Shown one piece after another: positions 1-64,000 of a stretch of DNA of 64,000 nucleotides (position 1 is the stretch's first letter; every line of letters begins with the position of its first letter). The notes beneath the pieces are model-generated. The model did not search any database. It was given only the letters and a program-made list of their open reading frames with translations, and was not told the DNA's origin. The position numbers were made by a program, and so were the translations under genes. This DNA is from Selaginella moellendorffii. Its lineage: Eukaryota > Plantae > Lycopodiophyta. The stretch covers positions 724,774 to 788,773 of the forward strand of contig NW_003314264.1 in NCBI RefSeq assembly GCF_000143415.4. The letters are read 5' to 3'.

Positions 1-3000
1 ACTCAATTTTATGTTGTATCGGTTGTGTGGGGGGTAACCCTGCCGGTAGCTCTTCCAGCATAGTATCTTGAAATTGGTTCAACACCTTCTGGATCACTAA
101 AGGTACTTCTTCTATTCCTGTCTTTTTGTCACTCCTCACTGAGAGTCACAAAAATACTGCCTTGGTTCCTTTAATGAGTTGTCCTTTAGTGGACATTAAG
201 TCCAAGCAAGAGTCTTTGGCCTTATATTGCCCTACCTTTAAATTCTGGGCCTCTACCCTGAATTGTTCTCCCTGGGCATTCGCTAGTACCACAAGATTCC
301 TACCTTGTCCATACAAGGCGACCATGAATCGATTGAACCAATCCATCCCAAAGATTACATCAAATCCCACCATGTCCAATACAGTGAAATCCATATCTAC
401 TTTTTATGTTCTTACTTCGACTCTTGCTTGTTGAAGTACCTCATTGGTGCTTTAACTACCTTGAACAAACTCTATAGTCCTTGGTTCACCCAGCCGTTGC
501 ACTATTAGTCCAGTTTGCTAGACTATGTCTGCAGCCACAAAATTATCCAAAACACTCGTGTTAATAAGGATCTTAACAAAGCTACCTCCAAGCTTCCTTC
601 GGAGGCCTAGTAAATGTCACGAACAACTCTCTACCAAAGTTACTTGTGTAATGAGTAACTTTGACCTAGGGATTGGATCACGTACCTTAGTTTAGATTTC
701 ACCCATCTTGATGGCTATATTTGCTCTGGCCTTCTTCGGGTAAAGACATTCCTTCGAACAATGTCATATGTTTCACCGCAATTGAAGCATATGTTGTTTC
801 CCACACTACTAGTAGACTTGACTTTCTTATCTATGGGTTTGTCCCTATTAGCTTGACTCCCCTACGTACTTGCTCGCTGGCCACCAGATTTACCTTTCTA
901 GAACCTTGAGGACTCATTCTTAGAGAAACTCTTTCTTTCCCATATATCCCTCTTAGTTTGGCTCCTTTGCTAAACATGGACCCCAGCCCCATTGTGTTCC
1001 CCTTTCGCAGGTTATCATTAAAATACACCTTAATAACTGCATTCAATACTTCCTTGTAGTTAGTCAGGTTCCAATGCATCACCTTTGCCTCGAGCCCAGG
1101 TTTGCAAGCTTGATATGAAGGCATGGAATGCATCCATATCACCCATATCCATGATAAGGATCCTCTTTGCCATGAATGTATTCACATACTCTTCAATAGT
1201 TCCCATCTGCTTTAGCCTACTCAGCTCATCCTTAGGTGTAGAGTAGCATTTGGAGGAACGTAAGTTGCATGGATCTTCACTTTCATCATTTCCCAAGTGG
1301 CCACCAATCCGTCGTTGACATCTATTATTCTCCACCAAGACATAGCATAATCTTCCAAGTATGGTTTAGCACATAGGACCTTCTCCGAGCTTGCTAACTG
1401 CAATGTTCGGAAATAATTCTCCATATCGTAAAACTAATCTTCCACCACTTTATAGTCATTCACTCTCTTGAAGACAAGTGGGGCTTTGGTTTGTATTTAG
1501 AAACTGCTTGAGAGACTTTTCACTTTCATTTGTTTGACCTTATTCGGTTCTACCTTCGTCTTTGACAAAGGGTCCACACCTTCTACACTACTAGCTTCTG
1601 CAGTCTTTTGCTTTTTCTTCCACTTTTTGTCATGCTTTAGCTTGCATATGAGGGTCTCCAATAGGGCATTGGTTTATATCCTATATCAATTGTCCTTTTA
1701 GAACATCCAATCGAGCCTTGGACAACTGAACCTTACCATCAGACTCTTGTTTGGAAGTTTCCTCATTGGAGTCTTCCCCATGCAAGGATTCCTCATTCAT
1801 ATCTTCTTGTTTGACAGAAGGCTCCAGCTTCAGAGGAGGTTCCATCTTCGCCTTGGTTCTTTTACACCCTACCTTAGCCATCTCCTAGAAATCTACCTCT
1901 ATCCTTCACTAAAACTGAGGAAAAGGTCTTGATACCAAATTATAAGTTATAAATTTTTCCTTTTCAATTTGCCAACCTACCTCATCTATCTGACCACCAC
2001 TGTATTGGCTTTAGTTAAGTTCCCTCGCTAAGGTTTTTGCATATTATACCAGTTTTTACTTGGTCCTACTTAGCTTCAGCAACTCACTACACGAGCAATG
2101 GAGTGTTAACCATTCATCCAAAAATTCCTAAATTGTCTTTCAATCCCCCTCCCTGGGTTAGACTGGATTTAAGGTTTGGGTATACTCCTTATAGGCACAA
2201 GCAGCCAGCACACTAAACCTTCAGGTTCTTAACATCCCTTAGTACAACAAAATTTGATTATAAAACCCTCTAAATCCCAAGCTTTGAGTGCAACACTTGC
2301 TTTAGGGCACTGGGGGGAAACACCGTGGTGTAATGGCCCGGTATAGGTACCTTTATTCCCCCATTTCCATCCCAAAGGGAAAGCCCAAGCCCCTAGGAAG
2401 GGGCAAGGACCAATAAGCTGTAAAGTACTCAAGTGGGGCACCACTCCACATGAGCTGGGAGCATCATAATCGGTTTCTCTATCAGGAGTGAGAGTTGCTC
2501 TTGAGCACTTCTTTGGGTGGCCCCTCAGGCACCACCCGAATCCATGCTCACTCCCACCCAAGGCTCCTAAACTCTAATTTCAACCTTAAATCAATTTGGA
2601 AGCACCACTGAAGAGTTCTTTCAAGACTAATTCTTGGACCTCCTTATCCCTATTATACTTTTGGAACCCCTTGCAGCTACACCCCCCCCCCCCCTTTAGG
2701 AAACATATGCTTTGGGTTTTCACCCCATGATCTGTATTAGTGTTTGGAATTAGTATTCGAACTTGGTCTCGGACTCGATCTTGGACTCAATTTTGAACTC
2801 GACCTCGGACTTGGTCTTGGACTCAATCTCGGACCCAACCTCGGATTCTATCTTGGACTTGGTCTCCAACTCGGTCTCGGAGTCAGTCTTAGACTTGATC
2901 TCGAACTCAATCTTAGACTCGGTCTCAAACTCGGTTTTAGAGTCAGTTTCGGAATCGATCTCGGACTCGGTCTCATTTGATAAACTCTTTATTATTTCGG

Positions 3001-3054
3001 TCGTGTTTTCAGAGATCTTTTAGCCTATCACACCTTAGGAGTCGGTTCCTTACA
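1..3054 (-). mobile_element. Degenerate Ty3/Gypsy retrotransposon, 5' part (LTR, PBS, gag, protease); continues beyond window start
   Basis: PBS-like TGGTATCA on the minus strand at about 1930-1940, next to a probable LTR (about 1941-3054, ends TTACA, contains CTCGGA-type repeats). Broken minus-strand ORFs have gag-like motifs (MENYF...AMSWW; LKQMGTIEEYV) and a protease C-terminal motif (FDVIFGMDWF). Confidence 0.8.
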
Positions 3055-3168
3055 CTCTTCTGGTCAAATATACATATGATGATTAGTTTCTTAGGCAAAG
3101 ACTAATAAAAGGAATCAATAGTCCTTTATCATGGTCTCCTACTATCATGGTAAAAATGAGAGAAGGTT

Positions 3169-3265
3169 AGTACTATTCAAACTTTAGATTACTTAATTTT
3201 AAGTATCATAAAACTTTTAACCAATTGGATTATTGTTCATGGCCCTTTCTTTGTATATTTAAGTT
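3169..3265 (-). repeat. Decayed Cassandra-type LTR fragment
   Basis: TAGTACTATTCAAAC...TTAACCAATTGG...CATGGCCCTTT resembles the TRIM LTR at 30621-30814. Confidence 0.5.
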
Positions 3266-3294
3266 TTAATATATATAGCATATATGGTTTTTAC

Positions 3295-3816
3295 CCAAGA
3301 TGATTTACCATAGGATAATCATAAAGTAGAACCTAAACTCTCTATGTGCCACGTGTCATATACCACATGTCTAAAGATAGCAAAGTGGAACCTGAGTTTC
3401 AAGGCCTTAGACCACTAAATGAAGGAGTGGAGCCAAACTCCTAAACATGGAGCCAAGAAGTGAAGGAATGGGAGCATGAAGCAACTCCCGAGCGTACAGC
3501 CCAAAGAATGAAGGGACAGGAGTATAGAGTGACTTGGGATAGTCCTAGGGCATCTAGCATACCAATGCTAGGACCAGTATGCAAAACTGAGCTAAACAGA
3601 ATTTGGCATTATTTCAGCATATCAATGGCCTAATGTGAAGATATGGGTACTCCACTAGTTACCATGGTGTGGAATTTGGGATTAAACCTAAGCCGGACGC
3701 AGAACAAACACAAGCATACAAGCAGGAGCTAAACTATGTTTAAGGTTGGTTAGCCATGCCTGAACCTACCCACTATCCCTATTATACATTTGGAACCCCC
3801 ATAACCTCCTCCCCCC
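3295..3816 (-). repeat. Older inverted partial LTR of the same family as 3817-4966
   Basis: Reverse complement of roughly 4405-4940 with many transitions. Confidence 0.75.
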
Positions 3817-6378
3817 TGTCGCGAATGTGACTTCGGGTATCGAAAGTTACCTGTCGGCTAGTCCTTACGGACACTCTTACCTTACTACCACGATGGTAGG
3901 AGGTCGGTATTGCTGGGCCCGTTATTAGTCTCTGCCTAAGCTAGTTGAGAAACTGGTCATCACATGTGCACTTAGACTGGAAGGGCACTAAGGAAGGAAA
4001 TCCTAAGTTGTCATTTAGTCAAGCAGACTTGACATGGTGATGAGAAACTCATGATGTTGGCTTGCACTTGCTAATGTTGGGAACCCCCGCGATATTGAGC
4101 TTGGTCCCTCAATATTGCTAGATGATAGCTTACCGTGTCTGCCAAACACCCTCGCTATCATGCCCTTAGCGTTAGTCTCAATTCGGTCCCAAATGCTATT
4201 TATGGAAAGTGTCCAGATTTGCTCATTTGGCATATCTACGGAATGTAGAGATCATTTTGAACACAATGGTGTTTGTCCCATGTCCAAATTCGCAATCTAG
4301 GGACATTCCATATTTAGTAAGTTTCGAGCTTGTCCCAGAGACTAACTCCTGATACTAAGGGAGGCTTGAGGTGAAAGCCCAAAGCGTGTGTTCCTCAAGG
4401 GGGGGGGGGCTATGGGGGGTTCCAAATGTATAGTAGGGATAGTGGGTAGGTCGGGTATGGCTGACCAACCTGAGGCATAGTCTAGCTCCCGCTTGCGTGC
4501 CTGTCCTTGTTCTGCGTCCGGCTTGGGTCTAAGCCCAAGTTCCATTCCATGCTAGCTGGTGGAGTACCCATACTCTCACGTTAGGCCACCGGTATGCCGA
4601 AATAGCGCCAGACTCCGTTTGGCTCCGTTTTGCGTGCTGGTCCTGGCATTGGGATGCTGGTTGCTTCAGGACTGTTCCAAGTCGCTTCAGGCCCCTGTCC
4701 CTTCGCTCCATGGGCTTTATGCTTGGGAGTTGCTCCATGGTCCGGTTCCATCACTCCTTGGCTCCACGCTTGGGAGTTTGGCACTGTTCCTTCGTTCAGT
4801 GGCCCAAGGCCCTGAACCTCGGGTTCCTATGGACACGTGGCATGGACACATGGCATGTGACACATGGCATCTGTCACGTGGCACAAAGAGGGTTTAGGTT
4901 CCGCTTCGTGGTGTTATCCTATGGTAAATCACCATAGGATAAAGGGTCAAAACCACGTGTGCTACATTTGGTATCAGAGAGAGAGTCTTAGCGAGTACTA
5001 TTCAATGAGATTGGGCAACTAGTCTCGTTGCATACGCAGAGATGAAAACAATGATCCAAGTGGGTACACGTTTTGGTGCAAAGGCTTCACAATTGTTCCT
5101 TGGGTATGAAATTTGGTTACCTTTTTGTTCCATATTATGTGAGCTTGCTCTTGGGCTCATAGGGTGGACTGAGTTGTTCCGTTTACACGAGTTTGCTCTT
5201 GGGCTCGTGAGTGAGGCACATTAGCAACTCGAAATTATACTTTGAGTTGGCAGGATTAATGTAAGCCAATTGATGGTTCTTGTGGTTCTGTAAGTTGTTC
5301 CATGTACCATGGGTGAAAGCAAACCTCCTTGGGTTTGCTATGAGTGGCAAATAGGCTGGTCTGTAGCTGTTTAGCACGGCACTAATGGGTCCTTCCTAGG
5401 CATGATTATAAGTGGAACAATTAAGACTATAAGGATTAGTCTATTGGTTCAAGTAATCATTGCCGTGCTCTCTCATAAACTTTTCTTGGATAGAACTGAA
5501 GGCAGTGTGAATGCACGCTTGAGGTTTAGTCAAAGATAAGACCGGAAAGAGAGTCATCGGGGACGAAGGATCATACACGTAAATCATCTTCTCTTCTTGG
5601 AGAGATGATTTGCAATGAGGTGTGACTTATTGCTCATATTCACATTATGCAATCAAGAGTCCCTATCTTGATGCATGTTAGAGATGGTGGTCTTACAATG
5701 GTGAGTTATGGGATGGATAGCGGTGAAGTGCTAATCCATTTTGTCTAGGCTTGCTATTAGAAGATTTGGGTTGCAATGCTCAATTTTTTTCCGGGGAACT
5801 TTGCTATTGCTCCTTGAGTAGCTTGGTGTTGGATTAGTTTTGAGTTTGGTCAGATAGAGAGTGGCATGAGTTTGTCTGTGTTGTGAACAAAAGTTGGTGG
5901 TATTTAGTGTTATAAATCTCTATCAGTGGAGTGTGGCATTTATGTTGCATTTTATTGAATCGAGTTGACACTTGATGCTTACATAAACCTTTGTAGTAGT
6001 GACATGGGTGATGCTTGTAGTGTTGCTCGATTGATGATCAAGTCATTGTGATTAATATCATATCCATGTGATAGTGAGCAATGTGTTTACGAGGTTGCTT
6101 GGTTAAACGATGATCAACCCCAAAGTGGTTGATGGAGAAGTTAGTCTACTTGCACGAAGTAGCATTGTAGTAGCTTTGACTGGATTCTCAATGGTGGTCC
6201 ATTATGCTAAGCTTAAGTTGGTACCTTGTTTCCTTGAGGGTTTGCCCATAAGGTGTTGGGAATGGGTTGTAGCATTCATTTGCTATAGCTCATCTGTTGA
6301 TCCGTTAGCACTTGGAGTAAATTATTGGATGGAGAAGGTGTGAGGTTGATGCATTGACATCGCTAGCACTTGTCTTAG

Positions 6379-8950
6379 TGGAAGTGGCATTGTTGTTCGA
6401 GTGATGAGGAAGCCTCCTTAGACCTTGATTTTCCATGTCATTTTTCTTGTTAGTGTTTTGGCTTCACATTGGATCTTGAAGGTGATTGAAGAAGAGTGTT
6501 AGTGCAATGTGGATATATGAAGATGTGGTCTTCGTGATCAAGCCTTGGATGTTCATTTTGCATTTTGTGGATGTCGAAGTTAGATATCGGAAATATGGGC
6601 AAAAAGATGTTCAATGCTTAAGCATATTATGGATCATAAGAATCTGTGTTGAGGGGAATCTATGTGAAGTTGTTAGTAGGAAGAAGTTGGTTGAGTCTTG
6701 AAAGTTTGTATTCCTGGACTGAGAGTCATTCTTTCTCTGGGATGGAAAATTTTCCACAAATTTTCTTAGACTTCTCCAATGGCTGATCTGTTGGTCACTT
6801 TGCCGAAAACCATTTCGTTTTCGTAAGCCAGTACAAACTCGTGAAGGGGTTGGAGTTGACTTTAGTTAACTTAGACCTTGGTAGGTAGTTTGTATGATGC
6901 GATCCGAAAGGGATGCTAACTTTTGAGGCTAAGGCAATTAAGTTGGATAGAGTCTAGAGTTGGTATAGAAAAGTGGCCGTTGCGCTTTTCTAAGAAGGGT
7001 GACCCTTGTGCCTTTCTTTTGTAGCGTTGTGCTTGGTGGTACGTTGCACCTTGCATTATGTTAAACTCTATGAGAGTAGTGAGCTCTCACTAATCTTGAC
7101 TTAGTCTTGGTAGCCTTGCGCCATGGTTGAGGATGATGATGTCCAACTTAGTTGTTTGAGATTGAGATGTTAGTACCCGTACTATAGCTTTGTCTATGAG
7201 GAGGTTGTGTACCAATATGAGTCCATCTCATGGTCTTCACTTTAATTTCAACTGAGTGTTGATCATGCATAGCTAGCCTCTTCAAGGCATGCTTAGAGCT
7301 AAGTGGCTAAATGTTTTAGTGAGTTTATTGCGGTTGAGTTGGATTCGAGTGGTCATTTAGTTTGTGCTTGTCTATGAACTCTTATCTCGTACCTGGGGTA
7401 TTATGTTCATGTTGGACAAGTATATAACTTGATGACAAGAGTTGGTGTTTAGGTCTTGTGAAGGCAAGTTGAGGAGTGAGTGTTAGTTGCTTTGCAACTA
7501 GTGATTGCTTGTTGACTTTGTTAAGGATTGTTGACATTTGCTTTGCTCGATGATGATTCAGCAGTGATGGGCTTGCTTTATCGAATGGTGTTGCGGAGGA
7601 TCGTGTCGTTAGACTTACATGAGTTTTTCATGTTGATATATCGACTCTACCTCTGTTGATATCATTGGGTTACATTTAGCCTGTAGTGTTGGATTTCATT
7701 GAGTCTTAGACATGGTGATTCACTCCTTGATGATGTGTTATCTGAAACTGAGTTTTGTTGAAGGATTGGTCTCAGATACTAAGTATAGTATCTTCGACTT
7801 TGGTTAGCTTGGTTGCTGGAAAGCTCCGAGTGGTGATTCACTCGTGCTTTTTTCTAACTTTGTCCTGGTGTTGATGGCATTGAAGTGATGCCTTGTCATT
7901 GACATTGTTGATATTGAGAGTTGAGTGAAATGAGATGTCTTTCCTTAGGATTGATATTGAGTTTCATTAGTCTTGATGAAAAGTGTTGATGATTTGGTTA
8001 TGGCTTGTGTTATTAGCATTGGTGCATTTGCTAGTTAGCAACTGTGTTGACGTTCAAATGACCTGAGTGGCAAGTTGAGTTAGTTGTGTTCTAGACGAGA
8101 TTGTTTAGTAGGGGTTGAGCTTTAGCTTTTCCTTGAAAAGTGATTTAGTCGTGAACTATGCTAACTTCCTGAGAGGAAGAATTAGTGTTCGATATTAAAT
8201 TATTTGAGTCCTTATTGGATTTCAGTTGGGGTATATCGATCATTGATGATTTTTCTTATGCTTGTTATGAGGTGAGTTACGTCTTGCTATAGATGGATTC
8301 ATGGAGGATCGTTTAGTGATCACTTATTGGGCATAGCTCCATTGTGCTTAGCTTTTAGATTGATGCAGACATGCTCTTCATTAGCTTTAGCATTATGAAG
8401 TTTGGCTTATGGATGTGTTAAGGAAGATATTGTGAGTTGCATTACGATTTCTTCTTTAGCATTGAAGTTAGCTTCTATGAGACTCATGATCATTATTACG
8501 CAAGACTTAGATATAGGCTTCTTCGAACTTTTGGTTCCTTGAGTTTTCATGCTCATTGTTCCATTTGTTAGAAGTTGTTGGGGAAGGCATTTTGGCTCCT
8601 AGCTTCGATGTTGAAGTTAGTAGTTGCATCTAGCAATCATTATTAATGATTGACTATCATCTAGGATGATTGATTATCATTGTTAAAGGTTTTGCTTGAT
8701 TATTGTTGGTATAGAATGATTTGCTATTCTTCGGGATGGTGGATTCCTTCTTAGATGATGATTCTGCATATCTCCTTTTGATAGGATGATCGATGATCTT
8801 TCATGATGGAAGTGGCATTGTTGTTCGAGTGATGAGGAATCCTCCTTAGACCTTGATTTTCCATGTCATTTTTTGTTAGTGTTTTGGCTTCACATTGGAT
8901 CTTGAAGGTGATTGAAGAAGAGTGTTAGTGCAATGTGGATATCTGAAGAT
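6379..8950 (+). repeat. Internal direct duplication of about 145 bp (6379-6523 and 8807-8950)
   Basis: TGGAAGTGGCATTGTTGTTCGAGTGATGAGGAA...GAAGATG is present twice, nearly identical. Confidence 0.85.
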
Positions 8951-11900
8951 GCGTTTGTTTGCTTTGCAACATTTATTTTGTTCTGTTGATTATTGCTCGA
9001 GTTAGTTCTCATAGATTAGGATGTTATTTCCTTTGGGTGATACATTCGCGAGCATTGTGCTTGTTAGTCAATGATAATTTGTGTTCTTTGAGTTGTGTTT
9101 TGTGAGTTGTTTAGCATGCTATCTACCATTTTCGGTAGTTCAGTTTTATCATTGAGTTTACTTGATGATATACTTGCTATTGAATTTTGTTAGATGGTGA
9201 ATCCTATGTTTTCCAATGATAGTGGTCTTGGTGGTTCCTATACTATAATACTAGTTTATCGGATGATAACTTACTTGGAATACTATTGTGTTCTAATATA
9301 AGATTTAATCACTAATAATACGATCTTTGAGTTTGGGCCAGTATAGGCAGACTGGCTTCGGCACTTCGTGTGCATGTTGAAATCTCTAGTCATGGGATAA
9401 CTACTATCGACTGGTCATATCACCCGCCTCTCTGTCGATGTTCCTTATTCCGTGAAAGGGCGTGACCGTGTAAACAACTCTAACTGCCTGTTGATAGTAG
9501 TCTATCTAAACCTTACCGACGGGTTTGGTTTCTTTGCTCAGGAGGGTTGGGGCCTCTGGCTTCTCTCTCTATGTCCCTGCGGGCAGGGCATATCACACTT
9601 TTGTAAGCTGGGTGACTCCCAGAGTAGCAGGGAGTTACCTGTCGGCTAGTTACGGACACTCTTACCTTACTACCACGATGGTAGGAGGTCGGTATTGCTG
9701 GGCCCGTTATTAGTCTCTGCCTAAGCTAGTTGAGAAACTGGTCATCACATGTGCACTTAGACCAGAAGGGCACTAAGGAAGGAAATCCTAAGTTGTCATC
9801 TAGTCAAGCAGACTTGACACGGTGATGAGAAACTCATGATGTTGGCTTGCACTTGCTAGTGTTGGGAACCCCCGCGATATTGAGCTTGGTCCCTCAATAT
9901 TGCTAGATGATAGCTTACCGTGTCTGCCAAACACCCTCGCTATCATGCCCTTAGCATTAGTCTCAATTCGGTCCCAAATGCTATTTATGGAAAGTGTCCA
10001 GATTTGCTCATTTGGCATATCTACGGAATGTAGAGATCATCCTGAACACAATGGTGTTTGTCCCATGTCCAAATTCGCAATCTAGGGACATTCCATATTT
10101 AGTAAGTTTCGAGCTTGTCCCAAAGACTAACTCCTAATACTAAGGGAGGCTTGGGGTGAAAGCCCAAAGCGTGTGTTCCTCAAGGGGGGGGGGGGGGGAG
10201 GGGGGGCTATGGGGGGTTCCAAATGTATAGTAGGGATAGTGGGTAGGTTGGGTATGGCTAACCAACCTGAGGCATAGTTTAGCTCTCGCTTGCGTGCCTG
10301 TCCTTGTTCTGCATCCGGCTTGGGTCTAAGCCCAAGTTCCATTCCATGCTAGCTGGTGGAGTACCCATACTCTCACATTAGGCCACCGGTATGCCGAAAT
10401 AGCGCCAGACTCCGTTTGGCTCCGTTTTGCATGTTGGTCTTGGCATTGGGATGCTGGTTGCTTCAGGACTGTTCCAAGTCGCTCCAGGCCCCTGTCCCTT
10501 CGCTCATTGGGCTTTATGCTCGGGAGTTGCTCCGTGGTCCGGTTCCATCACTCCTTGGCTCCACGCTTGGGAGTTTGGCACCGTTCCTTCGTTCAGTGGC
10601 CCAAGGCCCTGAACCTCGGGTTCCTATGGACACGTGGCATGGACACGTGGCATGTGACACGTGGCATCTGTCACGTGGCACAAAGAGGGTTTAGGTTCCG
10701 CTTCGTGGTGTTATCCTATGGTAAATCACTATAGAAGCTCTATTTCGTTAAAGTGGGATTTATTCAGTAAAATGGGACTAGGTACAAATTTTCAAGTATT
10801 TGAAAATGACGTGAAATTATATGTTTTTTGTCCAGGGGCTAGACATATCTGGGGCGTGGTGACTAGCGCGGTGACTTTGTGTCCAGACTGAGTCCATCTG
10901 GTTGTATAATAAATGTCATTGTCAAGGTGAACAAGCCGAATCTGAAGCTAAAGAAGAGCGATGGCATGCGCGCACACACTATTTGTTTGTTCATTGAGCG
11001 TGTGGTGAGCTTTCCAAGATGAACGTCATTCCTATTAGCCAGACATATAACTTAATGGTGAGAACATTTAGATATTATTCAATGTTATCTTTTTCTAACG
11101 AATCTAATTGTGAAGGTGTAGCAAGAGGCATTGCTAGTCTGGAGAAGTCATTTAACTCATTTGACCCTTAGTGTATTTTCATGAAACTAAATAACATTCA
11201 TATTATTAAGGAAATTCTCTAGTACCTTTTTTTTACGACATAAAGGCTTGCATTTCTTTCAAAGGTGATTTAGTAAAAGGCCTGAGGGCACATGCCATTC
11301 TATTTCTCAGACCGGTATTAAGATATACTAGTGCAAAGGGAAAAAGGTATTTGGTGATCAAGTAAATGGCATGAGGGCACACGCCATTATAAGCCTAAGC
11401 ACTAGTGGACACCTCCTTTTTGGTACTCTCAGCGGTACTATCATCCTTCTCCGGGTCAGTTGTTTTGCTTTGGATTGTTGTCTCTGACGTTACTGGGGCG
11501 TTCTCGATAGTTGTTAATGTTGCCGTTTGTTCAGAAAAATGATCACCTGGAGTATAGTATGGGGAGTTTGGAAAACTTATATATTCTACATCTTCACCTA
11601 TTTCCTTCTCCGTCTCCTTTTCTGCCTCACTTACAGATTTTGTGATTGCCATGAGAACGCTCTTCACCCTAAAATATGGAGTTTGTTGTGTTATAAAAGG
11701 AAACCAACACACACGCTGCAAGGGAATGATGGTACATAAAGCACGTAAGCCCACAATATGGGTTTATGTGCCATTAATATGGGCCACACGCCATATTATT
11801 AGATTTATGCACGTGTGATTGGTAAATGCATATGTCACATCATCTTTGTTTTACCTCACACACTATATCAGGCCTAATGAACCATATCACATGTGCGCAC

Positions 11901-14342
11901 ATGCTATATATATGGAGAAGTATTATGCAAGGATAGAAAAATTCAATGCATGATTGTGGAGAGCAATGGCATGAAGCCACATGCTAAATAACATTTTAGA
12001 GAAAGAATTAAAATAGAAACATGCAAACAGTACTGAGTGGACCAAGACTTAGAAGTGCACAATTGAATGAGGTATTTCTAATAAATATTTCACTCACCTC
12101 ATATAGGAATGGCTACCACTCTCAAATGGCGTATCGCCTCATGCCATCACCTCGCAATTTGTTATAACAATCCGATGAATTCATATTCAACTTGTTCACC
12201 TTGAACTTTAAGTAAGATTTGCTAGAACAACTAAGAATTTATACTTGTTATTTGTATCATCTCACCTAGGAATGGCGTAAGGCCACATGCCATCACGCCT
12301 CCTCTGATTGCCTTGAAACATAAAATCTAGAAAGAAAATGACCTTTGTATGACCCAAAACAAAATCATGTTTTTCCTCAACAAGCTGAAAAAAAAATTGG
12401 AGATTCGGATTGTTCACCTTGAAATAAAATACATTAGAAACTTAGTAAAGGAATATTAATGAATCTCACCTTGAACCCAGGTTATGAATGCTCTTGCTGC
12501 ATCTCTTGCATGGTCTGGCAAGGTGATGGTGGCACTCTGCTTCCGCATCCAACCATGCACAACATTATCCACCGATATGCTCATGTTGGGATCCCTTGGA
12601 TTCAGCACCCATCTCTTTTCTAGGCAATCCTTCGTATATCCGGAACTTGGCTTGAACCACTCCACAGTTACATTGAAGGAGTTAGTTTCTGCGTCCTCCT
12701 CTGCATCAGTGATGCAGCGCCCCACCCATATCATTTGTTTTTTATTACTGGGTCTGACAAGCACGACCATTCCTTTGCAGACCTGTACTGGATTGAATGC
12801 TGAATCCGGCTTCTTGTTCCTCGGCCCACAATAGTGATCCTCAACATCGTTATCTGTCACTGCATTTCCAGAGGACATTGTTCCGCTACTATCTGGTGCT
12901 CTAGGTTCTGGCCAAAAGGACTCTTCCAATTCTTCATATACAACCGGCCCATTTTGGATAGCAGATATAATCTTCTCCCAGTATTCGAGCAAAGGCTTGC
13001 ACCTCTGAAAATAGGATTCTCCACCAAACACCAACCCCCTCTTCCAGAAGGCAATATGCTGTCTAATCCCGGCCACTATACTTTCCTGGTCTTTGAGTCC
13101 ATCCGGGTGCCGTGGGGAACCCTGAGGAATCATAGGTTCCCCAGTTATGGGATCTCTCTTGAAGAGTTCAATGCTGTCCACTGGCAGCCACACTGTGTCC
13201 CATTCTCTCATCTTGTACCTCATCACTGGAGCACCGTCACGCATGTTGAAATGAAACTGAAGAGGCTTGGAGTGGCCAATCAGCGTTTCGGATCCGTCCC
13301 TGATGTAGCCTCTTACAAACCCCTTAAAGTCTGGAACCTCTGTCACAACTGTAGCTTCAACAGTGCCTTTGATGCAATTTTGGAATTCATCGTAGAGTTG
13401 TGGGAGGGTGAGGACATTGGATCGCCAGAGGGACTCTGCCAGGTGACTGAACATGGCATCGACGTCTTCATGAGTGTGCCCAACCATGAGAAAGCCAAGT
13501 GTAACCGTTTCAAATATGCCTTTGGCAACAAGCATCGCCAAGTATGCGAAGACGTACATGTTTTTGTTCTCACTGCCAGCATTGTCTGTTTGGAGCAGAA
13601 GATGGGGTGGAAGGCCACATCGGCCGCAAGAACTTCCTTGAGATTCTACTTCGTTTGGATGAGGCTGTGCATTCACTGGGCAGTCAGCCTCGTCGGAATG
13701 GCATGAGGCCTCACGTGATAACCCTACAAGCTGACGGCCAACATATTCACTGGGATGGCATGGGGCCCCACGCGATACTGCAAGCCTTTGCTCCTCCTCC
13801 AGCTGAACCCTGTATGGGGTTCGACCGACAAGGGCCTTATGCAAGGGTTGGCCATTCAGCTCAGTCTGCGCACTTTGCAGAGACCTTAAGTGTTTTGCTA
13901 GGGACGCAATCATCATGTTTGCACCCTCGCCACCCCATAGAGGTACAAAGAAGTTCCCATAGTTTTGGGCACCATGCCCATGAGCGATTATGCCAAACAG
14001 AGACACAGGCAGCTGCATGGATGAAGAGATTGCCTTGGGGGCAGGATTGAGTCGAGGTAAGCACGTCTTTTTCTGGTCCATTTTGTCGTGGATGATGCAG
14101 AGGTAAGAGTCAGGTCTCTCCATGGAGAGAATCCTGTTATGATAATATGCAGTCCTGCAGCTTCTCTGCTCGATGTTGTGGTCGAGCCGCCTTCTAACCA
14201 ACGTCTCTCGCTCTTGAGCGCTGCAAGAATTCTTCGACAAAGCCATTTTGATAGCAGTGCACTCGTCACACTTTGAAAAGCTGGAGTACTTTCCTATACT
14301 CACATCCCTGAACCTGTTGCTCCACAATCTACTAAATCTAGA

Positions 14343-16118
14343 TGTAAGCGACTAATTTTTCCATTCTACTTTAGTCACTTAACCACACCTTTGACCACTT
14401 GAAGGAGTCTCACTCACAACCTCCTTAAGTCCAATTTAGGGCTTGGGACTTACTAGCTCCGAGAATGGCATCCATGCCACTCATCCCTTACACTTAGTCC
14501 AAGTGCTCCACGTGTCCGGTCCCAAGACCGACACCCCAAGGTACCACCGACATACTAGCCCGTTACGCTAAGGCCATGCCCCTTTACCTTGGTCATACCG
14601 GTGGTCTAACACCACCTGCATCACAATCCCTTCTCTCAAGGACTGGACCATCCGTCCATGAGTGATCATTCTAGATCCACTCCTTAGCATCCTTCGGATG
14701 CCCACAGACGTGTGGAATAGCCTTCCCCAATATCCCTTTTCTGGTCCCCACCAAGTCCCTTTCTGCCCATGGCCGTGTTCACCAACACTACCACTGGATC
14801 GAGGCCCACCGGCCCGACCATTAAGTCCCATGGTCCTCTGGGACTTCCTCACCACACAACTGTGTCCTTGGTCACAACCCCAGAGGACTGCTCCTCTTCC
14901 TTTCCACAGTCTGGGCCTTTGGGACAACATTTCGGAACACCGTGGCCTTACGCGAGCCACCTGGGTACTCTCCCCACCTTTCGCCTTTAGGTGCTCTAGC
15001 CATGGGCTTAGAGCGAGGTTCCGTTGAGCCACGCCTGGTATCCAAGTAAGTAGTGCCACCCACACTTGGACTGGGAGCATCAGCCAATCGGGGGAACTAC
15101 AGCCGGCTCTTGAACACTTCACCAAGCTACCCCGCTTGTCGGTCTGTATTCACTCTAGTTTTGGACTTCCTAGTGGTCAGTTCATCACCCAACACTGGGT
15201 CTGGCCTTCCCGGGCCAAACTGGCCTTTCCTGGCCAAACTGGCTCCATTGCAGTCCTCCCCCCCACTATACTTTTGGAGCTCACCAAACCCCCCAGGGTC
15301 TGGGAGACGAACGCTTTGGGCTTTCACCCTCTCAGACTCGGACTCGGACTCGGATTCGGACTCGGACTCGAACTTGGACTCGGACTCGGACTCGGACTCG
15401 GACTCGGACTCGGGCTCAGGCTCGGACTCAGCCTTGGGCTCGGGCTCGGGCTCGGTCCCAGTCTCGGTCCCGGTCTCGGTCCCGGTCTCGGTCCCAGTCT
15501 CGGTCTCGACCTCGGACTCCATCTCGGGTCCTTCTCAGACTCCATCTCGGACTCCATCTCGGGCTCCGTCTCGGTCCATCTCGGACTCCATCTCGGACTC
15601 CATCTCGGACTCCATCTCGGACTCCATCTCGGGTCCATCTCGGACTCCGTCTTGGTCCACCTCGGACTCCATCTCGAACTTCATCTCGGACTCCATCTCG
15701 GGTCCATCTCGAACTCCGTCTCGGTCCACCTCGGACTCTATCTCGGACTCCATCTCGGGTCCATCTTGGACTCCATCTTGGACTCCATCTCGGACTCCAT
15801 CTCGGGTCCATCTCGGACTCCGTCTCGGTCCACCTCGGACTCCACTTCGGGTCCATCTCGGATTCCATCTCGGGTCCATCTCGGACTCTTCCACATGTCA
15901 TGTGTTGGTCCTTTTGGGTCCCTTTTTGGAGCCTCGCTTATTGCTCGCTTTGTGCTTGTTCCTCAAGCACTTTGTTGGGAGTTCCACTCCCGCTCTCGAC
16001 CTTCCAAGTCGGAGCTTTTAGTCCAAACGGGTCACGCTCGTTTGGCTTTCACTTCAGCCACTACCACGTGGCACCCTTTCCAGCTCCACTTTGGGGCCTA
16101 GGGATTTTGTGTCTCACA
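14343..16118. mobile_element. Solo LTR inserted in the transposase gene
   Basis: TGTAAG...CTCACA termini and a 5-bp TSD CTAGA (14338-14342, 16119-16123). Copy 2 has a single CTAGA at the equivalent site (about 42538). Confidence 0.95.
15330..15890. repeat. Tandem (CTCGGA)n / (CTCCATCTCGGA)n minisatellite within the LTR
   Basis: Directly visible; related decayed arrays at about 2760-2975, 28480-29000 and 50262-50340. Confidence 0.95.
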
Positions 16119-19100
16119 CTAGATTGGCTCAGCTTCCTGTAGCCATTACTCTGGAGTTCCCGATTCACATCTTCCAATATGGCCCCCTTGGTATACATGG
16201 AAGGGAGAACTCGTTAGGTGTTTCGTGTTCCATCTTCCAAGAGGCGGGTTTTATGTGGTTGCTGCTCGCTACATGTCTCGACAAACCTCTTGAAGATTGC
16301 TTCTCCATATACAACATGACCCCTGGTTTTGTGCGTACCGTCGTTCCCATGGACTGCCTGTTGAACCCTTTGTTCCTTGAACTCAGTTTTGATTCTGTAG
16401 AATGTGGTTTGAGGGACTCCATAAATGATTCTCCATGCCTTCATGCAGACCAAACCCCTCTGGAAGACCATGCCCCCCACCTGATGTTCTGAAGCATCAA
16501 CAGATGACCGTAATGCCTCATACACAAAATTGCGAGCTGCCTTCCAGGACAATGTCTTGTATCTTGCTCTCTCCTCTTCAATAGCATCCCAATCAGCATG
16601 TTGACAGCACCTCCTCTTGCAACAAGCAATTGTCGAGACCATTCGAACCTCCATCGCCATTTTCTGCCTTTTCGGTTCGTTGCTCAGATCCCTTTGGCTG
16701 CGCTTTAGGAAGGTGTACTTTCTTTTCCCATGAAGAGATGTTCTATCATCAGTTGTAGTGGTGTTTGATTGTGAATCCTTCACATTCTCAAACACTAAGT
16801 GCCTCAATTTCCACCGCACAATGCTTCCAATAGTCAGACTGTTTTCTTCTGTGTCAACAACCTCTAAAATCGCAACTCCAATATCATCCCAGCCCAATTC
16901 TTGATTAGCAACCGCATCTCTTGGATCGACAACTGTGGCTAAGCCCTCAGCTACCACCTCCCCCTCGGGGTTGTTTAGAAACACCTTTGCCTGAATCCAT
17001 GTAACACGGTTCTTAAGATCCACGGAGGGAACATGCGTCGCACTTGCACTGTCCCCAACATCTGCTTTCTTCTGAAGATTTTTCAAGGCAACAACAACAT
17101 TTACCCGACAACCATCTCTCCTCGTTCAATAGCGACCACATTCCCATCGAAGACAGTCTCTACTGATATAGCAGCATTGCCTTCCCCAAGCCTTTGACAG
17201 TGTATAACAAAGTTCCGATCCATAGACACAAGGGTCCCTTTTGCAACTCTCTTCCCACCATTCAAAATGTAAACCTTTTCTCCAACCCTGAAGGCCATTC
17301 TGAAAGTGCAGAAAAGAAGTTAAGACCATACAAAACATGATTGGAGAATGGCCTAAATCATAACATACCAAACAACCTCAATAGCATGAGGCCACATGCC
17401 ATTATTCAAACATGCTATTGACACCCACGTGAAATTTCGCATTCACAAAATTGGCATGAGGCCTCATGCCATCTTGATATACACACAGCTGCAGGCAAGT
17501 AAAAACATACACGCTAGCCATGAAATTGCAAGGGCCCAAGATGGCATGTGGCCTCATGCCATTTCTAAATGTGGTCCTAAGCCATTCCATGGTGAACATA
17601 CCGAATATCAGTGCCGAATATCAAGAGGAAGCGGTAGCCACACCAAAGACAGTGCCGCTCGCAACACCGCAACTACTCGTAGCGCCGCTCGCAACATCGC
17701 AACTGCTCGTAGCACCGCTCGCACAAACTGCCACTTGCATAAACTGCCGCTCGCAATGGCGCTCGCAATGCCGCAACCGTTTGTAGACGCATAAACCACA
17801 GCTCACAACGTCGCTTACACAAGCAACGCTCACTGCGCTCAGCGGAACCAAGAACACGGCGCACAAAAATGATAGACCTAGGAATGAGTTCGAGAATTCA
17901 AAAATAACACACGCTTGAACGTCACATCAAATCCTCTGACAAACCAGATCTTATGATTCCTCTGACAAATTTCAAACTGAGTAGCTTCTAGACTTTGCTG
18001 TCGGACGTTGAACTTTGTCACATCATGTCCTTGCCTCGATCCAGCTGTGCCATATCAGTGATTCGAACTTTGCCATGCCGTGTTAGCGATCCGCGCCAAG
18101 ATTATTCGTCGTGTAAAGGAATAATTATGCTGTGTGTGTATGTCCATTTATGGCAATATAAGGCCACATGCCATTCAAAGAATAATGCTAGTCGAGCATT
18201 TTTTGGTGCATTTTTGAGTTCAAAATTGCATGCTATAAAGTTTACCTGTACCAAAAATAGAAACAGCTTTATTTACTTGGGAATTTAAGTGGTTGAGGCA
18301 TTTTTAAACTTACAAACACATGCCCTACTTACATTCCTTTGGTTGCTTAAAATTCAAAAATATTATAAACCTTTCTTTTTGCATTTTCAATGTTTTCAAT
18401 TATGGTTTTTGATTTTCGCAGGACCAGCCTAGTAATCTATTTGCATCTCGTCATGTTTATAGCTAGCTTTTGTTTGTCCCCTTCGCTAGCCTGAGATACA
18501 TCTGCTCGGCATCTGCCTCTTACAGCATTTGCCCAGAAAGGGCATCTTTCTTCACGTAGCATTTCCCACATGTTTAGGGTTTAGGGTTAGCAATTCAGTA
18601 GCTTGATAAACATGCAAATACAGAACTTGAGGCAAAATCCTTTGATATATCACAATGCCCCTAGGACCATAAACACATTTCAATAGAGAGGGTCCTTTCA
18701 TTTCATAACTCCTTACGTAGATCTTGGTGAAACCAGAGTTAGTGAAGTTAGTTTCTTGTGATCCCGCATCTGATTGTGATGTCCCTTTGCAGTGTCGATG
18801 GAAAGGTCAATGCACACCAAAGTGTAGAATCTTGGAGCAAAATAACGGTCGGATCTATGGCAAATGCCCCTGAAACATTGTAAGGCTCGTGTGGTCTCAT
18901 GTGGTGTCCGATCGAGATGCTTCTTTGTAGGTCATCAAGAAGGACATTGTATACCATTCTTTATTTAGCTGAACATCTGGCATTTTTGGAAATACAAGAT
19001 GCTTTGGAATATCCAATCATGCATGGTATAAATATAGCGAGGGTATTAAATGATATCCCAATCATGATCTTTCTTTTGGATTTCGCGTGCATGCAGTCCG

Positions 19101-19628
19101 AGGAATGATGACGTTGTGGATTTCTTTTGGATTTCACGTGCATGCATGCACGCGGCGATCTAGAAATTAATGGTGGTGCCCAAGTCCCAGGAATGATGAC
19201 GTTGTGGGATTACCAACCATCGTGACATTTCGTGCATGTGAGGTTAGGTTTTGCATCGTACTCGTGCTCCCACACTCATGCTCGCATCACGCTCCCACTC
19301 GCGATCACGCTCATATTTGCGCTCATCTACCTTCTCTACAGGTTTCTCGTGTGCATCGGCGTCCACTCGCGCTTGCATCACACTCGCGCTCGCATCGCGC
19401 TCGTATGCATCGGCATCCACTTCAAGACACACCTAGTTTGTAACTTCGCCGCCAACTCCGCCGCCCACTCCGCCACCCACACGCAGCCCACTTGGCGTCC
19501 TGGGAGATTTTAGCGCCACTCTCCAACTGTAAGTGGCAGAGTAGCCTTGCTGCTAAGATCCGCTCCACACACAGTGCACATTCGCCAGCGAGTCCAGCCT
19601 CAATTGTCACACCTCCATTTAGCTTCAA

Positions 19629-22600
19629 ATGGTAAGTCTTTTAGGCCAAGTAGAAAATGGCATGAGGCCACATGCCATTCAGTAGCAATATTGGTATGCA
19701 CCGATTGGGCTCTCGAGTGCAGTCTGGTTACAGATGGCGTGTAGCCTCACGCCATCTTAGGATGCAGCCTCAAGACATCTGATGCAATGGTGAATGGCGT
19801 GTGGCCTCACGTTATTTCCAGCTACTAGCTTTTCATCTGTCAGCTTTAATTGTTGTGCATTTCTAAACAGGCGAGGAATTGCGTTCTTCTTCCAGCCACT
19901 GTCAATGTGGATGCAGAGAAGGGGGAGGAGCTCACCAGTTGGACTTTTGGGATGGAAGGCGAGGATCTGAGGCTGTACAACACAGATGGTGGGAGAAAAG
20001 AATGCATGGGGATCCTCATCCAAGTGACAGACACTCCATGCAGTTCCATGCAAGAATATGGACTGGCACTTGTGGTAGAGACAGCGTCCGCCTTCAAGAT
20101 CCACCTTGCACATCCTAGCGGCTTTCCGGAGGGGGGCAGCGGCTATGAGGAATTCCTAGAGGGAGCTAGGGAGAGGTTGTCCAGGAGGCCCACAATTTCA
20201 AAGACGCTGCGGGTCTATGAAGATCACATGGAATCCACGGACCTCACCTATGGCGATGTTCAAAAACTATATTCCAACATTGAGCCGTTGAGAGTGCCTT
20301 CAGTTCGCGAAGCGAAGGGGAAGGGGGTCGATCTAGAAACTACCCCGAAGCAGAAAAGGGTGGTCAAACTCAAGCCGACGTCCGACTCTCCTGCTCCAAA
20401 AAAGAAGCTACTCAGGGATGCCATTGCCTCGGGTTCGAACACTACACCCACCAAAAAGAAGAGCCGCAAAGAGCAGAAAGAGCAAGAAGAGGCAGCAAAA
20501 ATCGTCGCAGATAATAGTACTTGTTACTATTCCAACAAAGTATATACAATCGACGTGAGCCGTATCGACATCCAAAGCAAATACAACCACAGGCTAGTAT
20601 TTGATGAGTGGGTGGAGAAACTGAAGTAGAAGATGCTGGCAAGTCTAGTAACACCCGACATTGCAGACGTGATCCTCTACTACCAAAAAATGAAGGGCAA
20701 GACGAGGTTTCCAGACTTGATCAATAGGAAGGTGTTGGACGATCAGAACATCCGGTTCTATGCCGTCTCCGGGCAGCATTCTAGCTTGGTGATGCAAGAG
20801 ATAGTTGTGGATATTATGGTGGGTGAGGAGGTGAAGAAAGTCTTCAAGACAAGAGTTGTCCGCCTGATAAAAGGCAACTCGCCCCTCCGATCTATCATAT
20901 ACATCTCCCACGCGCAGAATGTCAAGCAAGAAACGTGCTACAAATCGGGTCTGCACGAGACATTGGCACGAACACGGAAGCTCTGGGTTCAACTGAAGAA
21001 GCCACAAAACCAGGACAAGGACGTGCACTAGCAACTAGCGCCTGGCAGGTAAGCCTCGTTGCATGTGGCATAGCATGCGGCCTCACGCCATTTCCATTGC
21101 AGGAATTCTTGAGTCTTCTCTCGAAAACACTAGGGGTCAATGACACACTCAGCATCCATAACATTCTACTCGCGACAAAAGTTGTTTTTGACAAATGGGT
21201 AGATGTGCTAAGGAGGTACCATGACGGGGAGTTGCTAAACTCAATCGGTGTGGAGGACGGCCGGAAGCCCAATGATTTGAAGCTCAACGCCTTGCGTTTC
21301 TCGCGGTCTATAGACGACGACGACCTTCTGACAGTGGCTAATGCTCTTTTACGTGGTGAGGTAGTCTTCAACAAGACCAAAATGACTCCCGGCCATATTG
21401 TGACATACGAGGACTTGTGCACGACTCTGAGAGCTCGTGCGCTATTGAAGGATTGGATCTTCGAGCAAGTGGCTGTAGAGAGGGTGAGCATCGATACCAC
21501 GCAAGAGATGATGGAAGCGCTGGAGTTGTCAAATGAAGACATCGACGAGTACGTGAAGGGGGCCCCCAAGTTCATCGATCAGCTGCGGGATGCCACGAAA
21601 AGTAAAGCTGAGAAGTTGGATCAGTATCCAAATTTCATTAATAGGGATGTCGACCGCCGGCTTCAGAAACAGCTCGACCCCGCAGCAGAGGCCTATCGAG
21701 AACCTTACTGGGTATACGTGAATTCGGATGAGGATCAAAGGTGGAGGAGCATCGTTTCCCGTGGAGATGAGCAGGTCAAGAACATCTTTTGTGTGATGGA
21801 CTTCACAAACGAGGAGATCACTCATGCAGACGAAGTCAGCTCCATCATTGACTTAATGGTGGGACTTGCAGAGGTGGAATCTTCAGTCCACTATATGATC
21901 TACGAGTTCGAATCCTATCACAAGTTCTGGAAGGCCTTGAACGAGGTGAAGGCTCGGTTGAAAGGCAAGGAGATGCGGGAGATCCATGGGATAATGGCTA
22001 AGAAGAAGATACCGACGAATGTCCTCATCTTCAACCTCCTGACTCAGATTCCTATGGCAGACTCCCCTTCCCCAATCTCAATGGAGAGGTACAATGGATG
22101 AGGGATGCTTTTCAAGTCAGGGCCACGTTTTTCTCATCTCGTCGTCTTCGAAGGGTGCAAGAACGTGCAGAAACCATGTTAATACAGTCGGGTGAGGATA
22201 CGGTCCTAGGTCACGCACTAAAACAGGCTATGGATGTCTTGTATTTTGAGATGGAGACTCGGCCAGATGATTTTCCCAAGATGGTCCTGGAAGAACAAGC
22301 CATCTAGCCTGAGCAGCCTATGGAAGAAATGCAGGAGGGGGATGAGGAGCCAGAGAAAGATAATGAGCAGGAAGAGCAGAAGGACGAAGAGGAGGACGAA
22401 GAAGAGGAGGACGAAGAGGACTTGGATGGTCCTCACAATGGTGACAATCACAATAATGACGACGACGATGATGACGACGATGGCCAGCCTGAGGTGGCCA
22501 AAGAGCAGCAGAGGAAGGTCATACAAGACAAACCATCAGGTAAATAATAGTACATCCATTCCTAACCTTTTACCATTTCTAACATTGTCCATGTAGGTCG

Positions 22601-24286
22601 CAGAGCAAATGGTAAGTAGAGATTATTCAGTTGAATTAAGAAACTCTAGCCTTTAGTGTCGAGGAAGGATAGTGCCAAGCAAGGGTCGAAACGTATGTCC
22701 AATCCTTCAGAATCAGCAGTGTGCCCAAGTGATATCGGTCCTAGTTCCTCAATAGCAGTTGATGGTAAATATAGTATAGTCGATTCAATGTGCTAATGAG
22801 TTTGTTTTTAGTAGCACGGGAGGATACCATCTCAATCGAAGGGAGATATTTGGACATGCATATGGATCCGCCAGTGGACTCTACTTGCCTGCAAGAGTCA
22901 TCAGAGCTGGTGGAGGCTACTATCCATATCAACGCCAAGCAAGCTGACCACGCTCCACTTGATGCTGCCCATACCACTGAGTTAATCTTGTCCACGTATC
23001 CAACTAACGGTGACCAGGCGCCATTGGACCCGCATGAGGCCGCCCCAGCCGCCGAGCCGGTTGTATCCTCATTTCCAACGGACTCAACGTGTGCCCAATC
23101 GTCTGACTACGTGCCGTTGGAACCTCCCTACACCGCCCCTGCTGCCTGTTCAGTCATGTCCACTTTGCCAACGGAGGCACCAGCTGAAATGGCGTGTGAT
23201 CACACGCCATCGAAACCACCGCATGCCACTGTTGAGCCAGTTGTACCAGAGTCTACAGCTGAAATGGCATGTGCCCACACACCATCGGATGTGATTGACC
23301 CCACATTGCAGAGGAGAGTATTTCTGCCCTTCACGTTTCCTCGACTAAAACCCTCTCAACGACCATCAGGGAGCACCATTCGCTAATATTGTAGATGGTA
23401 AAATTGACTTGTACCATTTTTTATGCTGACGCATTTCATTTCACAGTCACGGTGAAGGTACTGTATCGTTTTTGATCTGAACGGTGTCCTTTTCTCCCAT
23501 GAGCGTGGCTCGTCCTCGAATGTCACTGCACCCTCCAAAGCCTGCGGTCGCAAGTTGGTCAAAAGAGACAGATTCACATTAATCACACGGGAGAAATTGC
23601 GGGATCTAATAATGACCATGCGACACTTAAAACAAAGGGCCGAGTTCAATTTGCAATTGGGAGTTTGGACATCCATGATGCGCCACAATGCATTAACGTT
23701 GCTACAGATGATGCACGATCAAACGCGAGTAATATTACCATTTGACTTTCTCCTAACGCAGGAGGATTGCTTGACTATGGTCCATGTGAGGGGTAGCAAG
23801 CCCATCTTCGTCAAGCCAGAGACTGTAGTGATGAACCGAACTGCTAGGTCAAGTGAAATCCTCATCATCAATGACTCGCCGATTAAAACTGCAGTGAACA
23901 CGCACACATATGCAGTGCACCCCATCTCTTGCAGTATGGAAACTAGGGAGAAGAAACCGTATGTTCTGGGGGACCTTGCAAAACGGCTTGGAGCGATGGT
24001 GATAGAGAACCGGCCAGTCCAGGAGGTGGCTGCAGAAATCAACCAAATGGCAGATGGAACGGTATATCAGAAGCCATTTGATCGGACAGACACTAGTCAT
24101 CATTTATGGCATGTATATTGTCTAGCCAAGCACTATCCGCATCTCCATAATCTGCTCAACCAGATGGGTTCTTCGACCACTGAACATGAGCGTGGACGTA
24201 TTAGAGAAGAGATGGCATTACTATTGGGTTTAAATCCTGATAGTGTGGAGAGTGATGAAATTCCAAGATTATTGTATAGGCGTTAG
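19629..24286 (+). pseudogene. Transposon cargo gene, copy 1: spliced ParB-like + methyltransferase-like + acidic linker + FCP1/NIF-like HAD domain
   Basis: ATG|GT at 19629-19633, intron to 19870, in-frame exon from 19871. 54-nt intron at 21049-21102. Motifs FYAVSGQHS, IFCVMDFTN, IVFDLNGVL (from about 23465) and ILIINDSPIK. Stop at 20627, frameshift near 21009, and a deletion of about 1.6 kb near 22034 relative to copy 2. Confidence 0.75.
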
Positions 24287-24879
24287 AGGCAAAAAATAAC
24301 AGTCTGAGATGGCATGTATTTATTTAAAAATGTAACTTATTATGGCATGGGGTTCCATGCCATTGTATTAATATTAAAAGACAATTCTTTGAGAGGATTT
24401 ACATTATACTAGAAGTGTTACAGCATGTTATTGGAAGTCTACGAAGTTATTTTATTAATAAGGGGAAAGTAAAGATTGAATGGGGACTTGGGCTCCACCT
24501 AGACTCGGAGCAATTGAGCCAATATTAAAAGGATGGAAAGAAATTGGACGACGATGACAAGGAGAAAAGAGAGGTGAAGCAGTGGCAGGGGGAGGAGAAG
24601 TGATTGAGTAGACATTTTCTTGATTAAAATAAAATGGCATGTGCCTCAATGCAGTTGAATTTTGTTATATTTATATACTATATAAAGGTTTGGAAACCTT
24701 ATTTTAAAAGTGGGATAATGACAATTCCCACTTTAACGAAATAGAGCTTATAGGATAAAGGGTCAAAACCACGTGCGCTACAACGTGCGCGGTAATTTTT
24801 GAAACCTAAAATCACATTCACAATAATATATATATATATTTTTTGTTCTTTTTTGTTACATATATACCATTCAACATAC

Positions 24880-26915
24880 AAAGAAATGATATACCTTTAC
24901 CTACAAAGATATAGAGAGAGACCTAATGCTCAACTCCCTTATCATAAATCAACTTGTTTGCGAAGATTTAGACAACTATTATAAACTCCTTTTTTTATAA
25001 ATATGTCAAAGAGATATAAGTGGGGACTTATGATTAATAGTTATTCTAATGGTTATGGATTGAACCTATACACTGAGGTGCTAAAGTTAGTCTGCCAAAA
25101 TTGACCCAAAAAAAACAAACTAGAGATGTTTGATTTAAAAAATACTAAATATTTTATTGATTTACAAGGTTTATTACATAGTATTATATGACCTACTTTT
25201 TATTACATTTAGCATATCTCACGACATTCTTTGGTGCGACCACCACACTTTTTACAACATAATAAGATGCCTTTAACTTCAACTTTATATTCACTTTCCA
25301 ATACCTCTAGTGGTGGACAAATCTCTTCTTGGATGTGTAAGGTACTAATAAATTGGTATGAAATACATTATGAATATATGATCTCTATAGGAAGATCCAA
25401 TTGATAGAATGCATCACCAACTTGCTTTGACACCTAATAGGGGCTAATATCTTTAAGTAATAGAAATCAAGTTCCATGAGGATAACCATACTTGGTCTCC
25501 CATTTGATAAGTTACATCTAGATGATGTTGATCTTTATAAAATTGATATCTATTTTGTGTTTGCCTATCACCTTAGAAGCTTTAGCATAGATGCTATGTA
25601 TAAGTCTCCATGGGTAGAACTAATATGTTTGTTATCACTTTAGGTACAACTATTTATTAAAGAACTGTAACATCTCCCATAGAGAATAGTAAATTGCACT
25701 GTGAAATATGTTATTATAACAGATTTATGCTATATCCAAATACTCAACCCAATTGTGTTAGTCTGCCCCAATGTAGTACCATAAATAATCGTCAACCTAA
25801 CTCTTCACTCATTTGGTTTGCTCATCTATTTAAGGATGATAAGCTATATTAAACTTCAACTTGATATTGAATAACTAGAATAATATGCCGTAAAAATTCC
25901 TTATAAACCTCAAATCTATATCTAAGATCATCTCTTTAGTAAGTCCATGAATCTATACTACTTCAAGGAAAAAAAGTTTTATTGCTTGTTTAGCATTCAC
26001 TATTTTCACAATTGGGATGAAATGTGCAATCTTCAATAACCAATCTACAACCATCATTAAAGTATTAACTATTTAACTTTGGTAAACAAGTAATAAAGTT
26101 AAGTGTCATACTCTAAAATAGCCACATTAGTCCTATAATGCATTACAACTTCCTAGCGTATTTCTCAATCCTTCTACCACTTTACTATTAGAGTTTTTCT
26201 TCAATAACTCTATATGGTGCAATATCCCAAACATCCTCCCAATCAGTCCCAACTAATTGCTAATATTACTTTGAATTAAGTTTGACAACTCAGTGCTTAT
26301 GGAATTACCAAGTTTATAGATGATGTCAATTAAACTCTAGAATTTAGACTTCTCGGGAAGTTATTCAACTTAGTACTATTTAAACTCAATGAAACTTAAC
26401 CTCAAGTATCCTAAAAATTTTAATTGATTAAAACAAAGGGTGCACTTTTGTTTATGGGCCCTTTCCCTTTATATTTGAACTTTCATAGATTATTTTTGGA
26501 ATCATTTTCTTTGGTTGTTTATACAAATTTAGTAAACATTTTCTGCTAATGATCTTGCTTTGGGATAAGTTTTGGCTATGTTGCAAAGTAGCTTAGTGTG
26601 TTATTATCTATATAAATCTTGATATATCCATCCAAATAGTATCTCCAATATTTTAATGCCAATATTGTAACAAATATCTCTTTCTCGTGCATAGGCTATC
26701 TTTATTGGGTCTCATTCAATTTTTTAGAATAAAATACAACCAACCACATTATCACAATCTTGTTGCAACACAACATAAATAACATAGCTAGATGTATGAT
26801 AATGCATTTCAAAGGGTTTATCAAGATTTCAAATCTTAAGAATATGAACCATAATCAACCATACATAGTATTTCACTGCTTTTACCTTCTTCAAATCCAC
26901 CTCAATTACACCACT
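24880..26915 (-). mobile_element. Highly decayed Gypsy element (3' internal, integrase and RNase H remnants); resumes at about 50635-51040
   Basis: AT-shifted homology to 31870-34340 of the better-preserved Gypsy copy. An RT-like remnant at about 50700-50810 matches 34430-34535. Confidence 0.7.
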
Positions 26916-28143
26916 GTAAACTCTTTAATTTGAACTTCCCTAGAGGTTACCTAGCTCAGTACTAATTAAACCTAAAGACGCTTAATCCCAAGTATCTCAA
27001 AGCCTTTATCCGATTAGAAAAAGGGGTGCACTTTTGTTCATAAGTATTTTCCTTCTATATTTGAACTCTTATAAATTGTTTCTCAAGTTGTTTTTTTTTA
27101 TTGTTTACAATCCAACACGCTTCTTTGCAAGTTTATGCCCTCATTAATAAAAGTTAAGATCTACAGCTCTCCCGAGAGCCCTACTTTTTTGACACCTTTG
27201 TAAGCTTCTGGGTTTGGACTTCCCAAAAGGTCACCTAGCCCAATACTATTCAAACCCAAGGATGCTTAACTCCAAGTATCCCAAGACCCTTAACCGATTG
27301 AAAAAGGGGGTGCACTCTTATTCATGGGCCCTTTCCCTCTATATTTGGGGACCGTCTCTCGAGTCGTTCCTTTTGGTTGCTGAGAGCCATAGCTCTCTTG
27401 AGAGCCCCGCTCTCTTGACACCCTACCCCTCGGGTCTAGCCTAGCAGGAGCAAACTGGACCAGCCAGATGTCAATCAACATGTGGTGTGATTCCCCTAGC
27501 CAACCAACAGAGTCGGATCCGAGACCCCTCTGATACCAAATGTAAACTCCCGTTGGAGTTTAGACTTCCCGGAAGGTCACCCAGCCCAATACTATTCAAA
27601 CGCAAGGACGCTTAACCCCAAATATCCCAAGACCCTTAACCGATTGGAAAAGGGGGTGCACTCTTTTTCATAGGCCCTTTCCCTCTATATTTAAACCCCA
27701 TGGATCGTCTCTCGAGTCGTTCCCTTTGGTTGTTTACAACTTTACTCTTTTATTCATAAGTTGTTTCTCTTTATATTTGAACCTTTATAGATTGTTTCTC
27801 AAGTTGTTTTTTTTTATTGTTTACAATCCAACATGCTTCTCTACAAGTTTATGCCCTCATTAACAGAAGCTAAGAACCACAACTCTTCCAAGAGCCCCGC
27901 TTTCTTGATAGCCTACCCCCTTAGGTCGAGTTTAGCCAAAGTAAATTAGACTTGCCTGATGTTAATTAACATATGGTGTGATCCCCCTAGCTAACCAAAA
28001 GAGTAAGACCTAAGGCTACTTTCATACCAAATGTAAGTTCTTGAATTTGGACTTCCCAAGAGGTCACCCAGCTCAATAGTATTCAAACTCAAGGATGTTT
28101 AACTCCAAGTATTCTAAGACCTTTAACCGATTGGAGAAAAAGG
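26915..28143 (-). mobile_element. Tandem array of Cassandra-type TRIMs; the last LTR continues at about 50544-50631
   Basis: Repeated LTRs of about 195 bp with a 5S-like core start near 26915, 27199, 27541 and 28032. PBS (rc TGGTATCAGAG) at about 27528-27540. An additional decayed solo LTR lies at about 26330-26525. Confidence 0.85.
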
Positions 28144-30620
28144 TGTAAGAAACTAAATTTTCCATTCTATTTCAATCACTTAACCACAACTTTGACCACT
28201 TAGAAGAGTCTCACTCACAATCTCCATAAGTCCTATTCCGGACTTGGAGACTTGCTAGCCCCGGATTATACCCTACTTGTTTGTTTGTATTCACTTTAGC
28301 TTTGGACTTCTTAGTGAATATATCATCACCCAACACGTGAGCATAGCCTTCTTGGATCACACTGGCCTTTCTTGGCCAAACTAGCTTCACTGGGGTCCAA
28401 CCCCCACATTCTCCTTACTATACTTTTGGAACCCCTTGTAGTGCCTTCCTGGGGGACGATTCCCAACAACTTAATTCAGACTTAGACTCGGTCTTAGTCT
28501 CGGTTTCAAACTCAAACTTGGGTCTCGGTCTCAGTCTCAGTCTCGATCTCGGTCTTGGTCTTGGTCTTGGTTCCATCTCCATCTCAGACTCCATCTCGGG
28601 TCCATCTCAAACTCCATCTTAGACTCCATCTTGGACTCCATCTCAGACTCCATCTTAGGTCCATCTTGGACTCCATCTCAAGTCCATCTCGGACTCCATC
28701 TCAGACTCCATCTCGGGTCCATCTCGAACTCCATCTCGAACTCCATCGTAGGTCCATCTCGGATTCCATCTCAGGTCCATCTCGGACTCCATCTCAGACT
28801 CCATCTCAGACTCCATCTCGGACTTCATCTTAGGTCCATCTCAGACTCCATCTCGGACTCCATCTTGGGTCCATCTTGGGTCCATCTTGGGTCCATCTTG
28901 GATCCATCTTGGACTCCATCACAAACTCCATCCCAGACTTCATCTCAGGTCCATCTTGGACTCCATCTCCAACTCCTTTTTGGACTCCATCTCGAGTCCT
29001 CTTATGTCCCTTTTTTAGAGACTCACTTATTGCTCGCTTCATGCTCATTCCTCAAGCACTTTGTTGGGAGTTCCACTCCTGCTCTCAACTTTTCGAGTCG
29101 GAGCTTTTAGTCTAAATGTGTTATGTTCATTTGGCTCCCATCTCAGCCACTACCACATGGCACACTTTTGGCTCCTCTTTGGGACCTAGGGATTTTGTGT
29201 CTCACAACTCCACCACCCATAAACGAAGTTTGATGTCCTCATTGAATAATAAACCATTTTATAAAGTAACATTAGCATGTATTACCCTTTTCATTCTTAG
29301 CACCAAGCCAATAATCATTGATGGTTTGTCACTGAAGGCTCTCCATGCCTTTCCTATCCTCTATGAAGTATAGTCTCTCCAACTTAGAGACTTATTAAGC
29401 CATTTATGGTGGTCCTTCCCCTTTTCTTTATTTAGTTCATGCTAAACTTGTTAGAGACACCTAATCTATTTTGACTATTCATTCAGGAGTAGTCTCGGCC
29501 TCTACTAGCATAACCATCGCACTTTGGAACTTTTAATTTTGATTTCTCAAAGTCAATTTCATAGATGTCTCTGACATCTTGCATTGCACGTGTTGTGCAA
29601 ATTGCATTTCCCTATCCTAAAAAGTTCCTTACTTAACAAAACCATCATCCTCTCTTCTATTTTGTGTTACTCTAGGCACTAAGTTTTACTTTTCCATAAT
29701 TTGTGCTAAGGTTGTCTACAACTTTATCATTTGGCTACCTTGCCACTCCCTCCCTTAGAACTTTCACCTTTGCCAAATTGGAGCATTTGGGAATCCATCC
29801 ACAAAAACATATTTTCTTTCCCATGATTTGTTAACATCCAACACATAAGTGTTCCTTGCTCAATTTTGTTGTTTGGATTTCTTCCAATGATTTTCATGGC
29901 CCAAACTTGGCCACTAGTCATTTGCTCCTATTCATTAATTGTTGCACTAAATAACATAGGATCATTATCTCCATCCTTGATGTATTCTTTTGGTTCCTGT
30001 AGCACACCTGAATTTGGAGCCGAACTCCAAGCCTATTGCGCTATGAATGAGGGTCCAGTACAATCCCACGAGCACTAGCTCCCCTTATCTAGCATTTGCA
30101 CGCAAAATAGTGTCAGACGGAGTCTGGCACAATTTTGGCATACCAATGGCCTAACGCGAGGAGGAGGGTACCCCACTAACTAGAGCAGCCTGGAGCTTGG
30201 GCTTAGACCCAAGCCAGACGCAGAACAAGGAGCGACACAGCCCAGTAGGAGCCAAACTAATGTCTCAAGTGGTCGAACATGCATTCTAACCACTATCCCT
30301 ACTATACATTTGGAACCCCCTACAACCCCCCCCCCCCCCCCACCCCCTGAGGAACACACGCTTTGGGCTTTCACCCCAAGCCTCCCTTAGTATTAGGAGT
30401 TAGTCTCTGGGACAAGCTCGAAACTTACTAAATATGGAATGGCGCTAGATATGGAATGGCACGAATTTGGATACGAGATCAACACCATTGTGTTCGGGCC
30501 AATCTCTACATTCCATAGATATGCCAAATGAGCTAATCTAGACACTTTCCATAAATAGCATTTGGGACCGAAATGAGACCAACACAAAGGGTGTGATAGC
30601 GAGAGTGTTTGGCAAACAAG

Positions 30621-31215
30621 TGTAAGCTCCTGAATTCTGACTTCCCGGGAAGTCACCCAGCCCAGTACTATTCAAACCCAAGGACGCTTAACCCCAACTA
30701 TCCCAAGACCCTTAACTGATTGGAAAAGGGAGTGCATTCTTATTCATGGGCCCTTTCCCTCTATATTTGAACCCTATGGATCGTCTCTCGAGTCATTCCC
30801 TTTGGTTGCTTACAATCCACCACGCTTCCCTGCAAGTTCACGCCCTCGTGAACGGAAGCTAAGAGCCGAAGCTCTCCCGAGAGCCTCGCTCTCTTGACAC
30901 CCTACCCCTCAGGTCGAGCCCAGCGGGAACAAACTGGACCAGCCAGATGTCAATCAACATGTGGTGTGATTCCCCTAGCCAACCAACAGAGTCGGACCCG
31001 AGACCCGCTCTAATACCAAATGTAAGCTCCTGAATTCTGACTTCCCGGGAAGTCACCCAGCCCAGTACTATTCAAACCCAAGGACACTTAACCCCAACTA
31101 TCCCAAGACCCTTAACCGATTGGAAAAAGGGAGTGCACTCTTATTCATGGGCCCTTTCCCTCTATATTTGAACCCTATGGATCGTCTCTCGAGTCATTCC
31201 CTTTGGTTGCTTACA
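30621..31215 (-). mobile_element. Intact Cassandra-type TRIM (5S rRNA-derived LTR core)
   Basis: LTRs 30621-30814 and 31021-31215, TSD ACAAG, PBS at about 31008-31020. The minus strand reads GTTAAGCGTCCTTGGGTTTGAATAGTACTGGGCTGGGTGACTTCCCGGGAAGTC, matching the 5S box A-IE-box C region. Confidence 0.92.
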
Positions 31216-32159
31216 ACAAGGTAAGCTATCATCCAGCAATATTGAGGGATTAATCTCAATATGTGAGGGTTCTTGTCACTAGCAAGTGCAACACAAAACG
31301 AGACAGGAACTCCTTACCGAGCTAAGTATGCTTAGTTAATAGCACGTGGGAATTCCGTCCTTATGCTCATCCGGTCTAAGTACACTCGAAATCCCCAATT
31401 AACTCCACTAGCACAAAAGGGGCTACTAAAAGGTTCGAACTGTACTAACCTCCTGCCGTCATGGTAGTAAGGAAAGAGTGTCCGTAAGGACTGGCCGACA
31501 AGTATTTTTCGATACCCGAAGTCACATTCGCAACACTCTCCCCCCCTTGGGGAAGATCAACGTCCGCGTCGATGTATACCTGAGTCTAGCAAACCGTCAA
31601 GGAAACAACTCCGAAAGTTAATGGAAAGCATACTATATAGGAAACACACTAACTTAAATGAGTTATGGAACAACCTCTCTTGTACGTCCAAGGACGTTAA
31701 GACTCAGACACCTTCCAACCGTCACTGACAAGGAAATGACTAATGGAGTTAGCCACCCTTGCTGCTCTGAGTACCACTCGGCTTACAAAGGAGTGATACA
31801 TCCTTGCCCGTAAGGACATAGGGAGAAGGCCAGAGGCCCAACTGCCCCTAAGCAAGAAATCAACCCTGTCGAGAAGATTTAGACAACTATTATAAACTGA
31901 TAGAGTAAATTGTTTACACGACCATGCCCCTTTTCAAAAGTTAGGCATCGAGAGAGAGGTAGGGACTTGTGATCAGTCTATAATAGTTATCCCCATGGTT
32001 ATGGATTGAACCCATGCACCGAAGTGCCGAAGTCAGCCTGCCAAAACTGACCCAAGGACTAATGGACGAGAGAAACAACACTTTGATTGATAGAAATATA
32101 TTACTTTATTAATTTGCAAGAGTTATTACAAGGTTTACAAAAGCTAATCTTTATTACAA

Positions 32160-35100
32160 TTCTCATACTCCGTGACAAGCTCATGAGCATATGTAAAATT
32201 CCTAAGAGGTTCCCAAGTTGATTCACAAGATGGATAACCTTTCCACTTAACTAGATATTCTTTCGCACGAGCATGTCTTCAAGACTGAGCATCCAAGATA
32301 GCTTCAACTTCATATTCTGGTTCACCATCCACAACATCTGGTGGCGAACGAATCATCTCGTGTCGAGCAACATCCATAGTGTAAGGAGCCAAGAGATTGG
32401 TATGAAATATATTATGAATATGGGACATCTCCACAAGAAGATCCAACTGATAGGATATAGCACCAATTTGTTTCAACACCTGATAGGGTCCAACATATCT
32501 TGGTAATAGCTTTCGAGACAAAGATCCCTTAATGTTCAAGTTCCGGGAAAATAACAACACCTAATCTCCCACTTGATAGGAGACATTCCGACAATGCAGA
32601 TCCTTATCACGTCGATACCTATCCTAAGCTTTGCCCATTGCCTCAATTGCTCTAGACCAACCGTGACATAGCTGCTCCGCATAAGTTTCAATGGCCGGGA
32701 CCAACACTTCGGACATTGGTTTAGGTACAATAATCTATTGAGGAACTCCACGAGCATTCCCTTGCAGCATCTCCCATGGAGAATAGCCTATAGCACTGTG
32801 AAATGTGTTGTTATAATAGATTTCTGCTGTATCCAAATGCTCAACCCAGTCGCATTGGTCCGCTGTGACATAATACCACAGATAATCCTCAACTTGAGCA
32901 TTCATGCGTTCGGTCTGCCCATCAGTTTGAAGATGATAAGCTGTACTAAACTTCAACTTGGTACCAAACAGCTGGAATAGTGTGCCCCAAAACTTTCCCG
33001 TAAACCTTGAATCTCTATATGAGATCATCTCTTCAGGAAGACCACGAACCCGCACTACTTCATGGAAAAAGAGCTTTGCTGCTCGTTTTGCATTTACTGT
33101 TCCCATAGTTGGAATGAAGTGTGCAATCTTTGACAACCGATCCACAACCACCATTAAAGTATCATAACCCTTTGACTTTGGCAAGCAAGTGACGAAATCA
33201 AGTGTCACACTTTGAAATGGCCATGCCGGTGCTGGAATGCACTGCAACTTTCCAGCCTGCTTCTTAGTTTTGCGCTTACATTGCTGGCATATAGGGCAGG
33301 AACGGATAATTAGCTACATCACCTTCTATACCAAACCAGAAAAATCCCTTTTTCAACGAAGCTAGAGTCTTTTGCTGTCCACCATGTCCTGCTGCTAGAA
33401 CATCATGATGTTCCCGCAGAAACAACTGTTGTAGATCCTTAGAGGGAAGATACAATCTTTCTTGCTTATAGAATATAAGCCCATCCCGAACTGAGAAGTG
33501 AAGCTTCGCATTAGTGCGGTTAGCAACTTTTGCTGCTTCGCTACCAGAGTTCTGCTTCGCTACTAGAGTTCTGCTTCGACAACTCTGCACAGCGTAAGAT
33601 TGCCTTTGCCAATGGATCACTTCCATATGAAGCTTGAACGTCCTCCAACCAGTCCGAACTGATTGCTGATATTGCCCGGAACTGAGCATGACGACTCAAT
33701 GCATCCGGAACAATATTATCTTTACCAGGTTTATATATGATTTCAATATCATATCTAGCAAGCTTCTCTTGCCAATGAGTTTGCTTCAGTGTAAACTTAG
33801 GCTGCGTAGCAAAGTAGCTTAGTGTGTTTCTATTTGTATAAACTATGGTGTGTCCACCCAAGTAGTGTCTCTAGTGTTCCAAGACCAACACTATAACAAA
33901 CATCTCTTTCTCATGCGTTAGCCATCTTCGTTGAGTTTCATCTAATTTTTTGGAATAGAACACAACGGGACAACCATGTCGCTTTAGTGTAACACCCACC
34001 GCTTTGTCACAATCTTGCTGCAACACAGCAACAATTGCATAGCCAGATGCATCACAATGCACTTCAAAGGGTTTTTCAAGATCTGGGATCCTAAAAACAG
34101 GAACCGTAGTCAAGATCTCCTTCAACCGTACAAAAGCACGTTGACAAGATGGTGTCCAATGAAATGGTATATTACTCTTTATCAACTTAGTCAACGAAAG
34201 AGCAATTCTTGCAAAATTGCGGACAAACTTGCAATAGTATCCTGCTAAACCAAAAAAGGAATGAACATCTGACACAGTGGTCAGGACATCCCAGGACTTC
34301 ACTGCTTCCACCTTCTTTGGATCAACTTCAATTATGCCACCACCAACTATATGTCCGAGAAAGTTTACGCACAATTGTCCAAAAGCGCATTTACTTTCCT
34401 TAGCATACAATTTGTGTTCGTGCAATTTCTAAAACACCAGCTCCAAATGTTTCAAATGATCCTCCAATGTTTCACTGAAGACTAGAACATCGTCGATGTA
34501 TAGGACAACAAATGTGTCCAAATAATCTCTGAATATTCAATCCATCATAGTGCTGAATATTGCCAGAGCATTGCATAACCCGAACGGCATGATAAGAAAC
34601 TCATAAGATCCATACTGAGTCTTAAAGGCTATCTTCTCCACATCCTGATCCGCCACCCATATCTGATGATACCCAAACCACAAATCAAGTTGCATAAAAT
34701 ACTTAGCCTTTAAGAGTTGGTCAAACAAGTCATCAACGTGAGGCAAAGGATAACTGTTCTTGATCATGATCTTGTTGAGTGCTCAATAGTCAATACACAT
34801 TCTTATAGTTCCATCCTTTTTCATAACAAAAAGGACCGGCGCTCTATAAAGTGACTTGCTTGGTCGGATATGACTTTTGTCAAGAAGCTCCATGAGTTGC
34901 TTCTTGAGTTCAGCCATCTCCTTGATGTTCAACCGATATGGAGTTTTCATAGGTGGTTTAGAACCTAGAATAATCTCAATTCGATGATTAACCTCATAGA
35001 TAGGAGGTAAATCCTTCGAGAAGATATCCTGAATCCTCACCAACAACTCCAATATCTTCTTTGGTACAGGATCAACCCTGTCACCTATTCGAACTAAGTC

Positions 35101-35208
35101 ACCAACACTCTCAACTTCCATCACTTGAACCCAAAAGGTCCGACATCCCTTCTTAGCTGCTTTTTGAGCGGCCCTCACAATCAGGAATTTTGCATCCCAA
35201 TCCTTTAA
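32160..35208 (-). pseudogene. Gypsy pol: RT, RNase H, integrase, chromodomain (frameshifted)
   Basis: RMCIDY, MPFGLCNA, YIDD (about 34490), VHCDASGYA, HHDVLAAGH, VVVDRLSK, QTDGQTER, EYEVEAILD...YLVKWKGY. Confidence 0.93.
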
Positions 35209-35679
35209 GGAAAAGCTCTATTTCGTTAAAGTGGGAATTGTCATTATCCCACTTGTAGAATAAGGTTTCCAAACCTTTATATAGTATATAAATATAATAG
35301 AATTCAACTGCATTGAGGCACATGCCATTTTATTTTAAACAAGAAAATGTCTACTCAATCACTTCTCCTCCCCCTGCCACTGCTTCACCTCTCTCTTCTC
35401 CTTGTCATCGTCGTCCAATTTCTTTCCATCCTTTTAATATTGGCTCAGTTGCTCCGAGTCTAGGTGGAGCCCAAGTCCCCATTCAATCTTTACTTTCCCC
35501 TTATCAATAAAACAACTTCGTAGACTTCCAATAACATGCTGTAACACTTCTAGTATAATGCAAATCCTCTCAAAGAATTGTCTTTTAATATTAATACAAT
35601 GGCATGGAACCCCATGCCATAATAAGTTACATTTTTAAATAAATACATGCCATCTCAGACTGTTAGTTTTTTGCCTCCA

Positions 35680-38600
35680 ACGCCTATACAATAATTTTGG
35701 AATTTCATCACTCTCCACACTATCAGGATTTAAACCCAATAGTAATGCCATCTCTTCTCTAATACGTCCATGCTCATGTTCAGTGGTCGAAGAACCCATC
35801 CGGTTGAGCAGATTATGGAGATGCGGATAGTGCTTGGCTAGACAATATACATGCCATAAATGATGACTGGTGTTTGTCCGATCAAATGGCTTTTGATATA
35901 CCGTTCCATCTGCCATTTGGTTGATTTCTGCAGCCACCTCCTAGACTGGCCGGTTCTCTATCACCATCGCTCCAAGCTGTTTTGCAAGGTCCCCCAGAAC
36001 ATACCCTAGTTTCCATAGGGGTGCACTGCATATGTGTGCGTGTTCGCTGTAGTTTTAATCGGCGAGTCATCGATGATGAGGATTTCACTTGACCTAGCAG
36101 TCCGGTTCATCACTACAGCCTCTGGCTTGACGAAGATGGGCTTGCTACCCCTCACATGGACCATAGTCAAGCAATCCTCCTGCGTTAGGAGAAAGTCAAA
36201 TGGTAATATTACTCGCGTTTGATCGTGCATCATCTGTAGCAACGTTAATGCATTGTGGCGCATCATGGATGTCCAAACTCCCAATTGCAAATTGAACCCG
36301 GCCTTCTGTTTTAAGTGTCGCATGGTCATTATTAGATCCTGCAGTTTCTCCCGTGTGATTAATGTGAATCTGTCTCTTTTGACCAACTTGCGACCGCAGG
36401 CTTTGGAGAGTGCAGTGACATTCGAGGACAAGCCACGCTCATGGGAGAAAAGGACACTGTTCAGATCAAAAACGATACAGTACCTTCACCGTGACTCTGA
36501 AATGAAATGCGTCAGCATAAAAAATGGTACAAGTCAATTTTACCATCTACAATATTAGTGAATGGTGCTCCCGATGGTCGTTGAGAGGGTTTTGGTCGAG
36601 GAAACGTGAAGGCTGAAATACTCTCCTCTGCAATGTGGGGTCAATCGCATCCGATGGCGTGTGGGCACATGCCATTTCAGCTGTAGACTCTGGTACAACT
36701 GGCTTAACAGTGGCATGGGGTGGTTCCGATGGCGTGTGATCACACGCCATTTCAGCTGGTGCCTTCGTTGGCAAAGTGGACATGACCGAACAGGCAGCAG
36801 GGGCGGTGTAGGGAGGTTCCAACGGCGCGTAGTCAGACGATTGGGCACACGTTGAGTCTGTTGGATATGAGGATACGACCGGCTCGGCGGCTGGGGCGGC
36901 CTCATGCGGGTCCAATGGCGCCTGGTCACCATCAGTTGGATACGTGGACAAGATTAACTCAGTGGTATGGGCAGCATCAAGTGGAGCGTGGTCAGCTTGC
37001 TTGGCATTGATATGGATAGTAGCCTCCACCAGCTCTGATGACTCTTGCAGGCAAGTAGAGTGCATTGGCGGATCCATATGCATGTCCAAATATCTCCCTT
37101 CGATTGAGATGGTATCCTCCCATGCTACTAAAAACAAACTCATTAGCACATTGAATCAACTATACTATATTTACCATCAACTGCTATTGAGGAACTAGGA
37201 CCGATATCACTTGGGCGCACTGCTGATTCTGAAGGATTGGACATACGTTTCGACCTTTGCTTGGCACTATCCTTCCTCGACACTAAAGGCTAGAGTTTGT
37301 ATCTTAATTCAACTGAATAATCTCTACTTACCATTTGCTCTGCGACCTACATGGACAATGTTAGAAATGGTAGAAAGTTAGGAATGGATGTACTATTATT
37401 TACCTGATGGTTTGTCTTGTATGACCTTCCTCCGCTGCTCTTTAGCCACCTCAGGCTGGCCATCGTCATCATCATTGTCGTCATCGTTATTGTGATCGTC
37501 ACCATTGTGAGGACCATCAAAGTCCTCTTCGTCCTCCTCTTCTTCGTCCTCCTCTTCTTTGTCCTCCTCTTCGTCCTTCTGCTCTTCCTGCTCATTATCT
37601 TTCTCTGGCTCCTCATCCCCCTCCTGCATTTCTTCCATAGGCTGCTCAGGCTGGATGGCTTGTTCTTCCAGGACCATCTTGGGAAAATCATCTGGCCGAG
37701 TCTCCATCTCAAAATACAAGACATCCATAGCCTGTTTTAGTGTGTGACCTAGGACCGTATCCTCACCCGACTGTCTTAACATGGTTTCTGCACGTTCTTG
37801 CACCCTTCGAAGACGACGAGATGAGAAAAACGTGGCCCTGACTTGAAAAGCATCCCTCATCCATTGTACCTCTCCATTGAGATTGGGGAAGGGGAGTCCG
37901 CCATAGGAATCTGAGTCAGGAGGTGGTGACTGGCTGCTTTCACTCAGCCCTTGATCTGCAATGAATGGCATGAGCACACACGCCATAACCGCGAGGCATT
38001 ACCTATCATCTTTTCGTTGCCCTTCTTCCTTTTCGAATCAAAGGCCTCTGATCCCGACGACTGTCCAACGTGCTTTCGCTTTTTATGACCACTGTCAATT
38101 TGAGCTTGATCTGCAAGAAATGGCATGAGGACCCACGCAATAACCATGACGCTTTACTTCCCGTCCTTGGAGGCTCTGTCGTGCCTTCTGCATCCTCAGG
38201 TGCCTGCTCCTCAATTCCCTTTCTCTTTCGTTTCTTATGCGCCAGTTCTACAGAAATAGCATGAGGACATACGCGATAAGCACACAAATGCTTTTACCCT
38301 TCCTCCTCTGCCCTAGTCGGTTGTCCATCTCTTTGTCTACAGCGTCTGAAAGCTGTTTTGCAGGTAGCCTAATTCGAGGTTCATGACGTCTCCTTGGCAC
38401 TTGAACTGTATACTATTGCATCAACACATGCAACATCCCACAATATTTTTAAGTTACCTTTCATAAAGTTTTCCATTGGTTCAACTCGTTCCCCTGAAAT
38501 ACAAACTTAGATAAGTGCATGGGGCCATATGTCATGATCGTACCTGTTTCGGAACTCTCCTTATCACTCTCCAAGGCCTCCCCCTCCTCCACTGGAGGCA

Positions 38601-40996
38601 CGTTGTTCCGTTCGATTTCCTCGACTCGATCTGCAAGAACATTAGTTAATTGCGTGGGGCCACACGCCATCAAACCTTCAGGTTCTTGTCGTGAGGTCTG
38701 CACTACTTGCCCTAGTCTCTTTGGAATTTGAGCTGCAAGAAGCAATGGCATGAGAATTCACGTATAACAAAAATGATTGGTACCTCTTGTCCGTTGTACT
38801 TGGCTGGTGCTTGCCTGTTTTGCCTTTGAAGAAGTGTCTCCTGCAAGGAATGGCATGAGACCACACGCCATTGCAAATATAATTTGTACCTCCTTTTTTC
38901 CTATTGCTTGTCTGTTTGTCCTTCTTCGATGCGCCACCAGTGCGCTTTTCAGTCCTCGTGTCTGAATATTCACAACGATCTATAATCAAAATGGCATGAG
39001 GCCTCACGTGACCTTACCTTGTGCAGGTTGTGAGCTCGGCCCAACATGGGTATCTTCAACAGTAGCTGTTAACGCCGTTTCAGCATCTGGGGGTGGCCAC
39101 GCTCCTACATACAGAGCTTGTGAGATAACATTTAAACTTAAAGTGCGTACTCACCAGGTTCGCAGAGAAGATACTGTTTTTCTTTGGCAACTGTAATTAT
39201 ATGCTCCATTGAAGTCACCTCTTCAATGGAGTTTGTCACCGCAACACACAGGACACCCTTGAGTAGTGCGGCTCGAAAGAATAATCCGCCGCAATTGTAC
39301 TCGACAACGCATTTGCCCTTGGAGTCGGAAGCAGGTGACCCACCCGCTATTGCGTTGAAGACCCAGCTGAGCATTTCCCATGCTGCACCTGGAGCTTTCT
39401 TTGGATTCGAAAGTTCCATAGCCGTCTTCAGTTCCTCAAGCACGGGTAAATTGACTTCCCTCAGATCAATTCGATCGGTCTTGTCGAACGAAGCTGGGAA
39501 GTCACTCCAGTCCCACTCTGCTGCAGGACCAATAACAAGGGTGAGTGTGAAGATGCGGACATTCGTCGGTATCTTCTTCTTAGCCATTATCCCATGGATC
39601 TCCCGCATCTCCTTGCCTTTCAACCAAGCCTTCACCTCGTTCAAGGCCTTCTAGAACTTGTGATAGGATTCGAACTCGTAGATCATATAGTGGACTGAAG
39701 ATTCCACCTCCGCAAGTCCCACCATTAAGTCAATGATGGAGCTGACTTTGTCTGCATGAGTGATCTCCTCGTTTGTGAAGTCCATCACACAAAAGATGTT
39801 CTTGACCTGCTCATCTCCACGGGAAACGATGCTCCTCCACCTTTGATCCTCATCTGAATTCACGTATACCCGGTAAGGTTCTCGATAGGCCTCTGCTGCG
39901 GGGTCGAGCTGTTTCTGAAGCTGGCGGTCGACATCCCTCTTAATGAAATTTGGATACTGATCCAACTTCTCAGCTTTACTTTTCGTGGCATCCCGCAGCA
40001 GATCGATGAACTTGGGGGCCCCTGTCACGTACTTGTCGATGTCTTCATTTGACAACTCCAGCTCTTCCATCATCTCTTGCGTGGTGTCGATGCTCACCCT
40101 CTCCATGGCCACTTGCTTGAAGATCCAATCCTTCAATAGCGCACGAGCTCTCAGAGTCGTGCACAAGTCCTCGTATGTCACAATATGGCCAGGAGTCATT
40201 TTGGTCTTGTTGAAAACTACCTCACCACGTAGAAGAGCATTAGCCACTGTCAGAAGGTCGTTGTTATCTAGAGACCGCGAGAAACGCAAGGTGTTGAGCT
40301 TCAAATCATTGGGCTTCCGGCCGTCCTCCACACCGATTGAGTTTAGCAACTCCCTGTCATGGTACCTCCTTAGCACATCTACCCATTTGTCAAAAACAAC
40401 TTTTGTCGCGAGTAGAATGTTATGGATGCTGAGTGTGTCATTGACCCCTAGTGTTTTCGAGAGAAGACTCAAGAATTCCTGCAATGGAAATGGCGTGAGG
40501 CCGCATGCTATGCCACATGCAACGAGGCTTACCTGCCAGGCACTAGTTGCTAGTGCACGTCCTTGTCCTAGTTTTTGTGGCTTCTTCAGTTGAACCCAGA
40601 GCTTCCGTGTTCGTGCCAATGTCTCGTGCAGACCCGATTTGTAGCACGTTTCTTGCTTGACATTCTGCGCGTGGGAGATGTATATGATAGATCGGAGGGG
40701 CGAGTTGCCTTTTATCAGGTGGACAACTCTTGTCTTGAAGACTTTCTTCACCTCCTCACCCACCATAATATCCACAACTATCTCTTGCATCGCCAAGCTA
40801 GAATGCTGCCCGGAGACGGCATAGAACCGGATGTTCTGATCGTCCAACACCTTCCTATTGATCAAGTCTGGAAACCTCGTCTCGCCCTTCATTGTTCGGT
40901 AGTAGGGGATCACGTCTGCGATGTCGGGTGTTACTGGACTTCCCAGCATCTTCTACTTCAGTTTCTCCACCCACTCATCAGATACTAGCCTGTGGT
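35680..40996 (-). pseudogene. Transposon cargo gene, copy 2 (5'-truncated; retains the MTase-like C-terminus and micro-exon array)
   Basis: ORFs 39651-40949, 39138-39644, 37396-37986 and 36006-36431 are colinear with copy 1. Ten consecutive phase-1 GT-AG introns lie between 39154 and 37956. Confidence 0.78.
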
Positions 40997-41603
40997 ACGA
41001 CAGCAAAGTCTAGAAGCTACTCAGTTTGAAATTTGTCAGAGGAATCATAAGATCTGGTTTGTCAGAGGATTTGATGTGACGTTCAAGCGTGTGTTATTTT
41101 TGAATTCTCGAACTCATTCCTAGGTCTATCATTTTTGTGCGCCGTGTTCTTGGTTCCGCTAAGCGCAGTGAGCGCTGCTTGTGTAAGCGGCGTTGTGAGC
41201 TGTGGTTTATGCATCTATGAGCGGTTGCGGCATTGCGAGCGCCATTGCGAGCGGCAGTTTATGCGAGTGGCAGTTTGTGCGAGCGGCACTACGAGCAGTT
41301 GCGGTGGTGCGAGCGGCGCTACGGTACCACTAATGGTATGAGGGCTCATGCCATCTTGGGGCTTGCAAGTTCATCACTAGCATATTGCCAATAGTTTCTT
41401 TACTTGCCTATAGCTGTGTGTTTATCAAGATGGCATGAGGCCTCATGCCAATTTTGTGAATGCGAAATTTCACGTGGGTGTCAATAGCATATTTGAATAA
41501 TGGCATATGGCCTCATGCTATTGAGGTTGTTTGGTATGTTATGATTTAGGCCATTCTCCAATCATTTTTTGTATGGTCTTAACTTCTTTTCTGCACTTTC
41601 AGA

Positions 41604-44429
41604 ATGGCCTCCGCAAGTGCGACGCATGTTCCCTCCGTGGATCTTAAGAACCGTGCTACATGGATTCAGGCAAAGGTGTTTCTAAACAACCCCGAGGGGG
41701 AGGTGGTAGCTGAGGGCTTAGCCACAGTTGTCGATCCAAGAGATGCGGTTGCTAATCAAGAATTGGGCTACGATGATATTGGAGTTGCGATTTTAGAGGT
41801 TGTTGACACAGAAGAAAACAGTCTGACTATTAGAAGCATTGTGCGGTGGAAATTGAGGCACTTAGTGTTTGAGAATGTGAAGGATTCACACTCAAACACC
41901 ACTACAACTGATGACAGAACATCTCTTCATGGGAAAAGAAAGTACACCTTCCTAAAGCGCAGCCAAAGGGATCTGAGCAACAAACCGAAAAGGCAGAAAA
42001 TGGCGATGGAGGTTCGAATTGTCTCGACAGTTGCTTGTTGCAAGAGGAGGTGCTGTCAACATGCTGATTGGGATGCTATTGAAGAGGAGAGAGCAAGATA
42101 CAAGACATTGTCCTAGAAGGCAACTCGCAATTTTGTGTATGAGGCATTACGGTCATCTGTTGATGCTTCAGAACATCAGGTGGGGGGGATGGTCTTCCAG
42201 AGGGGTTTGGTCTACATGAAGGCATGGAGAATCATTTATGGAGTCCCTCAAACCACATTCTACAGAATCAAAACTAAGTTCGAGGAACAAAGGGTTCAAC
42301 AGGCAGTCCATGGGAACAACGGTACTCACAAAACCAGGGGTCATGTTGTATATGGAGAGGCAATCTTCAAGAGGTTTGTCGAGACATGTAGCGAGCAGCA
42401 ACCACATAAAACCCGCCTCTTGGAAGATGGAACTCGAGACACCCAACAAGTTCTCCCTTCCATGTATACCAAGGGGGCCATATTGGAAGATGTGAATCGG
42501 GAACTCCAGAGTAATGGCTACAAGAAGCTGAGCCAATCTAGATTTAGTAGATTGTGGAGCAACAGGTTCAGGGATGTGAGTATAGGAAAGTACTCCAGCT
42601 TTTCAAAGTGTGACGAGTGCATTGCTATCAAAATGGCTTTGTCGAAGAATTCTTGCATCGCTCAAGAGTGAGAGACGTTGGTTAGAAGGCGGCTCGACCA
42701 CAACATCGAGCAGAGAAGCTGCAGGACTGCATATTATCATAACAAGATTCTCTCCATGGAGAGACCTGACTCTTACCTCTGCATCATCCACGACAAAATG
42801 GACCAGAAAAAGACGTGCTTACCTCGACTCAATCCTGCCCCCAAGGCAATCTCTTCATCCATGCAGCTGCCTATGTCTCTGTTTGGCATAATCGCTCATG
42901 GGCATGGTGCCCAGAACTATGGGAACTTCTTTGTACCTCTATGGGGTGGCGGGGGTGCAAACATGATGATTGCGTCCCTAGCAAAACACTTAAGGTCTCT
43001 GCAAAGTGCGCAGACTGAGCTGAATGGCCAACCCTTGCATAAGGCCCTTGTCAATCGAACCCCATACAGGGTTCAGCTGGAGGAGGAGGAAAGGCTTGCA
43101 GTATTGCATGGGGCCCCATGCCATCCCAGTGAATATGTTGGCCGTCAGATTGTAGAGTTATTAGGTGAGGCCTCATGCCATTCCGACGAGGCTGGTCACC
43201 CGGTGAATGCACAGCCTCATCCAAACAAAGCAGAATCTCAAGGAAGTTCTTGCGGCCGATGTGGCCTTCCACCCCATCTTCTGCTCCAAACAGACAATGC
43301 TGGCAGTGAGAACAAAAACATGTACGTCTTCGCGTACTTGGCGATGCTTGTTGCCAAAGGCATATTTGAAACGGTTACACTTGGCTTTCTCATGGTTGGG
43401 CACACTCATGAAGACGTCGATGCCATGTTCAGTCACCTGGCAGAGTCCCTCCGGCGATCCAATGTCCTCACCCTCCTACAACTCTACGATGAATTCCAAA
43501 ATTGCATCAAAGGCACTGTTGAAGCTGCACTTGTGACAGAGGTTCCAGACTTTAAGGGGTTTGTAAGAGGCTACATTAGAAACGGATTTGAAACGCTGTT
43601 TGGCCACTCCAAGCCTCTTCAGTTTCATTTCAGCATGCGTGACGATGCCCCAATGATGAGGTACAAGATGAGAGAATGGGACACAGTGTGGCTGCCAGTG
43701 GACGGCATTGAACTCTTCAAGAGAGATCCCATAACTGGGGAACCTATGATTCCTTAGGGTTCCCCACGGCCGATGCACCCGGATGGACTCAAAGACCAGG
43801 AAAGTATAGTGGCCGGGATTAGACAGCATATTGCCTTCTGGAAGAGGGGGTTGGTGTTTGGTGGAGAATCCTATTTTCAGAGGTGCAAGCCTTTGCTCGA
43901 ATACTGGGAGAAGATTATATCTGCTATCCAAAATGGGCCGGTTGTATATGAAGAATTGGAAGAGTCCTTTTGGCCAGAACCCAGAGCACCAGATAGTAGC
44001 AGAACAATGTCCTCTGGAAATGCAGTGACAAATAACGATGTTGAGGATTACTATTGTGGGCCGAGGAACAAGAAGCTGGATTCAGCATTCAATCCAGTAC
44101 AGGTTTGCAAAGGAATGGTCGTGCTTGTCAGACCCAGTAATAAAAAACAAATGATATAGGTGGGGCGCTGCATCACTGATGCAGAGGAGGACGCGGAAAC
44201 TAACTCCTTCAATGTAACTGTGGAGTGGTTCAAGCCAAGTTCCGGATATATGAAGGATTGCCTAGAAAAGAGATGGGTGCTGAATCCAAGGGATCCCAAT
44301 ATGAGCATATCGGTGGATAATGTTGTGCATGGTTGGATGTGGAAGCAGAGTGCCACCATCACCTTGCCAGACCATGCAAGAGATGCAGCAAGAGCATTCA
44401 TAACCCGGGTTCAAGGTGAGATTCATTAA
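41604..44429 (+). pseudogene. Sola-like transposase, copy 2 (in-frame stops at about 42114, 42669, 43755 and 44157)
   Basis: Same catalytic motifs as copy 1. The stops correspond to TGG, CGA or CAG codons in copy 1. Confidence 0.87.
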
Positions 44430-46060
44430 TATTCCTTTACTAAGTTTCTAATGTATTTTATTTCAAGGTGAACAATCCGAATCTGAATCAGAGGAGGCGT
44501 GATGGCATGTGGCCTTACGCCATTCCTAGGTGAGATGATACAAATAACAAGTATAAATTCTTAGTTGTTCTAGCAAATCTTACTTAAAGTTCAAGGTGAA
44601 CAAGCCAAATATGAATTCATCGGATTGTTATAACAAATTGCGAGGTGATGGCATGAGGCAATACGCCATTTGAGAGTGGTAGCCATTCCTATATGAGGTG
44701 AGTGAAATATTTATTAGAAATACCTCATTCAATTGTGCACTTCTAAGTCTTGGTCCACTCAGTACTGTTTGCATGTTTCTATTTTAATTCTTTCTCTAAA
44801 ATGTTATTTAGCATGTGGCTTCATGCCATTGCTCTCCACAATCATGCATTGAATTTTTCTATCCTTGCATAATACTTCTCCATATATATAGCATGTGCGC
44901 ACATGTGATATGGTTCATTAGGCCTGATATAGTGTGTGAGGTAAAACAAAGATGATGTGACATATGCATTTACCAATCACACGTGCATAAATCTAATAAT
45001 ATGGCGTGTGGCCCATATTAATGGCACATAAACCCATATTGTGGGCTTACGTGCTTTATGTACCATCATTCCCTTGCAGCGTGTGTGTTGGTTTCCTTTT
45101 ATAACACAACGAACTCCATATTTTAGGGTGAAGAGCGTTCTCATGGCAAGCACAAAATCTGTAAGTGAGGCAGAAAAGGAGATGGAGAAGGAGATAGGTG
45201 AAGATGTAGAATATATAAGTCTTCCAAACTCCCCGTACTATACTCCAGGTGATCATTTTTCTGAACAAACGGCAACATTAACAACTATCGAGAACGCCCT
45301 AGTAACGTCAAAGACAACAATCCAAAGCAAAACAACTGACCCGGAGAAGGATGATAGTACCGCTGAGAGTACCAAAAAGGAGGTGTCCACTAGCGCTTAG
45401 GCTTATAATGGCGTGTGCCCTCATGCCATTTACTTGATCACCAAATACCTTTTTCCCTTTGCACTAGTATATCTTAATACCGGTCTGAGAAATAGAATGG
45501 CATGTGCCCTCAGGCCTTTTACTAAATCACCTTTGAAATAAATGCAAGCCTCTATGTCGTAAAAAAAAGGTACTAGAGAAATTCCTTAATAACATGAATG
45601 TTATTTAGTTTCATGAAAATACACTAAGGGTCAAATGAGTTAAATGACTTCTCCAGACTAGCAATGCCTCTTGCTACACCTTCACAATTAGATTCGTTAG
45701 AAAAAGATAACATTGAATAATATCTAAATGTTCTCACCATTAAGTTATATGTCTGGCTAATAGGAATGACGTTCATCTTGGAAAGCTCACCACACGCTCA
45801 ATGAACAAATAGTGTGTGTGCGCATGCCATCGCTCTTCTTTAGCTTCAGATTCGGCTTGTTCACCTTGACAATGAGATTTATTATACAACCAAATGGACT
45901 CAGTCTGGACACAAAGTCACCGTGCTAGTCACCATGCCCTAGATATGTCTAGCCCCTGGACAAAAAACATATAATTTCACGTCATTTTTAAATACTTGAA
46001 AATTTGTACCTAGTCCCATTTTACTGAATAAATCCCACTTTAACGAAATAGAGCTTGGAA

Positions 46061-47716
46061 CGCTTTTGTAACTGGAAGGACACATCAGGACGTCCTTCGG
46101 ACTTCAACATGATACGACTTTGTCCAACACCAAAAATCCCTTTTATATATTTGTTGAAAAAGTCCATGCCAAACACCATCTGAAAATCTACTATCTTCAA
46201 CACTACCAAGTCCACTCTTTCTTTCCACTTGGATATTTTTATTGGAACATCACTCACAAATTTTCTGGCTACTTGCCCACCTTCTGCAAACCGGAAGTGC
46301 ATAGGTGACATTTGCTCAGTATTCAATCCTAACAACTTAACTAAGTCTTCGGATACCATGCTGTGCGTAGCTCCCATGTCAACCATCACTCAGATTTGGT
46401 GTCTGCGGACAAAGCCTACCAGATACATCAACGGATCAGTGTTTGCATTGACTGTGAGAAAAGCTTGAGGAAAGCAACGAAAGTAACTCACCTCCTCTTC
46501 CTCATAGTCTGCATTGACCAACTCGTTAACCCCTTCAGCTTCGCCACCACCGTCTTCCCTCATGACATTAACCCGAGACATTGTCTTATGCTTGTTGGGA
46601 CATTCTGAGGACCTATGTCCTAACTCTCCACAATGGAAGTAATGACCCACACTACCTATTCTGCTAGGGGCAGGTTTCCCAGGTTGCTACTGCTTGTACC
46701 CACCAAGAGGAGGAACAAAGGTCCTAGGACCAGAAGAAGATGCTGATGATCTCCAACCACCACCACCTTTGTTAACCGTTTCTTGTGAGCCTCTAGGGTG
46801 GAACCTGCCTTCCACCCTCTGTTTCCGATCACCTTGTTTATTCCCAGAATTCCTATTCTTATCCGAGTTACCAGCATATGGTTGCTGATATTGTTCCATA
46901 AGCGAGTGACTAAAGGCAACTTGCTGCACTACCTCCTTACACTCCAGGTACGCCTTCGACTTAAACTTCAAAATCTCATTGCGAGAAAGTGAACTTAAGC
47001 CCTCCAGAAAATAACTTCGTGCATCTTCATCACTCATATTTGCAATCATAATGCACTTCTAAGCAAACACTTTAATGTAATGCATGAGATCCCCTCGTTG
47101 CTTTAACCGCCACAGCTCTGTGAGAAGTCTCAGACCAAGATCATCCAGCAAGTATTCCTTACGGATGCGAGACCGCATCTTGGTCCAACTTCTAATCTGC
47201 CCTTTTTTAGCACACACCTAGCGCCACCAAGTTTTGGCATGATTGGTGAGAAAGGATTGCGTGCACGCAACTTTCATACGATCATCTACATCTGCCGCTA
47301 TGAAATAATTTTCCATATTGTAGACCCAGTCCTCCAAAACCTTATAGTCCCGCATGCCTCTGAAATTGGGTGGTTTCAGGGGCTTGAATTTTGAAACTCG
47401 TGCAACCATGGGCAGCTGTAGAACTTCATCGTCCTCAAAACTTGAAGAGAAGTCCAGTTGCTTAGGCTTAGCTAATTTAGTTGCCTCATCTTCTTTCTTC
47501 CTCTTCTTATTCTCTTTCTTCAATTTGCGAATCTCCCTTCGCAAATTCTTGATCTTGACTTCCTGAGCCGTACGCTACAACGCTGCAGCATCTGGCTCTT
47601 CCTCTTCTAACTCAACCTCAGCCTCTCTTCCGCAGCATCTCTAGCAGGAGTTTTCTCCTCTCGATTCGCCCGTCTAGAGGTTTCAACATCATCAGCATGG
47701 TTCCTTTTCACCATCT
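46061..47716 (-). pseudogene. Gypsy gag (with degenerate Zn knuckle) and aspartic protease
   Basis: PPNFRGMRD...LEDWVYNMENYF...AKTWWR; FHCGELGHRSSECP; MVDMGATHS; MVFGMDFF. Confidence 0.9.
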
Positions 47717-50700
47717 TGCTAGCTGCATGCATGTCTCTATCAATAACTAAACATGCTTACAACGTTCTTACCGAATGGTGCAATCCAACTAATCCTACAC
47801 AGGTTGCTTTGGATCTACTAAAAAAGTCTCTGCATATGCAACTTGAGTCAGAAAATCCGACAAAAGTTGGATAGGAATCACTAAGACAATTCCTCTGATA
47901 CCAAATGTAGCACACTTGAATTTGGAGCCAAACTCCAAGCCCGTTGTGCTATGAATGAGGGTCGGGTATAATCCCACAAGCACCAGCTCCCCGTATCCAG
48001 CACCTGCACACAAAATAGTGTCAGACAGAGTCTGGAACAATTTTGGCATACCAGTGGCCTAACGCAAGGAGGAGGGTACCCCACCGACTAGAGCAGCATG
48101 GAGTTTGGGCTTAGACCCAAGCTGGACGCAGAACAAGGAGCAGCACAACCCAGCAGAAGCCAAACTAATGTCTTAGGTGGTCAGACATGCATTCCAACCA
48201 CTATCCCTACTATATATTTGGAACCCTCCACAGCTCCCCCCCCCCCCTCCCCCCCCTCAGGAACACACACTTTCAGCTTTCACCCCAATCCCTTAGTACC
48301 AGGAGTTAGTCTCTGGGACAAGCTCAAAACTTACTAAATATGGAATGGCGTTAGATTGCGCATTTAGACACGGGATGAACACCATTGTGTTCGGGCTAAT
48401 CTCTACATTCCGTAGATATGCCAAATGCGCTAATCTAGACACTTTCCATAAATAGCATTTGGGATCGAAATAAGATCAACAAAAAAGGCGTGATAGCGAG
48501 GGTGTTTGGCAGACATGGTAAACTATCATCCAGCGATATTAAGGGACTAGTCTCAATACATAAGGGTTCTTGTCACTAGCAAGTGCAACACAAAACAAGA
48601 CGGAAACTCCTTACTGGGCTAAGTATGCTTAGCTAATAGCACGTAGGAATTCTGTCCTTATGCTTGTCCGGTCTAAGTACACTCAAAATGCTCAGTTGAC
48701 TCCACTAGCACAAGAGGGGCTACTAAAGGGTTCCAACTGTACCAACCTCCTGGCGTCATGGTAGTAAGGAAAGAGTGTTCGTAAGGATTGGCCGATAAGT
48801 ATCTTTCAATACCCGAAGTTACATTCGCGACAGTTCCATGGCAAAGATTTTGCTTTGCCAAGTCTAAAGGGTGTTCATACTTAATAAGTCTCTTTAGCAT
48901 TTTCTATTATGGGTTTTATTACGGCTCAACTTAATGACCCACCTATAAATCCCTTTCTTATACTCGCAATAACACTGCATTGTTGCAGTTCTTTCCCACT
49001 TGGTACTTTGATAAAGCCACACTATTACTAATAGCTCAAGTCAACACTTTGAACTAAGAATTTTATTCTTTAACTTCATAAAGACCTTGTCCTTGTTTTA
49101 GCCATAAGATCACTTAGTGATCTAACTTTGGCACTTTAACAGGTTTGCAAATAAATACTAAATCTTCCAGACATTTAACTTATTGACCATGACCTCGGGG
49201 GCATCCCCCACATTTGGTGGTGCACCCAAGCTAGCCCTTCCAACCAAGGACCCATAGCAACTAAAACTAAGTGTCCCCATCTCATTCACCATGACCTTGG
49301 TGTAGGGGGTTCCAAAAGTATAGTAGGAAGAGTGTAGGGGTTGGATCCCAATGGAGCCAGTTTGGCCAAAAAAGGCTAGTTTGGCCCAAGAAGGCTATGC
49401 CTAGGTGCTAGGCAATGAGATAACCACTGGGAAGTCCAAAGCTAGAGTGAATATGAACTAACAAGTGGGATAGTTTAGTGAAGTGTTTAAAAGCTAACTC
49501 TAATTCCCTCGAGAGATTGAATGGTCGATGCTTCCAGTCCAAGTGTGGGTGGCACTACCTACTTGGATATCTGGTGTGGCTTAACGAAATCTTGCTCTAA
49601 GCCCATGGCTAGAGCACCCAAAGGCGAAAGGCGAGGAGAGTACCCATGAGGCTCACATAGGGCCACGATGTTCCAAAATGTTATCCCAAAGTCCCGGATG
49701 GTGAAAAGGAAGAGGAGTAGTTATTGGTGTAGTGACCAAGGATGCAGTCACATAACAAGGAAATCCTAGAGAACAAAGGGACTTAGTGGTCAAGCCTGTG
49801 AGTCTTGATCTAGTGGCAGTGTTAGCTAATACGGCCATAGACAGAAAGGGACTTGGTAGGGACTGGAAAAGAGATATTAGGGAAGGCTATTCCCCATGTC
49901 TGCAGACATCCTAAAGATACCAAGGAGTGGATCTAGTATGGTCATTCATGGATGGATGGCCTAGTCTTTGAGAGACGGGACTATGATGTAGGTGGTGTTG
50001 GACCACCAGTGTGATCAAGGTGAATGGGCATGGCCTTAGCGTAACGGGTTGATATGTTGGTGGTACCTTAAGTGCCAGTCATGGGATCGGGCACGTGGAG
50101 CACTTAGACTAAGTGCAAAGGTTGTGTGGCATGGATGCTATTCTCGGGGTTAGCAAGCCCTAAGTCCTGAATTGGACTTATAGATGTAAATGAAACTCCT
50201 TTAAGTGGTTGGAGATATGGTTAAGTGGCTAAAGTAGAATGGAAAAATTAGTTGTTTACATAGACTCCATCTCGAATTCCATTTTAGGTCCATTTTGGAC
50301 TCTATCTTAAACTTCTTCTTGGACTCTATCTTGGGTCCCTCTTGTGTCCCTTTTTTAGAGATTCATTTATTGTTTGCTTCGTGCTTATTCTTCGAACACT
50401 CCGTTGGGAGTTCCACTTCTGCTCTTGACTTTTCGAATTGGAGATTTTAGTCCAAATGTGTTACACTCATTTGGCTCCTACTTCAACCACTACATAGCAC
50501 CCTTTTAGCTCCTTTTTGGGGCCTAGGGATTTTATGTCTCACAAAGGGGTGTATTTTTATTCATGGGCCCTTTTCTTTTATATTTGAACCTTTATGGATC
50601 ATCTTTTAAATCATTCTCTTTTATTGTTTACATCTCACGTAATTGACCAAAAGTACACTTAATCTCATTATTATATAGTTTATTTTCTTGCAATTTTTAA

Positions 50701-51069
50701 AACACTAACTCGAAGTGTTTCAAATGATCCTCTAACTTTTCACTAAAGACTAGAATGTTATTGATATACAAAACAACAACAAATGTGTCTAAATAATTTT
50801 TAAATATTCTATAGCATCTTCAACAGGAGATTCCTCCCCTTGATTTGCTTGGCTTTTCAATGACTTTTTATAATCATATTAATTTAGTCATGTTAAGTAT
50901 GCTTAACTAATAGTATTTTAGAATTCTGTCCTTATACTCTTATGGTTAAATATATATGTGATTAGTTCCTCAACTAACTTAGGCAGAGATTAATAAAAGG
51001 GACTAGTAATACTGACCTCTTGTCATCATAATAGTGTAAGAAACTAAAGATAACAATTTGATAAATGAT

Positions 51070-51215
51070 TCAATGGGTAAAGGGAAAAAATTTATAAATA
51101 AGAGTGCACTTTTTTTTCCAATCAGTTCAAGATTTTAAGTAGGGTTAAGCATACTTGGGTTTTGAGCTGGAGTTACTAGGTTGGATGACTTCTAGAAGTC
51201 CAAAATTAAGAACTA
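51070..51215 (+). repeat. Decayed Cassandra-type LTR, opposite orientation
   Basis: GGGTTAAGCATACTTGGGTTTTGAG...TACTAGGTTGGATGACTTCTAGAAGTCC is a 5S-like core. Confidence 0.65.
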
Positions 51216-53149
51216 TATATATAATATCTTTTTAATTTATTTTTATTTTAAACTTAAACTCCTATAAGATTAGAAACCAGCAAGTCACTTTCTCTATCCT
51301 ATATAGCTTTAAAATATTTGTAAACAAGGCCATTTTAAGCATATGATATGAGAAAAAAAAACCTAAGAATATAGGAATCTTTATGCTTTATTTCATCAAA
51401 TATAAAACATGCCTCTTGCCTATACAGCTACTTAAGCAAAAAGAATCTGCATTGCTCTCATCTAAAAGATTCTTCTAAATTAGTTAAAAATGACAAATGA
51501 TTTACATAAAATCATCAATTGCTTATGAAAGTCTTCCTCTCTTTTGCAAATCTAAAATTCAAAGAGCATTTACATCCTTGTTCCCCCAATTTCTAATCCT
51601 TGTTTATATAACCAGTTGATATATATTTTTATTATCAACAATAACACTAGATGCTTGCTTGGTTTCCTGCCACAAAAGAAAACTAAAACTGAAAAACAAA
51701 CTTTAATATAAAAAAAACTTTTTCTTTCCTTCCAATTGATCTCCTTGAGATTAGTATATAATAATTATTGTGCTAATTGCCTTCTTTGAAAGAAAAGAAA
51801 AAGAAATTAAATCCATCTCCTATAAAAGAAAAAATGGCATACTTCATCCTGTGTTTAGGGCTCCATTCCTCCTTGGTACTTCCAATAAGAATCTCTATAA
51901 AAATAGTACCCGAATCTCTACCCAATAGTAGTTTGATTTACAAATGGACTGAACCCTAGAAAACCTAAATTAATTTCTTCTCAGAAATATTTGAAGTTTC
52001 TAAATCTTTTTTATCAGGAAAGATTAAGCAAAATTTTCAGATTAACCAAATGTTCTTCTCAGGTAGTATAAAACAAATATTTCCTATTGGAAGACATTTT
52101 TTCTGCCATGAGATTTTTGCTGTTGGGAGGCTGTTATGAGATTTACCCATTGGCAAAATGTGTACCTATCAGTGTATTTATATGATGCAATCAGGAAATC
52201 ACTATAAGGAGTAATATTTCTTCGTCTCTTCTCATTTTTCTGCTTTGTTCTTTACTTTTCTACTTTCTACTCAATAGTGCAAGAGATGGCAAGCAATAAT
52301 CTAAGGAATGCATCAATAGTGGAGGATAATCTCGTCACAGAATTGAGGACACCCACATTGATGGCATGGAAGAGCAAGAAGTGCAAGAATGACAAGGCCA
52401 CAAGTATCACTTGCAAGGGGAATGAGTTGATAATCAAAATATCAACTCATAATAGTGTTATTTTTGCAAGTTACTAGTGTTTGCAAGAGGAATCAGTCGA
52501 TAATCAAAATATCAGCTCATAATAGTGTTATGTTTGCAGTTACTAGTCATTTAAGCATCATCCATTCTCTAGCGCCAAATTTTCCAAATGTTGCTTACTT
52601 GCATAGTGTGTTAGTGCATGGTGCTTTAGCAATGCAATATAGGAGTCCTACTAGCCTTATTTTTTGCAACAACTGCTTGCGCCTTCTCTCTATAATAGCC
52701 AGTGGTGGGATTTAACTAGGTACATTGTTTTTCGGATGCTTGGTGACATTTTTTTTCCTAATTTGGCCAAGCAATCTTTTGTCCATGCATAATTCCAAAA
52801 GCAACTCATTCTCTCTGTGATCACCAATGCATCAGCCCATGTTCATGTAAGTAAGCTATAAAGTTCTTACTTCTTCTAATTTGCAGCTAGAACTGACTTT
52901 TTCATCTTCTTCAATGTTAGGGCTCTAGAAAGACTTTTTGAAGAATGAGAGGATTTATAAATCCTAGATGACAAAAGACCATTGAACACAACTAACAATC
53001 AACGAACTCAAACTGTGGTGCCTGCAAAACAATCGGGTAGTTTGTGTATTTAAAGTCGATCTCTTTCCCCTCACATTCGGATCTATACTGAAAAAGGCCG
53101 TGCTCAATCATAGAGTCAACTGTGTCCTGGAAATTCTCTAGTGTCTACT

Positions 53150-53790
53150 TTTCGTCAGCATCCCGAGCGAAAGATCGAATTGAGTGTGCTAATGGCACGG
53201 ACGCTTGCTTCTTTTTTCCAGCTTCCTGCACTCCATTTACACTAGCCTGCTTCACTCATTGGCACAAATCCTGCAGCAACGAAGCCCTGCCGCTTGACTA
53301 GTCAAACATCGCATCCCACAAAGCTTCCACCCTAGCATTCCTCTCGGATACAAAAGCCAACGCCTCATCCTTGGGATATTTCTTACGCGCCGGCAGGTGA
53401 ATCCACCGCAAGCTGACGAGAGCAGCACAACATTCGCCTTGCACTCATCCTTGGAGATATTGACCAGCTTCTTCATCAGCTTGTCAACCTCACTAAGCTC
53501 CCAGTATGATCAAGAACGTTGGCCTCGTCAATGAAGACGGTTGGAAAAACACCTATGTAGCCATTCAGAGAAGTTCATAGGTGTTTGCAATGATTACCCA
53601 ACTTCTATCGTTCCACCGTAGAATGATAAGTCAGTCCCGTCGATCCCGTCCAAATAATAGACATACTCGCTGCAAGGCGCCTTCTCCAGATCGGCATCCA
53701 CTTGGGTTATCGAGAGTCTTGCCAACTCATGAACCACGGCCGACTTTCCCGAGTCTTTTGACCGACGGTGACCAGCTGAGGGTCGCCCAG
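53150..53790 (-). pseudogene. P-loop ATPase pseudogene fragment
   Basis: Frameshifted Walker A-like LVTVG/KDSGKS at about 53745-53775. After a putative short intron, Walker B-like TVFIDEAN at about 53520-53545, then ISKDECKANVVLLSS. Confidence 0.5.
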
Positions 53791-53923
53791 CTAACTCAAT
53801 TGGAAACATTACTAAACCCATGTGATACAGATAATTATCAATTAACTTCCAACAAAGGTTTTAAAGATAACATTTTCAGCAATGTAATTCACACAGGTAA
53901 GGAAGGTCCCTCCAACTTTCAAT

Positions 53924-54659
53924 TCAAAGCCCGGTGTGAGTACCGGTGTGGGTGCCGGGGACGTGAGCTCCCGTGCCAGTATGGCCGGTGCCGGTGTGGG
54001 TGCCCGTGCCAGTATGGCCGGTGGCGGCCGACAGGGGGTTGTGTGTGCCGGTGTGAGTCCCCGTGCCAGTATGACCGGTGGCGCCCGACAGGGGGTTGTG
54101 TGTGCCGGTGTGTGTGCCAGTATGAGTCCCCGTGCCAGTATGACCGGTGCCGGTCGACAGAGGATTGTGTGTGCCGGTGGTGTGGCCGAGCCCCGTATCG
54201 TGGTGCCCAATCCCGTGCTTCTTCTCCTCCGCCTTGGCGATGTTCTCCGCCTGCTTCTCGTGGAGGTGTCCCGCCGCCTCCGCCTCCTTCATGTGCTTCC
54301 TCTCCTTGGCCTCGTGCTTCTCGGCCTTGTTGTGCGCGGTCACCTTTTCAGCCTGAACGAAGACCACACCAATGAATTGATCAGCACAAAGCTCAATCGA
54401 TCGATATGAGAGACAACGACACGACAATCGCTCGGACCATCTAATAACAAATATAAAAGATACTACTCAATTCGGTTCATTAGAGACACCAACGTGAAGC
54501 ATTTTGAGATCGAGCAAACATCCCGGATTGAAAAAAGGGGGAAGATCTCACCTTCTCGGTGCCCGAGGCCTTAGCCGAATCCATCTTCTCCCCGGCCTTG
54601 GCCATCGCGTTGCCGGTCTTCTCCTGCACTGCGGCGGTGGCATTCCTAACACCCTGCAT
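53924..54659 (-). CDS. Late embryogenesis abundant protein, LEA_1 (group 4) family, with a Gly/Thr/His-repeat tail; exons 54659-54552 and 54352-53924 (178 aa)
   Basis: MQGVRNATAAVQEKTGNAMAKAGEKMDSAKASGTEK|AEKVTAHNKAEKHEAKERK..., a canonical GT-AG phase-0 intron and GHTGTGTH repeats. Confidence 0.88.
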
Positions 54660-54738
54660 CTTCGAACACCTTTCGAATCAAACGATCTCGACTAGAAATC
54701 TCTTCGCTGATCTGATCACAACCAAAAGAACTAGAATG

Positions 54739-54958
54739 CGTCACGTTCTCTATCCATAGCGCTTATATACACATCGCCCAGGCTAGAACCACGCGCCACG
54801 TATCGACCATCCTAGTGACGACACGTGCATTTCTTATGTGACGTGTCTCTCATGCACTGGCCTGCGCTGGCGAGCGGCCATTGACGGAAAAGGCATCTTC
54901 TTAGAATGTATTACATATTGGCGAGGGAATAATCTTCTCTCACTAGGTAGTACGTGGC
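54739..54958 (-). promoter_or_regulatory. LEA promoter: TATA box and ABRE/G-box cluster
   Basis: TATATAAG (minus) at about 54762-54769. ACGT-core ABREs GCCACGTA (54795), GACACGTGC (54820), ACGTGTC (54841) and TACGTGGC (54951). Confidence 0.75.
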
Positions 54959-55133
54959 TTATTTTGAGTGGGATCTCTTTTCTGAGGTGTCCTTGAGCGA
55001 AGGTTGAGCTGATAATTCACTGGAAATTTGCGAGCTATCTGGCGATGGTGATTCTAAAGAGCTAAGATCATCGCTCGAGCTAGCTTGAGCCTGTAGAAGT
55101 AGAAAAGCAAAAACACAAAGACACATATATCGC

Positions 55134-56832
55134 TTAAGATCTCGAGAAACTAAACTTTTCAGAGCGATCGAAACTTACGTGTGAGAGATTGCTGCTCCAA
55201 ATCATCCCACCGCTGCTGCTGCTGCTGCTGTTGTTCTCGAGAGCTGGCTGACAATACAAGTTCGTCAATCCAGACGATGAAAAGTTCCTGCCAAGATCCA
55301 CACTCGTTGGAAGAAAGCTCGAGCTATAAACTCCAAGTATATCGGCAAGACCACCTTGAAAAACACCGGTGCTAGGCGACTCGGGCTTCAGCGGACACGG
55401 CAAAACCACACCCATGAGAGGTCCGCTGGCCAGAGAAACACCCGAGGCCGGGGAAACCAGAGGAAGCGAGAAACCCAGAGGAGGAAGGAGCGGAGGTGGC
55501 GGCCCGACTGACACGAAAGAAGCGGCTGCCGAGGACGAAACCAGCGATGGAAGGTGAGAAGTGAAAGTCGAGTACTGCAAAGCCGAGGCGGCTCCAAGCG
55601 GACATGGGCAGTAGTAAGGAGCCACGACTGCCGAGAGAGGAACGCTAGGAACACTTACGGAGCCACTTACTAGGAGCGGGAATGGAACGAAGGTCTGTGG
55701 GAGTGATCCAAGGATTCTCTGCGCGAAAGCCTTCTTGTCGAGCTCTCCCGAGCTTCTCAGCAGCCGCTGGCTCTGGTTGAGTGAGAAGAGCGTCGCGGCG
55801 ATGGAGCTGGAGCCAGGAACAGTGGTGGAAGTCGACGAGGCGAGGCCAAAGGACATGCCTATTGCTGCTGCCGCAAGCGCTTGCGAGCACACTGCGCTTG
55901 GAGCATCGTCTCCTTCACTCGAACAAACAAATGGATTGCTCAAACTTGGAAGTGGCAAAGAACCTGGCAGCAGAGCTTCTGGGCCGGAAGGAAACGAGGA
56001 CGAAGAAGACGGTGGCAAAGTTTGCAAGCCGCTGGCGATCGACTTGAGACGCGACTCGTGGATGCCTGTCTGCTGACACAAGGTTGGCCTTTGTTGCAAG
56101 ATATCTTTCATCTGTAGCACAACAAAGGCACGAACGTTTTTCTTTAGCTCTTCTCTAGAACAGACAAAAAGGGATGAAGAAAAATGTGACTGACCTTGAG
56201 GACTAACTCATCTCCACGAGCTTTGGACTTTTCCGATTGCCAGAAGAACACCGATCTGTTTGAGGCGAGTTTGAGGACGAAGGATCTGCCGGAAGAGTCC
56301 GTAGCGATTTCTTGCAGCTCAACTGGAAAAGAGCCTTGGATTGGTGACGAAGAAACTAGAGCCAGTCTTTCGATCGTCCCATCATCGCCCAGGAATGAGA
56401 GACGTAAGTCGGAGCTGGGCAGCATCGTCAGATCGAGGTGACCCCTGCGGCAAAAGAAAAGAGAAGAGTAAACCACCCAGCCTTTGGAAATCACAAAGAT
56501 CTTACGCTATACCTTGAATTTGTTGGACGGAGAAAGTAGCCATGGCTGACAATTCTTCCAACGCGAATCGAGACGAGAGGGGCACATAGACACCGAGCAA
56601 GCGTGGCGACTTCCTCCGAAGAGAATTTCTCGCTGTTTGACGACGAAGCAGCAGCATCCAATGACGAGCTAGACAAGGAGATTGCCACAAACCCTGAATC
56701 CGCCGCTGGGCGTGGTGAAGCATCGGATCCGGAGCAAGCACTATCCGACGATGGATTGGAGCCGTCTGGTCTCTCAACATCCGCCGCATTCGCCTTACCG
56801 CATTCCCAGCCGCTGTTCTTATCAGCGTCCAT
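55134..56832 (-). CDS. Conserved plant protein similar to Arabidopsis At2g39950 (N-terminal Pru/PH-like domain, Ser/Pro-rich C-terminus); exons 56832-56513, 56444-56195, 56111-55134
   Basis: LCAPLVSIRVGRI...RGHLDLTMLPSSDLRLSFLGDDG...DSSGRSF...FFWQSEKSK...MKDILQQRPTL and APYYCPCP motifs; in-frame GT-AG introns. Family recognised from memory. Confidence 0.75.
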
Positions 56833-57026
56833 CGCCACCAGCCCTAACCTAGGGAAATATTCGGCGAATACTTTAAATCGATTCTTTATGCAAGGGTTTG
56901 TAAATGAATAAAATCTTCTCTGACTCAATTTATTTTAATTTTAACAAACATGATGTTTTACTATTCAGATTTTTCACTCTGACACCAATATATTTACTAA
57001 TTTGTAATAATAATCCGAAATATATT

Positions 57027-57465
57027 TCATAAGCATGCAGTCAGTGTTCCATCCATATTGCCAATAAATTCATTGAGATCAATCTTCTTGATATCACCCC
57101 CACACTGTGTTACTAATATGTGCTTGTCCTCTAAGGTTACACCACTGCAGGATCCCAGGAAATTACCAAACTCTTTTCGGTGCAAGTTGTGGTCTGCAGC
57201 AAACTGCACCAAATCATTCAGGTCCAAGTCTGTGCCATGGGTAGATTTGTCCTTCTTGATGCAATTTCCATTCAGCCAGGAACCATCCTTGATCACAACA
57301 TCGTCGCAAGTCTCTGAGTAGTCCTTGACGTCCTCGTTGCACTATCAACAGAGAATTAAGAAATTTTCCCACTGCCAACATGAAATTTACATGGGGCCTT
57401 TCAACTAGTATGGCACTTGCAGTGACGATCAAAGCAAATAGTATTAGAGGAGAAGCATAGCCCAT
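57027..57465 (-). CDS. Secreted cyanovirin-N homolog (CVNH lectin); exons 57465-57391 and 57341-57027 (129 aa)
   Basis: Signal peptide MGYASPLILFALIVTASA and a 49-nt GT-AG intron. Two CVNH half-repeats: YSETC..LNGNC..DLDLND and FLGSC..LVTQC..IDLNEFIGNMDGTL. Confidence 0.85.
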
Positions 57466-57757
57466 GCCTTGGTTGCTAAAACTATATGAGAAGCTCCGCA
57501 ATAGTTTATTTTGGTTGAATTTAACAATGACATAGGAATACAGAAATATACATAGCCTATGTACAGGAGCGGCAAGAATCGCAATATTATTTCGAACCAC
57601 GTGGAGTAATATCCATTTATCTATATAGAACTTTACAATAATTAAACCAAGCAGAATCAAATATAATTCTTTTCGCATATCTCTTTTAGCCCCTGCATTT
57701 TAGGGTTTCTCTTTTAACTTAGGGGACTTAGAGGAGGAGGAGGAGAGATCTCTGGCG

Positions 57758-60369
57758 ATGGATGGAAGCGGCAACTCGCTCGCCTCGGGGCCGGAGGGGC
57801 GGAGCAAGCGCGTCGCCTACTTCTACGACCCCGAGGTAGGGAACTACTACTACGGCCAGGGCCACCCAATGAAGCCGCATAGGATCCGGATGACCCATTC
57901 CCTCCTCGTCCACTATGGCATTCACAACAAGCTCGAGGTTCTCAAGCCCCTCCCCGCCAAGGACCGGGACCTCTGCCGCTTCCACGCCGACGACTACGTC
58001 GCCTTCCTCCGGGTCATCACTCCCGAGACGCAGCACGAGCACTTGCGCGCGCTCAAACGATTCAATGTGGGCGAGGACTGCCCGGTTTTCGATGGCTTGT
58101 ACTCGTTTTGCCAGACTTATGCCGGTGGATCCGTCGGTGGCGCTGTCAAGCTCAACCATGGTCACTCGGACATTGCGGTGAATTGGTCTGGTGGATTGCA
58201 TCACGCGAAGAAGTGCGAGGCCTCGGGGTTTTGCTACGTCAACGACATTGTTCTTGCCATCCTGGAGCTTCTCAAGTACCATGCTGTAAGTTTTTCGTGG
58301 TTTTCTCTGTCGAGAGAGAGTTTTATAGCTACAAAATTCTTTCCTATGCTTGTTTGTGTTTTTCTTTGTTCTCTTTCGGCAGTAGTTCTCTCGCTGTTGC
58401 AAAATACCTTGTTTTTTCCTTACTCCTAAAGCTGCTACAAGCTTCTCTTGAGTTCTCATCCTTCAATGCTGCTACAAAGTTTCTCTCGTACTTGCGCTTG
58501 TTTTCACTTTGTTGCATAGCCACAAAGTTCTCATGGCTCTTTCTTGTTTCTCTTTCCAGCGAGTTTTGTACATTGACATTGATATACACCACGGAGATGG
58601 TGTCGAGGAGGCCTTTTACACCACAGACCGTGTCATGACCGTCTCCTTCCACAAGTTCGGGGACTACTTCCCCGGAACCGGGGACGTGAGGGACATGGGA
58701 CACGCCAAAGGGAAATACTATTCTCTCAACGTCCCGCTCAACGATGGCATCGACGATGAGAGCTACCATTCTTTGTTCAAGCCGATCATCACCAAAGTGA
58801 TGGAGGTTTTCCAGCCGGGGGCTGTCGTGTTGCAGTGTGGAGCCGACTCGCTGTCCGGGGACCGGCTTGGATGCTTCAACCTGTCGATCAAAGGCCACGC
58901 TCAGTGTGTTAAGTTCATGCGGTCTTTTAACGTTCCGTTGCTGTTGCTCGGAGGCGGAGGCTACACAATCCGCAACGTTGCTCGGTGCTGGTGTTACGAG
59001 GTTTGTACGACTTGAGAAACAAGCTCTCTTTTACTTTGGTTTCTTGATTAGAACAACACCTTGCCTTGCAGACTGCTGTTGCTGTAGGCGTGGAGCTAGA
59101 GGATAAAATGCCATACAACGAGTATTACGAGTACTTTGGCCCGGATTACACGCTCCACGTTACTCCGAGCAACATGGAGAATCAAAACTCGGCTCAGTAC
59201 CTGGAGTCCATAAGGTCTGATTTCATTTTTTACTTCTCTGTCCTTGAGTACGATGTCTTTGTATTCACTGAGTGCACAGGAATCGACTCCTGGAGAACTT
59301 ATCGAATTTACAGCATGTACCAAGCGTACCATTCCAGGAGAGACCACCTGATACTGATCTTCCAGAAGAGGTCTCCCTCTCTGTGGCTTCTACATGGTGA
59401 AAAGCTGAGAAGTTGTTTATAACTGTAGGAGGAGGAAGACCTCGATACGCGTGAGAAAGGTCGGGCTTACTCAGACTCGGAGTCTGAGGAAGACGAGCCT
59501 CGCAGGAGTCGTCACCAAAGTCCTAACGACGCTGCCATATCCAGGTTTGCAAACAAACAAAGCCGAGCATCGTCATACTTTCGTGCTCTCTTTCTTTATC
59601 TTTCTTTATCTTGCGTTGAGCTAATATCAAGTGTCCGGCTGCGTCTTTTACAGGCGACAATCACCCTCGGCAAGAGATGACCGCATCAAAAAGGAAAAAG
59701 AAGAACTTATGGTACGAGGACAATGAATTTTCTTATTTCCTTGCTTCTGACGGGACTATTATATCTGTGTGAAGGACGAAGGAAGTGATATCGACGGGGA
59801 TCTACCCAAGGCTCAGCAAGAACCTCAAGATGACCAGGTTTATATACCTCTCTCTAGATTCTATGGCTGAAAAACCACCGAAAACAACAACAAAAACCAT
59901 TTTTTGGCAGCCGACTGCGATGGAAACCGATGCCAAAGCCGAGGAGAAGTGCTCGTCCTTGCTCCCGGATGCACCCTCGGCCCCCCTGGCCTCGTCCGCG
60001 GACACAGCGCACGAACCAAACGAGCAGAGCACGAGCAACACAAATTGGCAACTTGTGACGACCTCCACTGCTGCTACGGCCGCAGCGATGAATGCTCGAA
60101 GTCCATTAGCTCCTCCCGCTCTTAATCAAGCTCCCCCGAGCTCGACAGCCATCGCCACTGCTGCTTGGACGCCTCCAACTTCTGCCACAGTCGTAGCTCG
60201 GCTGCCTCGATTCTCCGCGAGCTCTGGAGCTCCAGTTGCTGCCACTGTCACTGCCACCGCCACGGTTACCGCTGTTACGAGCTCCACAGTGGCGAATTCT
60301 CCAGCTCCAGCGCCAGTTCCAGCGGCTCTAGCTCGTGTGACCGAAGCTCCCACACCAATGACTCCTTAA
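57758..60369 (+). CDS. HDA19: Class I (RPD3/HDA1) histone deacetylase, HDA19/HDA6-like; exons 57758-58285, 58560-59000, 59072-59214, 59280-59370, then several less certain 3' exons
   Basis: [71 protein letters not shown]. Confidence 0.93.
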
Positions 60370-60813
60370 AGGTAAGCTCTCGAAAAAACTCTTCTTTGCT
60401 CTAACACAAGTTTTCTCTTTTTAGAAAGCCATCGAGCTAACAGTACTTATAGGATTTGGATCATCCACAAGAGGAGAATTTACGAGCCAAGCAAGCTCTT
60501 GTTCTCTAAAGCTTTGTAAGCTAAATTTTTTCTCTCTATTATGCTCGAATCTTTCTAAGTGGACACTGCGCGAAAGAGAGAAGTGTCTCGTCCACGAGGT
60601 AGGTAGCTTGTCAATTCGATCATCCATTTGGGATGATATGAATTTGGGCCATGCGGCGGTACGGCGTTGGCCATGGTCCACACTCAAGAAAAAAATATTA
60701 TAAGATTCATATATTCTGATGCGCGTACGGCCTTTTTCGATCCCCCACTGTCACGCCGAGATTATGGCCGCCGGGAACTTGCCGGCATATTCAAAACGGC
60801 CGGTGGGCTTTCT

Positions 60814-61099
60814 TTTCCCGCCGCAAAGCGCATATTCCTTTCACTCCACGTTGGCCATTACACCGCGCAGTAAGAACATGCCACGTAGAATTTACAGCTG
60901 GCCTCCACTCTCCCTCTAATTTTCTTTGTTGTTAAGAATCTCCCATTGCATTAACGAAGCGCGCGTGTGCGTCGAGTGTTTAAAGTTTTTAACGCTTTGC
61001 TACTATAGGCGCCCAAAACATTTTACCGGATCAAGTACTAGAAGGAGCCTTTAGTACTTTAATCCAGGTAAAAGTAGCAAACTGGAAAATGGCGGGAAA
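60814..61099. promoter_or_regulatory. Two E2F-like sites upstream of the SAP30-like gene
   Basis: TTTCCCGCC at 60814-60822 and GGCGGGAAA at 61091-61099. Confidence 0.4.
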
Positions 61100-61565
61100 C
61101 CACGAGGTAAGAAAAATTCCTCCCACCCCCCCAACGGGGCTCCCGGACCCCAAATGGCCGATTAAATCCGCCGCAATGCCATCTCAACCACCCGCCTAGT
61201 TTTAACCTTCCCACGAATTTTACTCGAACTGGTCCACGCCGAATTTCCCTTGTAAGCCGGCTGCATGGCACGCAACCAGCAAGCCTTAACTGTGCATTTC
61301 TCACCGCGGGGTAGCGTCTGCCGAAAAGTAACGTATAGACCGGCTGGTCCGCCCGGCCTTAAGCTTCTTAAAGCGAAACACAATGCGCGGGCGCCTGGCC
61401 TAGAAGTTCTTTTCGTTTGGCAAGCAAAAGCACGAGAGCGTATGTATCTCTATAGGCCGGTTGCATGGCCGCGTTTTGCCCGGGCTATACCTTCTAATAT
61501 TCGGTGAATATTCACGAGGGCTTGGGTGGAAGCTTTAGCGTGGGTGTAGAAACCCACGCCTACGG

Positions 61566-61590
61566 TGTGTGTGTGTGTGTGTGTGTGTGT
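61566..61590. repeat. (GT)n microsatellite
   Basis: Direct. Confidence 0.95.
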
Positions 61591-61998
61591 TGTGTTTTCT
61601 TTCTTTCTTTGTGGTACCTATATGCGCGCTGTGCTTTCTGCGTGTTTGGAGCTATGGCGCCGTGACGAGGAGGTTAAAGCGATCGATCGATCCAGGCTAA
61701 CGCAGCGATCCATTGATCGGCGCATTGGACCGCGGATTGGAATTCGTCGGTAAGCTGTGGATTCCCGTCTTTCTCGGAATTTGCGCTCTCTCCAGCTCAA
61801 GATCTGCGGGGAAAGCCCCAAATCTCCGTAATCTTCCCTGCATTGCGCTCGATCTCTCCTCTCCTCACGATCTTGGCCTCCAATTCCGATCCCCGCCGCC
61901 AAGCCGCCAATCCCGCAATGCGCGGATTGAGAAATCTTTGCAAGAAGCTGCGCTAATCGATGGGAATTCACTCCTTGGCTGTGTGCTCGCAGGCGCTA

Positions 61999-62994
61999 AT
62001 GCTGGAGGCGGACAGCGGCCCACCGGGCTTGTTTCCTCCCGGCTGCTTTGCTCCTCACAGCGGGGACGAGAGCGGGGAGGAGGAGGAGCTCTCGGTTCTT
62101 CCCCGGCACACCAAGGTCATTGTGACTGGAAACAACCGCACGAAATCCGTGCTCGTCGGGCTACACGGCATCGTGAAGAAGGCCGTGGGACTTGGCGGCT
62201 GGCATTGGCTGGTAAGCAAAACAAATCAATGCTTTCCTTGCTTTGCATTCCTCTCCGGTTTGATTGATCACGGCGGCTTTTCAAATTCCATCTTGCTTCT
62301 TCTTCTTGGAAACAGAGCTCGCGATCGCGCGCGATGGATTCCGAGCTCCAGCAAGCATTTTTTCTTCTTCTTGTTGCTATTGTTTTGTTTTATTGATCTC
62401 GATGCCCCATGGCGGAATCTAATCGAATTGCTCTTGGCAGGTCCTCACGAACGGGGCCGAAGTAAAACTCCAGCGCAATGCGCTGAGCGTGATCGAAGCG
62501 CCCACTGGACAGGAAGAAGACGACGATATCGACAACCCATTCTCGAATGAAACAACACCCGGTATGGCTTCCCTGAAATCAAACTCGCGCTTTTCTCTCT
62601 TGATGGCTGACTTCCCGCGCTGCCCAGATGATTTCCCAAGAACATTCAAGCCCAGAGTCCGGCCCCAAAAGCCCGCGGCGCACGAGATCACGCGCATGGC
62701 CGATGAATCCAAGCGCAGCTCGGAGAGACGGTGCGAATTCGGCCTCAAGACGTCCCAGTCGCAATGTGTGCCGGTAAGCAAGCATGGAATTCTTTACATA
62801 TAGCAGCTCAGTTTCCTCTAGCAGGTTTTTCTTTCTGAAACCAAAACGTTTCTTCCTCCTTTCTTAGGTTGTGGACCTTGGTAAACTCGATACGGCAGCG
62901 CTAAGGAGATATCGGCGACACTTCAAGCTCGTAAGCCCATCTATCTACTTTTGACTTCATGGGAGAGAAACGAAAGAAAGAGAGATGCATGTTT

Positions 62995-63037
<43 letters not shown>

Positions 63038-63305
63038 TGTCTAAAACACCCGTCTTCTCAGTTTGATGTAGGCCCGAATTCCTCGAAAGAACAGCTACTG
63101 CAAGCAGTGTCAAGGCACTTCGTGGGACAAGTAAGTCGCTCCTCGTCCCGTGACCCCATTTCATTTCATTCCCCTCGTAAAGACGATAGCTTTGCGTTTA
63201 AACAAGCAAACTTATCCCCCTTGTGTGGTGGTGGCGTGGCAGCAACTGGACGAGCTGCAGGTGATCACAGGATTTGTGCAAGCTGCAAAACGGCCGCGAA
63301 TGTGA
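61999..63305 (+). CDS. SAP30-like Sin3-HDAC complex subunit (Arabidopsis AFR1/AFR2-like); about 6 coding exons
   Basis: LSVLPRHTKVIVTGNNRTKSVLVGLHGIVKKAVGLGGWHWL|VLTNGAEVKLQRNALSVIE; C-terminal VDLGKLDTAALRRYRRHFKL...SKEQLLQAVSRHF...LDELQVITGFVQAAKR. Confidence 0.9.
62998..63032. repeat. (GA)n microsatellite in intron
   Basis: Direct. Confidence 0.95.
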
Positions 63306-64000
63306 GCTGCGCTGTGCTGCCGCTGCTCCCTGCTGCTAGGCTGCTACCTTCGACGAGAGACGAAGATTTGCGCGACCAAACTTTTGCCAGGCATAAAAAC
63401 TTGTAAGATATCTACAACCCTCCCCCGTCCTCTTTTTTCCTCGTTTTTTTTTTCTCCTCCGTCCTCCTTTCCTTGTTCTGGTCGTCACTGTCCCATTCCT
63501 AGTAATTCTCGTATGGGAGAAACGCTGCTGCCGCTGGCTCTTCTGTCCCCTTGCTTCTCGCTCGCTCGCCTGATCGCCTTCCCCCCTATAACTTATGCTC
63601 TTGTTCGCCACGGGGGGTGCTTAACTTCTAACCAAATGTGTCTAAACTGTACAGAGGTGCCAGAAAAGAATGAGAAAAAAAGAAATTTCTAAACACCACG
63701 TCTTTGATCGATCGATAGCGATGAATGATCTTAGAACCTCGCCGTGAATCATGAAAGAGGAAAATTCTTTGGTGTGGATGGATCGTGGAAGGATGACTTT
63801 GACTCACACTAGCACTAACGAAAGTGGGCGAGGAAAGTGGGGGCGGTAGTGGAAAAAACGTATTTGACTTTTTGAAAACGCGACACCCAAAAGGACGCGC
63901 GCTCTCTGTTAAGTCTCTTTGATTTTATTCTCGTCCGAGATCTCTGCGCGGCGAGATTTTCTTGCTTGCTCGATTGACAAAACTTTGTAGGGAGCAAAAA

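What the first reader, a model, noticed from the sequence alone, without database searches (positions are those of the whole stretch)
10735..46056. Giant Sola-like plant transposon carrying a ParB-like/MTase-like/HAD cargo gene and its own palindromic sites: candidate transposon-encoded self-recognition or anti-silencing system
Seen: two copies with identical 24-bp TIRs and different 4-bp TSDs, a transposase gene, a divergent multi-exon cargo gene, and a 22-bp palindrome found throughout both copies but, by eye, nowhere else in the window. Known: bacterial ParB binds palindromic parS sites; ParB-MTase fusions occur in phages and other mobile elements; Arabidopsis VANDAL elements encode VANC proteins that bind motifs accumulated in their own introns and non-coding regions to escape methylation. 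Inference: the cargo protein (or the transposase) recognises the palindrome in cis and alters chromatin or DNA modification across the element. I know of no description of this combination.
Basis: partly seen in the sequence, partly recalled or inferred. Interest (0 to 1): 0.93.

Follow-up and report, generated by a model that had tools for sequence, protein, structure and literature searches.

The report
Sola1 transposon with accessory gene, palindromes
Two decayed copies of a 14-kb plant Sola1 DNA transposon each carry a second large gene and about 20 copies of an element-specific 22-base palindrome; liverwort transposons share this three-part design, which suggests, but does not show, that the element encodes a protein that recognises its own DNA.

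Summary
Copy A (10735-24749) and copy B (35213-46056, inverted) are about 97% identical. They share one 24-bp TIR and have separate 4-bp TSDs (ATAG, GGAA). All 41 matches to the 22-bp palindrome lie inside the copies (0.04 expected).

The transposase is Sola1-type: Pfam DUF7869, and a core motif matching the published Ectocarpus Sola1-1_Ec32 transposase. The divergent accessory gene ends in a NIF/FCP1 HAD-like domain that passes Pfam's threshold. Its middle part is homologous to liverwort proteins, and a model of one of those matches beta-class N6A/N4C DNA methylases. The catalytic motif is not DPPY. The ParB-like claim stays inconclusive.

Both copies are dead. Their substitutions are dominated by CpG-type transitions, which gives no sign of escape from methylation.

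New here: Riccia and Calypogeia elements carry the same transposase, accessory gene and palindromes, with a different palindrome in each lineage.

Not new: a Sola1 element with a ParB-like/methylase gene on the opposite strand (Ectocarpus, 2025), and ParB-like accessory genes beside inverted-repeat arrays (red algae, 2025).

Best reading: the palindromes are binding sites for an element-encoded protein, probably the accessory protein. Transposase binding is not excluded. I rate it a new variant of a known kind.

The parts
10735..24749 (+). Copy A of the Sola1 element (14,015 bp), transposase-side end on the left
   Evidence: TIRs and ATAG TSDs read; aligned to copy B
35213..46056 (-). Copy B of the same element (10,844 bp), inverted relative to A
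   Evidence: TIRs and GGAA TSDs read; aligned to copy A
10735..10758 (+). 24-bp TIR, copy A left end (TSD ATAG at 10731-10734)
24726..24749 (-). 24-bp TIR, copy A right end (TSD ATAG at 24750-24753)
35213..35236 (+). 24-bp TIR, copy B accessory-gene-side end (TSD GGAA at 35209-35212)
46033..46056 (-). 24-bp TIR, copy B transposase-side end (TSD GGAA at 46057-46060)
12456..17298 (-). Sola1-type transposase gene of copy A (DUF7869 core), split by a nested solo LTR
   Evidence: Pfam E 3e-43; tblastn of P0065; motif match to Sola1-1_Ec32
14344..16118 (.). Nested solo LTR (TG...CA, 5-bp TSD CTAGA) that disrupts the copy A transposase; not part of the element proper
41610..44429 (+). Transposase gene of copy B, one frame with in-frame stop codons
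19850..24283 (+). Accessory gene of copy A. Contains the N-terminal ORF, ParB-like part, helical part and N-terminal half of the MTase-like domain. A 1.6-kb deletion at 22033/22034 is followed by an acidic region, a Pro-rich region and the NIF domain.
35638..40994 (-). Accessory gene of copy B; the 5' part is lost to a 2.6-kb deletion, and it retains the MTase C-terminal half and its intron
20525..21028 (+). ParB-like region of copy A (conserved YAVSGQHSS motif), interrupted by a TAG at 20627-20629
   Evidence: homology to Riccia P0181 runs across the stop; alignment A3; DNA read
40545..40994 (-). ParB-like region of copy B, with the same TAG at 40953-40955
39141..39960 (-). MTase-like domain of copy B. 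Motif IV position reads DFTN and motif I reads VVEYNCGG. TGG is replaced by a stop at 39651-39653.
   Evidence: fold supported only through the Riccia homologue
23456..24283 (+). NIF/FCP1-type HAD-like domain of copy A (motif FDLNG, not DxDxT)
   Evidence: Pfam PF03031, 23.4 bits against cut-off 21.8
36009..36485 (-). NIF/FCP1-type HAD-like domain of copy B
   Evidence: Pfam PF03031, 27.7 bits against cut-off 21.8
10961..12293 (.). 7 palindromes in the transposase-side subterminal region of A; orthologous set in B at 44502-45830
13698..13776 (.). 2 palindromes inside the transposase reading frame or linker of A; B orthologues at 43103-43181
17381..17562 (.). 3 palindromes between the divergent genes in A; B orthologues at 41333-41521
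19657..19815 (.). 3 palindromes just upstream of the first accessory-gene ORF; this segment is deleted in B
21070..21091 (.). Single palindrome in the accessory gene of A; B orthologue at 40490-40511
37965..39012 (.). 6 palindromes in the non-coding stretch (inferred intron) that splits the MTase-like domain; present only in B
23189..23285 (.). 2 palindromes in the Pro-rich linker or intron before the NIF domain in A; B orthologues at 36654-36750
24342..24363 (.). Palindrome about 400 bp from the accessory-gene-side end of A; B orthologue at 35599-35620

Best explanation
These are two independently inserted, now defective copies of a roughly 14-kb Sola1-superfamily cut-and-paste transposon from a plant-like genome.

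Shown here:
1. A Sola1-type transposase gene.
2. On the other strand, one long accessory gene. In order it encodes an N-terminal module with a conserved strand-SGQHS-helix motif (possibly ParB/Srx-like), a helical module, a beta-class N6A/N4C-methylase-like domain with a non-canonical catalytic loop, acidic and Pro-rich linkers, and a NIF/FCP1-type HAD-like domain.
3. About 25 copies, in the undeleted ancestor, of an element-specific 22-bp dyad-symmetric motif (half-site ATGGCRTG, 6-bp centre). They lie in the transposase-side subterminal 1.5 kb, the divergent promoter region, and the non-coding or linker parts of both genes.
4. The same three-part design in liverwort elements, with a different palindrome in each lineage.

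Inferred:
- The palindromes are operator-like sites for a dimeric, sequence-specific DNA-binding protein encoded by the element.
- The accessory protein is the most likely binder, in the manner of KorB or Noc on dispersed sites, or of Spm TnpA and VANDAL VANC on their own motifs.
- It would bring its methylase-like and phosphatase-like modules to the element's own chromatin or transcription machinery.
- The transposase would recognise the separate terminal motif TAAAGTGGGA.

I cannot say whether the effect is anti-silencing, self-repression or help with transposition. Both enzyme-like domains may be catalytically inactive.
For: - Architecture, TIRs and TSDs.
- Palindrome enrichment: 41 hits against 0.04 expected, none outside the copies. 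Half-sites are conserved at 38-41 of 41 while positions 9 and 14 vary.
- Sola1 assignment: DUF7869. The window core LQTDNAGSENKN...TVTLGFLMVGHTHEDVDAMFS matches QVDNTVAENKN...TVTLCFMMVGHTHIQIDQIFS of Sola1-1_Ec32.
- NIF domain above the Pfam cut-off in both copies.
- Accessory-gene homologues: Riccia has more than 110. Full-length ones of 1265-1367 aa combine all modules in one protein.
- Methylase fold: the AF2 model of Riccia P0071 matches M.RsrI (E 4e-8), CcrM, M.PvuII and the rotifer N4CMT.
- Same divergent layout in Riccia loci L001, L004 and L005.
- Palindromes in related loci: 29-48 per Riccia locus against 2-5 in shuffles, with at least three sequence types. In Calypogeia L002, 12 copies of a 14-bp palindrome against 0.15 expected, all inside the accessory gene, with no transposase within 10 kb upstream or 6 kb downstream.
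- The palindrome is unrelated to the TIR. A separate motif, TAAAGTGGGA, is doubled within 45 bp of the ends.
- Published parallels.
Against: - No binding data exist.
- The ParB-like assignment failed every profile test run here. The window protein's model is low-confidence there and has no PDB match.
- The MTase motif IV position reads DFTN in the window and D[LV]THP in Riccia, not (D/N/S)PP(Y/F/W). The HAD motif reads DLN in the window and DVE in Riccia, not DxD.
- Riccia loci L008 (left part) and L009 have transposase and palindromes but no detectable accessory gene, even at E<=1.
- An amphioxus DUF7869 gene lies beside a 27-copy palindrome array with no accessory gene.
- Differences between A and B are mostly transitions (193 against 43), 76 of them CpG-type. 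CpG o/e is 0.62-0.67 inside against 0.64 outside, so these copies were methylated like their surroundings.
- Both copies share a TAG inside the ParB-like region, so their common source may already have lacked a full-length accessory protein.
Confidence: 0.5

Rival explanations
1. The palindromes are transposase-binding sites (subterminal and internal enhancer-like sites for transpososome assembly). The accessory protein acts on something else.
For: - The densest cluster (7 sites) lies in the transposase-side subterminal 1.5 kb.
- Riccia L008-left and L009 carry transposase and palindromes but no accessory gene.
- The amphioxus DUF7869 locus L006 has a 27-copy array of a 14-bp palindrome beside the gene and no accessory gene.
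Against: - The palindrome shares nothing with the TIR, and another motif (TAAAGTGGGA) marks the termini.
- Sites are spread over the whole 14 kb, including inferred introns of both genes, which end recognition does not require.
- In Calypogeia L002 the palindromes lie only within the accessory gene, and no transposase is within reach.
- Copies without the accessory gene can be served in trans.
- The amphioxus array has not been shown to belong to a transposon.
Confidence: 0.3
2. The palindromes have no dedicated protein partner. They are hairpin- or cruciform-forming repeats that spread inside the element by slippage or mini-insertions, or they act as small-RNA sources.
For: - Many occur in short arrays of 60-100-bp period.
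- They decay at their CpGs like ordinary methylated DNA; only 26 of 82 half-site CpGs are retained.
Against: - The 22-bp dyad form is kept across several Riccia lineages and the window while the sequence changes. Within a lineage the half-sites are nearly invariant but the centre and flanks are not. This is the signature of a co-evolving dimeric binder.
Confidence: 0.1
3. The accessory gene is a passively captured host gene (Pack-type cargo) with no role for the element.
For: - Selaginella has a related gene (P0055) among ordinary host genes, with no palindromes.
- The catalytic motifs look degenerate.
Against: - The linkage with the Sola1 transposase, in the same divergent layout, is kept at 22-40% protein identity between the window species and Riccia, and Riccia has more than 110 copies.
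- An analogous gene sits opposite the transposase in Ectocarpus Sola1-1_Ec32.
Confidence: 0.1

Closest known systems
Sola1-1_Ec32 of Ectocarpus (Genome Biol 2025, PMC12477816)
   Same: Giant Sola1 element with 4-bp TSDs. [quoted passage not shown] The transposase core motif matches the window's.
   Different: Brown alga rather than a plant lineage; 21.5 kb; 282-bp imperfect TIR with AACCG termini. The passages I read mention no HAD/NIF domain and no dispersed palindromes. Direct homology of the two accessory proteins was not tested, because the Ectocarpus accessory sequence was not among the supplementary passages I retrieved.
Plavaka (EnSpm) elements of red algae with PAG2/PAG3 (Petroll et al. 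2025, bioRxiv 10.1101/2025.02.11.637652)
   Same: Giant DNA transposons carrying a PF01555 methylase (PAG2) and a ParB-like protein (PAG3), with arrays of inverted repeats next to PAG3. The authors propose that the protein binds and modifies its own element.
   Different: Different transposase superfamily. The domains are split over separate genes and joined to SET or 2OG-oxygenase domains rather than to a NIF phosphatase. The repeats form tandem arrays beside one gene, not sites dispersed across the whole element.
VANDAL21 / VANC (Arabidopsis Mutator-like elements)
   Same: An accessory protein encoded by the element, and short motifs accumulated in its own non-coding regions. This resemblance is from my own knowledge and from the summary.
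   Different: MULE transposase; VANC is unrelated in sequence; the motifs are not long palindromes. The exhaustive protein search found no relative outside bryophytes, Selaginella and environmental data.
Bacterial ParB family on dispersed palindromes (KorB-OB on RK2, Noc-NBS, ParB-parS)
   Same: Many copies of a 13-22-bp palindrome spread over one replicon, bound by a dimeric protein encoded by that replicon (from my own knowledge). This is the working analogy.
   Different: Membership is not shown. No ParBc, HTH or PDB-profile hit; SGQHS replaces GxxR or DGQHR; no ParA partner is present.
En/Spm TnpA and its 12-bp subterminal motifs
   Same: A two-protein logic: one protein for the TIR, and another for repeated internal or subterminal motifs that also affects the element's methylation state (from my own knowledge).
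   Different: CACTA superfamily, unrelated proteins, and motifs confined to the subterminal regions.

Membership tests
Sola1 superfamily of DNA transposons | 4-bp target site duplication | tested here: met
   ATAG/ATAG around A and GGAA/GGAA around B. The literature gives 4-bp TSDs for Sola.
Sola1 superfamily of DNA transposons | Sola1-type transposase catalytic core | tested here: met
   Pfam DUF7869, E 3e-43. By eye, about 25 of 55 residues are identical over the ...DN..ENKN...TVTL.F.MVGHTH...D..FS block of the published Sola1-1_Ec32 transposase. No formal phylogeny against Repbase was possible.
Sola1 superfamily of DNA transposons | Terminal inverted repeats | tested here: met
   Identical 24-bp TIR at all four ends.
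ParB/Srx superfamily (ParB, KorB, Noc, DndB) | Recognisable ParB/Srx N-terminal domain with a GxxR or DGQHR-type motif | tested here: inconclusive
   No Pfam, NCBIfam or PDB-profile hit for 15 family members. AF2 pLDDT is below 50 in the window protein. A nearly invariant [IV]SGQHS motif sits between a strand and a helix. One phage 'ParB/Sulfiredoxin' protein is among the BFVD hits of the Riccia model, but the RMSD is high.
ParB/Srx superfamily (ParB, KorB, Noc, DndB) | Cognate palindromic sites in several copies on the same replicon | tested here: met
   41 sites confined to the two copies, with lineage-specific palindromes in Riccia and Calypogeia. Binding itself was not tested.
ParB/Srx superfamily (ParB, KorB, Noc, DndB) | ParA-type ATPase partner | tested here: not met
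   No ATPase family among the element ORFs scanned against Pfam.
Beta-class N6A/N4C DNA methyltransferases (PF01555) | Methyltransferase fold | tested here: inconclusive
   Met for the Riccia homologue P0071: Foldseek gives M.RsrI at 4e-8, plus CcrM and M.PvuII. For the window protein the evidence is only homology and alignment of the motif-I region. Its own pieces have no Pfam or PDB hit.
Beta-class N6A/N4C DNA methyltransferases (PF01555) | Catalytic motif IV (D/N/S)PP(Y/F/W) | tested here: not met
   Judged by position, the site reads DFTN in the window and D[LV]THP in Riccia. This placement rests on the strand position in the Riccia model and on reading the window sequence by eye; one search did not align the window there.
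Beta-class N6A/N4C DNA methyltransferases (PF01555) | SAM-binding motif I (FxGxG) and Pfam gathering score | tested here: inconclusive
   VVEYNCGG in the window and VLDFFSGG in Riccia. The best Pfam scores, 15-23 bits in Riccia, are below the 26.7-bit cut-off.
NIF/FCP1/SCP HAD phosphatases (PF03031) | Pfam family score above the gathering cut-off | tested here: met
   23.4 bits (A) and 27.7 bits (B) against 21.8. Riccia relatives reach 54 bits.
NIF/FCP1/SCP HAD phosphatases (PF03031) | Catalytic DxDx(T/V) motif | tested here: not met
   The window has FDLNG(V/S) in both copies and Riccia has LDVEGL. The domain may be a pseudo-phosphatase.
Sola1 with a ParB-MTase accessory gene (Ectocarpus type) | Accessory gene on the strand opposite the transposase, encoding a DNA-binding module and a PF01555-like module | tested here: met
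   Layout shown; published description. Sequence homology to the Ectocarpus accessory protein was not tested.
VANDAL/VANC anti-silencing system | MULE transposase and a VANC-family protein | tested here: not met
   The transposase is DUF7869/Sola1. The exhaustive search with the accessory ORF found only four relatives, none from Brassicaceae.

The most novel reading that the evidence does not exclude
Land-plant Sola1 elements encode a self-recognition system. A ParB-like module of the accessory protein loads at element-specific 22-bp palindromes and covers the element. It either writes an unusual DNA mark (6mA or 4mC at the palindrome core) or tethers a CTD-phosphatase-like domain that changes how polymerases and the silencing machinery treat the element. 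Palindrome and protein co-evolve, so that co-resident lineages (at least three in Riccia) form separate specificity groups, much like plasmid incompatibility groups.
Probability: 0.25. Interest if true: 0.85.

Novelty: new variant of a known kind. Interest (0 to 1): 0.68.

Why it matters
Very few transposons are known to carry a protein that recognises their own DNA; VANDAL/VANC and Spm TnpA are the classic cases. In 2025, algal genome papers proposed that ParB-like/methylase accessory genes of giant transposons do this, but they gave no test.

This window and the liverwort loci offer a system in which that idea can be tested:
- a single fused protein (DNA-binding-like, methylase-like, phosphatase-like);
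- a clear, countable 22-bp site;
- natural specificity variants within one genome (Riccia), which allow swap experiments.

The finding also extends the Sola1/accessory-gene association from brown algae to land plants and adds an FCP1-type domain. That points to transcription-coupled control rather than DNA modification alone.

Tried and rejected
- Pfam on all large element ORFs found only DUF7869 and NIF.
- phmmer of the accessory pieces and of Riccia P0058 against PDB sequences gave nothing useful. A profile of the ParB-like region against PDB gave no hit at E<=10.
- Pfam and NCBIfam on 15 ParB-like regions gave only chance hits.
- The AF2 model of the window's 432-aa ORF was low-confidence at the N-terminus and confident in the helical middle. 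Foldseek against PDB found no match (best E 0.27).
- tblastn of the Riccia MTase region against the phage collection found no match.
- The exhaustive protein search with the accessory ORF returned only four distant relatives, so the host genome's own proteins are not in the library and the host species stays unidentified.
- The last word-index profile search returned only Riccia proteins.
- P0040 (Exaiptasia) could not be located, and the P0005 contig had no DNA available.
- The original Sola paper (Bao et al. 2009) is not held. The machine-read alignment figure of the Sola2 transposases was unusable.
- Rejected: one 35-kb composite element, because each copy has its own matching TSD.
- Rejected: the stop between the N-terminal ORF and the ParB-like part marks a gene boundary. 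Homology to Riccia P0181 runs across it.


Full report
**1. The observation**

A repeat scan shows long inverted matches between 10.7-24.7 kb and 35.2-46.1 kb. BLAST resolves these into seven collinear blocks at 91-98% identity. Reading the four ends gives the same 24-bp terminal inverted repeat, AAGCTCTATTTCGTTAAAGTGGGA, at 10735, 24749, 35213 and 46056. Copy A is flanked by ATAG on both sides and copy B by GGAA on both sides.

These are therefore two separate insertions of one family, in opposite orientation. The DNA between them is unrelated, and copy B sits inside a Ty3/Gypsy pol gene.

The 22-bp palindrome was recovered de novo by the repeat finder (family D10). Searched as ATGGCRTGNGNNCNCAYGCCAT with up to three mismatches, it has 41 matches against 0.04 expected. 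There are 19 in A, 22 in B and none in the remaining 39 kb. The outer eight bases of each half-site are nearly invariant (38-41 of 41). Positions 9 and 14 and the flanks vary.

**2. State of the two copies**

Neither copy is intact.

Copy A:
- A 1,775-bp solo LTR (TG...CA, TSD CTAGA) sits inside the transposase.
- The accessory gene has a frameshift near 21010.
- A 1.6-kb deletion at 22033/22034 removes the C-terminal half of the methylase-like domain, together with a non-coding stretch holding six palindromes.

Copy B:
- A 2.6-kb deletion removes the 5' part of the accessory gene and three palindromes.
- A TGG has become a stop at 39651-39653.
- The transposase carries several in-frame stops.

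Both copies share a TAG (A 20627-20629, B 40953-40955). Homology to the Riccia protein P0181 runs straight across it, so the stop interrupts a coding domain and predates the split of A and B.

A and B differ at 2.57% of sites. There are 193 transitions against 43 transversions, and 76 of the transitions are of the CpG type. CpG observed/expected is 0.67 and 0.62 in the copies against 0.64 in the rest of the window. These copies have decayed as ordinary methylated DNA.

A third, internally deleted copy exists in a public read assembly (L010).

**3. The transposase**

The 623-aa ORF of A matches Pfam DUF7869 (E 3e-43). Its relatives are unnamed proteins from liverworts (Riccia, Calypogeia), a sea anemone and amphioxus.

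The supplementary protein library of the Ectocarpus TE paper contains the Sola1-1_Ec32 transposase. Its block QVDNTVAENKNNYLMGILAAMVGRGIMRTVTLCFMMVGHTHIQIDQIFS lines up with the window's LQTDNAGSENKNMYVFAYLAMLVAKGIFETVTLGFLMVGHTHEDVDAMFS. An upstream CxxC...K motif also matches. That element has 4-bp TSDs, and its best Repbase match is Sola1-1_PPa from a moss.

Together with the 4-bp TSDs here, I file the element under Sola1. A formal tree was not possible.

**4. The accessory gene**

The gene runs away from the transposase. Stop-free segments conserved in both copies and homologues allow a domain order to be read.

(a) N-terminal module. The most conserved feature is [IV]SGQHS(S), between a predicted strand and a helix. 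It is preceded by a V..I.V..I...(x)...FDE..V..L stretch. The order recalls the ParB/Srx domain and the DGQHR motif of DndB; that comparison is from my own knowledge. However, Pfam, NCBIfam and a profile search of PDB sequences gave nothing. The AF2 model of the window ORF is below pLDDT 50 in this part. I score 'ParB-like' as inconclusive.

(b) Helical module. It is modelled with confidence (pLDDT 75-94) but has no PDB match.

(c) Methylase-like domain. The window pieces have no Pfam or PDB hit of their own. They are homologous to Riccia proteins. The AF2 model of Riccia P0071 matches beta-class N6A/N4C DNA methylases: M.RsrI at 4e-8, CcrM, M.PvuII, M.BceJIV and the bdelloid N4CMT. It also matches pandoravirus and phage N4C methylases. 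In the alignment the window keeps the motif-I region (VVEYNCGG...AALL against VLDFFSGG...EALL). By position, the motif IV site reads DFTN in the window and D[LV]THP in Riccia rather than DPPY, so activity is doubtful.

(d) Acidic and Pro-rich stretches.

(e) NIF/FCP1-type HAD-like domain. It scores above Pfam's gathering cut-off in both copies (23.4 and 27.7 bits against 21.8). Its first motif is DLN, not DxD.

**5. Related elements**

Riccia sorocarpa has more than 110 predicted proteins of this family. The longest (P0181 at 1265 aa, P0184 at 1367 aa) join all modules in one protein, with NIF at 52-54 bits.

In three Riccia loci the accessory gene and a DUF7869 transposase lie back to back, as in the window (L001, L004, L005).

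These loci are also full of 22-bp palindromes: 29-48 per locus against 2-5 in shuffled sequence. The sequences differ from the window's:
- TCWTSGGGACGCGTCCCSWAGA in L001 and L004;
- GCTTCGCGAYGCRTCGCGAAGC in L005 and L007;
- TGTTGGMACGNNCGTKCCAACA in the left part of L008.

As in the window, they lie in the subterminal region, between the genes, and in the gaps between coding segments of both genes (one search compared).

In Calypogeia L002 the same three accessory modules are present. A 14-bp palindrome, TYGCCTCGAGGCRA, occurs 12 times (0.15 expected), only within that gene, and no transposase is in the locus.

A Selaginella relative (P0055) has only the middle and methylase-like parts. It lies among host genes with no palindromes.

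**6. Who binds the palindromes?**

The constant 22-bp dyad form in the window and the Riccia lineages, with changing sequence, points to a co-evolving dimeric binder encoded by the element.

For the accessory protein:
- The palindrome is unrelated to the TIR.
- A different motif (TAAAGTGGGA) is doubled in the terminal 45 bp.
- The sites cover the whole element rather than only the ends.
- In Calypogeia the sites lie within the accessory gene.

For the transposase:
- L009 and the left part of L008 have transposase and palindromes but no trace of the accessory gene, even at E<=1.
- An amphioxus DUF7869 gene lies beside 27 tandem GCTGGAATTCCAGC palindromes with no accessory gene.

Copies without the accessory gene could be served in trans, so neither side is decisive. 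I put the accessory-protein model at about 0.5, the transposase model at 0.3, and the remaining rivals at 0.1 each.

**7. Comparison with what is known**

The combination is not undescribed.
- The Ectocarpus TE study reports a 21.5-kb Sola1 element with a 1104-aa ParB-like/DNA-methylase gene on the strand opposite the transposase. It suggests a class of accessory proteins that bind and modify their own element.
- The Bostrychia genome paper reports Plavaka elements with a PF01555-SET protein and a ParB-like/2OG-oxygenase protein next to arrays of inverted repeats, and makes the same proposal.
- Iyer et al. noted ParB-HTH-Dam fusions in chlorophytes and chytrids.

As far as I could find, the following are new here:
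- the land-plant occurrence;
- the fusion with a NIF/FCP1 domain;
- the dispersal of the sites over the whole element;
- the lineage-specific turnover of the palindrome, with several types in one genome.

**8. Verdict**

The element is a Sola1 member. The accessory gene is a new variant of a recently recognised kind. The self-recognition mechanism is plausible and now testable, but it is not shown. An anti-silencing role gets no support from these two dead copies.

Noticed in passing
window 14344-16118; also 2738-2983, 28473-29206, 49306-50508: A solo LTR (TG...CA, TSD CTAGA) is nested in the copy A transposase. Related LTR-like DNA rich in 12- and 23-bp tandem repeats occurs at three other places in the window.
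   Followed up: partly
window 32738-35217 (minus strand) and beyond 46057: Copy B is inserted into a Ty3/Gypsy pol gene; RNase H and integrase zinc-finger ORFs are on the minus strand.
   Followed up: partly
window 3865-4698 and 9650-10495: Direct repeats at 96-98% identity, 5.8 kb apart. They are probably the LTR pair of a retrotransposon that ends just left of copy A.
   Followed up: no
window 26316-31216: Six to seven dispersed copies of a 120-185-bp repeat (families D7, D9, D11), with one more relative at 3169-3229. Nature unknown.
   Followed up: no
window 10749-10777, 24706-24735, 35227-35236, 46014-46042: The motif TAAAGTGGGA occurs in the TIR and again within 45 bp at three of the four element ends (once at the fourth); 7 of its 9 window matches are there. 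It is a candidate transposase site distinct from the palindrome.
   Followed up: partly
L008:2076-7874 (Riccia sorocarpa): A third Riccia palindrome type, TGTTGGMACGNNCGTKCCAACA, occurs 14 times upstream of a transposase, with no accessory-gene remnant. From memory, it resembles the bacterial parS consensus TGTTNCACGTGAAACA.
   Followed up: partly
L006:23243-24200 (Branchiostoma lanceolatum): 27 copies of the 14-bp palindrome GCTGGAATTCCAGC in a tandem array lie just 3' of a DUF7869 gene, and no accessory gene was detected. It is not shown that the array belongs to a transposon.
   Followed up: no
L003:10001-11425 (Selaginella moellendorffii, P0055): A relative holding only the helical and methylase-like parts sits among ordinary host genes (ArfGap, VQ), with no transposase or palindromes. 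It may be a domesticated gene.
   Followed up: no
window 20630-20635 / 40947-40952; alignment A3 column M49: A methionine directly after the shared TAG is nearly invariant across the family. Gene callers in Riccia and Calypogeia used it as a start codon. It could be an internal start that gives a protein lacking the first strand of the N-terminal module.
   Followed up: no
palindrome cores in window, L001, L002, L004, L005, L006: The centres of the palindromes are classic 4-6-bp restriction-type sites: GGCC, ACGCGT, ATGCAT, CTCGAG and GAATTC. These would be natural targets if the methylase-like domain is active.
   Followed up: no
L001:19317-20798 and L004:22042-22912: A peroxidase gene lies a few kb from two different Riccia copies, on different sides of the element. 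This may be coincidence or part of a larger repeated unit.
   Followed up: no
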